Source: Mobula hypostoma
Taxonomy: Eukaryota
Direction of reading: 5' to 3'
NCBI RefSeq assembly: GCF_963921235.1
Contig: NC_086107.1
Coordinates: forward strand, 101,000,001 to 101,064,000
Length of the DNA: 64,000 bases
Shown: positions 1 to 64,000 of the stretch, in pieces
How positions within the stretch are numbered: position 1 is the first letter of the stretch
How the letters are laid out: the number at the start of each line of letters is the position of its first letter
Translations under genes and position numbers: made by a program
Notes under the pieces: generated by a model
The model's input: only the letters and a program-made list of their open reading frames with translations
The model's database searches: none
What the model was told of the DNA's origin: nothing

Positions 1-29
1 TTCCCATTTGTTTGCACAAATTAAGAAAA

Positions 30-248
30 TGATGAAGGCATTGCCATTGAGGAATAAACACTGGAATTGACTGACATGGAGAGAGAGAACAATGAAACAG
101 TGAATTAGTCAGGCAACTTTAAAGTGAATAAATTACCAGTGCTGGGACGGGGAGGAAAAGATGCCCGACTAATGCACTATTTCATTATCCTCTCTCTATA
201 CCAGTCAATTCCAGTGCTTATTCCTTAATGACAATGCCTTTGTCATCT
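30..248. repeat. MITE-like imperfect inverted repeat (~60 bp arms)
   Basis: aaggcattgccattgaggaataaacactggaattgactg at the left end pairs with cagtcaattccagtgcttattccttaatgacaatgcctt. Confidence 0.7.
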
Positions 249-873
249 GGCACCAATACTGCCCAACACTCCTTGGTGCCAGACGTGGTGCTGGAGGGTA
301 TCTTTGTTAAAATGTTAAATAAAACTTTATGAAATTGCTCCCAATTCCCACCAGCAACCCGGCCACACAAAGGGTCGTATCAGTTGGCCAGAGGAAGTGG
401 TTCAGGTCTGAGGAGTTCCTTGGACGCGTGGGGTTCATTTTAATCTAGGAGAGCAGTCTCTTGTGGGTGGAGGATGGTGGCCATGGCGACGAGGCCCAAG
501 AATTCCCTGTGGGAGGATAATACATTTTTTGGATATGAGAGGGCACCTTCTGGCCAGCTGGCTCCTGGGTCAGAGAGTCTGGGATTCCCTGTGACCAGAT
601 GCTATTTTATTGTTCATTAATAGTTTTTGTCCACTTTATTTGGAGATTTATTTGGGGTCTAATTGTCAGACATAAATAGTTTAATGGATTCTTGGTAAGA
701 AGCAAGGATTAAATTCTTCAGATCCAAATAGTTAAAATCAGGGCTGGCATCTGTGGGAGTTCCAACCACAATGTGGGCAGATGATTGAGAGTATTTCCAG
801 GGAAATTAATATTGGGATAGTTTGAGGAAAAATAATGGAAGAAAAACGCTTAATGGATAATACTCCCTCTTAG

Positions 874-951
874 ACCGACCGGGAAGGCTCTCAGCGGACT
901 TTCTCCAAAAGCAGAATGCGAGATGCTTCCACAGACACTAAGTACGACGTG
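874..951 (+). CDS. Predicted internal exon (type A repeat), TDREGSQRTFSKSRMRDASTDTKYDV
   Basis: Acceptor tactccctcttag, donor gtaagt, 78 nt, open in phase 0. Aligns with exon 60423 (T-D/E-R..RT...S..R/K-D). Confidence 0.75.
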
Positions 952-3900
952 GTAAGTGTGTAGATTGTTAATGTATCACAGTAAATGGATTTGGCATCCT
1001 TCAGGGCATTTACCACCGTTTGGGCAAGAAACCGATTTAATACTGGTTTCAGCGGGCAGTGTCAATGGAACAATGGCTTTGGTTTTACCACCTCAGGGGA
1101 ATTACTAAACAGAATCTGACAGTGACTCAAATGAGGAGGCGTCCAAAAAGCCTTGTCAACAACAGAAGGTTTTAAGGAGGATAGAAAGGTTTAGGAAGAG
1201 ATTTAAGGCCGATGTAGCATAAGGAGTGCCCAGGAAAAGTGAAAGCTGTTAAGCAGGTTTGGATAGCAGAGGCTGAAGGTGGTTTCAAGGGATAGGGATA
1301 TATATTTTGCTCCAAGTATATGCCTTTAAGACCATGAGACTAGAAGACATAGGAGCAGAATTAGGCCATTCGGCCCTTTGAGTCTGCTCTGCCATTCCAT
1401 CATGGCTGATTTATTTTCCCTCTTAACCCCATTCTCCTGCCTTCTCCCCGTAACCTTTGACGCCCTTACTAATCAAAAATCTATCAACCTCCCCTTTAAA
1501 TATTCCCATTAATTTGGTCTCCACAGCCATCTATGGCAATGAATTCCACAGATTCACCACACTCTGGCTAAAGAACTTCCTCCTCATCTCTGTTTATCCT
1601 TCATCCTTCTATTCTGAGGCTGTGTCCTCTGATTCTAGACTCCCCCACTGTAGGAAACATCTTTGCCACATCCACTCTACCTGTGTCCTCTGGTTGTAGA
1701 CTGCCCCACTATAGGAAACATTCTTTCCACGTCCACTCTATGTAGACCTTTCAATTTTCGATAGATTTCAATGAGAACCCACCCCCCCATTCTTCTAAAC
1801 TCCAGCGAGTGTAGGTCCAAAGTCATCAATTGCTGCTCGTACATTAACCTTTCCATTCCTGGGTTTATTCTTGGTTTCCTGATCTGAGATGGCAGACACT
1901 ATGTTTGAACAGAAAGATGGGTAGGATGAGGTCACACAGTCCCTCAATCCTTCTCCGCTATTTGATAAGGTCACCTCTGTGATTTGATTGCTAGGCAGTT
2001 GCAATCTTCTCCCACCTCATCCTCAGCTTTCCATGCGGATAACATCGGACATCTCCAGATTAGGCTTGGTTTGACTCTACCGGACCATTCTGCCCAAGAT
2101 GTTGAGGTCTGCGTGTGACGATTGGGTTTGGCCACCATCCTGACACTCATGCCCGCTGGCATCATCGGTAAACTTGCAGGTTGTTTCCTAAAATCAGAAT
2201 CAGGTTTATTATCACTGATATGTCATTAAATGTGTAGTTTTGCTGTAGCAGACCCGAGTAAGACATAAAAATGACTGAGTCACAAATAAATAAAAAGTTC
2301 GAAAGAGGAACAGCGAGGTAGTGTTTACGGGTCAACGGACTGTTCAGAAATCCAGTGACATTGGGGAAGAAGCTGTTCCTGAAATGTTGAATGTGGGTCG
2401 TCAGACTTCCGGGCTTCCACCCTGGTAAGAGCAATGAGAAGAGGGCACGTCCCGGATGGTGAGGGTCCTTAATGATGGATGCCACCTTCTCGAGGCACCG
2501 CCTTTGGAAGATTTCCTTGATGTTGGGGAGGGTTGTACCCGTGATGGAGCTAGCTGTGTCGTCGACCCTCTGCCCCCTCTTGCGATCCTGTGCATTGGAG
2601 CTTCCTTTCAATCAGAATGAGCCGCCAATCAGAACGCTCACAACCACCAATATGCAGGAATCTGCTAGACTTGGTGGCAAACCAAACCTCCTCAAGCTCC
2701 AAATGAAGCTGAGCTGCCAGCAGGGCTTCTTTGCGATTGCATCAGTACGTTGGGCACAGGACAGATCCTCTGAGATGTTGACGCCCAGGGACTTGAAGCT
2801 GCAGGCACTCTACATTTGGATCATTGTTTTAAGAGAAAGCAAGCAAACAGACCAACACTGATCCAAATCTGCCTCTGGGCATTTTGAACAGTGCTCAATG
2901 CAACTTGTACTCAAGAGCTTAATTCTTGCAATTTATAATTTTGAAATAGAGGTAAAATCAGAATCAGAATCAGGTTTAATATCACCAGCATATGTTGTGA
3001 AATTTATTAACTTTGCAGCAGCAGTACAATGCAATACTTGATAAATATAAAGGAAAAAACTATAGAGAAATAAATGAATTACTGTAAATATATATGTATA
3101 TTAAATAGTTAAAACAAGTAGTGCAAAACAGAAATAAATAAAAAAGTGACACACACACACAAAATGCTGGAGGAACTTAGGAACTTTTGTGTGTGATGCT
3201 TGGATTTCCAGCATATGCAGATTTTCTTGTTTGTGAAATAAAAAAAGTAGTGAGGTAGTGTTCATGGGTTTAATGTCCATGTGGAAATCAGATGGCAGAG
3301 GGGAAGAAGCTGTTCCTGAATCACTGAGTGTGTGCCTTCAGGCTTTTGTATCTCCTTCCTGATGGTAACAATGAGAAGAGGGCATGTCCTGGGTGGTGGG
3401 GGTCCTTAATGATGGACGCCGCCTTTCTGAGGCATCGCTCCTAAAGATGTCTTGGATTCTACAGAGGCCAGTGCCCATGATGGAGCTGACTAATTTTTCA
3501 ACTTCCTGCAACTTACTTCGATCCTTCGCGGTAGCCACCCCTCCCATACCAGACGGCGATGCAGCCGGTTAGAATGCTCTCCACTGTACATCTGTACAAG
3601 TTTTCGAGTGTGTTAGATGACAAACCAAATCCCCTCAAACTCCTAAATCTTACAAGAGTACTGAACAAGGCACAGTGAGGAGAAGCTTCCTTCAAGGAGG
3701 GCAGGATCTAGGTCGAAGATGAGTGCAGACAGTTAGATAACAGTGGCTCTGAACTGCAGCTGTATACCTTCAGCCCCAAACCTCTACATCTTTACTCTAT
3801 ATCCAAAATAAAGGCAGCTGACCTCCAGAATCAGCAGCCTTTTGGGGTGAGAATTCCAATTTTCCTGTACAATCTGCGAAGTGATTCAGTCCCAGATGTC

Positions 3901-4603
3901 AAAGGGCTTGTCCTGGATTTACCACATTTTGGAAGTTAATTCCTCCAACGAGTCCTTCTTTCGTTACGAGTTCTCAATTATGCCTTGCTTCTCCAGTACA
4001 CCGTGTTTCAGTCCAGTCCATCCTCAGAGATTAACCCTTTCAGCCCTGATGTTATTCTGATGAATCTTCTTTCCATCCTTGGGAGACGAGGTACAGTGTA
4101 GAGAGGCAGCGGAGGACCTCAGAGGTTTTGCACCTCTAAAAGAGTGCTTTAAGGCTTTAAAATTCCAAGCCCATGAACCTGAAGTTTAATTGGCCTCCCT
4201 CCCTCCCATCTGCCTGTGTCAACCTGCAACTGAGTCATAAACATTAAAAGCTGAAGCATCTCTACATGATCCCTGGAGACAGACAGTAGGAAATCAGCAG
4301 AGGCTGGAGCGCACACAAAATGCTGGAGGAACTCAGCAGACGAGGCAGCATCTACGGAAAAAAGCAAACAGTCGACATTAGGTTCCTGGAGAAATTATTA
4401 TAGCCTACCCGCCCCTCACCCCCGTGCCTGTTTCCTAATACCAGCCATCTCATAATCCCACTTCTAATTCCGTGCAATTCAAAGACTCACTTGTAGTTAT
4501 CCTCAAGTTGTCTATATGCAACCTCACATACGCTTCTATCCACCACATTAAGGCAACCGACAAGTCTGAACTAATCTGGTTTGATCCTCCCTGTTTGCAT
4601 TAG

Positions 4604-4663
4604 GAGCAACATTTTGCAGTGTGCCCATCTGACAAAGGGATGAAGAAATGTGGGATGTCGAGG
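4604..4663 (+). CDS. Predicted internal exon EQHFAVCPSDKGMKKCGMSR
   Basis: Acceptor ctgtttgcattag, donor gtaaga, 60 nt, only phase 0 is open. Weak similarity to the type B exons. Confidence 0.5.
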
Positions 4664-5119
4664 GTAAGAAAGAAAGATGCGATGAATCAGTGTTGCTCGG
4701 ATTTCCAGCATCTGCAGATCCTCTCTTGTTTGTCAATTAGTCCATCGCAGCTACTTAAAACAAAATGGAAATTGCTCTGAATGCTCAAATGGCCAGGCGG
4801 CATCTGTGGGGAACACAGAAGACTTGTTGTAAGAGGACGATCAGAATTAAAGAATTCTGTTTCACTCTCCACGCGCTGCTGTCCAATCAACTGAGTATAA
4901 CCAGAGTTTCTCTTGCATCTCAGAATCCTGGTGTCTGCAGTATTTTGCTTTTGTGAAAGCTGATGAAGATATGCGAGCATCAAAGGGGGGTAGGGAAAGG
5001 GTAAAGAGTTCAATGGGCCTAAATCAATCCCTGGTTTTAACTGGTTCAGATTGATTTTATTACCAGTTCCTAAAGATCAATAGTTTAGTAATTAGGAGAT
5101 CCCACTCAGTATGAATCCT

Positions 5120-6727
5120 ATTCCCCCTGCAGCTGGATCCTTGTCTTCCTAACCGGAAGACCACAATTTGTGCGGATTAGAAATAACTTCTCCACCTCGC
5201 TGACAATCAATACTGACCCACCTCAGGGATGTGTGCTTAGCCCACTGCTCTACTCTCTCTACACTCTTGACTGTGTGGCTAGGCACAGCTCAAACACCAT
5301 CTTTAAAATTAGCTGATGATACAACCATAGTTGGCAGAATCTCAGATGATGACGAAAAGGCGGACAGGAGTGAGAAATACCAGCTAGTCGAGTGCTGTCG
5401 CAGTAACAACCTTGCACTCAACGTCAGTAAGACCAATGAACTGATTGTGGACTTCAGAAAGGGTAAGATGAGGAAACACACACCAGTCCTCAGTGAGGGA
5501 TCAGATGTGGAGAGAATGAGCAACTTCAAGTTCCTGGGTGTCAAAATCTCTCAGGATTTTACCTGGACCCAACATATCGATGCAGCTACAAAGGAGGCAC
5601 AACAGTGACTATATTTCATTTGAAGCTTGAGGAGATTCACTTGCAAATTTCTGCAGATGTACTGTGGAGAGTGTTCAAAATGGCTACAAATCCATCTGGT
5701 TTGTTGGGTGGGGGGTGGTACTGCACGGGATCGAAGTAAGTTGTAGAAAGTTGTGAACTCAGTCAGCTCCATCATGGGCACTGGCCTCTGTATCTAGGAC
5801 ATCTTCAAGGAGCGATGTCTCAAAAAGGCAGTGTCCATCAGTAAGGGCCCCATCACCCAGAACATGCCCTCTTCTCATTGTTAACATCAGGAAGGAGGTA
5901 CATAAGCCTGAAGGCGCACACTCAACGATTAACAATTCAGGAACAGCTTCTTCCCATCTGCCATCAGATCCGTCTCGGTTCACAAGACCCTGCAGCGGAT
6001 AGTGAGGTCAGCTGAGAAGATCATCGGGGTCTTTCTTCCCGCCATTACAGACATTTACACTACACGCTGCACCTATAAAGCCAACAGCATTGTGAAGGAG
6101 CCCACGCACCCCTCATACAAACTCTTCTCCCTCCTGCCATCTGGCAAAAGGTACCGAAGCATTCAGGCTCTCACGACCAGACTGTTCAACAGTTTCTTCC
6201 CCCAAGCCATCAGACTTCTTAGTACCCAGAGACTAGACTGACATCTACATCATTTATTATTATATTGTAATTTGTCCCCTACTGTGCCTATTGTCTTGTT
6301 TATTATTTATTGTACTGCCCTGCACTGTTTTGTGCACTTTATGTAGTCCTGTAGTGTAGTGTAGCTTTTTGTGTTGTCTTACATAGTCTAGTGTAGCCTT
6401 GTGTTGTCTCAGTCTAGTGTAGTTTTGTGTTGTTTCATGTCACACCATGGTCCTGGAGGAATGTTGTTTCGTTTTTACTGTGTACTGTACCAGCAGTTTA
6501 TGGCCGAAATGACTTGACTTGATTTCTGAATGGACGTTGAACCCATGAACATTACTTCACTACTTTTTTTATTTCTGTTTTGCACTACTTTTTAAATTTA
6601 ACTATGTTTTATATACTTGCTGTAATTCATTTTTTCCTCTATTATTATGTGTTGCGTTGAACTGCTGCCACCAAGTTAACAAATTTCATGACATATGCCA
6701 GTGATATTAAACCTGATTCTGATTCTA
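5120..6727 (+). mobile_element. Rex1/Babar-type LINE fragment with a nested second copy (~5983-6520)
   Basis: [12 protein letters not shown]...LALNVSKTNELIVDFRK...FKFLGV and HP...LF.LLPSGKRYRS...NSFFP peptides. gattct repeat tail. Confidence 0.85.
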
Positions 6728-6885
6728 TTTTGTTTGACGCAGTTAATTAGCTAAAGCAGCGGGGGGAACCAGGTACTGTGTGCAGGAGACAATTGAAAAG
6801 GGTTGTAATATGGCTTGTGTGCCTTTAAATAGGTATACTGATTGTTACTTGCAATGCGTTCTTAAGGATGCATCATTTTTTACAG

Positions 6886-6966
6886 CCTGACAGAGGTGTC
6901 TCAAAACAGGCCTCCTCATTCTCAATGAAAATCAACCACCGATATCTAACACAGCAGCGTGATAAG
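6886..6966 (+). CDS. Predicted internal exon PDRGVSKQASSFSMKINHRYLTQQRDK
   Basis: Acceptor catcattttttacag, donor gtaatt, 81 nt, phase 0-0. xD/ERG start is shared with 60423 and 63653. Confidence 0.75.
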
Positions 6967-7250
6967 GTAATTAATGTTGGTAATTATTATTTATTAGCTG
7001 TTAAACCTGGCATTGCTCTGGTTTTTATACTGGCAAACATGATGTTTCCATGCAACTATGTTCTATAAAACTTCATATAAGTGAAATAAAATCTGACTTA
7101 AATATATAATTATTCCTTGAATAATATATTTAGCGGATTCAAAATTTGTAGTTTAACTAAAGTTTCCTATAAAAAGGAAGATATACTAAAAAGTAAGTAT
7201 GCTTACAAAATTCCCTTTAAGTGGGTACGTATATATACACAATGCCTAAA

Positions 7251-7552
7251 TGCGTGGCCAAGTGGTTAAGGCGTTGGCCTAGTGATTTGAGGGTTGCTAG
7301 TTTGAGCCTTGGCTGAAGCTGTGTGTTGTGTCCTTGAGCAAGGCACTTAACCACACATTGCTCTGCGATGACACTGGTGCCAAGCTGTATGGGCCCTAAT
7401 GCCCTTCCCTTGGACGACCTCGGTGGCGTGGAGAGGGGAGACTTGTAGCATGGGCAACTGCTGGTCTTCCATACAACCTTGCCCAGGCCTGCGCCCTGGA
7501 AACTTTCCAAGGCGCAAATCTATGGCCTCATGAGACTAACGGATGCCTATAA
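7251..7552 (+). mobile_element. tRNA-derived SINE
   Basis: A box TGGCCAAGTGG, B-box-like agtttgagcc and gtgtccttgagcaaggcactt body. Paralog at 44390. Confidence 0.75.
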
Positions 7553-7609
7553 ATGTATTCAATTGTAATGTTGAAATATTCCATTGCTTCGTAAACACTT
7601 CAGCTCAGT

Positions 7610-8735
7610 GTTTAACACGATCTTCCCTTGGAGGCTGGTGGGTAAACTGTCCTTGTTGGGACTCAACGCCCCTCTCCGTAATTTCTTGGCAGAAAGACCA
7701 TAGTCAGTTGGAGTTGGCAGCAACACTTCAAGCTCCATCATGCTGAGCACTGCTGCCCTGGGGCTGTGTGTTCAGCTCACTTCTATTCACGCTGCTGACT
7801 CACGACTGTACTGCCAGATCCACCTCAAACTGCATCATCAGGTTCGCTGATGATACAACAGTGGCTGGCCCCACCGGCAACAGTGATGAGTCAGCAGACA
7901 GACAGGAGGTGGAGAGGCCTGTCAAATGGTGTGAGAACAACAACCTGAGTCTCAACGTGGACAAGACAGAAGAGATGATTGTGAACTCCAGGAAGGCACA
8001 GGCCAACTATTTTCCATTGCACATCAATGGCTCTGCTTTGGTGAGAGTGAAGAGCACAAAGTTCCTTGGTGTGCACATAACGGACCCTGGACCCACAACT
8101 CCTCCTCACTAGTCAAGAAGGCACCGCAGCATCTGCATTTTCTGAGGAGATCGAGGCGTGCAAGGCTCCCCACCCCCATTCTAACAACTTTCCACAGGAG
8201 CACCGTTGGGAGTGTCCAGTCCTGCTGGATCATTGTGTGGTACGGAAGCTGTGAAGCTTTGGATCACAAGACCCTACAGAGGATAGTGAAACCCGCCAAG
8301 AGGATCACTGGGGTTTCCCTCCCACTGTTTGTGGCATTTACCAGGAGCGTAGGGCCCAAAGCATTGTTGAAGATCCCTAACAACCACAATCTCTTTGACT
8401 CATTATCGTCAGGAAGGAGGTACAGGAATGTCAAGACTAGGATTACCAGACTGAGTAACATCTCCCTCCCTCAGGCTGTGAGACTATTGCATACCCTGTG
8501 ACCACCAAGGTCTCATCGCCAGGATACCGAGCTATTTACCGTTTATTGTACTGTTTACCGTTTACCTCTGCTGCACACCACATGCACTTTGAATTATATT
8601 TTATTAACTTATCTGTGGTAATGTTGTTAACGTGCTGTGTGTGATACACGTTTTGTGGGTACGCTGTAGTCCAGAGGGACGCTGTTTCATTTGGTTGTAG
8701 ATACGTACAGTCAGGTGACAATAAACTTGAACTTG
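7610..8735 (+). mobile_element. Rex1/Babar-type LINE fragment (others near 2000-3645, 12900-13480, 22970-23410, 36170-39010, 46495-47090, 52675-53270)
   Basis: LFTLLTHDC...FADDTTV...LSLNVDKT peptide. acttga repeat tail. Confidence 0.85.
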
Positions 8736-9674
8736 AAAACACTGGACATTTTGTTTTTGAACCTGATTATTTTTATTTCTGACTCTGGAACAACCAACAT
8801 AGAGCTGACCATGGGAAAAGCATTCCTTTCCAGATAAAGGTCACAGCTTTCAGTGGTCGTCCTTGGTCCACTGATGGTCACAACAAAACTAAGCTGAACA
8901 GGAAACTGAGTCAATTGTGTTGGAAAGGTCAATCAGGCGGGATAATTGGTATCTAAGACATTTTCCCGAACATTATAACTAACCCTTATTGTAGACTCAA
9001 TTGTATGTGGTACCATTTTTGAAAACTTTTCCGAAAATTTGTATCTTTAGGTGCGCTGTTTGTCAATAAAGATGCAAGAGTTTTAGGAAGGACCTATAAG
9101 AAGTGGTATTTGAACCTACCCATTACTAAGGCACATTCCAGAATTTTCCTTTCCACTTTAAAGCAACCAGTGAGTGCAAGAAGTGGGCATTGATCCAATC
9201 AAAACTATTGGCTCAGAGAAATAGACAACATTTGGGTTATGAACAAAAGCAGATAGCTTCCAAATGCAATTATTTTTTTTTTTTGCTGCAGTTTTTCTGC
9301 TAAAGCTAGTTGGGAATGTACATTTCCTTCCACACTTTGAGCCTCTCCTGGTGCAGCCTTGGTAATACACTGCCTCTTCCACTGGAACCTTCCTCTTTCT
9401 CTGCAATGTCTCAGGGGGATTCTGTAGCTCAGTAAAACTTCTTAAAAATTGATGCAATGTCATAAAAACTGTACAAATGCAGTGTACCTCTCAGAACCAA
9501 GGTTAAACATGTACCTGTTTATTAAAAAAAAGATTTAAATTTTAGGTGATTTATTTCAATAAACAGAAATGCAAATTAATTTAGATGGTTGAAGGTAAGA
9601 GGATTGGCCAGAATTTTTAATTATTAATTTTCAATGGAAAAATTCAGGAGTTTTGGGACCCATAACTTCTAAAC

Positions 9675-9752
9675 CAGGGTTCCCAATCAGGTGTCCACAG
9701 ACCCCTTAGTTAATAGTAGGGGTCCGTGGCATAATCAAGGTTGGGAACCCTG
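9675..9752. mobile_element. 78-bp hAT (Charlie-type) MITE
   Basis: TIR CAGGGTTCCCAA/TTGGGAACCCTG. 8-bp flanks ttctaaac and tactaaag. Confidence 0.75.
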
Positions 9753-11234
9753 TACTAAAGTATATTAAACTTCGCCACTCTTCACATGTCTTTAGGGTAA
9801 ACCTCGTGTCCTAGATTCACAAGAAAAAAGTTATCCACTTTCATTTGGGGGAAATTAAAATATAGTTTCTTTTAATCGATGGGAAAATGCCTGTGATGGA
9901 TTTAGAAAAACTAAGAGTGTGGTACACGCCCTTGTTCAAAACTTAACTTAGATACAAAATTTCAGGTCTCTTAAGTTGTTTCCTTACTGAGCAGGTCAAA
10001 CAAATATTCTGCTTTGTTAAATATATTTAGCTGATGGGCATTCTCACTTGTTCTCTGTGCTCCTGCCACTGTAATTCTGAATCTTCTCAAAGCACCAGTT
10101 ATTAATTTGCCTGTGTTGGCCCAGATGGAGACTGTTGGTGATCCGGGGTTGCCACAGCTGAATTTGACCCCTTCCTCTCCGGACAGTCACATTGATGCAC
10201 AGGAAGAGGCTGTCTGACCCATGATGTCTGTGTTAGCTCTTTTAAGAGTTAATTCTTCCCTACACTCCCTGTATGACTGCAGTCTCCATAGTCATCCAGT
10301 TCTGAATCTGCCTCCGCCACTCACTGTATCCCCGTCACAAACTTGAACTTGAACGACCCAATGTAACTATAAAACCTTCTTCCACTGGACGTCTTCCCTC
10401 AAATTTGTGCCTTCTGCTAATGGGACTAGTTCTCCTTATAGCAGTGGAAACTCTTGGCAGTTTTAAGCAGCTCTGAATTTTTCCCTTAACCCTCTCTGAC
10501 TTCAGGAAAACAATCCCACTTCCTGTGTAGAACATAAATCCTTCAATCCTGTTGCGACTCTAATAAGCCACCTACACTGTGCTCCCTACAGTGTGGCCCC
10601 CAGATGTGGCCACAATACTCCTGATGGTTTCTACAGGTTCAGCAATCCCCATGCCAATTTACAAAGCTAAGGTATCTGTAGATATCTTTTTAGTCATAGT
10701 CATACTTTATTGATCCCAGGGGAAATTGGTTTTCGTTACAGTTGCACCATAAATAATAAATAGTAATAGAACCATAAATAGTTAAATAGTACCATTTAAG
10801 CCATCCACCCAAGATATTTTGCCAATTTCATCAACTTCTAGGTCATTGTGTCCCTGGACACTCTTAAATTTGTAGTGTTTAGTTGAGTCGATGTACTTAT
10901 TAAGTAGCTGAATGAAAACTCTAGATGATTCTGCCAGCCCTTTCGCTAATTCAGGAGAATTACAGTAACCCCATCACAACGGCTTAATCCTTATGTCATT
11001 GGTACACCTAGTGGCGTTCTTTTCCGAGCTGAGTCCCATTCTAAAGATATGCTTGTCACATATACATTATAACATCAAAACATACAGTGAAATGCATCAT
11101 TTGCATCAATGGCCAAGGATGTGCTGTGGGCAGCCCACAAGTGTCACCCTGCTTCCAATGCCAATATAGCGTGCTCACAGCTCACTCACCCTAACCCGTA
11201 TGACTTTGGAATGTGGGAGGACAATGGAGCACCC

Positions 11235-12215
11235 ATATAACCATATAATCATATAACAATTACAGCACAGAAACAGGCCATCTCAGCCCTTCTAGTCCGT
11301 GCTGAATGCTTACTCTCACCTAGTCCCACCGACCTGCACTCAGCCCATAACCCTCCGTTCCTTTCCTGTCCATATATCGATCCAATTTAACTTTAAGTGA
11401 CAACATCGAACCTGCCTCAACCACTTCTGCTGGAAGCTCGTTCCACACAGCTACCACTCTCTGAGTAAAGAAGTTCCCCCTCGTGTTACCCCTAAACTTT
11501 TGCTCCTTAACTCTCAACTCATGTCCTCTTGTTTGAATCTCCCCCACTCTCAATGGAAAAAGCTTATCCACGTCAACTCTATCAATCCCCCTCATAATTT
11601 TAAACACCTCTGTCAAGTCCTCCCTCAACCTTCTACGTTCCAAAGAATAAAGACCCAACTTGTACAACCTTTCTCTGTAACTTAGGTGCTGAAACCCAGG
11701 TAACATTCTAGTAAATCCTCTCTGTACTCTCTCTATTTTTATTGACATCTTTCCTATAATTCGGTGACCAGAACTGTACACAATACTCCAAATTTGGCCT
11801 CACCAATGCCTCGTACAATTTCAACATTACATCCCAACTCCTATACTCAATGCTCTGATTTATAAAGGCCAGCAAACCAAAAGCTTTAATCACCACCCTA
11901 TCCACATGAGATTCCACCTTCAGGGAACTATGCACCATTATTCCTAGATCCCTCTGTTCTACTGCATTCCTCAATGCCCAACCATTTACCATGTATGATC
12001 TATTTTGATTAGTCCTACCAAAATGTAGCACCTCACATTTATCAGCATTAAACTCCATCTGCCATCTTTCAGTCCACTCTTCCAACTGGCCAAAATCTCT
12101 CTGCAAGCTTTGAAAACCTACTTCATTATCCAGAACGCCACCTATCTTAGTATCATCTGCATACTTACTAATCCAATTTACCACCCCATCATCCAGATCA
12201 TTAATGTATATGACA
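11235..12215 (-). mobile_element. CR1 LINE 3' fragment inserted in a SINE
   Basis: YINDLD...KYADDTKIG...EQRDLG...RPNLEYCVQFWSP and FFTQRVV..WN.LP motifs. Confidence 0.92.
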
Positions 12216-12319
12216 GAGGAAACCCACACAGTCACGGGTCACATTTCAGTCTCTTGAGCACATAATTTGGGCTGCAACTTCTGTTGTGTTGTTCAGCATT
12301 GGAACTGCTGTCTAAACTT

Positions 12320-12570
12320 TCAGGCTGGATGTAAAAGAGCCCACAGCATTATTTCAAAAAGAAGCAATTGCCCCTGGTGTCCTGGTTAGTATCTATCTTT
12401 AGCCAATATCGTCAAAGCAGGTAATCTGGTCAGTAGCTCACTGCAATGTGCAGCACCTTACAATGAGCTCCTGTCTGTATTGACATCTCCTATGGCAGAA
12501 CATCAATAGTACTTCATTGACAATAATGAAGTTTGAGGCTGTGAAAGTTATGATTCATTTATAATTCAAA
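12320..12570 (+). mobile_element. Ancient Deu-domain SINE remnant (reverse copies near 19130-19260, 41805-42060)
   Basis: cctggtgtcctgg...atctggtca...agtacttcattg...gctgtgaaag resembles AmnSINE/SacSINE1 from memory. Confidence 0.5.
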
Positions 12571-12686
12571 GAAATTCTCTTTGCCGTTTTTTTTTGTTTC
12601 CCTATACATCATTCTAGTTGACTGAATACATTGCATATTTTCCGAAAACCTCATGCTGTTTTTTTTTCGAATTCTTCTGCTGTTAG

Positions 12687-12767
12687 GTGGATACAAGGGT
12701 TTACTCCCAAAAAGAAGAACTGACCATCTGCACTAAATGTTCCCGCTTTGCTTTGGAAGTTAACAAG
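12687..12767 (+). CDS. Predicted internal exon VDTRVYSQKEELTICTKCSRFALEVNK
   Basis: Acceptor ttcttctgctgttag, donor gtttgt, 81 nt, phase 0-0. Similar to exon 50845. Confidence 0.75.
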
Positions 12768-15700
12768 GTTTGTTTGCCAGTGAGAAACATGAGGAAGGAG
12801 AGGGAGACCAGTGAGGACTTGGTACAGATGCGTTAACTGGTGTGGGATTGGGGTTGCCGATATTCCAGAATTTAACAGTTAAAATAGAATAGAATAGAAT
12901 AGAACTTTATTGTTGTTGCTCAAGACAATGAGATTGTGATGCTACTCCAGTCCATGTAAAACAGACACTTACAACGTGGAAAGTCTTAATATATATTAAA
13001 AAATCCCCATATTTACACGCAACGTGACTTTGATAGTCCATGACACTCAAAGGCCATTGGCAAACCAGGGTGCAGCATTGTTCAGCTGCACAGTAGCCCT
13101 CAGGAAGAAGCTGATTTTCGGTCTTATTGTCTTGGCTAAGATGTTTCTGTATCTCCTACCGATGGCAGGAGATTGAACAGACAGTGTCTGGGATGGGAGG
13201 GGTCTTTAATGATGTTACGAGCGTGCGTGGGCATCGAGAGTTGTAGATTGTCTCCAGGTTTGGTAGTTGAGTCCCAACGATGTGCTGAGCCATCCTAATC
13301 GCCCATTAGAGTGCTTTGTGTTCTCTGCAGTGAGAGCACCACACTGTCATTCCGTATGTCAGTATGCCCCCTATCACACTTCAATAAAAGTTAGCCAGCA
13401 CTCTTTGAGGCAGACCAGCACCTGAGCAGGTATAGTCACTGTCACGCCTTCCCTCCTGTCGAGGTCGTGTTTTAATCTCCAGCACACTGCAATGAGCAAA
13501 AACAAAATTTCATCAGTTTTTGAACAGATGGGCTTCCTCCCACGGCCTAGATTAATTACCCTCTGTAAATGCCCCTAATGTGTAGGGGGTGGAATCTGGG
13601 GGAGAGCTGGTGGGAATGTGGAGAGAAAGAATGCGATGGGATTAATGTGAATGGCGCTCGGCAGTCAGCACAGACTTTATGGACCGAGTGGCCTCTTTTC
13701 ATGCTCAATTGCCGTAAAAGTTTTGTTTGCATTTTCCCTGAGTATTTTAGCTTTTATAAGAATTTGGATGTAGAAGGGAGGCGGGAGGTTGTTAACTGGG
13801 TGGGGTGGCTGGAGGTGGGATGGCCATATCATGAGGTCTCCAGGAATCACAAGCTCTCAAAACCAGACATTGTGGATCCATCTGGGAAGGCAGTCAAAGA
13901 TTCTTGACCCTACTGAGCTCAGCCCACAATCCCTGTTCTTAATTACAACCCAACAATACACAGTGGTAGATGAACAGACAGACATCAGATGGGACGGTGT
14001 TGAATTCTGGTATCTGTGTAGTCTTCCAACTCTCACGCATTAGCTATATGTACAAAGCTCATCTGCAGCGGCCTGGGTGGTCCCTTTGTGATCTTCACCA
14101 TCCTGTCCCTCGAAGCATGGCCAAGGCAAGGGGTGAAGCTGGGCAAGTAATGACAACAACTAAGAGAGGACTGGCTGGGAGAGTCTTTAACCCAACTCAC
14201 CCAGGGAGCAGTCAACCTCATATCATGTTGAATCAAGTCATGTCGATGGACCTAAGGGAACCGAAACATAAATATTAAGGAGAAAAGAATGTAGATTGTG
14301 CTAAGAGGGTAAAAACTTCAAAGTACATTTGTAATCAATGTACACTGCATACAGCCTTGAGATTTGTCTTCTTGCAGGCAGCCACAAAACAAAGAAACAC
14401 AATAGAAGCCATTTTTAAAAAACACACAAAAAGAACAAATGGTGCGAACAATGAAAAGGTAAACAGACCGTTAACCATAGAGTCCCTGAAAGTGCACCCA
14501 CAGCCATAGAGTCACCTCAGCCCTGAGGCGAGTGAAGCTGGTCCAGGAGCCCGATGGCTGCAGGCCTCAGCCACAGAGTCAGTTCAGCACTGAGCAGTGT
14601 CGATGGCTGCAGGCCACAGCCACAGAGTCAGCTCAGTGCAAGTAAACCTCACAGAGTAGTGAGCTGGACATCACTTCGTCCTCCGCCCTCGATCGAGTTG
14701 CACAAATATTAACACAAGTAAACAAAAACACATGGAACATGAGCTGCAGAGTCCTGGAAAGTGTCTCCACATCTGCATAGTAAAGCCCATCCAGACTGAA
14801 GGGCGACAACTGCTCCCGAACCCGGCGGCATGAAGCCCAAGACTTCTGTACCTCTTGCGTGACAGCTGTAGTGAGAAGAGAGGGAGACTGATCAAATGCA
14901 GGCAGTTGGCGCTGAACACCTGTTCATTATTTGCTCTCATCCAGGACCATTTTAATCTTGCTCGACTCTTTAGTTGGCACGGAACAATGCAGCTGACCAC
15001 AGGCTTGTCTTCTGCCATTAGGCCTCAACACAGCGTCTACACCCAGCGTTAGCCAGCCCGGCCGTACCTGTACTCTCAATAGTTTGGTCCACCAAATCTC
15101 CCAGAAGACCGCAAATGTCTGCCTAGTCGGTTCAAAAGTAGGTGGGGGGGAGGAGGTTCACGGTGGGTGCTTATACCTGCAAAGGCTCAGTACTTCAAGC
15201 AGTCCATCTCTGGATTAATTTATGTTCCACTAATGAGAAGGCCACAAGATAAAGCTGGGGTAAGTTGAAATTTGTGGGTTAGATGGTAATTGGCCACTGT
15301 AAATTGCCCCTGTGTGAGGGTGAGTGGTATTATCTTGGGGGGGTGTTGACGACGTGGGGAGAATACACTGTGGTTAACGTAAATGGGCGGTGGATGGTGA
15401 CCAAAGACTCAGCGAAGGACCTGTTTCTATGCTGTGCAATGACTGTCAAACGGTCACCCCGGGTGAATTCTCATCACATCACTTCCCCTTCCTTAACGAG
15501 ACACTAAAATTGTGGCCTTACTCTGGGTAGGTTCTCATTATAGTCCTGAGCATACTAGGAAGACTTGTTCATAATCCTTTCAATAAAGGCCAACTTTCTA
15601 TTTCTCTCAGTGCCTCAACTTCCTCAGGAGACTAAAGAAATATGGCATGTCCTCTTTGAGCCTGACTAATTCTTATCGATGCATCATAGAAAGCATCCTA

Positions 15701-16153
15701 TCTGGATGCATCTCATCTTCGTAATATAACTGCTGTGCCCGTAACTGCAAAGTGTAGGTGGACACAGCTCAGCACATCACAGGAACCAGCCTCCCTTCTG
15801 CGGACTCTGTCTACAATTCTTGCTGCCTTGGTAAAGCAACCAACGTACCCACAGACCTCAACCACCCTGCACATTCTCTCTTCTTCCCCCACCCCCCATT
15901 GGGCGGGAGATACAGAAGCCTGAAAGCACATCCCACCAGGCTCAGGGACAACTTCTTTCTCATTGTTATAAGGCTTCTAAATGGTCCCTTTTAGTATGAT
16001 AAGATGGATCTCACAATCTGCCTCACTATGGTCTTATATCTTGTTGTCTGCCTGCACTGTTCTTTCTCTGTAACACTTTATTCTGCTCTCTGTTATTATT
16101 TTGCCTCAGTGCACTGTTGAAATGAAGTGATTCATGTGGTAAGCTATTCATAC

Positions 16154-16400
16154 GGTATGGTAGCATAGCGGTTAGCACAACGGTTTACAGTACAGGTCAT
16201 CGGGGTTCGATTCCCACCGCTGCCTGTAAGGAGTTTGTAGGGTGCTCCGGTTTCCTCCCACGGTCCAAAGACTTCCCGGTTGGTGGGTTAATTGGTCATT
16301 GTAAATTGTCCCGTGATGAGGCTGGGATTAAATAGGGTTGCTGGGCGATGCGACTCGAAGGTCTGGAAGGGCCTATTCTCTGCTGTATCTCAATCAATCA
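16154..16400 (+). mobile_element. V-SINE-like element (others near 16890-17170 +, 40225-40530 -, 53560-53825 -)
   Basis: Pol III boxes tagcatagcgg and ggttcgattccc. Central ctccggtttcctcccac..tccaaagac domain. (caat)n tail. Confidence 0.75.
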
Positions 16401-17927
16401 ATCAATCAATAAATAAATAAGAAAGAAAGAAAGAAGCAAAGCTTTCACTGCACTTTGGCCTACGTGACAAAAATTAACTAATTTACAATGACTGGTAACA
16501 TCCTGTTTCTTGCACAGGCTCACCCAGATCTCTTCGTTCACCATCATTTGATAGTCTCGTGCCATTTTATTATTGTTCTGCTTGTCTGCTCTTCCCTTCA
16601 AAATCCATAATTTCCAATAATTTTCAATTTCAAACAAGAGAAAATTTGCAGATGCTGGAAATCCAAGCAACACACACACAAAACGTTGGAGGTACTCAGC
16701 AGGCTAGGCAGCGTCTATGGAAAAGAGTAAACAGTCGACATTTAGGGCTGAGACACTTCGTCAGAACATTTAATGTTCTCAGACCCTTCATCTACTCTCC
16801 TATTTCTCCACATTTCTGCCTCTTTGCCTGCTCACTTAACCTGCCTCTGTCCCTCTGAATCTCCTCTCAACCTGCTTGCCTTCCATGGGGTGCCACAGTA
16901 ACTTAGCAGTTAGCATGAAGATGTTACAGCTCAGGACATTCCAGGGTTCAATTCCAGCACCGTTCTGTAAGGAATCTCTGTACGTCCTCCGCGTGGAACG
17001 CCTGGGGTTTTCTCCGGGTCCTCCAGTTTCCACCCACGGTCTAAAGATGTACATGTCAGATTAATTGGCCATTGTTAGTTGTCCTGTAATTTGATTAGGG
17101 TTAATCATGATTGTCGGGAGTTGCTGGGCCAGCGTGGTTTGTAGGGCCAGAAGAGCCTACTCTGTGCTGTAGGCAGACGGACAGACAAATCAGTCAAATT
17201 TGACTACACTCAATTAGGTTTCTCCTCTGCATCCAAATATCCCATAGAAAGCATTCAGCCTGAATGCATAATGTCTTGGTATGGCAATTGTTCTGTCCGT
17301 GACTGCAAGATACTACGGAAAGTTGTGGACACAGCTAAGCACATCACAGAAAGTAACCTCCCCTCTATGGTCACTGTCCATACTTCCTTTTACCTTGGTA
17401 AGACAGTCAACATAATAAAAGACCCCACCCACCCCGGACATTCTCTCTTCTCCCCTCTCTCATTGGGCTGAAGATACAAAAGCCTAGAAACACGTACCCC
17501 TGGGCTCAAGGATGGCTTCTACCCCGCTGTTATCAGACTCTTGAACAGATCTCGTATATGGTAAGATGAACTCACTCTATCCCTGCTCAGCGAACGGTCT
17601 TTCTCCCTGGATCATGAGCGCAAGTCCCTGAGAGAGTCTGAACCCAATATGTTTTATAAATTGCTACCCACCCTAACCCTAACCCTAACCCAAAGCCAAA
17701 CCTTTGGAGAAAACACAGTCTGCGCTTCCTCCTGTTTAATTTTTAGTAAGACATCAAGTGGAAAGGTCAAATGCCAGGGTATACAGAGGTCAGAGGGTAT
17801 AAGGTGAAAGTTGAACCAGTATCGGGTTACTCAGGGAGGGGAGTGAGATTGTTGATGGAGAGTTGAGTTCAGCAGTGGTGAGAGCTGGGGACAGCACTGT
17901 AACAGTGGCGCCGGTTCCTTTATTTAG

Positions 17928-17993
17928 ATGAACATTACTTGTCTTCAACTCCAGCCCAGGATGTCTCCAAACACCCTTTCAAAAATGGAAGAA
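17928..17993 (+). CDS. Predicted internal exon MNITCLQLQPRMSPNTLSKMEE
   Basis: Acceptor ttcctttatttag, donor gtctgt, 66 nt. PR....TLSK.E aligns with HR....TFSR.D of exon 46148. Confidence 0.55.
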
Positions 17994-19922
17994 GTCTGTT
18001 TAGGTAGGGGCTGGCAGCTCTAAACCAGGGGTGATGTGCATGGGGAAATGATCCTCAGCCCAACGTGAATTGTGAAGTCTTTCAAGTGTTGATAGCCGTA
18101 ACACAGGGGGTAAAAGAGAATTGGGTTATTTTATTAGACGAATCTGTGTTTCACTTCCTTCCCAAAGGCTTCAACTCCATTCCAGCTGACAGTTCAACCT
18201 TGCTAAATGTTCCCAGTACCTTCCCCAAGCTTAGATAACACAAAATGTACCTTATGAGAATAGGTTGAGTGAACTTGGCCTTTTCTCCTTGGAGCGACGG
18301 AGGATGAGAGGTGACCTGGCAGAGGTGTATAAGATGATGAGGGGCATTGATTGTGTGGTTAGTCAGACGCTTTTTCCCAGGGCTGAAATGGCTAACACGA
18401 GGGGGCATAGTTATAAGGTGCTTGGAAATGGGTACTGAGGGGATGTGAGGGATAAGTTTTTCACACAGAGATTGGTGGGTGCATGGAATGCACTGCCAGC
18501 GGCGGTGGTGGAGGTGGATACTATAGGGACTTTTAAGAGCCTCTTAGATAGGTATATGGTGCTTGGAAAAATAGAGGGCTATGCAGTAGGGAAATTCCAG
18601 GCAGCTTCTAGAGTGAGTTACATGGTCGGCACAACATTGTGGGCCTAAGTGCCTGTAATGTGCTGTAAATTTCTATGTTCTATGTTCTAAAATGGGAAAA
18701 ATGGATTTAAAATGGTTCAAATGGTTCAATTTAATATCAGATAATGTATACAGTACACAACCTGAAATTCTTACTCTTCACAGACATCCATGAAACAAGA
18801 AACCCCAAAGAATGAATGATGGAAATATCAGAACCCCAAAGCCCCCCTCCCCCTCCCACAGACCAACAGGAGTAGAAGCATCAACCCTCTCCCTCCACCT
18901 CCCCCCCCACTTGCGCCAGCAGAAACACCCCCTCCGCCATGCAAGCAATAGCAAAAGCCCCCAAAAGACCTGGATGTAGAGTCCATCGAAGATGACAATC
19001 CATAACCCTGCTCTTTGGTATCTCAGACAGGCTCTCTCTGTCTCTCTCTCTCCAGAGAGATCGCTGCTGCAGCGACGAGAGCAGAGGCCAGCAGCTCGCT
19101 GTCCCAAGGTTACGTGTGTAGTCTGCAATCTCAGAGCACTCCACAGTGCTTTAAAGGCAATGATACACATTCAGAACATAGTCACAGCAGCCCATTTAGG
19201 ATCAGCAATATCCTACAAATGCAATGTCCCATTTTGGTGGTTTTTGGGGAGGTGGAATATTAATCCCTAAAGTAGAGGATCAATGGAGAGAGTCAGAATC
19301 AGGTCTATTGTCATTGACAAATGCTGTGAAATTTGTTGCTTTGTGACAGCAGTACACTGGAAGACAAACATTACTACTGTATATGCTACAATAAATAAAA
19401 ATGTAGCAAGATATTGTCCATAGACCATTCAGAAATCAGATAGCAGGGGGAAGGATGATGTTCCTAAGTCACTGAGTGTGGGTCTTCGGGCTCCTGTATC
19501 AATGGTGGTAATGAGAAAGGATGATGAAGATCCTTATTGATGGATGCTATCTTCTTGAGGCACCGTCTTTTGAAGATGCCCTTCTTGGTGGAGAGGATAG
19601 TGCTTGTGATGGAACTGGCTGATTCTACAACCCCCCGCAGCCTCTTGTGATCTTGTGCATTCAAAGTCCCGTACCAGACAGTGATGTATCCAGTCAGATT
19701 GCTCTCCATCTGTGGAAGTTTGCAGAGCCTTTGATGACGTACCAAATCTCACATAGAGACGTTATCTTAATATCATATGCAGCCTTCCATCAGCAGTGAC
19801 AGTGCAGTGTTAGGTTAGGTTATGTCCTGAGGTTCCCTGAATATGGTTTAAAGCTACAGTCAAACTCAGAAGCTGGTTGCATTTCTCATCTCTGTAAGAG
19901 TAGGTGTACCATTCATATACAC

Positions 19923-19998
19923 GTGGAATCATCTGTACTCAGCAATGAATCCAACAGTGGTCCATGTGATGTTGCCTCATCTATCAAGCTCCTCAAAG
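19923..19998 (+). pseudogene. Probable dead copy of a type B exon (VESSVLSNESNSGPCDVASSIKLLK)
   Basis: V1, E2, V5, S7, C15 and S19 match 12687. Preceded by ac instead of ag, followed by gcaaat, 76 nt. Confidence 0.4.
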
Positions 19999-22900
19999 GC
20001 AAATGGGCATCTTAGCTGCATAACACAAAATCGGGCCATTTGGCCCATCGGATCCAAGCCAGCACCCAGCAGAGCTATCCCATCAGTCCTATGATTCCCC
20101 CTGCCCCTGCATCTTATTCTCACTCACAGGCTCATTAGTTACCCTTTCTTTCCTTTGCCATCTGGTTACACTCTGGGTAATTTATAGCAGTGAATTAACC
20201 AGCCACCAACAGTCTTTAGGATGTTGGAAGAACCTGGAGCACTAGAGAGAACTCAACCACTCTGGAACAACCCCAGATCTGGATACACCATGGAAGGAGC
20301 TGTATCCAGTAGATTTCCAAATGTTTATTGATGCAAGCAAGGTTATCTTACTCCTGTATGCGACTGGGATATTTATAATATTCCACATGCAGAGGTTTAC
20401 GAACCTCCTCTCCACTATAGATTTGCTTGTCTGAACCGTTAAGTTTCTCCCCTTGTTTAGCAAAGGTGTTTGCAACAGCTCACATTTGCATAGCTCTTCT
20501 AATGTAGAAGATGTTCCAAGACACTTTGTAGAAGTGGAGTCAGGCAGAAGTCAACACCAAGCCTATGAAGATGTTAAGGGAATGGAAAGCTTGTCACAGA
20601 GTTGCGTCTCTTGGAAGGCTGTTAAGGGAGAAGGTGCTGAGGGTAAGAGGTTGAGAGAGGAAATTCCAGATCTGGGATTCAGATGGCTTGACTGTTGGGT
20701 GTCGGGAGGACAGAAGAAAAGGTTTAGAGGGCTGAAGGATGTTAGAATCACGGCACTTAGGAGGAAGCTATGCAGTTTGTGGAGCTCCTGCCAACCCTTT
20801 GAAAGAAGTATCTGATATCTCACCTCCCTGGCCTCTCTCCGTAGTCCAGTAAAACTTTTCAAATCAACATCCACTCTTTCAAGCATAATTGGTAAATGGT
20901 CTTTTATAGTCGCATGTACCAAGGTATAGTGAAAAACTTTGTTTTGTGTGCCATCCATATAGATCACGTCATCATATCTAGTACATAGGAAAGGCAATAA
21001 GAGAATGCAGAATGAAGTGTTGCAGTTACAGAGAAAGTGCGGTGCAGGCAGACGATAAGGATCACAGCCATGGCGAAGTAGCTTGTGCGTTCAAGACCAT
21101 CTTATCGTACAAGAGGACCAATAAGTAGTGGGATGGGAGCTGTCCTTGAGCTTGATGCAATGTGCTTTCAGATTTGTTGTATCTTGTGCCCAGTGGGAGG
21201 GTGGGAAAGAGAGAATGTCTGGGGTGGGAGGGGTCTTTGGTTACGTTAGCTGCTTTAATAATAATACTACTTTGTTGATCCCAAGTGGGAAATTTGTTAC
21301 AGCAGCAACATTTAAAAGCACACTTAGCAGTGTGCAGACTTAACTAATAATAATGTACAGAATAATAATATACACAATAATAATTTACCAAGGCAACGAG
21401 AATTTTATTGTGTATTCCAGTTTCTATCACTTGCCTATTGCGTCTAAAGAAGCATCTCGGTTTTCTTCCACCTCCTTTGCCAATCCGTATTTCTGATTAG
21501 TGGTCCCTCGCCTGTCGAAACGTTCTTGATCTATTTACTCTAACAAAGCCCCCCATCATTTTGAGAGCACCCATTAAATCGCTTAACAGTTTTAATCCTG
21601 AGAAAAGATTCTTCAATCTCCTCCTTTCGGACAAGCATCCTCTGCACTCTGACTGGGATGCTATTCCAAAATGCTGTGCTCTGAAATGGGCACAGTACTC
21701 CAACTCAACACACACAAAGTGCTGGAGGAGCTCAGCAGGTCAGGCAGCACGCAAAGTGCAGGAGGACTCTAACTGAAGCCTATCCGGTGTTTCTTAAAGA
21801 TGTGTTGTTTGTACGCCCCATGTCTCAATAAACGTCCAAGGATTCCATCTTTTTGTTTATGTACAACTTTCCTTGTGGCTACCAAGTTTTGTGTTTGTCA
21901 TCACATCCATTTTCCTGCACTTCCTCTCAAACTTGAGCTTTCACCCAGGAGTCAGAGAGTCACACGGGTCCTTCGGCCCACCTTGTCAATGCTGACCATC
22001 AAGTCCTATCTGTATTGAGCCCACTTACCAGTACTTGGTCGTTAGCCCTCTATATCAAGATCAATCCAGATACTCCTTAGATGTTATGAGGATACTTGCT
22101 TTCACCAACCCTCCTGGTGAGAACATGAGAACAATTCTTCCTCAGATCCTCGGACTCTTCCCCCTTCCCCTGTACTTGCATCCTCTTGACTATAACACCT
22201 CTGTCATAGAGCAAGGTTTCTACTGTCTACCCTGTCTATGCCCAAATACTGCCTCTCATTGATTTTTGACCTGCTTTGTGAAGAGAAGGGCGAAGAGACT
22301 TGAATATGAGGGTTCACGTTTAAAATTTTGCACAATAGGTGGCAGAAGCATCTGAATAATAAAGAAATTGAAATTCTAACGTGTGTAGTGACATTTACTG
22401 GACCAGGCTGGTACGGATTTATTGATGATAAAAGTAACCAGCTGGAATTAGTTAATAGTCTGATGGGTGTGGATAACTTTGCAAAGAGTGATTGAAAGTG
22501 ATGCAAGATAGAGAGAGAGGAAAAGAGTGTAAAGTTGTTACATTTAGCGAAGGTGAACGTAGGAAAGAGGCTTGACTTAATCACAAACAACAGGAATTCT
22601 GCAGATGCTGGAAATTCAAGCAACACACATAAAAGTTGCTGGTGAACGCAGCAGGCCAGGCAGCATCTCTAGGAAGAGGTGCAGTCGACGTTTCAGGCTG
22701 AGACCCTTCATCCTGATCGACAGGCATCAGTTAAACATCTGGCGTGATGCAAAACTTCTAGAAGTCCCTAAAAGCCTTCAATTGTGCCATTTAACAACCG
22801 TAGCCAATGAAGCATTAGATATAAGGAAACGATTTCACAAATACAAAGGTAAACTGATTCGGTGGCTTAAGAAATACGTGCATTGGAAAAACACAGCAAG

Positions 22901-24097
22901 CGATGTTACACAGGAGTTTCTGCAGATGCTGGTAACCTTGAGCAGCACACACAAAATGCTTCAAGAGACTTGAAGACCTTGGCCTCGTACCTCCCCGTGC
23001 AACTGGATCCTTGATTCCTCACTTGCAGACTCCAGTCAGTTCGGATTGGCAACAACACCTCCTCCACAATCTCCATCAGCACAGGTGACCCACAAGGCTG
23101 TGTGCTTAGCCCCCTGCTCTTCTCGCTTCATACTGTATTTATGACCGCGTGGCTTATTTCCGTTGCCTTATTTTAAGTTTGCTGACAACAGTACTGTCAT
23201 TGGCCGAATCAAAGCTGGTGACACATTACACCAGCATGTCGGAGAGAGGTTGAAAATCTGGCTGAGTGTGGCCAACCTCACGCTCAGTGTCAGCAAGGCC
23301 ATCGATCTGATTATTGACTTCCAGAGGAGGAAACCTGAGGTCCACGAGCCCGTCCACATCGGGGGATCAGAGGTGGAGAGGGTCAGCAATGTTAAATTCC
23401 TCGGTGTTATCCTTTTTCCACTATGGTTATAACTTCAGTCCTGGCCATGATTGCTCAATACCTTTCCCTAGATGATGCTCTGCACTTTGCACTAAGAGGA
23501 TTACCCTTTGCTCTATGTTTGAAGCTGTATTTATAGAGCTCCTTCCACGAGTTTGGGGTTGCACTGATAGAACAAAGCGGAGAGCGTTCCTCCCCAAGTC
23601 TGGTGTTGTGCTCATTGACCTACAGGTGACACAGTGGTTACCCTTCCAAGTCCAAGTGGCTACTAGGTCTTGCTGAGCCTGGCCATGAATCGTCTCCATC
23701 CCAGGTATTCAGCAGGGCAGGCAACATCTCTGGAAAGGGAACTTGGGTTAATATTTTAGATCAGTAACCCTTCATCAAGCCAATGAACCGAAAAAATTTC
23801 TCTACGTACGCTGTCTGAACTACTGAGTATTTCCTGTGTTCTGTTTGCATTCTAAGTGATGGTGCCTCCTGAGACAACATCCGAAGGGGGAGAAATGTTG
23901 TGTTGATACCCACTGTCAGTGTGAGTTGCCAGGCTACTGTTGGTGAGAGATGGCATCCTATAAATTCCTAACCTTCTTGTCCCCAGGTTGGTCGCCAAAT
24001 ATGAGTGTCACATGCCTTCAGTTTTATTAGAGTCTCAGCAAAAACCCAAACTCTGTTCCTTTCCTTGTATAAACCCATGGTTTGTTTACTTTTTCAG

Positions 24098-24163
24098 GTA
24101 GATGGAAGGTTTTCAAAAGAAGACTCAAGTTCATACACTGGATATCTGCAGTCTGCTGCCAAG
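24098..24163 (+). CDS. Predicted internal exon VDGRFSKEDSSSYTGYLQSAAK
   Basis: Acceptor ttgtttactttttcag, donor gttggt, 66 nt. SKEDSSSYTGYLQS aligns with SIEETSSCIGYRQS (50845). Confidence 0.78.
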
Positions 24164-25373
24164 GTTGGTATTTACATACCAGAAAGGACAAATCATTTCA
24201 CAGCAGTGGGAGTGATGTGAGATTATCTGGTCAATAAAACTGTGCTAGGAATTCCTCGCGCCACACATCAAAAGCTGGAGTAACTCAGCAGATCAGGCAG
24301 CATCTATGGAAATTAATAAGCAGGCGATGTTTTGGGCTGCGACCCTTCATCAGGACTGGGAAGGAAGGGGGAAGGGGAAGGAGGACAAACTGGAAGGTAA
24401 AGGACTGGAGAAGAAGGAATCTGAGAGGAGAGGAGAGTGGACCATGAGTGAAATGGATGAAGAAGAGGCACCAGGGGAAGTGATAGGCAGGTGAGGGAAA
24501 GAGATAAGAGGGCAGAGTGGGGAATGGTTGAAATGGGAAGGGGGAAGGAGAAAAGAAAAGAAAAAAAATTACCAGAAGTAGAAATGTATATTCATGCCAT
24601 CAGGTTGGAGGCTACCTAGACAGAATATGAGGTGTTGCTCCTCCACGCTGAGAGTGGTCTCATCTAGGCAGAAGAGGAGGCCAGGGACTGACATATCGGA
24701 AAAAGAATGGGATTTTCTGCTGCTTACAGGGATAAGTCCCAGGAGAGAGATTAGTGAGGATGGATGAATGGACAAGGGAATCGTGGAGAGAGCGGTTCCT
24801 ACAGAAAGCGGAGAGTAGGGGAGGGGAGGTAAAGATGTACTTGGCGGTAGGATCCTGTTGAAGATGGCGGAAGTTGTAGAGAATGATGTGTTGGATGCAG
24901 AGGCTCATGTGGGGTGGTAAGTGAGGACACGAGGAACTGTATCCCTGTTAAGATGGGGCGAGTGCAGTGTCCGAGCAACAGAGGGGATGTGGGTGAGGGA
25001 AGAATCCATGGTGAAGGAAGGAGAACCTCATTCTTTGAAGAAAGAAGACATCTCTGATATCCTGGAAAGAAAAGCCTCATCCTGGGAACAGATGTGGAGA
25101 TGAAAGAACTGAGAAAATAAATAACCTTTTTACAGGAAGAGGTGTAGTCAAGTTAGGCATGGGAATCGGTAAGTTTATAAAAGAAGTTGGTAGACAGTTT
25201 GTCTCCAGAGATGGAGAGAGAAAGACCGAGAAAGGGGAGAGAGGTGTCAAATGGACCAAGTGAATTTAAGAAGGCAAACACGAGGAATTCTGCAGATGCT
25301 GGAAATTCAAGCAACACACATCAAAGTTGCTGGTGAACACAGCAGGCCAGGCAGCATTTCTAGGAAGAGGTAC

Positions 25374-25409
25374 AGTCAACGTTTCAGGCCGAGACCCTTC
25401 GTCAGGACT
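25374..25409 (-). ncRNA. Minimal type I hammerhead ribozyme (GUU site)
   Basis: Reverse complement: AGTC CTGACGA A GGGT CTCG GCCT GAAA CG TT GACT. Confidence 0.8.
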
Positions 25410-26360
25410 AACTGAAAGAAGAGCTAGTAAGAGATTTGAGAGGGGGAGGGGGAGATCCGAAATGATAGGAGAAGACAGGAGGGGGAGGGATGGAGCCAAG
25501 AGCTGGACAGGTGATTGGCAAAAGGGATATGAGAGGATCATGGGACAGGAGGCCTAGGGAGAAGGAAAAGGGGGAGGGGGGGAAACCCAGAGGATGGGCA
25601 AGGGGTATAGTCAGAGGGACAGAGGGAGAAAAAGGAGAGTGAGAGAAAGAATGTGTGCATAAAAATGAGTAACAGCTGGGGTACAAGGGGGAGGTGGGGC
25701 CTAGCGGAAGTTAGAGAAGTCAATGTTCATGCCATCAGGTTGGAGGCTACCCAGACGGAATATAAGGTGTTGTTCCTCCAACCTGAGTGTGGCTTCATCT
25801 TTACAGTAAAGGAGGCCGTGGATAGACATGTCAGAATGGGAATGGGATGTGGAATTAAAATGTGTGGCCACTGGGAGATCCTGCTTTCTCTGGCGGCCAC
25901 ACATTTTAATTCCACATCCCATTCCTATTCTGACATGTCTATCCACGGCCTCCTTTACTGTAAAGATGAAGCCACACTCAGGTTGGAGGAACAACACCTT
26001 ATATTCCGTCTGGGTAGCCTCCAACCTGATGGCATGAACGTTGACTTCTCTAACTTCCGTTAATGCCCCACCTCCCCCTCGTACCCCATCCGTTATTTAC
26101 TTATATACACACATTCTTTCTCTCGCTCTCCTTTTTCTCCCTCTGTCCCTCTGACTATACCCCTTGCCCATCCTCTGGGCTTCCCCCCCCCCCCTTTTCC
26201 TTCTCCCTGGGCCTCCTGTCCCGTGATCCTCTCATATCCCTTTTGCCAATCACCTGTCCAGCTCTTGGCTCCATCCCTCCCCCTCCTGTCTTCTCCTATC
26301 ATTTTGGATCTCCCCCTCCCCCTCCCACTTTCAAATCTCTTACTAGATCTTCCTTCAGTT

Positions 26361-26396
26361 AGTCCTGACGAAGGGTCTCGGCCAGAAACGTCGACT
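26361..26396 (+). ncRNA. Minimal hammerhead with a mismatched stem II closing pair
   Basis: AGTC CTGACGA A GGGT CTCG GCCA GAAA CG TC GACT. Confidence 0.7.
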
Positions 26397-29300
26397 GTAC
26401 CTCTTCCTACAGATGCTGCCTGACCTGCTGTGTTCACCAGCAACTTCGATGTGTGTCAAGTGAATTTAAGGACAGGGTGGAAGCTGGAGGCAAAGTTGAT
26501 GAAATTGATGAACTCAGCATGGGTGCATGAAACAGCACCAATGCAGTCATTAATGGGGAGCATGACCAGGGAAGGCTTGGAACATGGACTGCTCTGTGTA
26601 GCCAATGGAGAGGCAGGCATAGCTGGGGCCCATGTGAGTGTCCATAGCTAACTCTTGAGCTTGAAGAAAGTGGAGGAGCCGAAGGAGAAATTGTTGAGGT
26701 TGAAGACCAATTCTGACAGACGGAGGAGGGTGGTGGTGGTGGAGGAGAACTGGTTGGATCTTTTGCCGAGAAAGAAGCAGAGAGCTTTAAGGCCTTCTTG
26801 ATAGGGGTTAGGAGTGTATATGGACTGTACATCTGTGATGAAGATGAGGCGGTCAGGGCTAGAGAATTGAAAGTTACTGAGAAGGGCATGAGAAGTGTCT
26901 TGGATGTGGGTGGGAAGGTACTGAATGAAGGGAGATAGAATTGAGTCGAGGAATACAGACCAAGTTCAGTGGGGCAGGAGCCGGCCGAGACAATGAGCGT
27001 ACCTAGCCAGTCAGGTTTCTGGATCGTGGGTTGGAGGTAGGAACAAGCAGTGTGGGGTTAGGGAATTATGAGCTTGCTGGCAATGGATGGAAGATTTCCC
27101 AATTTGATGAGATTAGTGATGGTGTGTGAGCCATTGGCCTGATGGTCTGGACTGGAGTTACTCCTTCTCGAGGGGTAGGTAAGAGGAGGGTCTGAGAGTT
27201 GCCGCCTGGCCTCTGCCAGATAGAGGCCAGTCCGCCACACTACGACAGCACCCCCTTTGATGGTGAAGCTGGGATTGGTGCGGAAAGAGTGGAGGGCAAT
27301 GCATTCAGAGGGGGTAAGGTTCAAGGAGGAGAGGAAAGCGCTGAAGCTGAACCCGTTGATGTCTCGTCAGCAACCTGAGATGAAAAGATCCAGAGCAGGG
27401 AGAGACTCACAGCGGGATGTCTAGGAATAGGACGAGGGTTGGAGGTGAGGGAAGGGGTCATTGGTGCAGGGTGAGGAATTCTGGCAAAAGAGGTGGGCTC
27501 GGGGTCAGAGGCAACGGGCGAAGAGCTCGCCGTCATGATGTGCACTGAGGAGCGGGAGAAGGGGGAAAAGGTAAGGCCCTTGTTGAGGACAGAACATTCC
27601 GCCTCAGAGGGGAGGGTTGGAGGGAATGGTGAAGACATGGCAGTGATTAGGTCGGCAATACGAGGTGAAAAGATCCAGAACCAGAGCGGGGTGTTCGGCA
27701 ATTCGAAATGAATCCCTAATTAGCTTCTCCTCTGACGTCACTCCCATTCTTACTGCCTGTTATGTGGCTGACGTGTAGGGCGGCAGTGAAGGTCCTCTAT
27801 CTCTGGCAGTGTTCAGGGCTTCATTCATTGTGCCAGTAGCTTCCCCTGGGTTTTCACTGCCGTCAGTCACACAAGTCCCGGTGGAGACTCAGGAATACCG
27901 TCACACTCAGATGTAGAAAGAGTCTTCAGTGCTGTTTCCGTAAGAGTTTCGTTTTACCAGTCAGGGTTGTTAGCCCTGAGCTGAACCCCTAAACCTGGAG
28001 GACTGGTGGGTCAATCTTAGTCTGTCGTCTACCCTTTGACCTACCAAGGGCCAACGCATAAAGCCCTGACTCCAGCCACCATAGTTCTCTGGGTCATTGA
28101 GGCACACAAGGCTCCAAACCACTGCAAGGTTGTGGTCTGCTTGGAGGATCATAGAAACATAGAAAACCTACAGCACAATACAAAGCTGTACCGAACATGT
28201 CCTTACCTGAGAAATTACCTAGAGTTATCCATAGCCCTCTATTTTTCTGAGCTCCATGTACCTGTCCAGGAGCCTCTTAAAAGACCCCATCGTATCCGCC
28301 TCCACCACCGTCGCCGGCAACCCATTCCACGCACTCACCACTCTCTGCGTAAAAAACTTACCCCTGATAACTCCTCGGTACCTATTCACTCCCATTCACT
28401 GTATAAAAAGAAACACATCCGGCTGCTTTAATTGAATGTGAACCGAAATATCTGTAGTGTAAGCTGACTTCGGATCCATTCCTCTACAAGCCACACATTC
28501 TCAGTCTGTTTATTAATTTCAGTTGATATTTGCCTTCATCAGTCTGTGGAACTGACTTTCAGTTATTTATTGCAGAAGGAACAGAACTCTTAATGGTTCA
28601 AACTTGAAAATTTGATTTTGAGAGCAGATTGGGTTGAAGAAACTTAACACCAGAGTCTTAAGTTTGTTGACATGCTGAAGTTTAGTTTCTACAGTTCAGG
28701 ATTTGTCCAATTTGCTTTGGAGAAATTCCAATTTTCTGAGCTTTTGTTCAAATATTTTTCCCAGTGTTAACAACACCGGAACAGGTAGTTTCCTCGAACC
28801 TGCTCAGCTTTTCAGTGAGATTATAAACGATTCATGAACGAGCTCCGTTATGCACGCCTTCCCCTCATCCCCTTGATATCTTTGTTCAGCAAAAATCTAA
28901 CATCCTCCGATTCAAAGTGAACTCAGTATTGGTTGCCATTTGGTAGAGGAGATGTCCAGCCAGTATCCTGCTGCTCGTTGCTTAACATCAATTCTAGGCC
29001 CCTCTTCCAGATTGTCTCCCAACCAGCAGCAGTACGCTCTCTCTCGCTACCACATTATTTCCCCTTAACACCCTGAACAATAGGGATTACAGGAAATCCA
29101 ACCCTAGATGGTAAAACCTCTCCTAACAATTTAACTTCTTCTGTCCAAGATATTCCAGTAAATTTGTGCATTCTAGAATTGAACTTCAGTGTAGTCCAGT
29201 GAGGACTTTGTGTATCTATGGGATAACTTCTATTTCCTATCTTTGTCTATTAGACCATAAGGAGTAAAATTTGGCCATTCAACCCATCAAGTCTGCTCCA

Positions 29301-30676
29301 CTGGATTCTCAACCCCATTTTTCTGCCTTCTCCCTGTAACCCTTAACCCTTCTCCACCGTCTGGCAGAGGAAATCCCTTCTGGTCTTGCTTTTCAAAGAA
29401 CGTCCCTTTATTCCGAGGCTGTGCCCTCACATTTGATTCTCTCCCACTGGGATTGTTCTCTCCACGTCTGCTCTATCCAGGCCTTTCAGTATCCAGTGGA
29501 TTCCAATGTGATCTGCTCACCCTTCTGAGTACATAAAGTACAGGCCCAGAGACATCAAATGCTCCTCAAATGTCAAGCCAATCATTCTTGAGAACTTCCT
29601 CTGGATCGTCTCCAAATACTTCCTTAGATACGGGGCATAAAATTACTCGGGATATTCCGAATGCCTGATTATTCTCTGATGTACAGGCCAACATTCCTTT
29701 GACCTTTCTGATGACTTAGTTTACTTGTCCATGATAATTTAGTATTACATTTGCAGGAACCCCCAAGTCTCTCCTAGTTCCATAGCTTCCAGATTTTCAC
29801 CTTGTTTAGCTACAAACTCTATGACCTCACCTCTGCTGACATTAGAAATCCATTTTCTGTAGTTTTGCCAACTGGTCACGGGTTCTGACTGTGTGGAGTG
29901 TGCATTTTTTCTCTCCGCAAACACGTGGGCGTCCCTCGGGTGCTCTGGCTGTCCCAGAGACTATGCGAGTTGGTTGATCGATTCTGCAAATTAGCCCTAG
30001 TGGAGGTGGGTGGCAAATAGAATCAAAAGTGTACTGTGAGCACTTGAGAGAGTGAATTGCGGGGAAACAAGTAGAAAAATGCGTCTGATGAGGATGCCCT
30101 TGCTAGAGAGCTAGCATGAACTCAATGGGCAGAGTGGCCACCTTCTGCAATATAATAAGTCAGTATCCTGCAAGGACCTGTACTGAGGCTGGAGCTGTTC
30201 ACTTTATTTATAAACGGTCCACGAACATTATCTTGCTATTTTTCTTTTCCACTATATATTTTTTGTAACTTTAATTTTTTTTATACGTCTTGCACTGTAC
30301 TGCTGCCACAATAAAACAGATTCCGTGACACGCCAGTGCTAATAAACCTGGCTCTGACATTTAGATAACTGGTTAGAGAGCCACATTTCCAAATTGCTAA
30401 CAGAGAGGTAGCTGGTGTGACAAGCTCTGCAAAGAAAAGCATTTTGTAGTGATGTTTAAAGGGTGTTTAAATGACACATGAATAGGCAGGGAATGTTCAA
30501 ACTTCAACATGTCACCTCGTACAATCCAGAGATTCATTTTCCTTCAGGCATATCCAGCAAATCTATAGAATAGGAACGACAACAGGATCAATGAAAGATC
30601 AACCAGACTACAGTAGACAACAACGGAGAGATGTAGAGCAGGGTCAGGCTGATGGAATTAGTTAAAATTGGAACGC

Positions 30677-31199
30677 AAACACGAGGAAATTTGCAGATGC
30701 TGGAGTTCCAAGCAACACACATAAAAGTTGCTGGTGAACGCAGCAGGCCAGGCAGCATCTCTAGGAAGAGGTACAGTCGACGTTTCAGGCTGAGACCCTT
30801 CGTCAGGACTAACTGAAAGAAGAGCTAATAAGAGGTTTGAAAGTGGGAGGGGGAGGGGGAGATCCAAAATGATAGGAGAAGACAGGAGGGGGAGGGATGG
30901 AGCCAAGAGCTGGACAGGTGATTGGCAAAAGGGATACGAGAGGATCATGGGACAGGAGGCCCAGGGAGAAGGAAAAAGCGGGGGGAACCCAGAGGATGGG
31001 CAAGGGGTATAGTGAGAGGGACAGAGGGAGAAAAAGGAGAGAGAGAGAAAGAATGTGTGTATATAAATAAATAAATAAATAGATAGATAACGGATGGGGT
31101 ACGAGGGGGAGGTGGGGCATTAGCAGAAGTTTGAGAATTCAATGTTCATGCCATCAGGTTGGAGGCTACCCTGACGGAATATAAGGTGTTGTTATAAGG
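30677..31199 (-). mobile_element. Young 5'-truncated PLE with an intact hammerhead
   Basis: Same sequence family as insertion A. TSD taaaattggaa(c/t)g at 30663-30675 and 31200-31212. Confidence 0.88.
30775..30810 (-). ncRNA. Minimal type I hammerhead ribozyme (GUC site)
   Basis: Reverse complement: AGTC CTGACGA A GGGT CTCA GCCT GAAA CG TC GACT. Confidence 0.85.
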
Positions 31200-31374
31200 T
31201 AAAATTGGAATGTTGGCTATAGTCATAGTGGGCTGAAGGGCCTGTTCCTGTTCTATATTTTATGTCCATTACTTTTTCAAATTATTCAGTTTAACAGAGA
31301 GGGCCAATGTAGATTTGTAAGGATGGGTCTTGCCTCATATAACAGAGGCAAAGCTCATCCTTTATAAAATCTAC

Positions 31375-32155
31375 AGCAATGCACACAAAATGCTGGAGGA
31401 ACTCAGCAGATCAGGCAATGTCTGTGGAGGGGAATGAACAGTTGTCGTATCGGGTCGAGGCCCTTCATCAGGTCTGGAAACGAAGGGAGAAGAAGCCAAA
31501 ATAAGAAAGTGGGGGCAGGGCAAATAGTACAAGCTGGCAGGTGATTGGTGAAGCCAGGTGAATGAGTGAGGCATGGGGGAAGAAGTGAGAGTCCGGGGGG
31601 TGATAGGTGGAAAATAAGAAGGAGGAATCTGACAGGAGAGGAGAGTGGACCATGGGGAAAACAAAGGAGGAGGAGCACCAGAGGGAGGCGATGGACGGGT
31701 GAAGGGGTACAATGGGGGCCAGAATGAGGAAAGGTAGGGGGGGAAGGAAGGTAGGAGTACAAGCTGGAAGGTGATGCATGAAGCCTGGGGTGGTGGGGAG
31801 AGGAATAAATAAGAAGCTGAAAGGTGAGAGGTGGAAAAGGTTAAAGGGCTGCAGAAGAAGGAATCTCATAGGAAAGGAAAGTTGACCATGGGAAAAAGAA
31901 AAGGGAAAATGGTCACCAGGGGAAGTGATAGACAGATGAGGAGAAGAGAAGAGGGGGAACCAGAGTGGGGAATTGAAGAAGAGGGGTGGGGGTGAGGGGA
32001 TAGACATTTTTGGAAGCTGGAGAAATCAATGTTCATGCTGTCAGGTTGGAGGCCACCCAGGTGGAACTCCAACCTGGAATGGCTGGCCTCATCAATGCAG
32101 CAGAGGAGGCCCTGGAACAACATATCAGAATGGGAATGGGAAGAAGGATTAAAAT
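31375..32155 (-). mobile_element. Older PLE 3' fragment with an internal duplication
   Basis: Terminal module, purine-rich UTR and LQPDSMNIDFS peptide. Confidence 0.7.
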
Positions 32156-32243
32156 CTATCTTGGCCCTCTCTGATCAGCTGAGAACTTTCAAGCTGTCCA
32201 TTCACTGAACTTAGTTACTGGTCCATCATTGTCTTGTTGAAAG

Positions 32244-32321
32244 GCCAAGGCAGCTGGATCAGAGAAGAGAGTGATTTCAAGCAAGTGTTATAAAATATCT
32301 GTACATTGGAGTGGCAATAGA
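32244..32321 (+). CDS. Predicted internal exon AKAAGSEKRVISSKCYKISVHWSGNR
   Basis: Acceptor ttgtcttgttgaaag, weak donor gttgga, 78 nt. C15, K17, S19 and terminal N-K/R match exon 12687. Confidence 0.5.
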
Positions 32322-33096
32322 GTTGGAGATTGAGGAGAAATTTGCTTCAAGTTCTGTGGATAAAAAGCTCTTTATAGGACCAAAGTGTGATTACATTTAG
32401 TTTCTCCAGGAATCGGTTAACACTTAACTATTTATAACCAGTTGGAGTCTGAGGATCTTTCTCTTTGACCGCAAGATATTTGGTCTATTCCTGGTTGTTG
32501 TTCAAATTGTTTTGGAATTTTCAGGATCATTATGTTTCATTGAATCACCTAAAGCTTAAAAACTTGATTAAAAAATCAAATAACTTGAATGAAAACAAAG
32601 CCATTTGGTCCCCAGTAGGTCAATACAGGTTTGCTGGAGGCTATCCCTTAGAATAAAAAGTTTGTGAGGATCATTTGTTGCCTCTGGGCCTGTACTCAAT
32701 GGAATTCAGAAGGATGAAAGGTGGGAGATCTCATAGAAACTTACTAGATACTGAAAGGCTTAGATAGGGTGGATTTCGAGAGGATGTTTCCAATATTGGG
32801 AGAGTCTAGGATCTGAGGGATCCCTTTAGAACAGAAATGAGGAACAACTTCTTCAGCCAGAGAGTGATGAATCTGTGGAATGTGTTGCCATAGAGGGCTG
32901 CGGAGGACAAGTAATTGAGTATATTTAAGGCAGAGAATGATAGATACTTAATTGGTGAGGGGATTAGGGGTTTTGGGGAGAAGGCAGGAGAATAGGGTTG
33001 GAATAAAGATCAGCCATGATTGGATGGTGATACAGACTCAACAGGTTGAATGGTCAATATCTTGTAGTCATATGGTCTTATTTGCTTATTCTTTAG

Positions 33097-33165
33097 AAGG
33101 ACAACAAATTCTTCTCACAGAGTGGCCACAGGGGATATCTGCGATCTAGCACCAAAAGAGGCGAG
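33097..33165 (+). CDS. Predicted internal exon KDNKFFSQSGHRGYLRSSTKRGE
   Basis: Acceptor tttgcttattctttag, donor gtttgt, 69 nt. Aligns without gaps to 46148 and 48019. Confidence 0.75.
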
Positions 33166-34906
33166 GTTTGTATTTGATTGTGTGCACAGTGAATCATCTG
33201 TCAAAGGCCCTCTGTCTGTGCAAGTCATCCCCTGGTGGGGAAGTTGGCAAGGGAGTCAAGTTTACAGAACTGGTTCTGGAACAAGTACTACTAGCATTTT
33301 ACTTTGCTTGAACATTGAGTGGGCTGAAAGATTTAGGGAATTACTTTCTATTGTTTTTGTTAAAATGCCAGCCTGGAGCAAGGCCAGATTGTAAAGTATG
33401 GGTTGAATGTAATGAGAGCTCCTTCAATTCTTTCTGAAAAGCTGCCCCAGCTTCGCTCGTGTGTCTCTGACATCCACGGGGCCCTGGGTTAAAATTGCAT
33501 CGGGGCATTTTGTGGATGACTTTTAACCCCCTGTGGCAGTGTAATAGCTGCCAGTCACAGATGTCTCACACATGCATTCTTTTAAAAGATTGGGGTGATT
33601 AATATCCTCTAAAAGGGAACTCGATGGTTCTGTCACTGACCAAGCGAGCTCACATTCACTGGTAGCAAACTCAATCTTGTGCAGGTGACGAGAGGACCGA
33701 TGCCAGGGAATTTTTTTTTCATCTCCAGGAATCAGACCAGGGTCAATATTTATCGCCATCCCTAATTTCCCTTGAGAAGGTGCCGGTGAGTCACCTCCTT
33801 GAACCGCTGCTGTCTTACTGCTGATCTCAACCTTGCCAATCTGGGATCACCGCCACCAGCTTCAGGTTCCCCTGACTTGAAAATATTTTGACTCGCTGTA
33901 ACTGGGCCGGAGTTCTGGAACCTCTCCTGGACTAATCCTCTCCCTGAGAGACGGCAGCAGGGCAGGGCGTTGACTCACCAGCGCCATCTGCAGGCCAGTC
34001 AAACATTGGCTTTGCTGGCAGTGCTCACATCCAGAGAAACGCCGGGGGAAAGGAAGGATCAGTCAGGGTGGGACCTGGGGAGTGACCAGGTTCTGCCTGC
34101 ACTGTGTTATGTGACCCCATCACCGTGCCAAATAGAATATATGGAGCAAACAGCTGGAATCAGTGTGAAATTACAGGCTGCTTTAGAGCAGCACAGCACA
34201 AGAACATACCTTTTGGCCGACAATCTAAAGCCTGTGGCCCGGTGTCTGCACCACAGCCAGGGAATTAGTCCGACACCTTGGAAGAACATGTCACGATGAC
34301 ACAACATGTATTGGAAAAGCAGCACCAGCTGACGATTCCAGTCAGTGACTGTGCTAAGCCACCCCCCTAACAGTGGTTCACATCACCACCCGGCCATAGG
34401 CACTGGCTTATAGTGAAGCAGCCTTAGTGAAGAGTAGCTTCCCTGAGTCTTAATCACAGAGCAGTTCACAGAATCTAAAGGTAGAATGATCCCTCTGGGC
34501 CACCTCCCTCGTACACGTCAGTCTAGAACTGGTTCAAGTAAAAGTATGTGGTTGCGGTTGGCTGCATGAATAGCAAGAAAATTAGCTTTTTGCAACAACA
34601 GAACCGTGCATTAAAATATGACAAACGTAAATTAACATTTACATAACTCGTAAGTGTGCAAAAGTGCACAGAACAAACACGGCGGCTCTAGTGCAATTTG
34701 TGTGTGACAGAGAGGGAGAGAAATAAATCGTGTTAAGAACTCACATATAAAATGTTGGAGGAACTCAGCAGGTCAGGCAGCATCTATGGAAATCAATAAA
34801 CTGTTGACATTTTGGGCCGAGACCCTGTATCAGGACTGGAAAGAGAGGGTGAAGATGCCAGAATGAAAACATGGTGGTACGGGAAGGACTACAAGCTAAA
34901 TGGTGA

Positions 34907-35352
34907 TAGATGGAGCCTGATGGGGTGGGAGGGAGATGAAGTAAGAAGCTAGAATGCGATAGGTGGACAAGCAACACACATCAAAGTTTCTGGTGAACGC
35001 AGCAGGCCAGGTAACATCTACCGGAAGAGGTACAGTCGACATTTCGGGACGAAGGGTCTCGGCCCGAAACGTCGACTGTATCTCTTCCTATAGATGCTGC
35101 CTGGCCTGCTGCGTTCACCAGCAACTTTGATGCAATAGGTGGAGCCTGGTGGGGTGGGAGGGAGATGAAGTAAGAAGCTAGAATGCGATAAGTGGAGCCT
35201 GGTGGGGTGGGAGGGAGATGAAGTAAGAAGCTAGAATGAGATAGGTGGAGCCTGGTGGGGTGAGAGGGAGGTGAAGTAAGAAGCTAGAATGCGATAGGTG
35301 GAGCCTGGTGGGGTGGGAGGAAGATGAAATAAGAAGCTAGAAGGCGATAGGT
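34907..35352. repeat. 53-bp tandem repeat (~5 units) within a PLE UTR
   Basis: Unit ataggtggagcctggtggggtgggagggagatgaagtaagaagctagaatgcg starts at 35135, 35188, 35241 and 35294. A first unit lies before the mini-element. Confidence 0.9.
34968..35129. mobile_element. Palindromic PLE mini-element
   Basis: Inverted terminal modules. TSD atgc(g/a)ataggtgga at 34954-34967 and 35130-35143. Confidence 0.82.
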
Positions 35353-36508
35353 TGAAAAGGTAAAGGGCTGTATGTATTTAAGGCAGAGATTGATAGGTAT
35401 CTGAGTAGCCAGGGTATCAAAGCTTATGGTGAGAAGGTGGGGGAGTGGGACTAATTGGGAGAATGGATCAGCTCATGATAAAATGGCGGAGCAGACTCAA
35501 TAGGCCGAATGGCTGACTTCTGCTCCTTTGTGTTATGGTCTAAGAACATGATAGGAGAGCAGAGTTGACCATGGGAGAAAGGAAAGGAGAATGGGCTCCA
35601 GGGATAGTGATAGGCAGGTGAGGGGATGAGAGATGTGAGAGGGGGAGCCAGAGTGGGGAATTGAAGAAGTGGGAAGGCGGAGGGGAAGAAATTACTGGAA
35701 GTTAGAGAAATCGATATTCATGCTATCAGGTTGGAGGCTACCGAGACAGAATATGAGGTGTTGCTCCTCCAACCTGAGAGTGGCCTCATCCTGGCAGTAG
35801 AGGAGGTCATTAACCGCCATGTCCGAATGGGAAAGGAGACTGGGATTGAAATAGTTGGCCACCGGAATATCGTGCTCTGTGTGAGTGGAGCGAAGGTGCT
35901 CCCCCCCACTCCAAATCAGAGAAAATCTGCAGATGCTGGAAATCCAACCAACACACACAAAACAGTGGAGGAACTCAGCAGGCCAGGCAGATGGGAGGTG
36001 AATGGACAGGTCTAACACTTCTTCCACTTGCAGGGTTAAGTGCCTGGAGGGAAATTAGTGGGGAGGGATGAATGGACAAGGAAATCTTGGAGGGAGCTAT
36101 AACTGCAGAAAGTGGAGATTGCGGGGGGGGGGGGTGCGGTAAAGATGTATCTGGTGGTAGGAACCCAGTGTTTTTCAGATTGGTTCAAGAACCTAATGGC
36201 AGTGGTGCTGTTCGACTTTGGGGTGTGAGCCTTCAGTCTGCTGTACCTCGTGCCCAATGGCAGCTCCAAGAAAAGGGCATAACTGGGATTGTGGGGGTCC
36301 CTAGCGATGGATGCTATCTTCCTGAGACATCCCCTCTTGAGATGTCGTTGATGGTGGGAAGAGCTATACCTGTGATGGAACTGGCTGAATTCCACTACTC
36401 TCTGCAGCCTAAACAACAGGAATTCTGCAGATGCTGGAAATTCAAGCAACATACATCAAAGTTGCTGGTGAACGCAGCAGGCCAAGCAGCATCTATAGGA
36501 AGAGGCAC

Positions 36509-36544
36509 AGTCGACGTTTCAGGCCGAGACCCTTCGTCAGGACT
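36509..36544 (-). ncRNA. Minimal type I hammerhead ribozyme (GUC site)
   Basis: Reverse complement: AGTC CTGACGA A GGGT CTCG GCCT GAAA CG TC GACT. Confidence 0.85.
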
Positions 36545-37462
36545 AACTGAAGGAAGAGTGAGTAAGGGATTTGAAAGCTGGAGGGGGAGGGGGAGATGCA
36601 AAATGATAGGAGAAGACAGGAGGGGGAGGGATAGAGCCGAGAGCTGGACAGGTGATAGGCAAAAGGGGATACGAGAGGATCATGGGACAGGAGGCCTAGG
36701 GAGAAAGACGGGGGGGGTGACCCAGAGGATGGGCAAGAGGTATATTCAGAGGGACAGAGGGAGAAAAAGAGTGAGAGAAAGAATGTGTGCATAAAAATGA
36801 GTAACAGCTGGGGTACGAGGGGGAGGTGGGGCCTAGCGGAAGTTAGAGAAGTCAATGTTCATGCCATCAGGTTGGAGGCTACCCAGACGGAATATAAGGT
36901 GTTGTTCCTCCAACCTGAGTGTGGCTTCATCTTTACAGTAGAGGAGGCCGTGGATAGACATGTCAGAATGGGAATGGGATGTGGAATTAAAATGTGTGGC
37001 CACTGGGTGATCCTGCTTTCTCTGGCGGACAGAGCGTAGATGTTCAGCAAAGCGGTCTCCCAGTCTGCGTCAGGTCTCACCAATATATAAAAGGCCACAT
37101 CGGGAGCACCGGATGCAGTATATCACCCCAGTCGACTCACAGGTGAAGTGATGCCTCACCTGGAAGGACTGTTTGGGGCCCTGAATGGTGGTAAGGGAGG
37201 AAGTGTAAGGGCATGTGTAGCACTTGTTCCGCTTACACGGATAAGTGCCAGGAGGGAGATCAGTGGGGAGGGATGGGGGGGACGAATGGACAAGGGAGTT
37301 GTGTAGGGAGCGATCCCTGCGGAATGCAGAGGGGGGGGGAGGGAAAGATGTGCTTAGTGGTGGGATCCCGTTGGAGGTGGCGGAAGTTACGGAGAATAAT
37401 ATGTTGGTCCCGGAGACTGGTGGGGTGGTAGGTGAGGTCCAGGGGAAGCCTCACCTACATGG

Positions 37463-38065
37463 ACCTACCACCCCACCAGCCTCCGGGTCCAACATATTAT
37501 TCTCCGTAACTTCCGCCACCTCCAACGGGATCCCACCACTAAGCACATCTTTCCCTCCCCCCCTCTCTCTGCATTCCGCAGGGATCGCTCCCTACACAAC
37601 TCCCTTGTCCATTCGTCCCCCCCATCCCTCCCCACTGATCTCCCTCCTGGCACTTATCCGTGTAAGCGGAACAAGTGCTACACATGCCCTTACACTTCCT
37701 CCCTTACCACCATTCAGGGCCCCAAACAGTCCTTCCAAGTGAGGCATCACTTCACCTGTGAGTCGACTGAGGTGATATACTGCGTCCGGTGCTCCCGATG
37801 TGGCCTTTTATATATTGGTGAGACCCGACACAGACTGGGAGACCGCTTTGCTGAACATCTACGCTCTGTCCGCCAGAGAAAGCAGGATCTCCCAGTGGCC
37901 ACACATTTTAATTCCACATCCCATTCCCATTCTGACATGTCTATCCACGGCCTCCTCTACTGTAAAGATGAAGCCACACTCAGGTTGGAGGAACAACACC
38001 TTATATTCCGTCTGGGTAGCCTCCAACCTGATGGCATGAACATTGACTTCTCTAACTTCCGCTAG
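37463..38065 (+). CDS. 5'-truncated PLE ORF: Cys linker plus GIY-YIG endonuclease (~200 codons open)
   Basis: CKRNKCYTC linker, then VIYCVRCSRCGLLYIGETRHRLGDRFAEH...HF...LRLEEQHLIFRLGSLQPDGMN. The mirror copy on the minus arm has a CGA>TGA stop. Confidence 0.88.
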   Translation, partial: TYHPTSLRVQHIILRNFRHLQRDPTTKHIFPSPPLSAFRRDRSLHNSLVHSSPPSLPTDLPPGTYPCKRNKCYTCPYTSSLTTIQGPKQSFQVRHHFTCESTEVIYCVRCSRCGLLYIGETRHRLGDRFAEHLRSVRQRKQDLPVATHFNSTSHSHSDMSIHGLLYCKDEATLRLEEQHLIFRLGSLQPDGMNIDFSNFR

Positions 38066-41000
38066 GCCCCACCTCCCCCTCGTACCCCAGCTGTTACTCA
38101 TTTTTATGCACACATTCTTTCTCTCACTCTTTTTCTCCCTCTGTCCCTCTGAATATACCTCTTGCCCATCCTCTGGGTCACCCCCCCCCCCGTCTTTCTC
38201 CCTAGGCCTCCTGTCCCATGATCCTCTCGTATCCCCTTTTGCCTATCACCTGTCCAGCTCTCGGCTCTATCCCTCCCCCTCCTGTCTTCTCCTATCATTT
38301 TGCATCTCCCCCTCCCCCTCCAGCTTTCAAATCCCTTACTCTCTGCAGCCTCTTATGTTCCTGTGCATTGGAACGTGTGTACCCGGCCGCAATGTTCTTC
38401 ATTGTACATCTCTCGAGGTTGGTCAGTCTTCAATGACCTGCCAAATCTCCTCAAACTTCCAGGAAAGTAGAGACACTGACACACCACCTTCCTGGTTGCA
38501 TCAATGTTCTGGGCCCAGGGTAGGTCTTCCAACATGTTGACACACAAGCTGCTCGGTATCTCCACCGCAGCAAGGACTGGTGTATGTTCTTCTGACTTGC
38601 CCCTCCAAAAGTCCACAATCAGTTCCTTGGTCTTGCTGACATTGAGCACTAAGCTATTGTTGTGACACCACTCACCAGCTGATCTATCTCGCTCCTGTAT
38701 GCCTCCTCATCACCACCTCTGATACAGTGGTGTCACTGGCAAACTTGTAGATTTGTCCGAGGCACACCGTTGTAGGTTGACAAAGAGTAGAGCAAAGGCT
38801 GAGCATGCATCCCCGAGGTGCATCTGTGTGAATAGTGAGGAGGAGGAGGCGACGTTTCTAATCTGCACTGACTGTGCGCTGAGTAAGGAACTTGAGAACC
38901 TCGTTACAGAGGGAGGTACAGTAGCCTAGGTCTTGGAATTTGAAAATAAGTTTTGAATGAACGATGGTGATAAACGCTGAGCTGTAGTCAGTGAAAAACA
39001 GCCTGACAATGAAGGGCTCTACAACTCATGTTCTCAGTATTATTTATCCATTGGTTTGTTTTTTTTCGCGTATTTGCGCAGTTTGTCTTTTGCACATTGG
39101 TTGCTGGTCAGTCTTTTGAATCAGAATCGGGTTTATTATTACCGGCATGTGTCATGAAATTTGTTAAATTTGTGTGCAGTTTTTCATTAATTCTATTGTA
39201 TTTCTTTGTTCTACCGTGAATGCCCACAAAAAATGAATCTCAGGGATCTATTTGGTGACATATATGTACGTTGATAATAAATTTACTTTGAACTTTGCCC
39301 CTCTCACCTGAAACCTATGTCCTCTGTTTTTGTTTCCTTTTCCCTTGTGTGCTTTGCCCTCTCATGATCTTATACACCTCTATAAGGTCACCCCTCAAGG
39401 TATAGAGTCCTAATCTGTCCAGCCTCTCCCTGTAGCTCAGCTCCTTGAGTTCTGGTAACATTCTTGAAAACTTCTTTGCACTCCTTCCAGCTTAATGGTG
39501 TTTTTCCTATGATAGGGTCATCGAAGCTGCACACAATACTCCAATCCACTTTGTTCTACATTACCAAAACGTCAGGGGTTGAGACCTTGGTCCACCATTT
39601 TCTCTGGCCTGCTCAGCCAAACTACCACCTTGACCTTTGAACCGGGTCCAATTAAAGCACCTTCTACTTCTCCCACCTTTGTGCCCCTCTGATGTTGCTC
39701 TCACCCCTGGTCCTTAAACACCAGTTAAAGTTTAGTGAACTTTGAGATAACTGTTGGCTTCCTTCCTCTTCTGCAGGCTGTTCATTTAAACCCCTCTCCC
39801 CGCAGGGTTCCATCCTCACATCCAATATGCAAGGAGCTCGGGAAATTTGTTGTGACTACAGCTGAGATCTTCTTGTGACCGGCCTCTGCAGCTTCCCTTC
39901 CTTCTCACCGTCCTGGCTGCCCCAATTACTCAAGTTTTCTCCGGCTCTTACTCCAACCTCCTTCCATCTGCTTCTGTTTTTGTCTCCACAGGACTTCTCC
40001 ACCAGGTCCATTTCCCCATTCCTTGACCCTTTCCCACTAAACACACCACCCTGACTTCCTTCATGGCTTCCAGGTTAGCTGATGTCCACAGTTCTCTCTC
40101 CCCTTCTGATCAGTTGTCATCACCTTTTCCGCAAAGGACAACCTGTACTGCTGCTTTGTGAAGCACCTTCCCATTTCTGGACTATAATTCCTGTTCACCT
40201 TTTTCCAGAATCTGAATTATGGGGTTCTAGAGACACTGTGACCCTTCGGTCCACTGAGTCTGTACTGACCATCAACTGCCCATTTGCACCTCCTCTACTT
40301 TAATCCTGTTTTGCTGTCTCCACGTTCCCATCAACTCTCCCCAGCTTCTACCGCTCACCTACAGTCTAGGAGCAATTTACAGCAGCCAGTTAACGCACCA
40401 ACCTGCACATCTTTGGGATGTAGGAGGAAGCCAGAGCAGAGCACCTGGAGGAAACCCACACGGTCACAGGGAGACAGAGAGAACCTGTAAACTCCAAACA
40501 GACAGCACCTGAGGTCAGGACTGTGGAGATGTGGTGCTGTGCCTCCGGATTAAGTCTCTCCCATGTCACGACACCCTTACAACACTTATCAGGGTCAGTA
40601 ATGAGATCTCGTTTGATTAAATCAAATCAAATCACATTTAATTATCATTCAAAACATACTTAGCTATAACTGAACGAGAGAGTGTTCCTCTGGGGCCAAG
40701 GTGCAAAACATTCAAAGTAGCAAGGAAACATTCAAAAATAGTGAGTAACATAATTCAAAACACAAATACAAAATACAAAGATAATATTTTCCTGGGGTGG
40801 CAGGGTGGAGACACGTCTTTACCAAAGGAGGTGGAAGGCACTCCTTCTCTCTGCTAGCCTGTGGATCACCGTTGGGCAAGGTGTTAGCACCTGCTCAGCC
40901 CCCTGATCAAGGGCACGTGAAGCCCTGGGAGCAGATGGTGGATGGTGGTATGAGCAGCTGGTGCAGATCACAAGTCCTGGTTATGTGACCACTGATGCCA

Positions 41001-41164
41001 GGCAGACAATCTCTAAAGAGTATTGATAATGGCTGGGGTCACCCATCTTGTAAGGACTGGCAATGGCATGCCACTTCTGTAGAAAAATTTGCCAAGAACA
41101 ATTATGGTCATGGAAAGACCACAATCGCCCATGCCATACAACATGGTCATAACAAACGGATGAA

Positions 41165-41430
41165 TATTTTCCTCCTTGATCTTTCTATGGCCTTTGACAT
41201 GATTGACTACACCCTCCTTCTCCAAAGCCATTACTTAAGTCGCTACGTCTGGGTACGTTTGGTTCCTTTTTTCCAACCATAGACTGAGAATCACTTTCAA
41301 CGACTTCTCTTCCCAAGGTCTTAGCTTCTTCCTGACTCGGTCCATAAGCTGCACCTTAGCCGCAATGTCCAAAAACGTAGCGTCCATACATTTGCTGGTG
41401 ATACCGCCACAGACCCTCCATCACCATGGG
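41165..41430 (+). mobile_element. Ancient L2-like LINE remnant (probably continuing from ~39580-40200)
   Basis: LLDLSMAFDMIDYTLLL resembles the L2 RT motif LLDLSAAFDTVDH. Confidence 0.55.
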
Positions 41431-42894
41431 ATACATTAGGGTATTGGTGGTGCAGAAGTTAAGTTACTGGCCTAGCAACTCAGAAGACCAGAAATGCAGA
41501 TCAAATCCTACTATGACAGGCGTGGAAAATGAAAAGATCCTCCAGCACTTTGTGTGTGTTACTTAAAGGCAATGCCAATTTTTCTTTCTGCGTCCCGGAA
41601 TAAGACAGCCAGCTTCCCTTGTACTTGGTTCCTTAGTGGCCATTTCAAATCATTGTCAGCTGATGGTCAGAGAGGGGGCTAGAAGGTCATCTTGTGCCTA
41701 GCATGACACCAGCATTGTGGACGGTGCGGTTTCATTTCAGGCTGAGGCCAGGCAGAGCGATGTTCTCAGTGACTGCTCTGCCTGCTGTGTTACTGTAGCT
41801 CTTCTAACTTGTCCCAGAGTGCTTTACAGCCAGTGTAACGTAGCCACTGCAGGGTCTCAGTCGGGAATTTGTCGAAGGCAGCTCTCACAAACAGCTGCTT
41901 GTTAGTTTCCAAAGTAATCCGCCTTGTAATGATTTAAGCCTGAGCTAAAACTTGGACAAGGGCAGGAGGTGTACAGGTCTCCCTTCCTACTGCACTGCAA
42001 TGCCACCATGGAGCTTTATATTCACTCCCCAGACTGCAGCTTGACCCCCAGGGTAAAGAAGGCTTGCGTCATAGACCTCAGCTAGCACTTTGCTGCTGGA
42101 GTTCCTCAGGGCTGTGCCTCAGCTGTCATTTCATGAGTGATCCTTAAGACACGGAGGTTCAAAGTTCAAAGTACACTTATTACCTAATTATACAACCTTG
42201 GGATGTGTCTGCTTACAGGCAGTTCATCACCACCTTCTCAAGGGCAACTAGGGATGGGCAATAAATGCTGGCTTAGCTGGCAATGCCCACATCCCATAAA
42301 TGAATAAAAAAAACCCCAAAAGAATCCATGAAAAGAAATCTCATAGAACATAGAAAATCTACAGCCCGTTACAGGCCCTTCGGCCCACAATGTTGTACCG
42401 ACCATGTATCCTACTCTAGAAACAGCCCAGAATTTCCTTACCGCATAGCCCTCTATTTTTCTAAGCTCCATGTACCTATCTAAGAGTCTGTTAAAAGACC
42501 CTATTGTATCCGCCTCCACCACCGTTGCCGGCAGTGCATCCCACGTACCCACCATTCTCTGTGTGAAAAACTTCCCTCTGACATCCCCTCTTGTACTTAC
42601 TTCCAAGCACCTTAAAACTATGCCCCCTTGTGTCAAACACCCTATGTGCAGAGGGAGAGAAAAAAAAGCAACCAAAAACCAAAATTGCATAAATTGTGCG
42701 AGCACAAAAAGTAAGCAAGTAGCATTTAAAATGAAAGTGAGCCCTTAGTCACAAAACCTGGAGCAGCCAGAGCATGGTGACAGCCTTAGTTCAGCGCAGA
42801 GCGGAGTAAACATCAAGGAGCCCACAGACACGAAATCCGGAGCAGGCCCACAGACTCAGCCTCAGTTCAGCGCAGAGCGGAGTAAACATCAAGG

Positions 42895-43236
42895 CAGACA
42901 TCCCACCCTGCAAAAACTCATTTCAGGGAGGTAGCACCATCAATTTCCGGGAGAGGTGGGATGTCTGCAATAGAGTAGCTCCTTAGCAGCTAGCCAGCAA
43001 GTTTAAATAATGTTAGCTATGCTAATGAACAAATGACACCTGTTAAACTCACCTCAACATGTCTTTTACAGTCTTAACCCACCATGGGCAATAGAAAAGT
43101 CACTGTTGCAAACAGTGCAGCGAGCAACACTGTCATTATTTTTGACCCCTATCAGGCAGGGGTACACTTTAGTGTAGTCTGGGGTGAGGTACGTTTTATA
43201 TTTTTTTTTGGAACAGCTCTGCCATGGCGCGCACGT

Positions 43237-43271
<35 letters not shown>

Positions 43272-43448
43272 CTCTCTCTCTCTCTCTCTCTCTCGTGGTC
43301 GCTGTCACGCTCGCTCTCTCGTTCTCTCTTGCTTTCTCTCTCTCAAAAAAATTGATTTCCGGGATATTGTATATAATTTGCGGGCATCAGGGACCCACGA
43401 TTAATATGCGGGAGACTCCCGGAACTTCCGGGAGAGGTGGGATGTCTG
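42895..43448 (-). mobile_element. Non-autonomous hAT-like DNA transposon with a zinc-finger remnant
   Basis: TIR CAGACATCCCACC/GGTGGGATGTCTG. Peptide ARCTVCNSDFSIAHGG. Internal (CT)n tract. Confidence 0.75.
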
Positions 43449-44239
43449 TCGAGGAACCAGCAGACACGAAATCCAGAGCAGGCCTACAGCCTGGGCCTCA
43501 ATACACCACAGAGCGTAGTAAACGTTACAAAGCAGAACCGGCCTGACCCTCGCCTCTGGTCTAGGCACCCTGCCTTTTCAATCCGCCCGGTGTGCTGGTT
43601 ATAGGCGCTTCACTCGCTCTGCAGTGGTCCGGATGATCCTGCGTGCCAGGCCCTGCTTCACACCCCCAGGTGTTGCTAGTACGTCATGACACTTGACCCT
43701 CCGGCAATGAGCTCCAGCAGAAGGAGGAGCCTGACAAAATCATCTCAAAGTAGAATGGTACTACGATCACCATTGTTGCCTGAGGGCTTCTACAGACCTG
43801 AGACTCATTGCAGGGAACTGCAAGTCCCACGCCACCAAGTTCAGGAACAGTTATTACTCCTCAACCATCAGGTTCCTGAACCAGCAGGGATAACTTCATT
43901 CACCAACTGTGAACTGATTCCACAACCTACAAATTCACTTTCAAGGACTAGTCAACTCACATTCTCAATATTATTTTTTATCAGTCGTCTTTTTTCTACA
44001 TTAGTTGTTTGCCTGTCATTATTTGAGTGCAGCTTTTCATTGATTCTGTTGTATTTCTCTGACTGACCGTGCTTTGATAGTAAATTTACCTTGAACTTTA
44101 AACAACTCCATATATGTTTTATTTTGCATAACTTGTCTTCTTTTGCGCATTGGTTGTTTGTCAGTCTCTGTTTATATATAGTTTTCCACAAATTCTGTTG
44201 TATTTCTTTATTTTCTTGTAAATGCCTGCAAGTAAATGA

Positions 44240-44945
44240 ATCTAAGCTGACATGTTGTACTTTTAGAGATGCTCTTCTGCACATAACTGATGTAATCGTC
44301 TATTTGAGTTACTGTCGTCTTCCTATCAGCTAGAACCAATCTGGCTATTCTCTTCTGACCTCTCTCATTAAGAAGGCATTTTTACCCACAGTGGCCAAGT
44401 GGTTAAGGCGTTTGTCTAGTGATCTGAAGGTCGCTAGTTCAAGCCTCAGCTGTGGCAGCGTGTTTGTGTCCTTGAGCAAGGCACTTAACCACACATTGCT
44501 CTATTGTCTGTGCGAGGAGTGGCGCCCCACACAGACTTCCAATCTGCGTCTTGTAAGGCATGAAAATGCCCAACGCAGGCCTCTCATGGTCTGAGTCGAC
44601 ATTCCCCCCTTTTGTCCACAGAACTGCTGCTCACTGGATGTTTGTTTTGTTTCTCACACCATTCTCTGTAAACTCTAGAAACTGTTGTGCGTGAAAATCC
44701 CAGGAGATCAGCAGGTTCTGAGATATTCAAACCACCCCATCTGGCACCAACAATCATTCCACGGTCCAAGTTACTTAATGACATTTCTTCCCCGTTCTGA
44801 TGTTTAGCCTGAACAACAATTGAACCTCTTGACCATGTCTGCATGCTTTTATGCACTGAGTTGCTGCCACATGATTGGTTGATTAGATATTTGAATTAAC
44901 GAGGAGATGTACAAGTGTACCTAATAAAATGGCTACCAAGTGTAT
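44240..44945 (-). mobile_element. Tc1-like transposon fragment with a nested tRNA SINE (44390-44605)
   Basis: HTH peptide LDRGMIVGARWGGLNISEPADLLGFSRTTVSRVYREW. TIR-like gtacctaataaaatggctac end. Confidence 0.8.
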
Positions 44946-45199
44946 ATGTACTCAGATAATAAATTAACTTTGACTTTGAGATTTACCTGGAGAAGCAACT
45001 CTAATACTGTGACTGCAAGAGCAAAGGTTGGGTACTCTCTGGACACCAGCTCACCTACCGACTTCCCAGAGGCACAGCTTTGGAATATGCTCCTTGTGCA
45101 GGCAAAAGAAATCATTTGAATAATGTTGACATGTCGTCTGGCATCTTCCCCACCTCCAGTGCCAATGCGCCCACAAAGGCTTTGCCCAAGCCCACTTTA

Positions 45200-45990
45200 G
45201 ACCATAAGACATAGGAGCAGAATTAGGCCATTCAGCCCATCGAGTCTGCTCCGCCATTCCATCATGGCCGAACCTGGATCCCACTCGACCCCATACACCT
45301 GCCTTTTGGCTATGTCCTTTGACGCCCTGACCGATCAGGAAGCTATCAACTTCCACCTTAAATATACCCACGGACTTGGCTCCCAGCAGTCTGTGGCAGA
45401 GCATTCCACAGATTTACCACACTCTGGTTAAAAAAAAAATCCTCTTTCCCTCTGTTTTAAAGCGCCGCCCCTCTATTTTGAGGCTGTGCCCTCTAGTTCT
45501 GGATACCCCCACCACTGGAAACATCCTCTCCACATCCATCCTGTCTAGTCCTTTCAACATTTGGTAGGTTTCAATGAGATCTCCATGCATTCTAATAAAT
45601 TACAGTGAGTACAGGTCGAAAGCTGCCAAAGGTTAACCCCTTCATTCCTGGAATCATCCTCATGAACTACTCTAAACTCTCTCCAATGACACATCCTTTC
45701 TGAGATATGCAGCCCAAAACAGTTGACAGTACTCTAAGTGTGGCCTGACTAGTGTCTTATAAAGACTCCGCATTATCTCCTTGCTTTTATATTCTATTCC
45801 CCTTGAAATAAATGCCAAACTTGTACTTGCCTTCTATTGCACAGACTCAACCTGTAACTTAACCTCTGGGAGTCTTGCATGAGGACTCCTAAGTCCCTCT
45901 GCACCCCTGATGTTTGAACCTTCTCCCCATTTAGATAGTAGCCTGCACTATTGTTCCTTTTACTAAAACGCATTATCGTACATTTCCCAA
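45200..45990 (-). mobile_element. CR1 3' fragment (similar pieces near 1330-1865, 18250-18690, 29250-29660, 32660-33080, 42343-42635, 47080-47625, 58915-59185)
   Basis: Shared tail ataggagcagaattaggccattc and CR1 ORF2 C-terminal peptides. Confidence 0.8.
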
Positions 45991-46147
45991 CATTTCATCC
46001 AGATGAATGGAGCAGAGAAACCCAGGGTTCCCCTCTGCATCATTACTGGAGTTGCATGTTGGTGTTTGATTGCCTTCTCACTTGCAACAGTTTGAAACGC
46101 CCAGATTTACTCCTTCATGTTTTGATTTGCGTCTGTCCATCATTCAG

Positions 46148-46216
46148 GTTGAAGCAAATTTCTCCGAACGGACTGCTCACCGAGAGAATGCTCGGACTTT
46201 CTCCAGGAGTGATCGG
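46148..46216 (+). CDS. Predicted internal exon VEANFSERTAHRENARTFSRSDR
   Basis: Acceptor gtctgtccatcattcag, donor gtcagt, 69 nt, phase 0-0. Confidence 0.78.
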
Positions 46217-48018
46217 GTCAGTGCTTTCACTTTTATCTTTTGTCTTGAGCGTGGCTCCCAGTGCGACAAAGCAGTCTTGTATCATGTGCCAAGATGTGTG
46301 ATAATCCCAATTAGTCATACTTGAGGCATAGCTACTGTTGAAACTCCACAGTCAGTTTGATCGTAATTATGGTCCCACAGAGAGCAATGTGATAGAAGCC
46401 AGATACTGTGCGTCAATGACAGTACCTGGGAGAACTCTGTTTTTCAAAGCAGTCTGACGGGACCTTTTACAATCAAGATTGGTCACCACATTAATCAGAA
46501 TCAGGTTTAACATCACCGGCACATGTCGTTAAAATTTGTTAACTTTGCAGCAGCAGTACAATGCAATACATAACAATAGAAAAAAATCATGAGCTGCAGT
46601 AGGTAATAGTTAAAATGGTTAAATTAAATAAGCAGTGCAAAATAAAAATAAAAAACTAGTGAGGTAGTGTTCATGGGTTCAATATCCATTCAGAGAACAG
46701 ATGGCAGAGGGGTAGACGCTGTTTCTGAATCATTGAGTTTGCGCCTTCAGGCTCCTGTACTTCCTTCCTGATGGTAGCGTTGTCCTTAATGATGGATGCC
46801 TCCTTTCTGAGGCATCACTCCTTGAAGATGTCCTGGATACTATGGAGGCTAGTGCCCACGATGGAGCTAAATTTACAACTCTCTGCAGCTTATTTTGATC
46901 CTGTGCAGTAGTTTCCCCCCCCTGCCCCCCACTCTTCCATACCAGACAGTGATGCAGCCAATTAGAATGCTCACCACAGTACATCTGTAGAAGTTTCCGA
47001 GTGTCTTTGGTGACGTACCAAATCTCCTCAAACTCCTAATGAAATATAGCTGCTGTCGTGCCTCCTTTGTAGCTGCATCGATATGCTGGGCTCAGGAGAG
47101 ATCCTGGGTGTAATATATCAATTACATCGAGGCTTTGGAGAGGGTGCAGAGGAGGTGAACCAGTACGTTGCCTGGATTGGACAGTATTAGCTATGAGGAA
47201 AGATGGGACAAACTTGGATTGTTTCTCTGGAAGTTTGAAGGCTGATAGAAGCACAGAAAATTATATCAGAATAAAATTATAGGAGTCATAGCTAGGGTGA
47301 GTAGTCTGAGTCTTTTACCCAAAGTGAAAAGGTCAAATACTGGAGAGCAGAGGTTTAACACGAGGTGGAAAAAGTCTAGAGGAAACTTACAAGCAAGTGT
47401 TTTTTACACAGAGTGGTAGGTACTCGGAATGTACTGCCAGGGAAGGTGGTAGAAGCAGATCTGAAAGCAACATTTATGAGGCATTTAGTCAGACACATGA
47501 ACAGGCAGGGAATAGAGGGATATGGACCATGTGTAGGTGGTAGATTAGTTTAAGTTGGCATCATGGTTGGCACAAATATAGTGGGCTGAAGGGCCTGTTT
47601 CTGTGCTGTATTGTCCATTGTTCTAAGAAATTATGTTTTGAAGCTGATGGATGTTTTGGTTACAATTTTCCAAGATGTTATAGACCATGGAGTGATTCCT
47701 GCAGATTAATAGTCTAAGACTTTGACTGTACTCTTTTCCATATATGCTGCCTGACCTGCTGAGTTCCACCAGCACTTTGTGTGTGTTGCCATCCAAGTCA
47801 TCTTCCCTTTGTCCTGTCCCACTCTCTCTGCTGCTGATCACTTACTTACCCGGATATGACAAAGGGTTTCCAACCTGAAACTTTAATTGGCCACAGATGC
47901 TGCCGGACCTGCTGAGTGTTTCCGACATTTTCCGTTTTTATTTCAGATTTCTGACACCTGCGGGTTTTTAGTTTTCAGTGTCTACTGTACGATAAACATT
48001 CAATTGTCTGCCATTCAG

Positions 48019-48087
48019 GTGGATATAAATATTTCTTCATCAGAAGAACAAAATTCATACACAAGGGCTTTTCCCAGAAGAGACAGG
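48019..48087 (+). CDS. Predicted internal exon VDINISSSEEQNSYTRAFPRRDR (GC donor)
   Basis: Acceptor ttgtctgccattcag, 69 nt, paralog of 46148. Followed by gccagt where the paralog has gtcagt. Confidence 0.62.
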
Positions 48088-48977
48088 GCCAGTATGTGGA
48101 TTTGTTTTCTTAATTTAAGTGCGTCTTTCACAGCAAGAGAGAGAGCCTTGCCCTAAAATCCTCCCTTTGAAGTCATCAACATGTCCCAAATTGCTTTACA
48201 ACCAACAAAGTATCCTGAAGTTAATCACAGCATCAAAATACATTGAAGTTAATCAGGAAAAATATCAATAAGATCAAAAAATACAGAGAAAATTTCAAGG
48301 ATGTTGCCGGGACTTGGAGGGCCTGAATCACAGGAAGAAGTCGAAAAGGTTAGGACTTAGCGGGAGCGCAGTGTGCGCAGGGTCCTATGTATTAAGGATC
48401 CCACCCATCCGTCCAGCAACCTCTTTCACTTTTTACCATCAGGCAGAAGATTCGATGCATAAAAACGAGAACGGTCAGGGTGAGAAACAGTTTCTTCCCT
48501 CAGGCCATTAGGCTTCTGAACTCTCTGCCACATCACACTCAAAGTGTCACTGGTTAATCTGTTCTGTACCTTATCATATTTAATTTATGCACTTTAGTTT
48601 ATTTTATTTGTAATCAATCTATAGATTTTATCCTTACTTTCATAAGGATCCCTACATATCCTTACAACACACATCAAAGTCTCGGCCGGAAACGTCGACT
48701 GTACCTCTTCCTAGAGATGCTGCCTGGCCTGCTGCGTTCACCAGCAACTTTGATGTGTGTTGCTTGAATTTCCAGCATCTGCCTCTGATTTAAAATTCTC
48801 AGCTTGTTATCAAATCTTTTCATTAAATCCCATTTGAATTTATTTAAATCTTACATCCGTCTCACAACGTGAGGGAATAAAAATCCGTTGTAATGTACGT
48901 ACATGTGAATTTTTAAGTTTAATGGCTTGTAGAAAGAAGCTGTCCCATAGCCTGTTGGTCCAGGCTTTAATGCTGCA

Positions 48978-49405
48978 GTCGTCGTCATCATCGTGGCTAT
49001 CCCTCGAGGTCGAGGATGATGGTCTTCGTTCTGTTGATCAAGTGGCCCACAGAGCGAAGATGCCTGTGCGTGTATTTGTTTAACGTGTACTTGATGTTGC
49101 ACTCCAAGAAGCACACGGTACTTCACAAATCAACCATCTGATTCCAATGGCATGGAAACCATGATGATTGGAGCTGATGGATTTGTTGCAGCCTTCATCT
49201 GCCTTCACAGCCGTTGAGTTCGAAGTAACTTCGTCCACCTGTTCCACCGTTGAAGTCTTGGTTGGATTGTTCTTTGTCGGGGACCTCACCCTCGACCTTA
49301 CCGCTATGGGTGACCCTACCAGGAGCATAGCTCCAGACGGCATCATTCTCAGGATCACAGGACCACACAAGCTTCTCCACCGCGACAAGGTGACAATCCA
49401 CAGAG
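48978..49405 (-). mobile_element. Short RTE-related non-autonomous retroposon (a related 5' module lies at ~27735-28148)
   Basis: Reverse-complement 5' end caccttgtcgcggtggagaagcttgtgtgg resembles RTE (BovB/Expander) 5' UTRs. gat/gac triplet tail. Confidence 0.55.
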
Positions 49406-49813
49406 AAGAATGCTGCAGTACCGTTTGCCAGATGGAAGCAGCTGAAACAGTTTATGGTTGGGGTGGCTGGTGTCCCCAGTTATCTTCCAGGCCTTCATTG
49501 CACACCTGCTGCTGTTAATGTCCTCAGTGGAGGGAAGTTCACATCCACAGATGTGCTGGGCTATCCATTACTTCTGATCACCCCCAACCTCACCATTGTT
49601 CTGGCCTTCCCCAGCTCCTGTCTCCTGCATGTCACTGAATTTAATCCTGAGCATTTCTTCAGCTGCCAATCCCCCTGACTCTCTCTTCCCTGTAAGATTT
49701 TTTTAAAACCACCCCGTTTCCTACATTCCTCCTTATATGGCTCTCAATCGGCTTGAGTTTGATGGGATCCCTGCGGAAGACTTTGAGTCGTCTTCCTATC
49801 TTCAAGACAGAAT

Positions 49814-50645
49814 ATAAACTCAGTGGCCATTTTGTTGGGTCTCTCCTGTACACTGGGTGTATCTCGGTCTGTTTGTGATTTTCTGCTGCTGTAGCCCATC
49901 CACTATAAGGTGTGACGCGTCTGTACGTTCAGAGATGCTCTTCAGCACACCACTGTTGTAATGCGTGTTGATTTGAGTTACTGTCGCCTTCCTGTCAGCT
50001 TGAACCAGTCTGGCCATTCTCCTCTGACCTGTCCCATTAACAAAACATTTTCACCCACAGAACTGCCTCTCACTGGATGTTTTCTGTTTATTGCACCATC
50101 CTCTGTAAACTCCAGAGACTGGTGTGCATGAAAACCCCAGGAATTCTAAAATACTCAAATCACCCCATCTGATACCAACCATCATTCACAGTTAAAGTCA
50201 CTCAGCTCACATTTCTTCCCCCATTCTAATGTTTGGTCTGAGCAACAACTGAATCTGTTCCCTTGCCTGTGTGTTTTTATGCACAGAGTTTAAGAATAAG
50301 GGGTAGACAATTTAGAACGGAGTTGAGGAAAAACTTTTTCACACAGAGGGTTGTGGTTCTGTGGAATGCTCTGCCTCAGAAGGCAGTGGAGGCCAATTCT
50401 CTGGATTCTTTCAAGAAAGAGTTAGATAGAGCTTTTAAAGATAGTGGAGTGAAGGGATATGGGGAGAAGGCAGGAAAAGGATACTGATTGTGGATGATCA
50501 GCCATGATCACAGTGAATGGTGGTGCTGGTTCGAAGGCCTGAATGGCCTACTCCTGCACCTATTGTCTATTGAGTTGCTCCCACACGATTGGCTGATATT
50601 TGCATTAACGAGCAGGTGTATCTGATAAAGTAGCTACCGAATTGA
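49814..50645 (-). mobile_element. Internally deleted Tc1-like element with a nested CR1 3' fragment (~50283-50572)
   Basis: Ends actcagtggccatttt and ataaagtagctaccga. Peptide MARLVQADRKATVTQI. Confidence 0.75.
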
Positions 50646-50844
50646 ACATATGAGGTCATTGCCACAGGACCAGAGCTTGGTTTGAGGTACTCCAGTTTAA
50701 CGATACGGGTAACGCTGATCTGCGCTGTAAACATCACATAAGTACGGCCCCGTCTGGGAGAGTTGTTCCCTCTGGCTCTCCAAAGCCTGCACTAAGCCAA
50801 ACACTAACTCAGTCCCATTACTGTCTACCGTTTGTACCATCTAG

Positions 50845-50922
50845 GTGCCTACAAAGCTCAACTCAATAGAAGAAACAAGCTCTTGCATAGGATACCGTCA
50901 GTCTCCCCTCGCGAGCAATAAG
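50845..50922 (+). CDS. Predicted internal exon VPTKLNSIEETSSCIGYRQSPLASNK
   Basis: Acceptor tttgtaccatctag, donor gtcagg, 78 nt. Homologous to 24098 and 12687. Confidence 0.75.
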
Positions 50923-51524
50923 GTCAGGAATTCCCCTTCACAGCAGGTGTGTTTGACTGGGGATGAGGGAGGGGAGGTTATTTAGCGATCTTGTAAATGC
51001 AAGAGAGGCACCCCAACAAAACAGGTAGATGATTCTGAAAGAAGACCGGTGATGTACTGATACACACTTATTAATATGCAAATCTGCTGGCAAAGGATTG
51101 AGAGAGAGGGCAACACACAAAATGTCAGGCAGCGTCTGTGGAGAGAAATGAGCAGCTGAGGTTTCATGCCGAGACCCTTCGTGAAGACTGGAAAGGAAAG
51201 GGAGTCAGAAGCCAGAATAAAGATGGAGAGAGAAGAGCACAAGCAGGTGATTATTGAATCCAGGTGGATGAGGGAAAATAGGAAGATGGAAGGGAGATGA
51301 AGGGGAATGATGTGAGAAACTGGGGGGAGACAAAGGGCTGAAGAAGAAGAAGAAGGAGAGGACAATAGACTATGGAATAAAGGAAAGGAGGTGGTGAACC
51401 AGAGGAAGGATGCCTGTGAAGTTAGCGGGGGGTGGGGGGAAGAAGGAGTAAAGGTATGTCACCAATAAAGCTGCCAGTTCATGCTCCCCTCGCCCTTATC
51501 CTGGCTTCTGTCCCTTTCCTTTGC

Positions 51525-51560
51525 AATGCTGATGAAGGGTCTCGGCCCGAAACGTTGACT
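51525..51560 (+). ncRNA. Hammerhead with intact core but decayed stem I
   Basis: AATG CTGATGA A GGGT CTCG GCCC GAAA CG TT GACT. Confidence 0.6.
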
Positions 51561-54499
51561 GGCCATCCCCCTCCATAGACGCTGCCTGACTTGCTGAGTT
51601 CCTCCAGCATTTTGTGTGATGCTCCAGGGGTTTCCAGCATCTGCAGAATCTCTTGCGTCTCTGATTGCGAGGCTGTGAGTTGCAAATTTTCAGAAGTGCT
51701 GAATTCTTCAGTCTTTTGAGAATGTAGAAGTTTTGGATGTTAGTTACCTGCTAATCTAACTGTATATTAATAGTACTAGTACCCCTGTGATGGTGATTTA
51801 ATGGTGGATGTTTGCCAATCAACCTTGCTGGCCCAGAAAGGGATCAATCTAACTGCTCATTCCAGCAGCTCATTAATTGTTTAAGAATATCTATTTCTCA
51901 ACTTTACTTATCAGTCTCTTTTTTCCCCTTCTGATACTCCTGTCTTCCCCTCCCTATTCTGATTTTGACTATTCGTGGACACATTTTAAAAAATAAACTT
52001 GCAGCTGCAAAAAAGTCTGAAATAAAAGCAGAAATTGCAGCAACCACTCATCAGGCTGGGCAGCGTTCGTGGGAAGAAAAGCAGTTACCGTTTCAGGTCT
52101 GGGACCCTTTGTCGGAACTTGAGTTCACTGTTCCCTGTCCACCAGGTTGTCCCACTTCCCTTGTGCGTATATTTTTAGCATTACGACAGCACACAATGTC
52201 TGAAATAAAAGGGCGAGGACGTGTTCCAAGTTGTAGATGAAGTTCCAGGAAAGTTGGTGTTCCCATTGTGGACCATACTGTGCAACAGTCTGGGAAAGAT
52301 TAATTGTAGTCTGCATGAAAGTTTAGAGCTGAGGGTGCGATCTCGCAATGTGACAGTGGTGTGTTCAACTGGGTATTTGTTTCCTCTAGTGGAAGTTGAT
52401 TCTGTGTGAACTCGGGCAGTGTGAAGAGCCCGCGTGTGCTGACTACCTCACAGAGTGGTCCTAATGCACGCCGTGGCGCTGTGGCTGCGGTTGCACCTTG
52501 ACCTTCAGCAGCACCCAGAGCTGCCGATCCAGGATCCCCACAAGGATACCAATGTGGGAATGCAACAAGTGCAGGTGTTGGGAATGTGTATTTAGAGCCA
52601 GAAGTTGGGTGATGGGACGTTATGGAGGTTGAGTGGGAAAGTATTCACTTTGGAAAAGGGGGAATATATTTTGTAAGGTGATCAAAAAGGCGCAACAGTG
52701 CCTTTATTTCCTGCAGAGCATCAAGAAAGCTCACCTCTGTCCCAGGATACTGACAGACTTTTACTGCAGTACCATTGAGAGCATACTCACCAACTGCATC
52801 TCAGTGTGGTATGGCAATTGCCCCGTATCGGACCGCAAAGCACTCCAGCGTGTGGTGAAAACTGCCCAGCGGATTATCGGCACCCAATTGCCCACCATTG
52901 AAAACACTGCCTGGGCAGGGCGAAAAGCATTATCAAGGATGCATCTCACCCTAACCATGGACTTTTTACTCTCCTCCCATCCGGTAGGCGCTACAGGAGC
53001 CTCCGCTCCCGCACCAGCAGGCACAGGAAGAGCTTATTCCCTGAGGCTGTGACCCTGCTGAACCTCTCATCACAGTGCTAAGCAATATTGCACCCATATT
53101 GTACTGTCTCAGTACTTTTATATTTGTGTGCTATAGCACTTACTTTTTATTCGCAGATATTTTGTAAATAACACTATTCTTTGCATTTTTGGTTAGATGC
53201 TAACTGCATTTCATTGGCTTTGTATCTGTAGTCGGCACAATGATAATGAAGTTGAATCTAATCTAATCTAAATGGCAGCATCCAATTTTTGGGAAAGGAA
53301 GGAAATATGAATGTGAATCCTTCCCAGATTATGAACTTCTGAGAGAGGAACGAGCATCTGGGAGTTGGGTGGGATGGAATTGCCAGCTGCTGTAGAGCTG
53401 CAGGCATCCTCTGCTGCATGGGAGATGGTTTGCAGCTCCATTTTAACTTCTGAGCTATTGACAGGAATGGGAACCCTGCCATAACCCTGCGGGCAAACTC
53501 TACTGAGCGTTATTAGCATTTATTTTATTTTTGATTTTAAAAAAAGTTTATTGAAATACAATGTAGAATAGGTCCTCTTGGCCCTTTGAGCCACACCACC
53601 CAGAAATCCCCTGATTTAATCCTAGCCTAATCGTGGGACAATTTACATTGACCAATTAATCTACCAACCGGTAGCTCTTTGGACTGTGGGAGGAAACTGG
53701 GGCACCCGGAGGAAACCCACGCGGTTACGGGAAGAACGTGCAAACTCCTTACAGGCAGTGGTGGGAATTGAATCTGGGTCGCTGGCACTGTAAAGTGTCG
53801 TGCCAACCACTGCGCCACTGTGCCACATGTTAGTCTTTAATATGTAAAAATGGAGCCGCGTTGCAGTTACATCTGATCATAATGAAGCCATAGGTCCAGT
53901 CATGAGAGAATCTGCAGATGCGGGAAATCCAAAGCAACGCACACGGAATGCTGGTGGAACTCAGCAGGCCGGGCAGAATCTGTGGAAAAGAGCAAATGGT
54001 TGAGGTTTCATGCTGAGATCCTTCAACAGGAAGGTGTCCACAGGCCCAGTGTTGGCGTCTTTACATAAAAGTAGACTATCCTTGGAGGAATGCCATGATG
54101 ACTCACTGTATCTGCAAGGGGGACACTGTGAGGGGAATTCTTTGAAGAGAGACGGAGGAGCTCAGTATGGCATACCCCAGAGTTCCGGAAAATTGGAGAT
54201 AATCTCATCGAAGGATGTGGGTCTGGGAATTCAGTTGCAGGGTGCCTTTTCTTCAGTGCTAGGTGATTGAAGATCAACTTTCCCTGTGGTGAAATGGGCT
54301 AGTGACCGCCTGTGGGTCACTGTGTGCCACTGCAGGGATTTGAGTGATCACCTTGTATAACTGAGAGTTTCATCAGGTACACTTGGGATAATGTCTCTCC
54401 CTGTGAATCATTTGCCCAGGGAATGGGAATGATTGTTTGAACAGGTAACCAGTCATGCTGATTAACTCAATGCTGGACTTGGACCTGCGTAAGTTAACA

Positions 54500-55890
54500 T
54501 AAAACATACATAGAATAGTACAGCACAGTACAGGCCCTTTGGCCCACAATGTTGTGCTGACCCTTAATCCCTGCCTCCCATATACCGCCCCCACCTTAAA
54601 TTCCTCCATATACCTGTCTAGTAGTCTCTTAATTTTCACTAGTGTATCTGCCTCCACCACTGACTCAGGCAGTGCATTCCAGGCACCAACCACTCTCTGA
54701 GTAAAAAACCTTCCTCTAATATCCCCCTTGAACTTCCCACCCCTCACCTTAAATCCATGTCCTCTTGTATTGAGCAATGGTGCCCTGGGGAAGAGGCGCT
54801 GGCTGTCCACTCTATCTATTCCTCTTATTATCTTGTACACCTTTATCATGTCTCCTCTCATCCTCCTCTCCAAAGAGTAAAGCCCTAGCTCCCTTAATCT
54901 CTGTTCATAATGCATACTCTCTAAACCAGGCAGCATCCTGGTAAGTCTCCTCTGTACCCTTTCCATTGCTTCCACATCCTTCCTCTAGTGAGGCGACCAG
55001 AACTGGACACAGTACTCCAAGTGTGGCCTAACCAGAGATTTATAGAGCTGCATCATTACCTCAGGACTCTTAAACTCTATCCCTCGATTTATGAAAGCTA
55101 ACACCCCATAAGCTTTCTTAACTACCCTATCTACCTGTGAGGCAACTTTCAGGGATCTGTGGACATGTACCCCCAGATCCCTCTGCTCCTCCACACTACC
55201 AAGTAACTTACCATTTACTTTGTACTCTGCCTTGGAGTTTGTCCTTCCAAAGTGTACCACCTCACACTTCTCTGGGTTGAACTCCATTTGCCACTTCTCA
55301 GCCCACTTCTGCATCCTATCAGTGTCTCTCTGCAATCTTCGACAATCCTCTACACTATCCACAACACCACCAACCTTTGTGTCGTCTGCAAATTTGCCAA
55401 CCCACTCTTCTACCCCCACATCCAGGTCATTAATAAAAATCACAAAAAGTAGAGGTCCCAGAACCGATCCTTGTGGGACACCGCTCGTCACAACCCTCCA
55501 GTCCGAATGTACTCCCTCCACCACGACCCTCTGCTTTCTGCAGGCAAGCCAATTCTGAATCCACCTGGCCAAACTTCCCTGGATCCCATGCCTTCTGACT
55601 TTCTGAATAAGCCTACCGTGTGGAACCTTGTTAAATGCCTTACTAAAATCCATGTAGATCACATCCACTGCACTACTCTCATCTATATGCCTGGTCACCT
55701 CCTCAAAGAACTCCACCGGCTTGTTAGACACGATCTGCCCTTCACAAAGCCATGCTGACTGTCCCTGATCAGGCCATGTTTCTCTAAATGCCCATAGATC
55801 CTATCTCTAAGAATTTTTTCCAACAGCTTTCCCACCACAGACGTAAGGCTCACTGGTCTATAATTACCTGGACTATCCCTACTACCTTTT
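54500..55890 (-). mobile_element. CR1 LINE fragment with well-preserved RT
   Basis: YRPVSLTS, MDFSKAF, SGVPQGSVLGP and FADDTK motifs in ORFs 54985-55922. Confidence 0.95.
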
Positions 55891-56499
55891 TTGAACCTTT
55901 TTCGAAGACTGATTATTTTCAACCTTCACCCCTTTCCCACTGTTGCACTCAGTATGTTACCAATCTCTTCCCCCCACTGCCTCTAGCTAGCCAATCGGTT
56001 CTCCTCCCACAGTCCAAAGATCAAGCTCCAACCCTCTGATCTCCTGGCCCTTGACCCTCCAATCCCTTAATAGCTTTGACCTTCTAAAACCCCAATCAAT
56101 GCCTAGAGCCTCCGAGGCCCAAACCCTACCCCTGTGCCTCCATCCTTTTGTTATGTTCTGTAACTTCAAAACATTAAATTAAGTCAAATAAAAATGCGGG
56201 GTCTGAAATACGGGTCTAACTTCGTCATTACTTTAAGACACACACATGGTACATGGTAGAATGATGACGTAGACAATTAACATATTTGTACATAGAACCC
56301 ATATTTAATTTTTGAAATGAACAAGAATGCTTAATCAACCTATATATATATACACACACACAAGATTACTAAAATATTATTGAAATATTAAATACACAAC
56401 ACCTTTGACCATTTAGTCCCTGAAACCCCTGATGCTGGTCCATATCTGCTAGAAGGGTCAGTATTCCAGACCTTTAACCTGAGGTTGGATCCTTCAGAG

Positions 56500-56574
56500 T
56501 CTGAGAGAAGCTTCTCAGATAGAACCAACTGAATCTCACTGGGCAAGGATGTCTACCTACAGACAGTCAGCAAG
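56500..56574 (+). pseudogene. Dead copy of a type A exon (SERSFSDRTN*ISLGKDVYLQTVSK)
   Basis: Aligns without gaps to exon 60423. Has an in-frame TGA, a shifted acceptor and no donor at the expected position. Confidence 0.65.
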
Positions 56575-57030
56575 TGTACAACTTTATATTGGTTCTTGCA
56601 CTCTCAATGACACTGCCAACAGTCCCACACCACCAGGTTTGTGACCCACACCACCACGTTTAGGAACAGTTATTAACCTTCGACCGAGGCTACCCAAGCC
56701 TTCCCCGCCCGTGAGCACATCTACACAGAGCGCTGTCGCGAAGAAAGCAGCATCGATCATCAAGGACCCCCACCATCCAGACCATCTTCTTGCTGCTGCC
56801 ATCAGGAGCTTTAGGTCCCACACCACCAGGTTCAGGAACAGTTGTTACCTGTCAACCATCAAACTCCTGAACCAGTCTGGATAACTTCACACACCTCTAC
56901 TCTGAACTGATTCCACATCCATTGGACTTGCTTTCAAAGTCTCTACAACTCATGTTCTCAGTATTTACAACAACACACACAAAATGCTGGTGAACGCAGC
57001 AGGCCAGACAGCATCCATAGGAAGAAGCAC

Positions 57031-57066
57031 AGTCGACGTTTCAGGCTGAGACCCTTCGTCAGGACT
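57031..57066 (-). ncRNA. Minimal type I hammerhead ribozyme in a ~100 bp solo element
   Basis: Reverse complement: AGTC CTGACGA A GGGT CTCA GCCT GAAA CG TC GACT. Confidence 0.85.
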
Positions 57067-57229
57067 CTCAGTGTTTATTTATTTATTATTATTTTGTTTT
57101 TTAATTTTTGTGCAGTTCTTTTGCTTGTCAATCTTTGTATGTAGCTTTTCATTGGTTCTTATTGTATTTGTTTGTTCTGCTTGTTGTGAATGCCTGCAAG
57201 AAAATGAATCTCAGGGTAGTATATGGTGA

Positions 57230-57359
57230 GCAACACACACCAAAAGCTGGAGGAACTCAGCAGGCCAGGCAGCATCTATGGAGAAAAGTACAGTTGACAT
57301 TTCAGCCCGAAACCCAATCCTGCTAAATTTCCAGCATCTGCAGATTTTCTCTTGTTTGA
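57230..57359. mobile_element. Inverted PLE mini-element (module plus tail)
   Basis: TSD agtatatggtga at 57218-57229 and 57360-57371. Confidence 0.75.
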
Positions 57360-59344
57360 AGTATATGGTGACATGTACTTTGATCAGAAGTTTACCTGAA
57401 ACCTTGACCAGTCTATCTCTACCTCGGTACGTGGTGGTGGGCTCCCTCTGGAAATCGCGCGGCCACTTCGGTGGTGATGTCTGTTATCTGTCAAGTAGGG
57501 GACCGTGCACAATTCTGATTTGATGGAGACGGATGTGAGAGTACGGAGGAACATCTGGAAAACTTCTGAAATGCCCGTTTTGCTGCCGCTGCTACTGTGT
57601 GGTAACCGGAATCTCTGGAGCAGAAGGCCCCGAATCCTCGGCTTTGCTTGTTTCAGCGGCGGGGAGAGGTCGAAGGCGCTTGGCAGAGGATGGCGCTCGG
57701 GAGGCTGTATCGGAGAGGCTGGTCGGAAGCTCGAAGTTTTTGGATGGATGGACTCAGTGTCGGCTGTGGTCGCTGCTTCCAAGGCATCGGCAAGTTGACG
57801 GTGCCTGGAGGTTTATGGCAGGGAGTTTCTCCCTTTTGCTGCCTGGTATCGGGGACTTGGGAGTCGATCGACTCGGGGACTTTGAGACTTTATTTACCGT
57901 GCCCATGGTTTGTTCTTCATCAAATTATGGTATTGCTTTGCACTGCTGTAACTATATATTAGAATTATGTGGTTCTGTCAGTGTTAGTTTTTGGTTTGTC
58001 CTGTTTTCTGTGATATCACTCCGGAGAAACATTGTATCATTTCTTAGTGCATGTATGCATTTCTAAATGACAATAAAAGAGGACTGAGTGTTCTCATAAT
58101 CGAAAAAAAAATCTGCAGCCCCCGAATCCCTGCTCCACCAGTGGGATTTGATATGAAAGTTCCAAAGGAGACTAAACCAAGTAATGTCAAGTGAGAAGGT
58201 GCATGAAGTAGAGACAGTTGTACTGTCAGAGATGCTCTTGTGTAGTTGGGAGCAGGTTCAGTGGGGCTGAGCTCAATCAGCTCCTGCAGGGTCTCCTGTG
58301 AACAGTATGTAGTGTGAGAGCAGTGGAAGGAATGGGGATCTTGGTGGGCTCCTTTGCTTACCACTGGGACCCCTCTTCCCTCCACCATACCCATTCTTGT
58401 CCTCACCCATTGGGATTCTGTGCCCCTCCCTCTCCAGTAAGACCTTTGACCCTCTCTATTGGGACATGTACTCTATCCACACCTCTCCACTGGGATCTAC
58501 CACTGGCTTGTGATTGGTTGGTTTCCTTCTGCTGATCTGTAAAGGTAATTTTGATTGGTCAGCCTGACTACCACACAATGCTCTCAGGGTTTCCCTGACA
58601 CTGAGTCTGGCATTCTCATCAGCCAGAGGAGGGGTTTGTTGGAGTGGAGGGGTCCCATTGAGGGGGAGAGGGGGACTTGGTGGAGATCCTCTTTCCTGCT
58701 TCCCCTCCATCACTCCTGCTCTACTTGCTGTTCAGAGGACATGAGCCCCAGTGAGCCTGTTGGCCCACCCCTTCCTCCGTCTACACGGAATGGCGCTAAC
58801 AGCACGATAGTCTGCAGATCAGACACCTTCTCACCTGAACACAGACCAGGGCGTTCCTCAGTTTAGACATCTGGGAATTCTCACAACAAATGCCACTCAG
58901 CAAAGGTGCAACCTCGGAACAGGACGTTCCTTTAGACGGAGGTGAGGAGGAACTTCTTTAGCCAGAGAGTGGTGAATCTGTAGAATTCTTTGCCACGGGC
59001 AGCTGTGGAGGCCAAGACACTGGGTATATTTAAAGTAAAGGTTGATAGGTTCTTGATTAGGGTGTCAAAGGTTATGTGGAGAAGGCAGGAGAATGGGGTT
59101 GAGAGGGAAATTAAATCAGCCATGATAGAATGGCAGAGTGAATACAATGGGCTGAATGGCCTAAGTCTGCTCTTATATCTTATGGTAAGGAGTTGTGGCA
59201 TTCTGGAAGGAGTCTAGTGCCACGTTCCCAGATTAAATGGGGATGGATTATTGTCAGTGTCGTCCATTTTTATAGTTAACCAATCAACAGTAATTAATGG
59301 AGTGGGTGATACCAAGTTTGTCAAAACATTTCCACATCCTCCCA

Positions 59345-59586
59345 ATCAACACACACAAAAACTGCTGGTGAACGCAGCAGGCCAGACAGCATCTATAGGA
59401 AGAGGTACAGTCTATATTTTGGGCCGAGACCCTTCATCAGGACTAACGCCTTGTTAGTGCTGACGAAGGGTCTAGGCCCAAAATGTCGACTGTACCTCTT
59501 CCTAGAGATGCTGCCTGGTCTGCTGCGTTCACCAGCAGTTTTTGTGTGTTTTGATTGAAATTCCAGTATCTGCAGATTTCCTTGTG
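59345..59586. mobile_element. Palindromic PLE mini-element (two back-to-back terminal modules)
   Basis: ~100 bp arms around a 5 nt spacer gcctt. TSD tccacatcctccca at 59331-59344 and 59587-59600. Confidence 0.88.
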
Positions 59587-59689
59587 TCCACATCCTCCCA
59601 CCCTGTTTCAATGACAGTGTCTGCTACTAATTTCTGGTAGGTGGTATCTCATTAATCAGAGTACCTCAAGGAGCCAGTGTTCTACTGTT

Positions 59690-60140
59690 CTCACCCCACT
59701 ACACAGACAGTGTCCAGTTGTTACGCCCCCTACATTGCAGTGTCCAAGCCATCCCATCCCTCACATTGCCACTTTCTAACCATCTCAGCTCCACATCGCC
59801 AGTGCCCAAACCATCTCACCCCCTACATTTCCAGTGTCCAAATATTCCCAGCCCACACCGCCACTACCCAACCCATTTCATCCCCCACACTTCCAGTGTC
59901 CAACTATCCCCAGCCCACACTGCCACTGTCCAACCCATCTCATCACTCACACTGCCAATGTTTACCTGTTCCCATCCCCCTCACTGCCAGTGCCCAACCC
60001 ATCTCACCCCACACATTGCCAGTGCCCAGTTGTTCCCACCCCTCAACGCCAGTGTCCAATCTGTTCCATGCTCCATAGTGCCAGTGTCCCCAGCCCATCC
60101 CAACCCCTCCCTCACAGTTCCAATATCCAACTGCCAGTCT
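59690..60140. repeat. Degenerate C-rich minisatellite (~33-35 bp unit)
   Basis: Recurrent cacactgccagtgtccaacccatctcacccc-like units. Confidence 0.8.
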
Positions 60141-60422
60141 CAACTGTTCCCTCTAAACAGTGGTCCCTGGTTTAATTTCTCTGTGGTCATTGTCAACTTG
60201 AAAGTGACCGCTGTTGCAGGTTCTCTCTGGAAATCTGCAAACTTTCCCCACAACTCCTGGTGTTCTCTGCTGTTCCGTTGCACTGGTCCTGCCACCTCAG
60301 GACTGTACTGAGGGAGCAGGAGGACCCACTGTGATGGTGTGTTACCACCAATGGCCACTGAGAAGTGAAAACGCGAGGTCCAGCCTCAGACTGTGAAAAG
60401 ACTTTGTTAACTTCCTGCACAG

Positions 60423-60506
60423 ACTGAGAGAGGACTCACAACCAGGACCATGCCCACCTCACCAGACAAAGATGTCTATCCACAGACAGCGAACAAGCAG
60501 GAAAAG
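60423..60506 (+). CDS. Predicted internal exon TERGLTTRTMPTSPDKDVYPQTANKQEK
   Basis: Acceptor aacttcctgcacag, donor gtgagg, 84 nt. Ungapped paralog of 63653. Confidence 0.82.
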
Positions 60507-60659
60507 GTGAGGCCGATGCTGCATCCATGGGTGACTCTTGTCCAGCTGCACAGACTAGGGATATCCCAGACAATCTGCCCTAGGATACTCTGAGAAGGTG
60601 GTAATTAGCTTCCTTTAACAATGGAGTTCATCTTCAAAAGGCAATGCCTCAAACAGGCG

Positions 60660-63140
60660 GCATAAGGTATAGGAGCAGAATTAGGCCATTGACTCATCGA
60701 GTCTTCTCCGCCATTTCATCATGCCTGATCCAGTTTTCCTCTCAACCCCAGTCTCCTGCCTTCTCCCGGTATCCCTTCGTGCCCTGACCAATCAAAGACT
60801 CGGCCTCCACAGCTGCCTGTGGAGAAGAGTTCTACAGATTCAGCACTCTCTAGCTAAAGAAATACCTTCTCATCTCCATTCTAAAAGGACTCCCCTCTAT
60901 TCTGAGGCTGTGTCCTCTGGTTTTAGACTCTGCCACCACAGGAAACATCCTCTGCACATCCACTCTATCAAGGTCTTTCACCATTTGATAGTTTTCAATG
61001 AGGTCACCCCTCATTCTTCTGAATCCTAGTGAATACAGGCCCAGAGCCATCAAACACTCTTCGTATGACAAGTCATTCAATCCTGGAATCATTTTCGTGA
61101 ACCTCCTTTGAACCCTCTTCAGTTTCAGCACATCCTTTCTAAGATAAGGAAGCCAAAACTGCTCACAATACTCCAAGTGAGTCCCCACCAGTGCTTTATA
61201 AAGTTTCAACATTACATCCTTGCTTTTATATTCTAGTCCTCTTGAAATGAATGCTAATATTGCATTTGCCTTCCTCACCACAGATTCAACCTACAAATGA
61301 GTCTTTAGGGAGTCCTGCACAAGGACTCCCAAGTCCCTTTGCACCTCAGATTTTTTGTATTTTCTCTCCATTTAGAAAATAGTCAACCCCTTCATTTCTT
61401 CTACCAAAGTGTGTGACCGTACACTGCCCGACACTGTGTTCCATTTGCCATTTCTTTGCCCATATTCTTAATCTGACCAAGTCCTTCTGTAGCCTCTTTA
61501 CTTCTTCAAAACTACCTGCCTCTCCACCTATCTTCATATTGTCTGCAAACTGCATCAAAGCCATCAATTCCGTCATCCAAATCATTGACACATAATGTAA
61601 AAAGAATTGGTCCCAACACAGACCCCTGTGGAACACCAACGGCCAGCCAGAAAAGGCTCCCTTTATTCCCACTGTTTTCCCCCTGCCAAACAGCACTGCT
61701 TTGTCCATGCTAGAATCTTTCCTGTAATACCATGGACTCTTTGCTTGTTAAACAGCCTCATGTGTTCACCTTGTCAAAGACCTTCTGAAAACCAAGTACA
61801 TAACATCAACTGATTCTCCTTTGTCCATCCTGCTTGTTGTTTCTTCAAAGAATTCCAACAGATTTGTCAGGCAAGATTTTCCCTTGAAGAAACCATGCTG
61901 ACTGCTGGCTATTTTATCACATGGCTCCAAGTACCCTGAGACCTCATCCTTAAATCGACTCCAACATCTTGCCAACCACTGAGGTCAGACTAACTAGCCT
62001 ATAGTTTCCTTTCTCCTGTATTTCTCCCTTCAGTTCATCCTCCATTTCCTTGTCCCCCATTACTACTTCTCCAGCATCGTTTTCCAATGGTCCGATATCA
62101 CTCTCGTCTCTTTTTTACACTTTATGTATCTGAAGAAACTTTTGGTATCCTCTTTAATATTATTGGTTAGTTTACTTTCGTGTTCCATCTTTACCTTAAG
62201 TACTTTTTAGTTGCCTTCTGTTGGTTTTTAAAAGCTTCTCAATTCTTTAACTTCCCACTAAATTTTGCTCTATTATATGCCCCTCAGGCCTGATGAAGGG
62301 TCCCAGCCTGAAACGTCGACTGTTTACTCTTCTCCATAGATGCTGCCAGGCCTGCTGAGTTCCCCCAGAATTTTGTGTCTCTTGCTTTGGCTTTTATGTT
62401 GGCTTTGACTTCTTTTGTTAGCCAGGGTTGTGTCATCTTTCCTTTAGAATACTTCTTCCTCTTTGGGATGTATATATCCTGTGCCTTCTGAATTGCTTTC
62501 AGAAATTCCAGCCATTGCTGCTCTGCCATCATCCCTGCCAGTGTTCTTTTCCAGTCAATTGACTGGATTGGGGAGCATGCCTTATGAGAATAGGTTGAGT
62601 GAACACGGCCTTTTCTCCTTGGAGTGACGGAGGATGAGAGGTGCCCTGATAGACAGGTACAAGGTGATGAGAGGCATCGATCGTGTGGATAGTCAGAGGC
62701 TTTTTCCCAGGGCTGAAATGGCTAGCACGAGAGGGCACAGTTTTAAGGTGCTTGGAAGTAGGTACAGAGGAGATGTCAGGGGTAGGCTTTTTACGCAGAG
62801 AGTGGTGAGTGCGTGGAATGGGCTGCCGGCGCTGGTGGTGGAGGAGACGGATACGATAGGGTCTTTTAAGAGACTCCTGGATAGGTACATGGAGCTCAGA
62901 AAAATAGAGGGCTATGGGTAACCCTAAGTAATTTCTAAGGTAAGGACATATTTGGCACAGCTTTGTGGGCCCAAGGGCCTGTATTGTGCTGCAGGTTTTC
63001 TATGTTTCTATGTTCTAATTCGGGCCAACTCCTCTCTCATGTCTGCGTAATTCCCTTTACTCCACTGTAATACTGATACATCTGACTTTGGCTTCTCCTT
63101 CTCAAATTCCAGGGTGAATTTGATCATATTATGATCAGTT
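60660..63140 (-). mobile_element. Decayed CR1 LINE with a nested PLE module (62284-62380) and a plus-strand CR1 tail (~62570-63017)
   Basis: QHGFFKGKSCLTNLLEFFEE, FADNMKIG and HLEYCEQFW peptides. Confidence 0.88.
62286..62321 (+). ncRNA. Hammerhead with intact core and one stem I mismatch
   Basis: AGGC CTGATGA A GGGT CCCA GCCT GAAA CG TC GACT. Confidence 0.65.
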
Positions 63141-63652
63141 GCCCCCAAGAGTTCCTTTATCTTGAGTTGTCTAATCTATTCTGGTTCGTCATCCATCATT
63201 TAGGAACCCCATCACCCAGGAGAAGCCTTCTCCTCATTGCTGCCAGCAGGAACCTGAAGACACACTCTCAAAATTTTAGGAACAGCTTCTTCCACTCCTC
63301 CATCAGATTTCTGTATGCATAATAAACACTACCTCACCTTTTGCTCTCTTCCTGCACTATGTTTTTAATATTTGTAGTTGTAACATAACAATAAGGGTCT
63401 CGGCCCGAAACATCAACTGTACCTCTTCCTAGAGATGCTGCCTGGCCTGCTGCGTTCACCAGCAACGTTGATATGTGTTGTCCATGGAGGGGAAGTTGGT
63501 TTCTGTGTTGGACCAGACTGTGTTCATATCTCACTGCAATTTCTTGTGGTCTGAGGCATAGCAGTCGCCTTACCAAGCTGTGATGCATCCGGACACGATG
63601 CTTTCTATAAAACGATCTTAAGAACTCTTCTCTGCCTCTCATTCCTTAACAG

Positions 63653-63736
63653 GCTGAGAGAGGTTTACCTAATAGGTACATCTCCAACTCGCTGAACAGA
63701 GATGTCCGTCAGCAGGGGACCGAAAAGGACAAGAAG
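63653..63736 (+). CDS. Predicted internal exon AERGLPNRYISNSLNRDVRQQGTEKDKK
   Basis: Long pyrimidine tract ending ccttaacag, donor gtaaag, 84 nt. ERGL..R....S..R/K-DV is shared with 60423. Confidence 0.82.
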
Positions 63737-64000
63737 GTAAAGCGGGTTTTAGAGTGTGAGTTGATGACGGCACTCCCCTCTGAAGGTGCTGCTCCTGTGC
63801 CCCAGGGGCAGGGTTTTCTGGGGGAATCCTGGGAGGTTGATATGAATGTCTATGGGTGCACATGTTGGGATGGTTGGTAGATAGGTAGATACTTTATTGA
63901 TCCCAAAGGAAATTACAGTGACACAGTAGCATTACAAGTGCACAGGTATAAATATTGGAAGAGAAGTAGGAAGAATAAAAAATAAGTTACCACAAACAGT

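What the first reader, a model, noticed from the sequence alone, without database searches (positions are those of the whole stretch)
874..63736. Unrecognised gene built from many symmetric mini-exons encoding divergent 20-28 aa repeats
Seen: 13 plus-strand segments in non-repeat islands. Each has an AG acceptor, a GT donor (one GC), a length divisible by 3 (60-84 nt) and an open phase 0 frame. They resemble each other. Type A: TERGLTTRTMPTSPDKDV, AERGLPNRYISNSLNRDV, TDREGSQRTFSKSRMRDA. Type B: VEANFSERTAHRENARTFSRSDR, VDINISSSEEQNSYTRAFPRRDR, KDNKFFSQSGHRGYLRSSTKRGE, VDGRFSKEDSSSYTGYLQSAAK, VPTKLNSIEETSSCIGYRQSPLASNK. Spliced, they give about 321 aa rich in Ser/Arg/Lys, with no start or stop in the window. 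Inference: a probably disordered protein expanded by serial exon duplication, in which any exon can be skipped without frameshift, allowing combinatorial isoforms. I do not recognise the gene; it may be lineage-specific or a fast-evolving part of a known gene.
Basis: partly seen in the sequence, partly recalled or inferred. Interest (0 to 1): 0.85.

Follow-up and report, generated by a model that had tools for sequence, protein, structure and literature searches.

The report
TRIOBP gene's repeated mini-exon array
The mini-exons are real, but they belong to the cartilaginous-fish version of the known actin-binding, deafness-linked gene TRIOBP, where each small repeat of a floppy basic linker has its own skippable exon.

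Summary
I could not identify the other three. All 8 quoted peptides sit where stated, each flanked by AG and GT (one GC donor), 66-84 nt long, phase 0.

The gene is not unrecognised. [quoted passage not shown] The gene spans about 297 kb, and a tree places it in the TRIOBP clade, not MPRIP.

The exons encode two repeat families: A (26-28 aa) and B (22-27 aa). Both are conserved unit by unit in 15 chondrichthyan species. They sit between a conserved N-terminal region and the PH and coiled-coil domains.

Predicted isoforms here and in five other elasmobranchs differ by whole units, which fits cassette splicing. Two intact exons (48019, with the GC donor, and 60423) appear in no model of this species. 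A decayed A-type pseudoexon lies at 56500.

The region is basic (pI 9.9) and gets very low structure-prediction confidence. The human R1/R2 actin-binding repeat consensus does not match these units. No RNA data could be obtained.

Verdict: an annotated gene with a repeat and exon architecture I found described in no paper. Interest is modest.

The parts
874..951 (+). Mini-exon A1 (78 nt, 26 aa, TDREGSQRTFSKSRMRDASTDTKYDV)
   Evidence: AG/GT borders. Equals aa 361-386 of P0006 at 100%. Present in 11 of 11 predicted isoforms.
6886..6966 (+). Mini-exon A2 (81 nt, 27 aa, PDRGVSKQ...QQRDK)
   Evidence: Sequence read. Equals P0006 aa 387-413 at 100%. Present in 11 of 11 isoforms. 96% identical in Hemitrygon P0007.
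12687..12767 (+). Mini-exon B1 (81 nt, 27 aa), cassette
   Evidence: Equals P0006 aa 414-440. Skipped in predicted isoforms X6 and X10.
24098..24163 (+). Mini-exon B2 (66 nt, 22 aa, ...SSSYTGYLQSAAK)
   Evidence: Equals P0006 aa 441-462. Present in 11 of 11 isoforms. The SYTGYL motif is conserved across elasmobranchs.
33097..33165 (+). Mini-exon B3 (69 nt, 23 aa), cassette
   Evidence: Equals P0006 aa 463-485. Skipped in X4, X9 and X10.
46148..46216 (+). Mini-exon B4 (69 nt, 23 aa, VEANFSER...FSRSDR)
   Evidence: Present in 11 of 11 isoforms. Its orthologue is skipped in two Hemitrygon isoforms.
48019..48087 (+). Mini-exon B5 (69 nt, 23 aa) with GC donor; in no predicted isoform of this species
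   Evidence: Open frame, good acceptor, donor gccagt. Present in 0 of 11 isoforms. Found by the cross-species B profile at E 0.0022. Orthologous units lie at the same rank in skates and sharks. tblastn hit from Heptranchias P0020 at E 0.013.
50845..50922 (+). Mini-exon B6 (78 nt, 26 aa), cassette
   Evidence: Equals P0006 aa 509-534. Skipped in X5 and X9.
56500..56574 (+). Decayed A-type pseudoexon (psi-A): in-frame TGA at codon 11 and no GT donor
   Evidence: A profile hit at E 0.0085. Translation is SERSFSDRTN*ISLGKDVYLQTVSK. Aligns without gaps to exons A3-A5 at DNA level; where they have AAG|GTRAGG it has ACTTTATA.
60423..60506 (+). Mini-exon A3 (84 nt, 28 aa); intact but in no predicted isoform of this species
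   Evidence: AG/GT borders, open frame. Present in 0 of 11 isoforms. Orthologue is in stingray models at 80-82% identity. A profile hit at E 4.9e-10.
63653..63736 (+). Mini-exon A4 (84 nt, 28 aa)
   Evidence: Equals P0006 aa 535-562 at 100%. Present in 11 of 11 isoforms.

Best explanation

The mini-exons encode a modular, basic, probably disordered linker. It sits between a conserved N-terminal region shared with MPRIP and the PH domain plus C-terminal coiled coil. The linker is made of two old repeat families: A, consensus TDRGFSNRTSSNSLNKDVYLQTSDKYDK, and B, consensus VDGKFSSKEESSSYTGYLRSSSKSDK. Each unit has its own phase-0 exon of 66-84 nt, in the order A A B B B B B B (psi-A) A A A.

Because every exon is symmetric, splicing can drop or add units without changing the frame, giving proteins with different numbers of units.

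Inferred, not shown: the units act together as a multivalent F-actin-binding or spacing segment, like the repeat region at the same position in mammalian TRIOBP-4/5. Unit number would then tune how TRIOBP binds or bundles actin. Units are gained, lost and homogenised over time: copy number varies between species, and this window holds one dead unit and one with a weakened donor.
For: Gene identity:
- PH-domain exons lie downstream on the same strand. Their best relatives are named TRIOBP or MPRIP.
- P0006 (1194 aa) maps exon by exon at 95-100% onto the window and its flanks. The whole gene spans C45:100910536-101207765.
- An ML tree of 26 proteins places the gene, with 100/100 support, in a clade with lungfish and tetrapod TRIOBP, apart from the MPRIP-like proteins.

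Repeats:
- 78 A units and 66 B units were found in 16 sequences from 15 chondrichthyan species.
- Orthologous units are more alike than sister units within one protein.

Splicing:
- 11 predicted isoforms show five inclusion patterns of three cassette exons.
- Predicted isoforms of five other elasmobranchs differ by exactly one or two units.

Physical nature:
- Net charge +19 and pI 9.9 over 281 aa.
- pLDDT 25-29 and no secondary structure for aa 361-590. In the same model the coiled coil reaches 85-90.

Function by position:
- A review (PMC7663296, passages read) states that human TRIOBP-4/5 carry repeat regions R1 and R2 ahead of the PH domain, and that R1 binds and bundles F-actin.
- The lungfish TRIOBP 26-aa repeat just before its PH domain aligns in register with the A profile (hhalign P 2.4e-5, probability 75%).

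Birth and death of units:
- The pseudoexon psi-A.
- The C-terminal A cluster has 2-5 units in the models of different species, and the five units are 87% alike in Heptranchias.
Against: - All isoform evidence comes from automatic gene models whose support I cannot inspect.
- The human R1 and R2 consensus repeats do not match the A or B profiles better than shuffled versions. Shuffles reached the observed score 928, 587, 1266 and 746 times out of 2000.
- The linker's pI of 9.9 is well below the 11.7 quoted for R1.
- The cross-species A and B profiles hit no non-chondrichthyan protein among the 171 held.
- The skate repeat region gave no significant match to 13 bony-vertebrate and paralogous proteins.
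- Similarity between A and B is weak (hhalign P 0.018).
- Actin binding by these units is therefore an inference from position and orthology only.
Confidence: 0.6

Rival explanations
1. The linker is a passive, length-adjustable spacer or phospho-regulated hinge. It sets the distance between the N-terminal region and the PH/coiled-coil part and carries Ser/Thr phosphorylation sites, without binding actin itself.
For: The units are Ser/Thr-rich (S 14.2%, T 8.9%) and contain many Arg-x-x-Ser/Thr contexts, such as RGFSNRTSS. Structure-prediction confidence is very low. There is no similarity to the actin-binding R1 consensus. Charge is only moderately basic.
Against: Each unit keeps specific aromatic and charged positions over very long times: FS, SYTGYL, KDVYLQT, and a final DK. 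Orthologous units are 52-100% identical across rays and sharks. That is more constraint than a pure spacer needs.
Confidence: 0.25
2. The units are docking sites for a protein partner other than actin, so that unit number sets how many partners one TRIOBP molecule can hold. Possible partners include a myosin-phosphatase or Rho-pathway component, or a hair-cell rootlet protein.
For: Short conserved linear motifs recur in a disordered context. The family includes MPRIP, an adaptor protein (names; its partners are recalled, not tested here).
Against: No partner is suggested by any result here. No Pfam family matches any unit (0 of 10 exon peptides).
Confidence: 0.1
3. Some of the units, especially 48019 and 60423, are no longer used in this species and are on the way to becoming pseudoexons. 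If so, the real protein has fewer units and less isoform variety than the DNA suggests.
For: Both are absent from all 11 predicted isoforms. Exon 48019 has a GC donor in a weak context and lacks the GYL core of the B consensus. A fully dead unit (psi-A) lies between them.
Against: Both keep an open frame and a good acceptor. Exon 60423 also keeps a GT donor (gtgagg), and its orthologue is in stingray models at 80-82% identity.
Confidence: 0.4

Closest known systems
Mammalian TRIOBP-4/-5 repeat regions R1 and R2 (deafness DFNB28; review PMC7663296, passages read)
   Same: Orthologous gene by tree. [quoted passage not shown] Both are basic, Ser/Arg-rich and predicted unstructured. Unit size is similar (R1 24 aa, against 22-29 aa here).
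   Different: Human R1 and R2 lie within one large exon according to the papers (abstract of PMC9544205). Here every unit has its own exon, with introns of 1.8-13 kb between them. The consensus sequences do not match above shuffled controls. pI is 9.9 against 11.7 for R1. Actin binding is shown for R1 and untested here.
Lungfish and tetrapod TRIOBP pre-PH repeats (P0064, P0099, P0130, P0096)
   Same: Sister clade in the tree. Tandem repeats of 20-26 aa lie directly before the PH domain. The lungfish unit aligns in register with the A profile over 16 columns (P 2.4e-5).
   Different: The unit sequences differ: turtle RSRSPTRQPERDWRSQAETL, axolotl SDRSPSRV. The A and B profiles do not detect them. 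Their exon structure could not be examined. Their predicted isoforms show no unit-wise differences in the repeat region.
MPRIP (myosin phosphatase Rho-interacting protein), the paralogue
   Same: Shares the N-terminal CxxC-type start, the ESGYFSLE and RSPGREEVERLFG motifs, the PH domain and the coiled coil. Several annotation pipelines call the ray and shark gene 'MPRIP-like'.
   Different: MPRIP falls in separate clades in the tree. The A and B profiles hit none of the MPRIP-named or MPRIP-like proteins among the 171 held, chondrichthyan ones included.
Arrays of symmetric repeat-encoding cassette exons in large cytoskeletal genes, such as the titin PEVK and nebulin repeat exons (recalled, not checked here)
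   Same: One repeat unit per small exon, length divisible by 3, and unit-wise exon skipping that changes the length of an unstructured or modular region.
   Different: Different gene, different repeat sequence, far fewer units (11), and much longer introns. This comparison rests on my own knowledge, not on any call.

Membership tests
TRIOBP (orthologue group) | PH domain followed by a long C-terminal coiled coil | tested here: met
   Pfam PH hits on the downstream exons, 26.4 bits against a cutoff of 25.1. PF00169 is precomputed on P0006. The model shows strands at 598-671 and helices at 873-1193 with pLDDT up to 91.
TRIOBP (orthologue group) | Groups with TRIOBP of other vertebrates rather than with MPRIP in a tree | tested here: met
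   In an ML tree of 26 proteins, the clade of chondrichthyan sequences plus lungfish and tetrapod TRIOBP has 100/100 support. The tree is midpoint-rooted, with no outgroup and no mammalian TRIOBP included.
TRIOBP (orthologue group) | R1 and R2 repeat motifs as defined in human TRIOBP-4 | tested here: not met
   The consensus R1 and R2 quoted in PMC7663296 score no better against the A and B profiles than shuffles do: 928, 587, 1266 and 746 of 2000 shuffles reach the observed score. Only consensus motifs were compared; no full mammalian long isoform was in hand.
TRIOBP (orthologue group) | Binds and bundles F-actin | not testable with these tools
   Needs a co-sedimentation or bundling assay with the expressed linker.
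MPRIP | Groups with MPRIP in a tree | tested here: not met
   MPRIP-named proteins form other clades.
Tandemly duplicated cassette mini-exon array | Exons symmetric (same phase at both ends, length divisible by 3) | tested here: met
   All 10 window exons, plus 68679-68762 outside it, are phase 0 and 66-84 nt.
Tandemly duplicated cassette mini-exon array | Units related to each other by sequence | tested here: met
   Within each type: A profile at E 3.7e-8 or better for 5 units; B profile at E 4.4e-6 or better for 5 units and 0.0022 for the sixth. Between types the signal is only weak: hhalign P 0.018.
Tandemly duplicated cassette mini-exon array | Alternative inclusion shown by transcripts | tested here: inconclusive
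   Only predicted isoforms support it.

The most novel reading that the evidence does not exclude
The actin-organising repeat module of TRIOBP was ancestrally an array of symmetric cassette mini-exons. Cells such as hair cells could then set the number of actin-contacting units per molecule by splicing. On this view chondrichthyans keep that state, while mammals replaced it with fixed repeats in one giant exon. The A and B units would be a previously undescribed pair of actin-binding or bundling motifs.
Probability: 0.15. Interest if true: 0.55.

Novelty: new member of a known kind. Interest (0 to 1): 0.3.

Why it matters
TRIOBP builds the actin rootlets that anchor hair-cell stereocilia, and its repeat region is where most human DFNB28 deafness mutations fall (reviews listed, passages).

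The cartilaginous-fish orthologue carries a different repeat set that is conserved across chondrichthyans, with one unit per skippable exon. This offers a natural series of proteins with graded repeat number. Such a series could be used to test how repeat valency relates to actin bundling.

It also corrects public annotation. In four species the repeat-bearing half is filed as a separate 'uncharacterized protein', and in others the gene is called MPRIP-like.

For the scan itself the result is mainly a clarification: the finding is a known, annotated gene and not a new one.

Tried and rejected
RNA evidence:
- The look-up of sequencing runs listed no RNA holder. It returned 10 small runs with shares of 0.05-0.13 and uncertain kind.
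There is therefore no transcript test either way.

Flanks and paralogues:
I did not pursue it, so whether the paralogues carry similar arrays was judged from proteins only.

Searches that added nothing:
- Pfam on the 10 exon peptides: 0 families.
- Earlier scan notes: nothing on this genome or on TRIOBP.
- A first attempt to search with the exon alignment failed because the query was under 40 aa.

Rejected ideas:
- Homology of B units to human R2. This was prompted by SCIGYRQSPLAS in exon 50845 against the R2 consensus, but the profile-versus-shuffle test does not support it.
- Homology of B units to the RAFPRKRD stretch of whale MPRIP. The B profile does not detect any MPRIP.
- Extra units at 106624-106773. 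They have no splice sites.
- Candidate exons from the simple splice filter, such as 4604-4663, 14378-14458 and 35920-35997. They have no cross-species or profile support. Several others are copies of an interspersed repeat present on both strands.

Literature (listings only, unless stated):
- 'triobpb': 1 paper, a zebrafish hair-cell expression table.
- TRIOBP + shark: 5 papers, none with both terms in title or abstract.
- TRIOBP + MPRIP + paralog: 2 papers.
- A wider six-term search was unspecific.
- None describes these repeats or their exon structure. Subscription-journal papers, such as the original R1/R2 work, were not searchable.
Full report
**Observation**

Reading the flanks gives ten exons in the window:

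| Unit | Coordinates |
|---|---|
| A1 | 874-951 |
| A2 | 6886-6966 |
| B1 | 12687-12767 |
| B2 | 24098-24163 |
| B3 | 33097-33165 |
| B4 | 46148-46216 |
| B5 | 48019-48087 |
| B6 | 50845-50922 |
| A3 | 60423-60506 |
| A4 | 63653-63736 |

Each follows a pyrimidine-rich tract and an AG. Nine end before GT and one (48019) before GC. All are 66-84 nt, divisible by 3 and open from their first base.

I can account for 10 segments and 253 aa.

The bare criterion (AG, open frame, GT) is worthless on its own. There are 2412 such segments on the + strand and 2283 on the - strand; after a simple splice-signal filter, 35 against 18.

**What gene it is**

The window is G000:C45:101000001-101064000 in a 3.48-Gb genome. 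I fetched 100 kb on each side.

About 90 kb downstream on the same strand lie three exons reading KKGWMSILGDSGE / [23 protein letters not shown] / ANDLDGEIDL.... They match Pfam PH. [quoted passage not shown]

One of these, P0006 (1194 aa), contains the mini-exon peptides letter for letter. It maps onto the region exon by exon:
- aa 361-590 are A1, A2, B1, B2, B3, B4, B6, A4 and a further unit A5 at 68679-68762, just outside the window.
- The PH exon at 153803 follows directly.

A whole-genome search puts the gene at C45:100910536-101207765, about 297 kb. It also shows two paralogous loci, on C36 and C68.

An ML tree of PH plus coiled-coil parts of 26 proteins places the gene, with 100/100 support, in a TRIOBP clade. 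The chondrichthyan sequences are sister to lungfish and tetrapod TRIOBP, and MPRIP-like proteins lie elsewhere. The tree is midpoint-rooted and includes no mammalian TRIOBP. So the gene is the chondrichthyan orthologue of TRIOBP.

**Annotation status**

The cluster of P0006 holds 11 predicted isoforms, all matching the window.
- Eight of the ten window exons are in these models.
- B1, B3 and B6 are skipped in some of them, giving five inclusion patterns.
- B5 (48019) and A3 (60423) are in none.

In four other species the repeat-bearing N-terminal half is filed as a separate 'uncharacterized protein'.

**The repeats**

I iterated profiles over one long isoform per species. This collected 78 A units and 66 B units from 16 sequences of 15 chondrichthyan species, the chimaera Callorhinchus included. 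The consensus sequences are:
- A: TDRGFSNRTSSNSLNKDVYLQTSDKYDK
- B: VDGKFSSKEESSSYTGYLRSSSKSDK

Units keep their rank order between species. Each unit here is 52-100% identical to its best counterpart in other rays and sharks, but only 17-46% identical to any other unit of the same protein. The duplications therefore predate the ray-shark split.

The C-terminal A cluster is more fluid. The protein models hold 2 to 5 units depending on species. In Heptranchias the five units are 87% alike on average.

Run over all 11,058 six-frame ORFs of the 264 kb, the cross-species profiles find only the known exons, all on the + strand. A3 scores E 4.9e-10 and B5 scores E 0.0022, although neither exon's own sequence was in the profiles.

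The profiles also find a partial hit at 56533-56607. Read from 56500 it gives SERSFSDRTN*ISLGKDVYLQTVSK. At DNA level it aligns without gaps to A3-A5, but it has an in-frame TGA and no GT where the others have their donor. It is a dead A-type exon lying between B6 and A3.

**Independent support for the exons**

tblastn of 19 related proteins against the 264 kb gave 23 clusters, all on the + strand. Twenty-one are exons of this gene, including all ten window exons. Two are not:
- A weak single hit at 20508-20582 that contains a stop.
- 52452-52586, which is treated under 'Noticed in passing'.

**Splicing**

I obtained no RNA evidence.

The indirect evidence is that predicted isoforms differ by whole units, both here and in five other elasmobranchs:

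| Species | Isoform differences (aa) |
|---|---|
| Stegostoma | 25, 26, 29 |
| Chiloscyllium plagiosum | 28, 29 |
| Chiloscyllium punctatum | 54 |
| Hemitrygon | 23, 28, 56 |
| Rhinoraja | 22, 29 |

Models of lungfish, turtle, chicken, anoles, alligator and axolotl show no unit-wise differences in their repeat regions.

**Nature of the region**

The 11 units together are 281 aa, with net charge +19 and pI 9.9. Composition is S 14.2%, R 11.4%, T 8.9%, K 8.2%.

In an AlphaFold2 model of P0006 built with 14 orthologues, aa 361-590 have pLDDT 25-29 and no secondary structure. The coiled coil in the same model reaches 85-90.

**Relation to known repeats**

A review (PMC7663296, passages read) states that human TRIOBP-4 has:
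- R1: six repeats of a 24-aa unit, pI 11.7, the main F-actin-binding part.
- R2: five 16-aa motifs.

Most deafness mutations lie in one large exon. Another abstract places R1 and R2 in exon 7.

The published R1 and R2 consensus motifs do not match the A or B profiles better than shuffles. The profiles hit no non-chondrichthyan protein among the 171 held.

An exhaustive phmmer search of 1.84 billion representatives with a skate N-terminal half (P0092) found 47 proteins at E up to 0.001. The repeat part was matched only in chondrichthyan proteins. A direct test of the repeat region against 13 other proteins was negative.

There is one positive signal. The 26-aa repeat that precedes the PH domain of lungfish TRIOBP aligns in register with the A profile (hhalign P 2.4e-5, probability 75%) and more weakly with B (P 0.0014). 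A against B gives P 0.018.

So the repeat region is positionally equivalent to the repeat regions of other vertebrate TRIOBPs. Its sequence has diverged beyond ordinary detection.

**Mechanism**

Shown:
- A chain of symmetric exons, one repeat unit each.
- Deep conservation of each unit.
- Gene models that skip units.
- One dead unit and one unit with a weakened donor.

Inferred:
- The linker is a multivalent actin-contacting or spacing segment whose unit number is set by splicing. This rests on analogy with R1/R2 of mammalian TRIOBP and on the basic, unstructured character of the region.

The rivals are a passive or phospho-regulated hinge, and docking sites for another partner.

**Novelty**

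The gene and most of the exons are already in public annotation. The searches I could run found no paper describing these repeats or their exon structure (listings only, apart from the passage). Subscription journals were not covered.

This is a new member of a known kind: a repeat region encoded by cassette mini-exons inside a known cytoskeletal gene.

**Noticed in passing**

- 52452-52586 is single-copy in the genome. It is 53% identical over 45 aa to a segment of the Pristis model P0091 that lies between its B and A units. It may be an optional exon or a conserved intronic element.
- The introns carry reverse-transcriptase and GIY-YIG fragments and tandem repeats.

Noticed in passing
window 52443-52592 (+): An open frame of 50 codons. 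Positions 52452-52586 are 53% identical over 45 aa to aa 589-633 of the Pristis model P0091, a segment lying between that protein's B and A units. The DNA is single-copy in this genome. It could be an optional exon, a retained-intron artefact in the other species' model, or a conserved intronic element.
   Followed up: partly
window 25413-25502 (-), 26262-26357 (+), 30814-30909 (-), 36548-36643 (-), 38258-38374 (+): Copies of one interspersed repeat on both strands. Each reads as an open AG...GT segment (LLAPSLPLLSSPIILDLPLPL...). They mimic exons and pass a simple splice filter.
   Followed up: no
window 54985-55800 (-), 11708-12238 (-), 37436-38065 (+), 7935-8501 (+): Transposon remnants in the introns. 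Reverse transcriptase RVT_1 scores E 7.7e-24 and E 1.6e-4. A GIY-YIG domain of the kind found in Penelope-like elements (the attribution is recalled) scores E 2.9e-4, with a similar copy on the opposite strand at 37073-37450. An ALKBH8_N-type stretch scores E 4e-14.
   Followed up: partly
window 59726-60067 and 35130-35352: Tandem repeats. A 32/62-nt unit array ends about 350 nt upstream of exon A3. A 53-nt unit is repeated 4.2 times at 35130.
   Followed up: no
G000:C36:86682803-86809382 (-) and G000:C68:10182600-10287490 (-): Two paralogous loci match the PH and coiled-coil parts of P0006. They are presumably the two MPRIP-like genes seen as separate clades in the tree. Their DNA could not be fetched, so whether they hold mini-exon arrays is unknown.
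   Followed up: partly
proteins P0091, P0092, P0093, P0094 (other species): In four elasmobranch annotations the N-terminal, repeat-bearing half of this gene is a separate 'uncharacterized protein' with no PH domain. This suggests split gene models.
   Followed up: partly

What the first reader, a model, noticed from the sequence alone, without database searches (positions are those of the whole stretch)
25374..62321. Dense family of minimal hammerhead ribozymes in the terminal repeat of a vertebrate Penelope-like element
Seen: a 36-nt motif AGUC-CUGAYGA-A-GGGU-(4 nt loop)-GCCY-GAAA-CG-UC-GACU. It is intact at 25374, 30775, 36509 and 57031, near-intact at 26361, 51525 and 62286, and decayed or partial at about 16733, 22683, 24322, 31440, 34801, 35048, 47856, 48679, 51153, 52082, 53998, 59409, 59456 and 63393. 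It has the hammerhead core (CUGANGA, GAAA, UH), stem I AGUC/GACU, a short stem II, and stem III reduced to the palindrome ACGU. Established: PLEs carry minimal type I hammerheads, and such motifs cleave as dimers through the palindromic stem III loop. Inference: at about one copy per 3 kb, this genome may hold a very large ribozyme population across at least two PLE subfamilies of different age.
Basis: partly seen in the sequence, partly recalled or inferred. Interest (0 to 1): 0.85.

Follow-up and report, generated by a model that had tools for sequence, protein, structure and literature searches.

The report
Penelope retroelement hammerhead ribozymes, massively amplified
The repeated 36-base motif is the known minimal hammerhead ribozyme carried at the end of Penelope-like jumping genes; this vertebrate genome holds tens of thousands of intact copies and several hundred thousand relics, so the catch is correct but the kind is already described.

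Summary
The motif is real and far above chance: 9 sites match the 36-nt pattern with at most 3 mismatches, against 0 expected. A profile of motif plus downstream sequence finds 28 copies in the 64 kb, including all 14 "decayed" sites. It sits about 300 nt downstream of the stop of an RT plus C-terminal GIY-YIG ORF. It is followed by about 65 to 110 conserved nt that end the insertion. This is the pseudo-LTR / 3' module of a Neptune/Nematis-type Penelope-like element (PLE). It has the published min-HHR hallmarks: CUGANGA, an extra base after A9, GAAA, and palindromic ACGU in place of helix III.

Genome-wide (3.48 Gb, vertebrate) there are 68,506 strict matches, 32,886 of them one identical 36-mer. 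I estimate 0.6 to 0.9 million module relics. A young family (97-100% identical, open frames up to 1,054 aa) coexists with older CpG-decayed ones.

There is no stem covariation, no Rfam hit, and no RNA data to test cleavage. Copies starting at the cleavage site are rare. A modest excess start at the ribozyme's first bases, often as inverted snap-back twins. Verdict: a new member of a known kind, notable for scale and youth.

The parts
36509..36544 (-). Intact minimal hammerhead: AGUC-CUGACGA-A-GGGU-CUCG-GCCU-GAAA-CG-UC|GACU. It is identical to the most abundant 36-mer of the genome.
   Evidence: 0 mismatches; this exact 36-mer occurs 32,886 times in the genome.
36399..36551 (-). Full 3' module of a young PLE copy: hammerhead plus about 110 nt of conserved sequence ending ...GAAUUCCUGUUGUUU.
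   Evidence: nhmmer E=3.1e-44. The same end is seen in locus L012.
36411..37451 (-). Left arm of inverted twin 2. It is a 5'-truncated young PLE copy: the last roughly 205 codons of the ORF, the 3' UTR, the hammerhead, and a complete 3' end.
   Evidence: blastn 97.0% over 1,049 nt to the L012 unit; tblastn 97%.
37463..38339 (+). Right arm of inverted twin 2. It has the same 5' truncation point as the left arm but stops 13 nt before the hammerhead. The whole twin is flanked by a 12-bp direct repeat TCTCTGCAGCCT at 36399-36410 and 38340-38351.
   Evidence: blastn 97.7%; sequence.
37436..38065 (+). C-terminal part of the PLE ORF: CX5CXXC linker, GIY-YIG core with two Cys, ending ...FSNFR*.
   Evidence: Translation. 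Pfam GIY-YIG E=2.9e-4, 21.5 bits, just under the 22.6 cutoff.
25276..25899 (-). Left arm of inverted twin 1. It carries the hammerhead at 25374-25409 (GUU triplet) and has a complete 3' end.
   Evidence: 92.6% over 631 nt.
25895..26467 (+). Right arm of inverted twin 1. It carries the hammerhead at 26361-26396 (G10.1 opposite A). Its outer end stops about 27 nt short of the canonical end.
   Evidence: 90.8% over 574 nt.
24223..27650 (-). Older, diverged 5'-truncated PLE, split by the insertion of twin 1. The RT part is about 50% identical to the young ORF. Its CpG-decayed hammerhead is at 24322-24357.
   Evidence: tblastn pieces (ORF residues 312-720 at 27642-26459, residues 717-1036 at 25270-24587) and blastn about 70%. 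nhmmer module 24364-24223, E=1e-35.
30677..31193 (-). 5'-truncated PLE copy (87% to the young unit) with an intact hammerhead at 30775-30810.
56967..57066 (-). 100-nt solo copy that starts exactly at the first base of the hammerhead (57031-57066, intact). It ends at the inner 3'-end site. It is flanked by a 10-bp target duplication AAA(C/T)ACTGAG at 57067-57076 and 56957-56966.
   Evidence: sequence read directly.
62279..62428 (+). Module of an older family. Its hammerhead at 62286-62321 has an intact core and one mismatch in stem I.
51518..51672 (+). Module of an older family. Its hammerhead at 51525-51560 has an intact core and two stem I mismatches.
59341..59594 (.). Head-to-head inverted pair of short modules: 59447-59341 (-) and 59449-59594 (+). 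Both have CpG-decayed hammerheads, at 59409-59444 and 59456-59491.
34968..35132 (.). Head-to-head inverted pair joined inside the hammerhead: 35050-34968 (-) and 35048-35132 (+).
22578..22713 (-). Young-family module that starts inside the CUGA box (partial hammerhead).
   Evidence: 95.3%.
16624..16767 (-). Decayed module of an older family.
   Evidence: E=4e-30.
53894..54031 (-). Decayed module 340 nt downstream of a CR1-like LINE ORF. It is an independent insertion, not part of the LINE: the other LINE copies in the window have no module after them.

Best explanation
The motif is the minimal type I hammerhead (min-HHR) in the pseudo-LTR / 3'-terminal module of Penelope-like retroelements. 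Their EN linker has the Neptune/Nematis pattern. Almost all copies in the window are dead 5'-truncated insertions, so they keep only the 3' end of the element, which is where the ribozyme lies.

Shown: in a complete copy the order is partial upstream copy (pLTR) with hammerhead, about 60 nt, a roughly 1,040-codon ORF (RT, then CX5CXXC linker, then GIY-YIG), about 300 nt of CU-rich 3' UTR, the hammerhead, then about 65 or about 105 nt to the insertion end.

Inferred from published PLE work: the reverse transcriptase starts inside the RNA at one of two sites downstream of the ribozyme. That would explain the two classes of 3' ends about 40 nt apart (the PLE 'tail'). It copies through an uncleaved hammerhead.

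Inferred: a single motif cannot form helix III. An active core needs two copies paired through ACGU, or help from the element's protein. Cleavage after GUC would then cut the ORF-bearing RNA free of upstream pLTR or read-through sequence. The RNAs that become new copies mostly escape cleavage.

Inferred: inverted head-to-head twins arise when the cDNA snaps back on itself.
For: Motif and statistics:
- establish the motif and its excess over chance.

Published hallmarks of PLE min-HHRs (PMC4209133, main text read), all visible:
- CUGANGA and GAAA boxes.
- One extra base between A9 and 10.1.
- Palindromic 15.2-16.2 (C-G).
- A short helix I.
- Location in the PLTR.

Element identity:
- The ORF end ...FSNFR* lies about 300 nt upstream on the same strand.
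- In full copy L012 the module is at 3014-3161 and 6529-6671, around a 1,043-codon frame.
- In that frame, RVT_1 covers residues 533-697 and GIY-YIG covers residues 945-1019.
- L012 has a 611-bp direct repeat that is 98.5% identical.
- A CX5CXXC linker is present; this is the feature of the Neptune and Nematis clades per PMC8557442.
- Inverted 5'-truncated partners are present.
- Of 65 module hits, 23 end at model positions 96-115 and 28 end at 140-160.
- These traits match the published PLE signature (PMC8557442 passages; PMC11167929 main text).

Conservation:
- An older PLE whose RT is only about 50% identical in protein, and whose 3' UTR does not align, still has the module at E=1e-35.

Abundance:
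- 68,506 strict matches.
- 32,886 copies of one 36-mer.
- 171,977 copies of a 19-nt tail block.
- Reversed-pattern controls gave 0.

Uncleaved templates:
- 99 of the first 100 listed young tails keep the ribozyme's 3' half.
- Only 432 of 107,231 have two purines directly before GACUG, against 216 for a control placed 2 nt downstream.

Snap-back:
- In 3 of the 4 twins in the window, one arm reaches the canonical end and the other stops short.
- A recurrent palindromic junction is seen.
Against: - No cleavage evidence of any kind. No run on record as RNA was available, and contigs cannot show RNA ends.
- No covariation. On 27 hammerheads (24 distinct), the covariation score was 0.114 against a shuffled mean of 0.159, and 499 of 500 shuffles were at least as high. 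The stems are simply conserved, and variation is mostly CpG decay.
- No Rfam hammerhead family matches, either at gathering threshold over the window or at E up to 10 around 36509. This is expected for a motif without helix III.
- The monomer's minimum-free-energy fold pairs core bases GACG with CGUC, an inactive shape.
- The most abundant variant has G10.1 opposite U11.1, not the G-C pair stressed in PMC4209133. By my hand count, 79 of the first 100 listed strict matches have U and 21 have C.
- Both Pfam domain hits on the ORF are below Pfam's own cutoffs, and no solved structure matches by sequence.
- Published work finds such ribozymes weak in vitro (PMC4209133) and dispensable for insertion in vitro (PMC11167929).
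Confidence: 0.88

Rival explanations
1. The hammerhead-like sequence is kept for a reason other than self-cleavage. It could be part of the RNA site that the element's protein binds before internal priming. It could be part of an internal, LINE-like promoter that must lie downstream of a start site at the ribozyme's first base. The ribozyme would then be vestigial or nearly inactive in vivo.
For: - There is conservation without covariation.
- The dominant, most successful variant carries a G-U wobble at 10.1-11.1.
- Copies beginning at the cleavage site are rare: 432 of 107,231 against 216 in the control.
- There is an excess of copies that begin at the motif's first bases.
- Published: HHR mutants do not change insertion in vitro, and no RNA-seq reads end at the cut site in Anolis (PMC11167929).
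- Published: PLE clades without a hammerhead proliferate well (PMC8557442).
- Published: D. virilis Penelope has an internal TATA-less promoter in the same region (PMC2377424 passages).
Against: - All invariant core bases of a hammerhead are kept in young copies, which a protein-binding or promoter role alone does not predict.
- PLEs of plants, fungi and protists carry fully active hammerheads at the same place (PMC4209133).
- The Anolis motif does cleave when the element's protein is added, with C3/G8 rescue (PMC11167929).
- The two roles are not exclusive.
Confidence: 0.25
2. The short copies of roughly 100 to 150 nt are not truncated PLEs. They are a separate non-autonomous element (SINE-like, or a monomer relic of a non-LTR retrozyme) that borrows the PLE machinery through the shared 3' module.
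For: - Most copies are module-only.
- Some have a defined 5' end at the ribozyme's first base and target duplications, for example 56967-57066.
- A 2026 preprint argues that vertebrate non-LTR retrozymes derive from PLE pLTRs (10.64898/2026.07.22.740005, abstract and Results part 1 read).
Against: - Young short copies are sequence-identical to the 3' end of the autonomous element.
- Truncation points form a continuum: about 80 of the first 100 listed hammerhead-bearing copies run on into the PLE 3' UTR.
- No tandem head-to-tail arrays of the module were seen in the window or in the 200-kb sample. The one same-strand neighbour pair, 57315 and 57073, joins two different families.
Confidence: 0.08
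3. It is a chance resemblance or an assembly artefact.
For: None found.
Against: - 0 matches in 100 shuffles, against 9 observed.
- Reversed-pattern controls gave 0, against 68,506 matches.
- Copies lie on many contigs with different flanks and target duplications.
Confidence: 0.01

Closest known systems
Minimal hammerheads (min-HHR) in the PLTRs of metazoan Penelope-like elements (Cervera and De la Pena 2014, PMC4209133). Examples include fish Xena, Poseidon and Neptune, coelacanth (about 4,000 motifs) and Xenopus (about 9,000).
   Same: - The core boxes are the same.
- There is an extra base between A9 and 10.1.
- There is no helix III, only palindromic 15.2-16.2.
- Helix I is short, 4-5 bp.
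- The motif is placed in the terminal repeat.
- Most motifs are solitary relics of truncated elements.
- Some occur as close pairs on opposite strands.
   Different: - Helix II is 4 bp with a tetraloop, not the 7-8 bp described for the Schistosoma families.
- The commonest variant has G-U, not G-C, at 10.1-11.1.
- The population is far larger and far more uniform: 68,506 strict matches, 48% of them one 36-mer. That paper stresses extreme variability within genomes, with D. virilis as the exception.
Poseidon element PAc of Anolis carolinensis (Frangieh et al. 2024, PMC11167929)
   Same: - The hammerhead sits at the pLTR-ORF junction.
- Insertion 3' ends fall at two nearby sites roughly 65 to 110 nt downstream of the cut site, as expected from internal initiation of reverse transcription and the 'tail' signature.
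- Genomic copies carry the uncleaved ribozyme.
   Different: - In PAc the ORF starts inside the ribozyme. Here the first in-frame ATG is about 57 nt after it.
- The clade differs: here a CX5CXXC linker of Neptune/Nematis type.
- Nothing was tested biochemically here.
Non-LTR retrozymes of animals, for example up to 120,000 copies in axolotl (Cervera and De la Pena 2020, PMC7229834, passages)
   Same: Both have type I hammerheads with weak or palindromic helix III, very high copy numbers in a vertebrate genome, and a likely dependence on PLE machinery.
   Different: - Retrozymes are short tandem repeats with canonical loop-loop hammerheads that give circular RNAs.
- Here the motif is the minimal form, dispersed, and attached to an autonomous ORF-bearing element.
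- No tandem arrays were seen.
Rfam Hammerhead_1 (RF00163) and other Rfam hammerhead families (accession recalled, not from a call)
   Same: The catalytic core consensus is the same.
   Different: No match at gathering threshold or at E up to 10. The models expect a helix III.

Membership tests
PLE minimal hammerhead (min-HHR, Cervera and De la Pena 2014) | Conserved boxes CUGANGA and GAAA, with a UH cleavage site. | tested here: met
   5 sites in the window match the strict pattern and 9 match with at most 3 mismatches. The triplet is GUC, or GUU at 25374.
PLE minimal hammerhead (min-HHR, Cervera and De la Pena 2014) | [quoted passage not shown] | tested here: met
   An A follows CUGAYGA in all 27 aligned copies (column 12 is invariant).
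PLE minimal hammerhead (min-HHR, Cervera and De la Pena 2014) | G10.1-C11.1 base pair. | tested here: inconclusive
   The pair is G-C in 14 and G-U in 7 of 24 distinct copies. The dominant genomic 36-mer has G-U. By my hand count, 79 of the first 100 listed strict matches have U. The position is paired but is mostly a wobble.
PLE minimal hammerhead (min-HHR, Cervera and De la Pena 2014) | No helix III or loop 3; palindromic 15.2-16.2 so that two copies can pair. | tested here: met
   GAAA-CG-UC reads as ACGU.
PLE minimal hammerhead (min-HHR, Cervera and De la Pena 2014) | Stems I and II supported by compensatory changes within a genome. | tested here: not met
   83.9% of cells are paired, but the covariation score of 0.114 is below the shuffled mean of 0.159, with 499 of 500 shuffles at least as high. 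The sample is small: 27 copies from 264 kb.
PLE minimal hammerhead (min-HHR, Cervera and De la Pena 2014) | Location in the terminal repeats of a PLE. | tested here: met
   In L012 the module lies on both sides of the RT/GIY-YIG ORF within a 611-bp direct repeat.
PLE minimal hammerhead (min-HHR, Cervera and De la Pena 2014) | Self-cleavage, weak and as a dimer. | not testable with these tools
   No raw RNA reads were available.
Penelope-like element, EN+ with C-terminal GIY-YIG | A single ORF with RT followed by a C-terminal GIY-YIG endonuclease that has Cys inside the GIY-YIG core. | tested here: met
   RVT_1 covers residues 533-697 (21.5 bits) and GIY-YIG covers residues 945-1019 (19.7 bits). 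Both are below Pfam cutoffs but in the right order. The sequence ...VIYCVRCSRCGLLYIGETRHRLGDRFAEH... appears.
Penelope-like element, EN+ with C-terminal GIY-YIG | The structural signature of PLE insertions: frequent 5' truncation, partial tandems (pLTR), adjacent inverted 5'-truncated copies, and an optional 30-40 bp tail. | tested here: met
   - Truncation, tandem and inverted-copy structure.
- Two 3'-end clusters about 40 nt apart.
Neptune / Nematis clades of PLEs | A CX2-5CxxC motif in the linker before the GIY-YIG domain. | tested here: met
   CKRNKCYTC appears. The definition comes from PMC8557442. No phylogeny was made, so the clade is not assigned beyond this one feature.
Rfam hammerhead families | Score at or above the family gathering threshold. 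| tested here: not met
   0 matches at gathering over the window. There was no hammerhead hit at E up to 10 in 36380-36620.

The most novel reading that the evidence does not exclude
The ribozyme marks the exact 5' end of a PLE RNA species. A class of young copies, roughly 8 to 10% of those that carry the hammerhead, begins at the first or second base of stem I (AGUC or GUC), several-fold more than at neighbouring positions. Many of these copies are snap-back inverted twins. If this 5' end is a transcription start, then self-cleavage would remove the cap together with the whole ribozyme. (The sequence TTAGTCC / CCAGTCC fits the initiator consensus, a consensus I recall and did not test.) That would leave a 5'-OH RNA about 60 nt ahead of the ORF. 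It would make the ribozyme a switch between capped and uncapped, circularisable PLE RNA. This genome, with about 33,000 identical motifs and open ORFs, would be the best natural system to test that.
Probability: 0.25. Interest if true: 0.6.

Novelty: new member of a known kind. Interest (0 to 1): 0.33.

Why it matters
What the hammerhead does for Penelope-like elements is still open. Published motifs are weak in vitro, are dispensable for insertion in vitro, and are absent from some very successful clades.

This vertebrate genome offers a very large, uniform and apparently recent population. It has 32,886 identical motifs, ORF tails 97-100% identical, and open frames of full length. Older decayed families lie beside it.

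Genomic footprints can therefore be counted in the thousands rather than inferred from a few copies. These footprints are where copies start, where they end, and how the twins are joined. Here they already suggest that templates are reverse-transcribed with the ribozyme uncut. As a discovery of a new kind of thing it does not matter: the class has been in print since 2014.

Tried and rejected
- **Rfam.** A gathering-threshold scan of the whole window gave 0 hits. A permissive scan of 36380-36620 gave only a weak UnaL2 LINE 3'-element match in the tail (15.9 bits against a threshold of 55, E=2.3). I treat that as chance.
- **RNAalifold.** On 17 full modules it gave no consensus structure (-2.2 kcal/mol), so I claim no conserved fold for the tail.
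- **Covariation.** The count on 27 hammerheads showed none.
- **Folding.** The 162-nt module has z=-1.6, which is not significant, and no hammerhead shape. The hammerhead dimer with an intermolecular ACGU helix is a pseudoknot in two-strand notation, so ViennaRNA could not score it.
- **PDB.** A sequence search with the full ORF gave 0 hits at E up to 1.
- **Sequencing runs.** No RNA holder is listed. 24 runs were listed, all kept as contigs and none on record as RNA.
- **Laying contigs.** Contigs of 4 runs laid on the pLTR-ORF junction of L012 showed no place where molecules begin or end. Contigs cannot show RNA ends. This is no evidence on expression or cleavage.
- **Earlier findings.** There was nothing for this genome or this sequence.
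- **Splice acceptor idea.** I considered that the pyrimidine tract plus CAG in front of the ribozyme is a 3' splice site, as in D. virilis Penelope. The copy starts peak at A and G of AGUC, not after an AG, so the starts do not support it. Splicing itself is untested.
- **LINE idea.** I considered that the module belongs to the neighbouring CR1-like LINE at 54373-55800. The other LINE copies in the window have no module behind them.
- **Cleaved templates.** I looked for a footprint of ribozyme-cleaved templates, meaning copies that begin at GACUG. I found 432, against 216 in a control placed 2 nt away, out of 107,231 tails. Part of the excess is an inverted-junction class (AGGACU). This is no convincing signal.
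- **nhmmer start positions.** Start positions of old copies inside the hammerhead are unreliable because CpG decay ends the local alignments, so I did not use them.


Full report
**The observation**

A pattern search with up to 3 mismatches found 9 sites, against 0 in 100 dinucleotide-preserving shuffles. A looser core pattern found 5 exact sites, against 0 expected. The four perfect copies (25374, 30775, 36509, 57031) are on the minus strand.

Aligning 536 nt around the nine sites showed that the conserved unit is longer than the motif. All copies share the motif and about 110 nt downstream of it. Four copies also share about 300 nt upstream.

A profile HMM of motif plus 115 nt found 28 copies with E<1e-5 in the window. 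Decay is mostly CpG loss, for example GAAACGUC becoming GAAAUGUC, GAAACAUC or AAAACGUC.

**What it is**

- Upstream of the four longer copies the alignment begins with ...AACTTCCGCTAG. This is the end of an ORF (...FSNFR*) whose last 209 residues carry a CX5CXXC linker and a GIY-YIG core.
- tblastn of this piece against the window found it 200 to 300 nt upstream of the hammerheads at 24322, 25374, 26361, 30775, 31440 and 36509, always on the ribozyme's strand.
- The window's own assembly is 3.48 Gb in 200 contigs. The same protein piece found many copies 97-100% identical, inside open frames of up to 1,054 residues (150 scored of 228,878 first-look candidates).
- One fetched example, L012, shows the whole element.
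  - A 611-bp partial upstream copy is 98.5% identical to the 3' end. This is the pseudo-LTR.
  - The hammerhead module lies at 3014-3161 and again at 6529-6671.
  - Between them is a 1,043-codon frame.
- Pfam places RVT_1 at residues 533-697 and GIY-YIG at 945-1019. Both are weak and below Pfam's cutoffs, but in the PLE order.
- The insertion ends at ...GAATTCCTGTTGTTT. One unit is about 3.5 kb.
- Another example, L013, has a 1,180-bp inverted arm that is 99.7% identical.
- The CX2-5CxxC linker is the stated mark of the Neptune and Nematis clades (PMC8557442, passages). I made no tree.
- The genome is a vertebrate's. The vertebrate telomerase RNA family matches full length at 186.9 bits, against a cutoff of 70, with 0 of 14 control genomes matching.

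**The window in detail**

- An older PLE lies at 24223-27650 (-). Its RT is about 50% identical in protein to the young ORF.
- That older PLE is split by a young inverted twin, 25276-25899 (-) and 25895-26467 (+).
- A second young twin, 36411-37451 (-) and 37463-38339 (+), is flanked by a 12-bp direct repeat.
- A 519-bp truncated copy lies at 30677-31193 (-).
- Many short module-only copies are present, two of them as head-to-head pairs (59447/59449 and 35050/35048).
- In three of the four twins, one arm reaches the canonical 3' end and the other stops short of it. This fits a cDNA that snaps back and copies itself better than two independent priming events.
- The 100-nt copy at 56967-57066 begins exactly at the first base of the ribozyme and has a 10-bp target duplication.

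**Fit to the published kind**

I read the main text of Cervera and De la Pena 2014 (PMC4209133). It describes minimal hammerheads in the flanking repeats of metazoan PLEs, including fish Neptune, Poseidon and Xena. It reports about 4,000 in coelacanth and about 9,000 in Xenopus. The features it lists are:

- an unpaired base between 9 and 10.1;
- a G10.1-C11.1 pair;
- palindromic 15.2-16.2;
- a short helix I;
- low activity, and only as dimers;
- solitary motifs from truncated elements;
- pairs on opposite strands.

All of these are seen here except two. The commonest variant pairs G10.1 with U. Compensatory changes were not found.

Frangieh et al. 2024 (PMC11167929, main text) show for an Anolis PLE that:

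- reverse transcription starts internally at two adjacent sites downstream of the hammerhead, which explains the PLE 'tail';
- the ribozyme needs the element's protein to cleave;
- ribozyme mutants insert normally in vitro.

Here 23 of 65 module hits end at model positions 96-115 and 28 of 65 at 140-160. That gives two 3'-end classes about 40 nt apart.

**Scale**

Exact pattern counts over the genome, each with a reversed-pattern control of 0 unless noted:

| Pattern | Count |
|---|---|
| Strict 32-nt motif | 68,506 |
| Single commonest 36-mer | 32,886 |
| 19-nt block of the tail | 171,977 |
| Head-to-head pairs with 0-30 nt between the two CUGAYGA boxes | 2,806 |

In 200 kb taken at 20 arbitrary places, nhmmer found 37 modules, in 14 of the 20 stretches. 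Only 15 of all 65 hits in window plus sample carry the exact 19-nt block. Scaling the block count by that ratio puts the total at roughly 0.6 to 0.9 million relics. This is a rough extrapolation.

For comparison, the largest vertebrate figures I saw in print are up to 120,000 retrozyme copies (PMC7229834, passages) and 14,255 'active' ones (2026 preprint). Both are for the far larger axolotl genome.

**Is the ribozyme under constraint, and does it cut?**

- On 27 complete hammerheads from the window and the sample (24 distinct), 83.9% of stem cells pair, against 7-48% when partners are slid.
- The covariation score is below the shuffled mean, with 499 of 500 shuffles at least as high. Covariation is therefore absent in this sample.
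- Constraint is suggested only by conservation. The older PLE at 24223-27650 has no alignable 3' UTR and about 70% nucleotide identity in the ORF, yet keeps the module.
- No RNA evidence could be had (see Tried and rejected).

Genomic footprints say that templates were mostly uncut:

- 99 of the first 100 listed young tails still have the ribozyme's 3' half in front of GACUG.
- Only 432 of 107,231 have two purines there, against 216 for a matched control 2 nt further on.

**An excess of copies starting at the ribozyme's first bases**

- Of the first 100 listed young copies with the hammerhead's 5' half, about 80 continue into the 3' UTR, 4 belong to other families, and 16 are truncated or joined within the 17 nt before CUGA.
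- The next 17 nt upstream show about 4 truncated copies per 100.
- I selected truncated copies by requiring two purines 10-11 nt upstream (6,472 in the genome). I then tallied by hand how much of CAGTTAGTC is kept in the first 100.

| Bases of CAGTTAGTC kept | 0 | 1 | 2 | 3 | 4 | 5 | 6 | 7 | 8 | 9 |
|---|---|---|---|---|---|---|---|---|---|---|
| Copies | 5 | 8 | 8 | 36 | 15 | 5 | 4 | 6 | 9 | 4 |

- Eleven of the 36 are one recurrent palindromic junction, as expected if a cDNA ending at the complement of GUCCUG folds back on its own GTC. About five more are variants of that junction.
- That class always passes the purine filter and is therefore over-represented. After allowing for this, the excess at GTC and AGTC is several-fold, not tenfold.
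- Two readings remain open. One is an RNA whose 5' end is the ribozyme's first base, with a transcription start as one option. The other is a sequence-specific template switch of the reverse transcriptase.
- D. virilis Penelope has an internal promoter and start site in the same general region, 46 nt before an intron (PMC2377424, passages). PMC4209133 says that intron ends at the 5' end of helix I.

**Verdict**

The kind has been in print since 2014. What is particular here is the size, uniformity and apparent youth of the population. The cautions are the absence of covariation and of any cleavage evidence.

Noticed in passing
Genome-wide, young family; in the window 56967-57066(-): There is an excess of copies whose 5' end is the first or second base of the hammerhead (AGTC or GTC). 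16 of 96 young copies are truncated in the 17 nt before CUGA, against about 4 of 100 in the next 17 nt upstream. About half of the truncated copies fall at those two positions, by hand tallies of the first 100 listed places.
   Followed up: partly
Window 25276-26467, 36411-38339, 59341-59594, 34968-35132; loci L013, L016, L017, L019, L020, L024, L026, L033: Head-to-head inverted twins are very common, with 2,806 close pairs genome-wide. The two arms share nearly the same 5' truncation point. In three of the four window twins only one arm reaches the canonical 3' end, which fits snap-back synthesis.
   Followed up: partly
Window and L014-L033 (65 module hits): There are two classes of insertion 3' ends about 40 nt apart, at model positions 96-115 (23 hits) and 140-160 (28 hits). 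These match the optional 30-40 bp 'tail' described for PLEs.
   Followed up: partly
Window 54373-55800(-), 7747-8501(+), 11320-12238(-), 52633-53052(+): These are fragments of CR1-like LINEs. Where the ORF end is kept, RVT_1 is followed by the C-terminal motif that Pfam calls ALKBH8_N. One frame is interrupted by a single in-frame stop at 54985-54987.
   Followed up: no
Window 35130-35352 and 59726-60067: Two tandem arrays begin right where a module copy ends. One has a 53-nt unit with 4.2 copies. The other is a C-rich array with a 32/62-nt unit. Their relation to the PLE insertions is unknown.
   Followed up: no
Window 36414-36467(-): The last 54 nt of the module give a weak, sub-threshold match to the Rfam UnaL2 LINE 3' element (15.9 bits, E=2.3). 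This is probably chance, but the region is where reverse transcription should start.
   Followed up: no
All decayed copies, e.g. 24322, 59409, 59456, 34802: The hammerhead holds four CpGs, plus a fifth (C11.1-G12) in variants with C at 11.1, so it decays fast in this methylated genome. G12 to A and C15.2/G16.2 changes are the usual first hits. The young master has U at 11.1, which removes the CpG that spans 11.1 and G12.
   Followed up: partly
Runs listed: Near-identical 31-mers of the young element occur in runs labelled with 13 different coded organisms from 11 studies, with shares from 0.16 to 0.83. I did not examine whether these are close relatives or something else.
   Followed up: no
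L034 (G000:C9:30128925-30129411): A full-length match to vertebrate telomerase RNA at 186.9 bits. It was used only to confirm that the host is a vertebrate.
   Followed up: no
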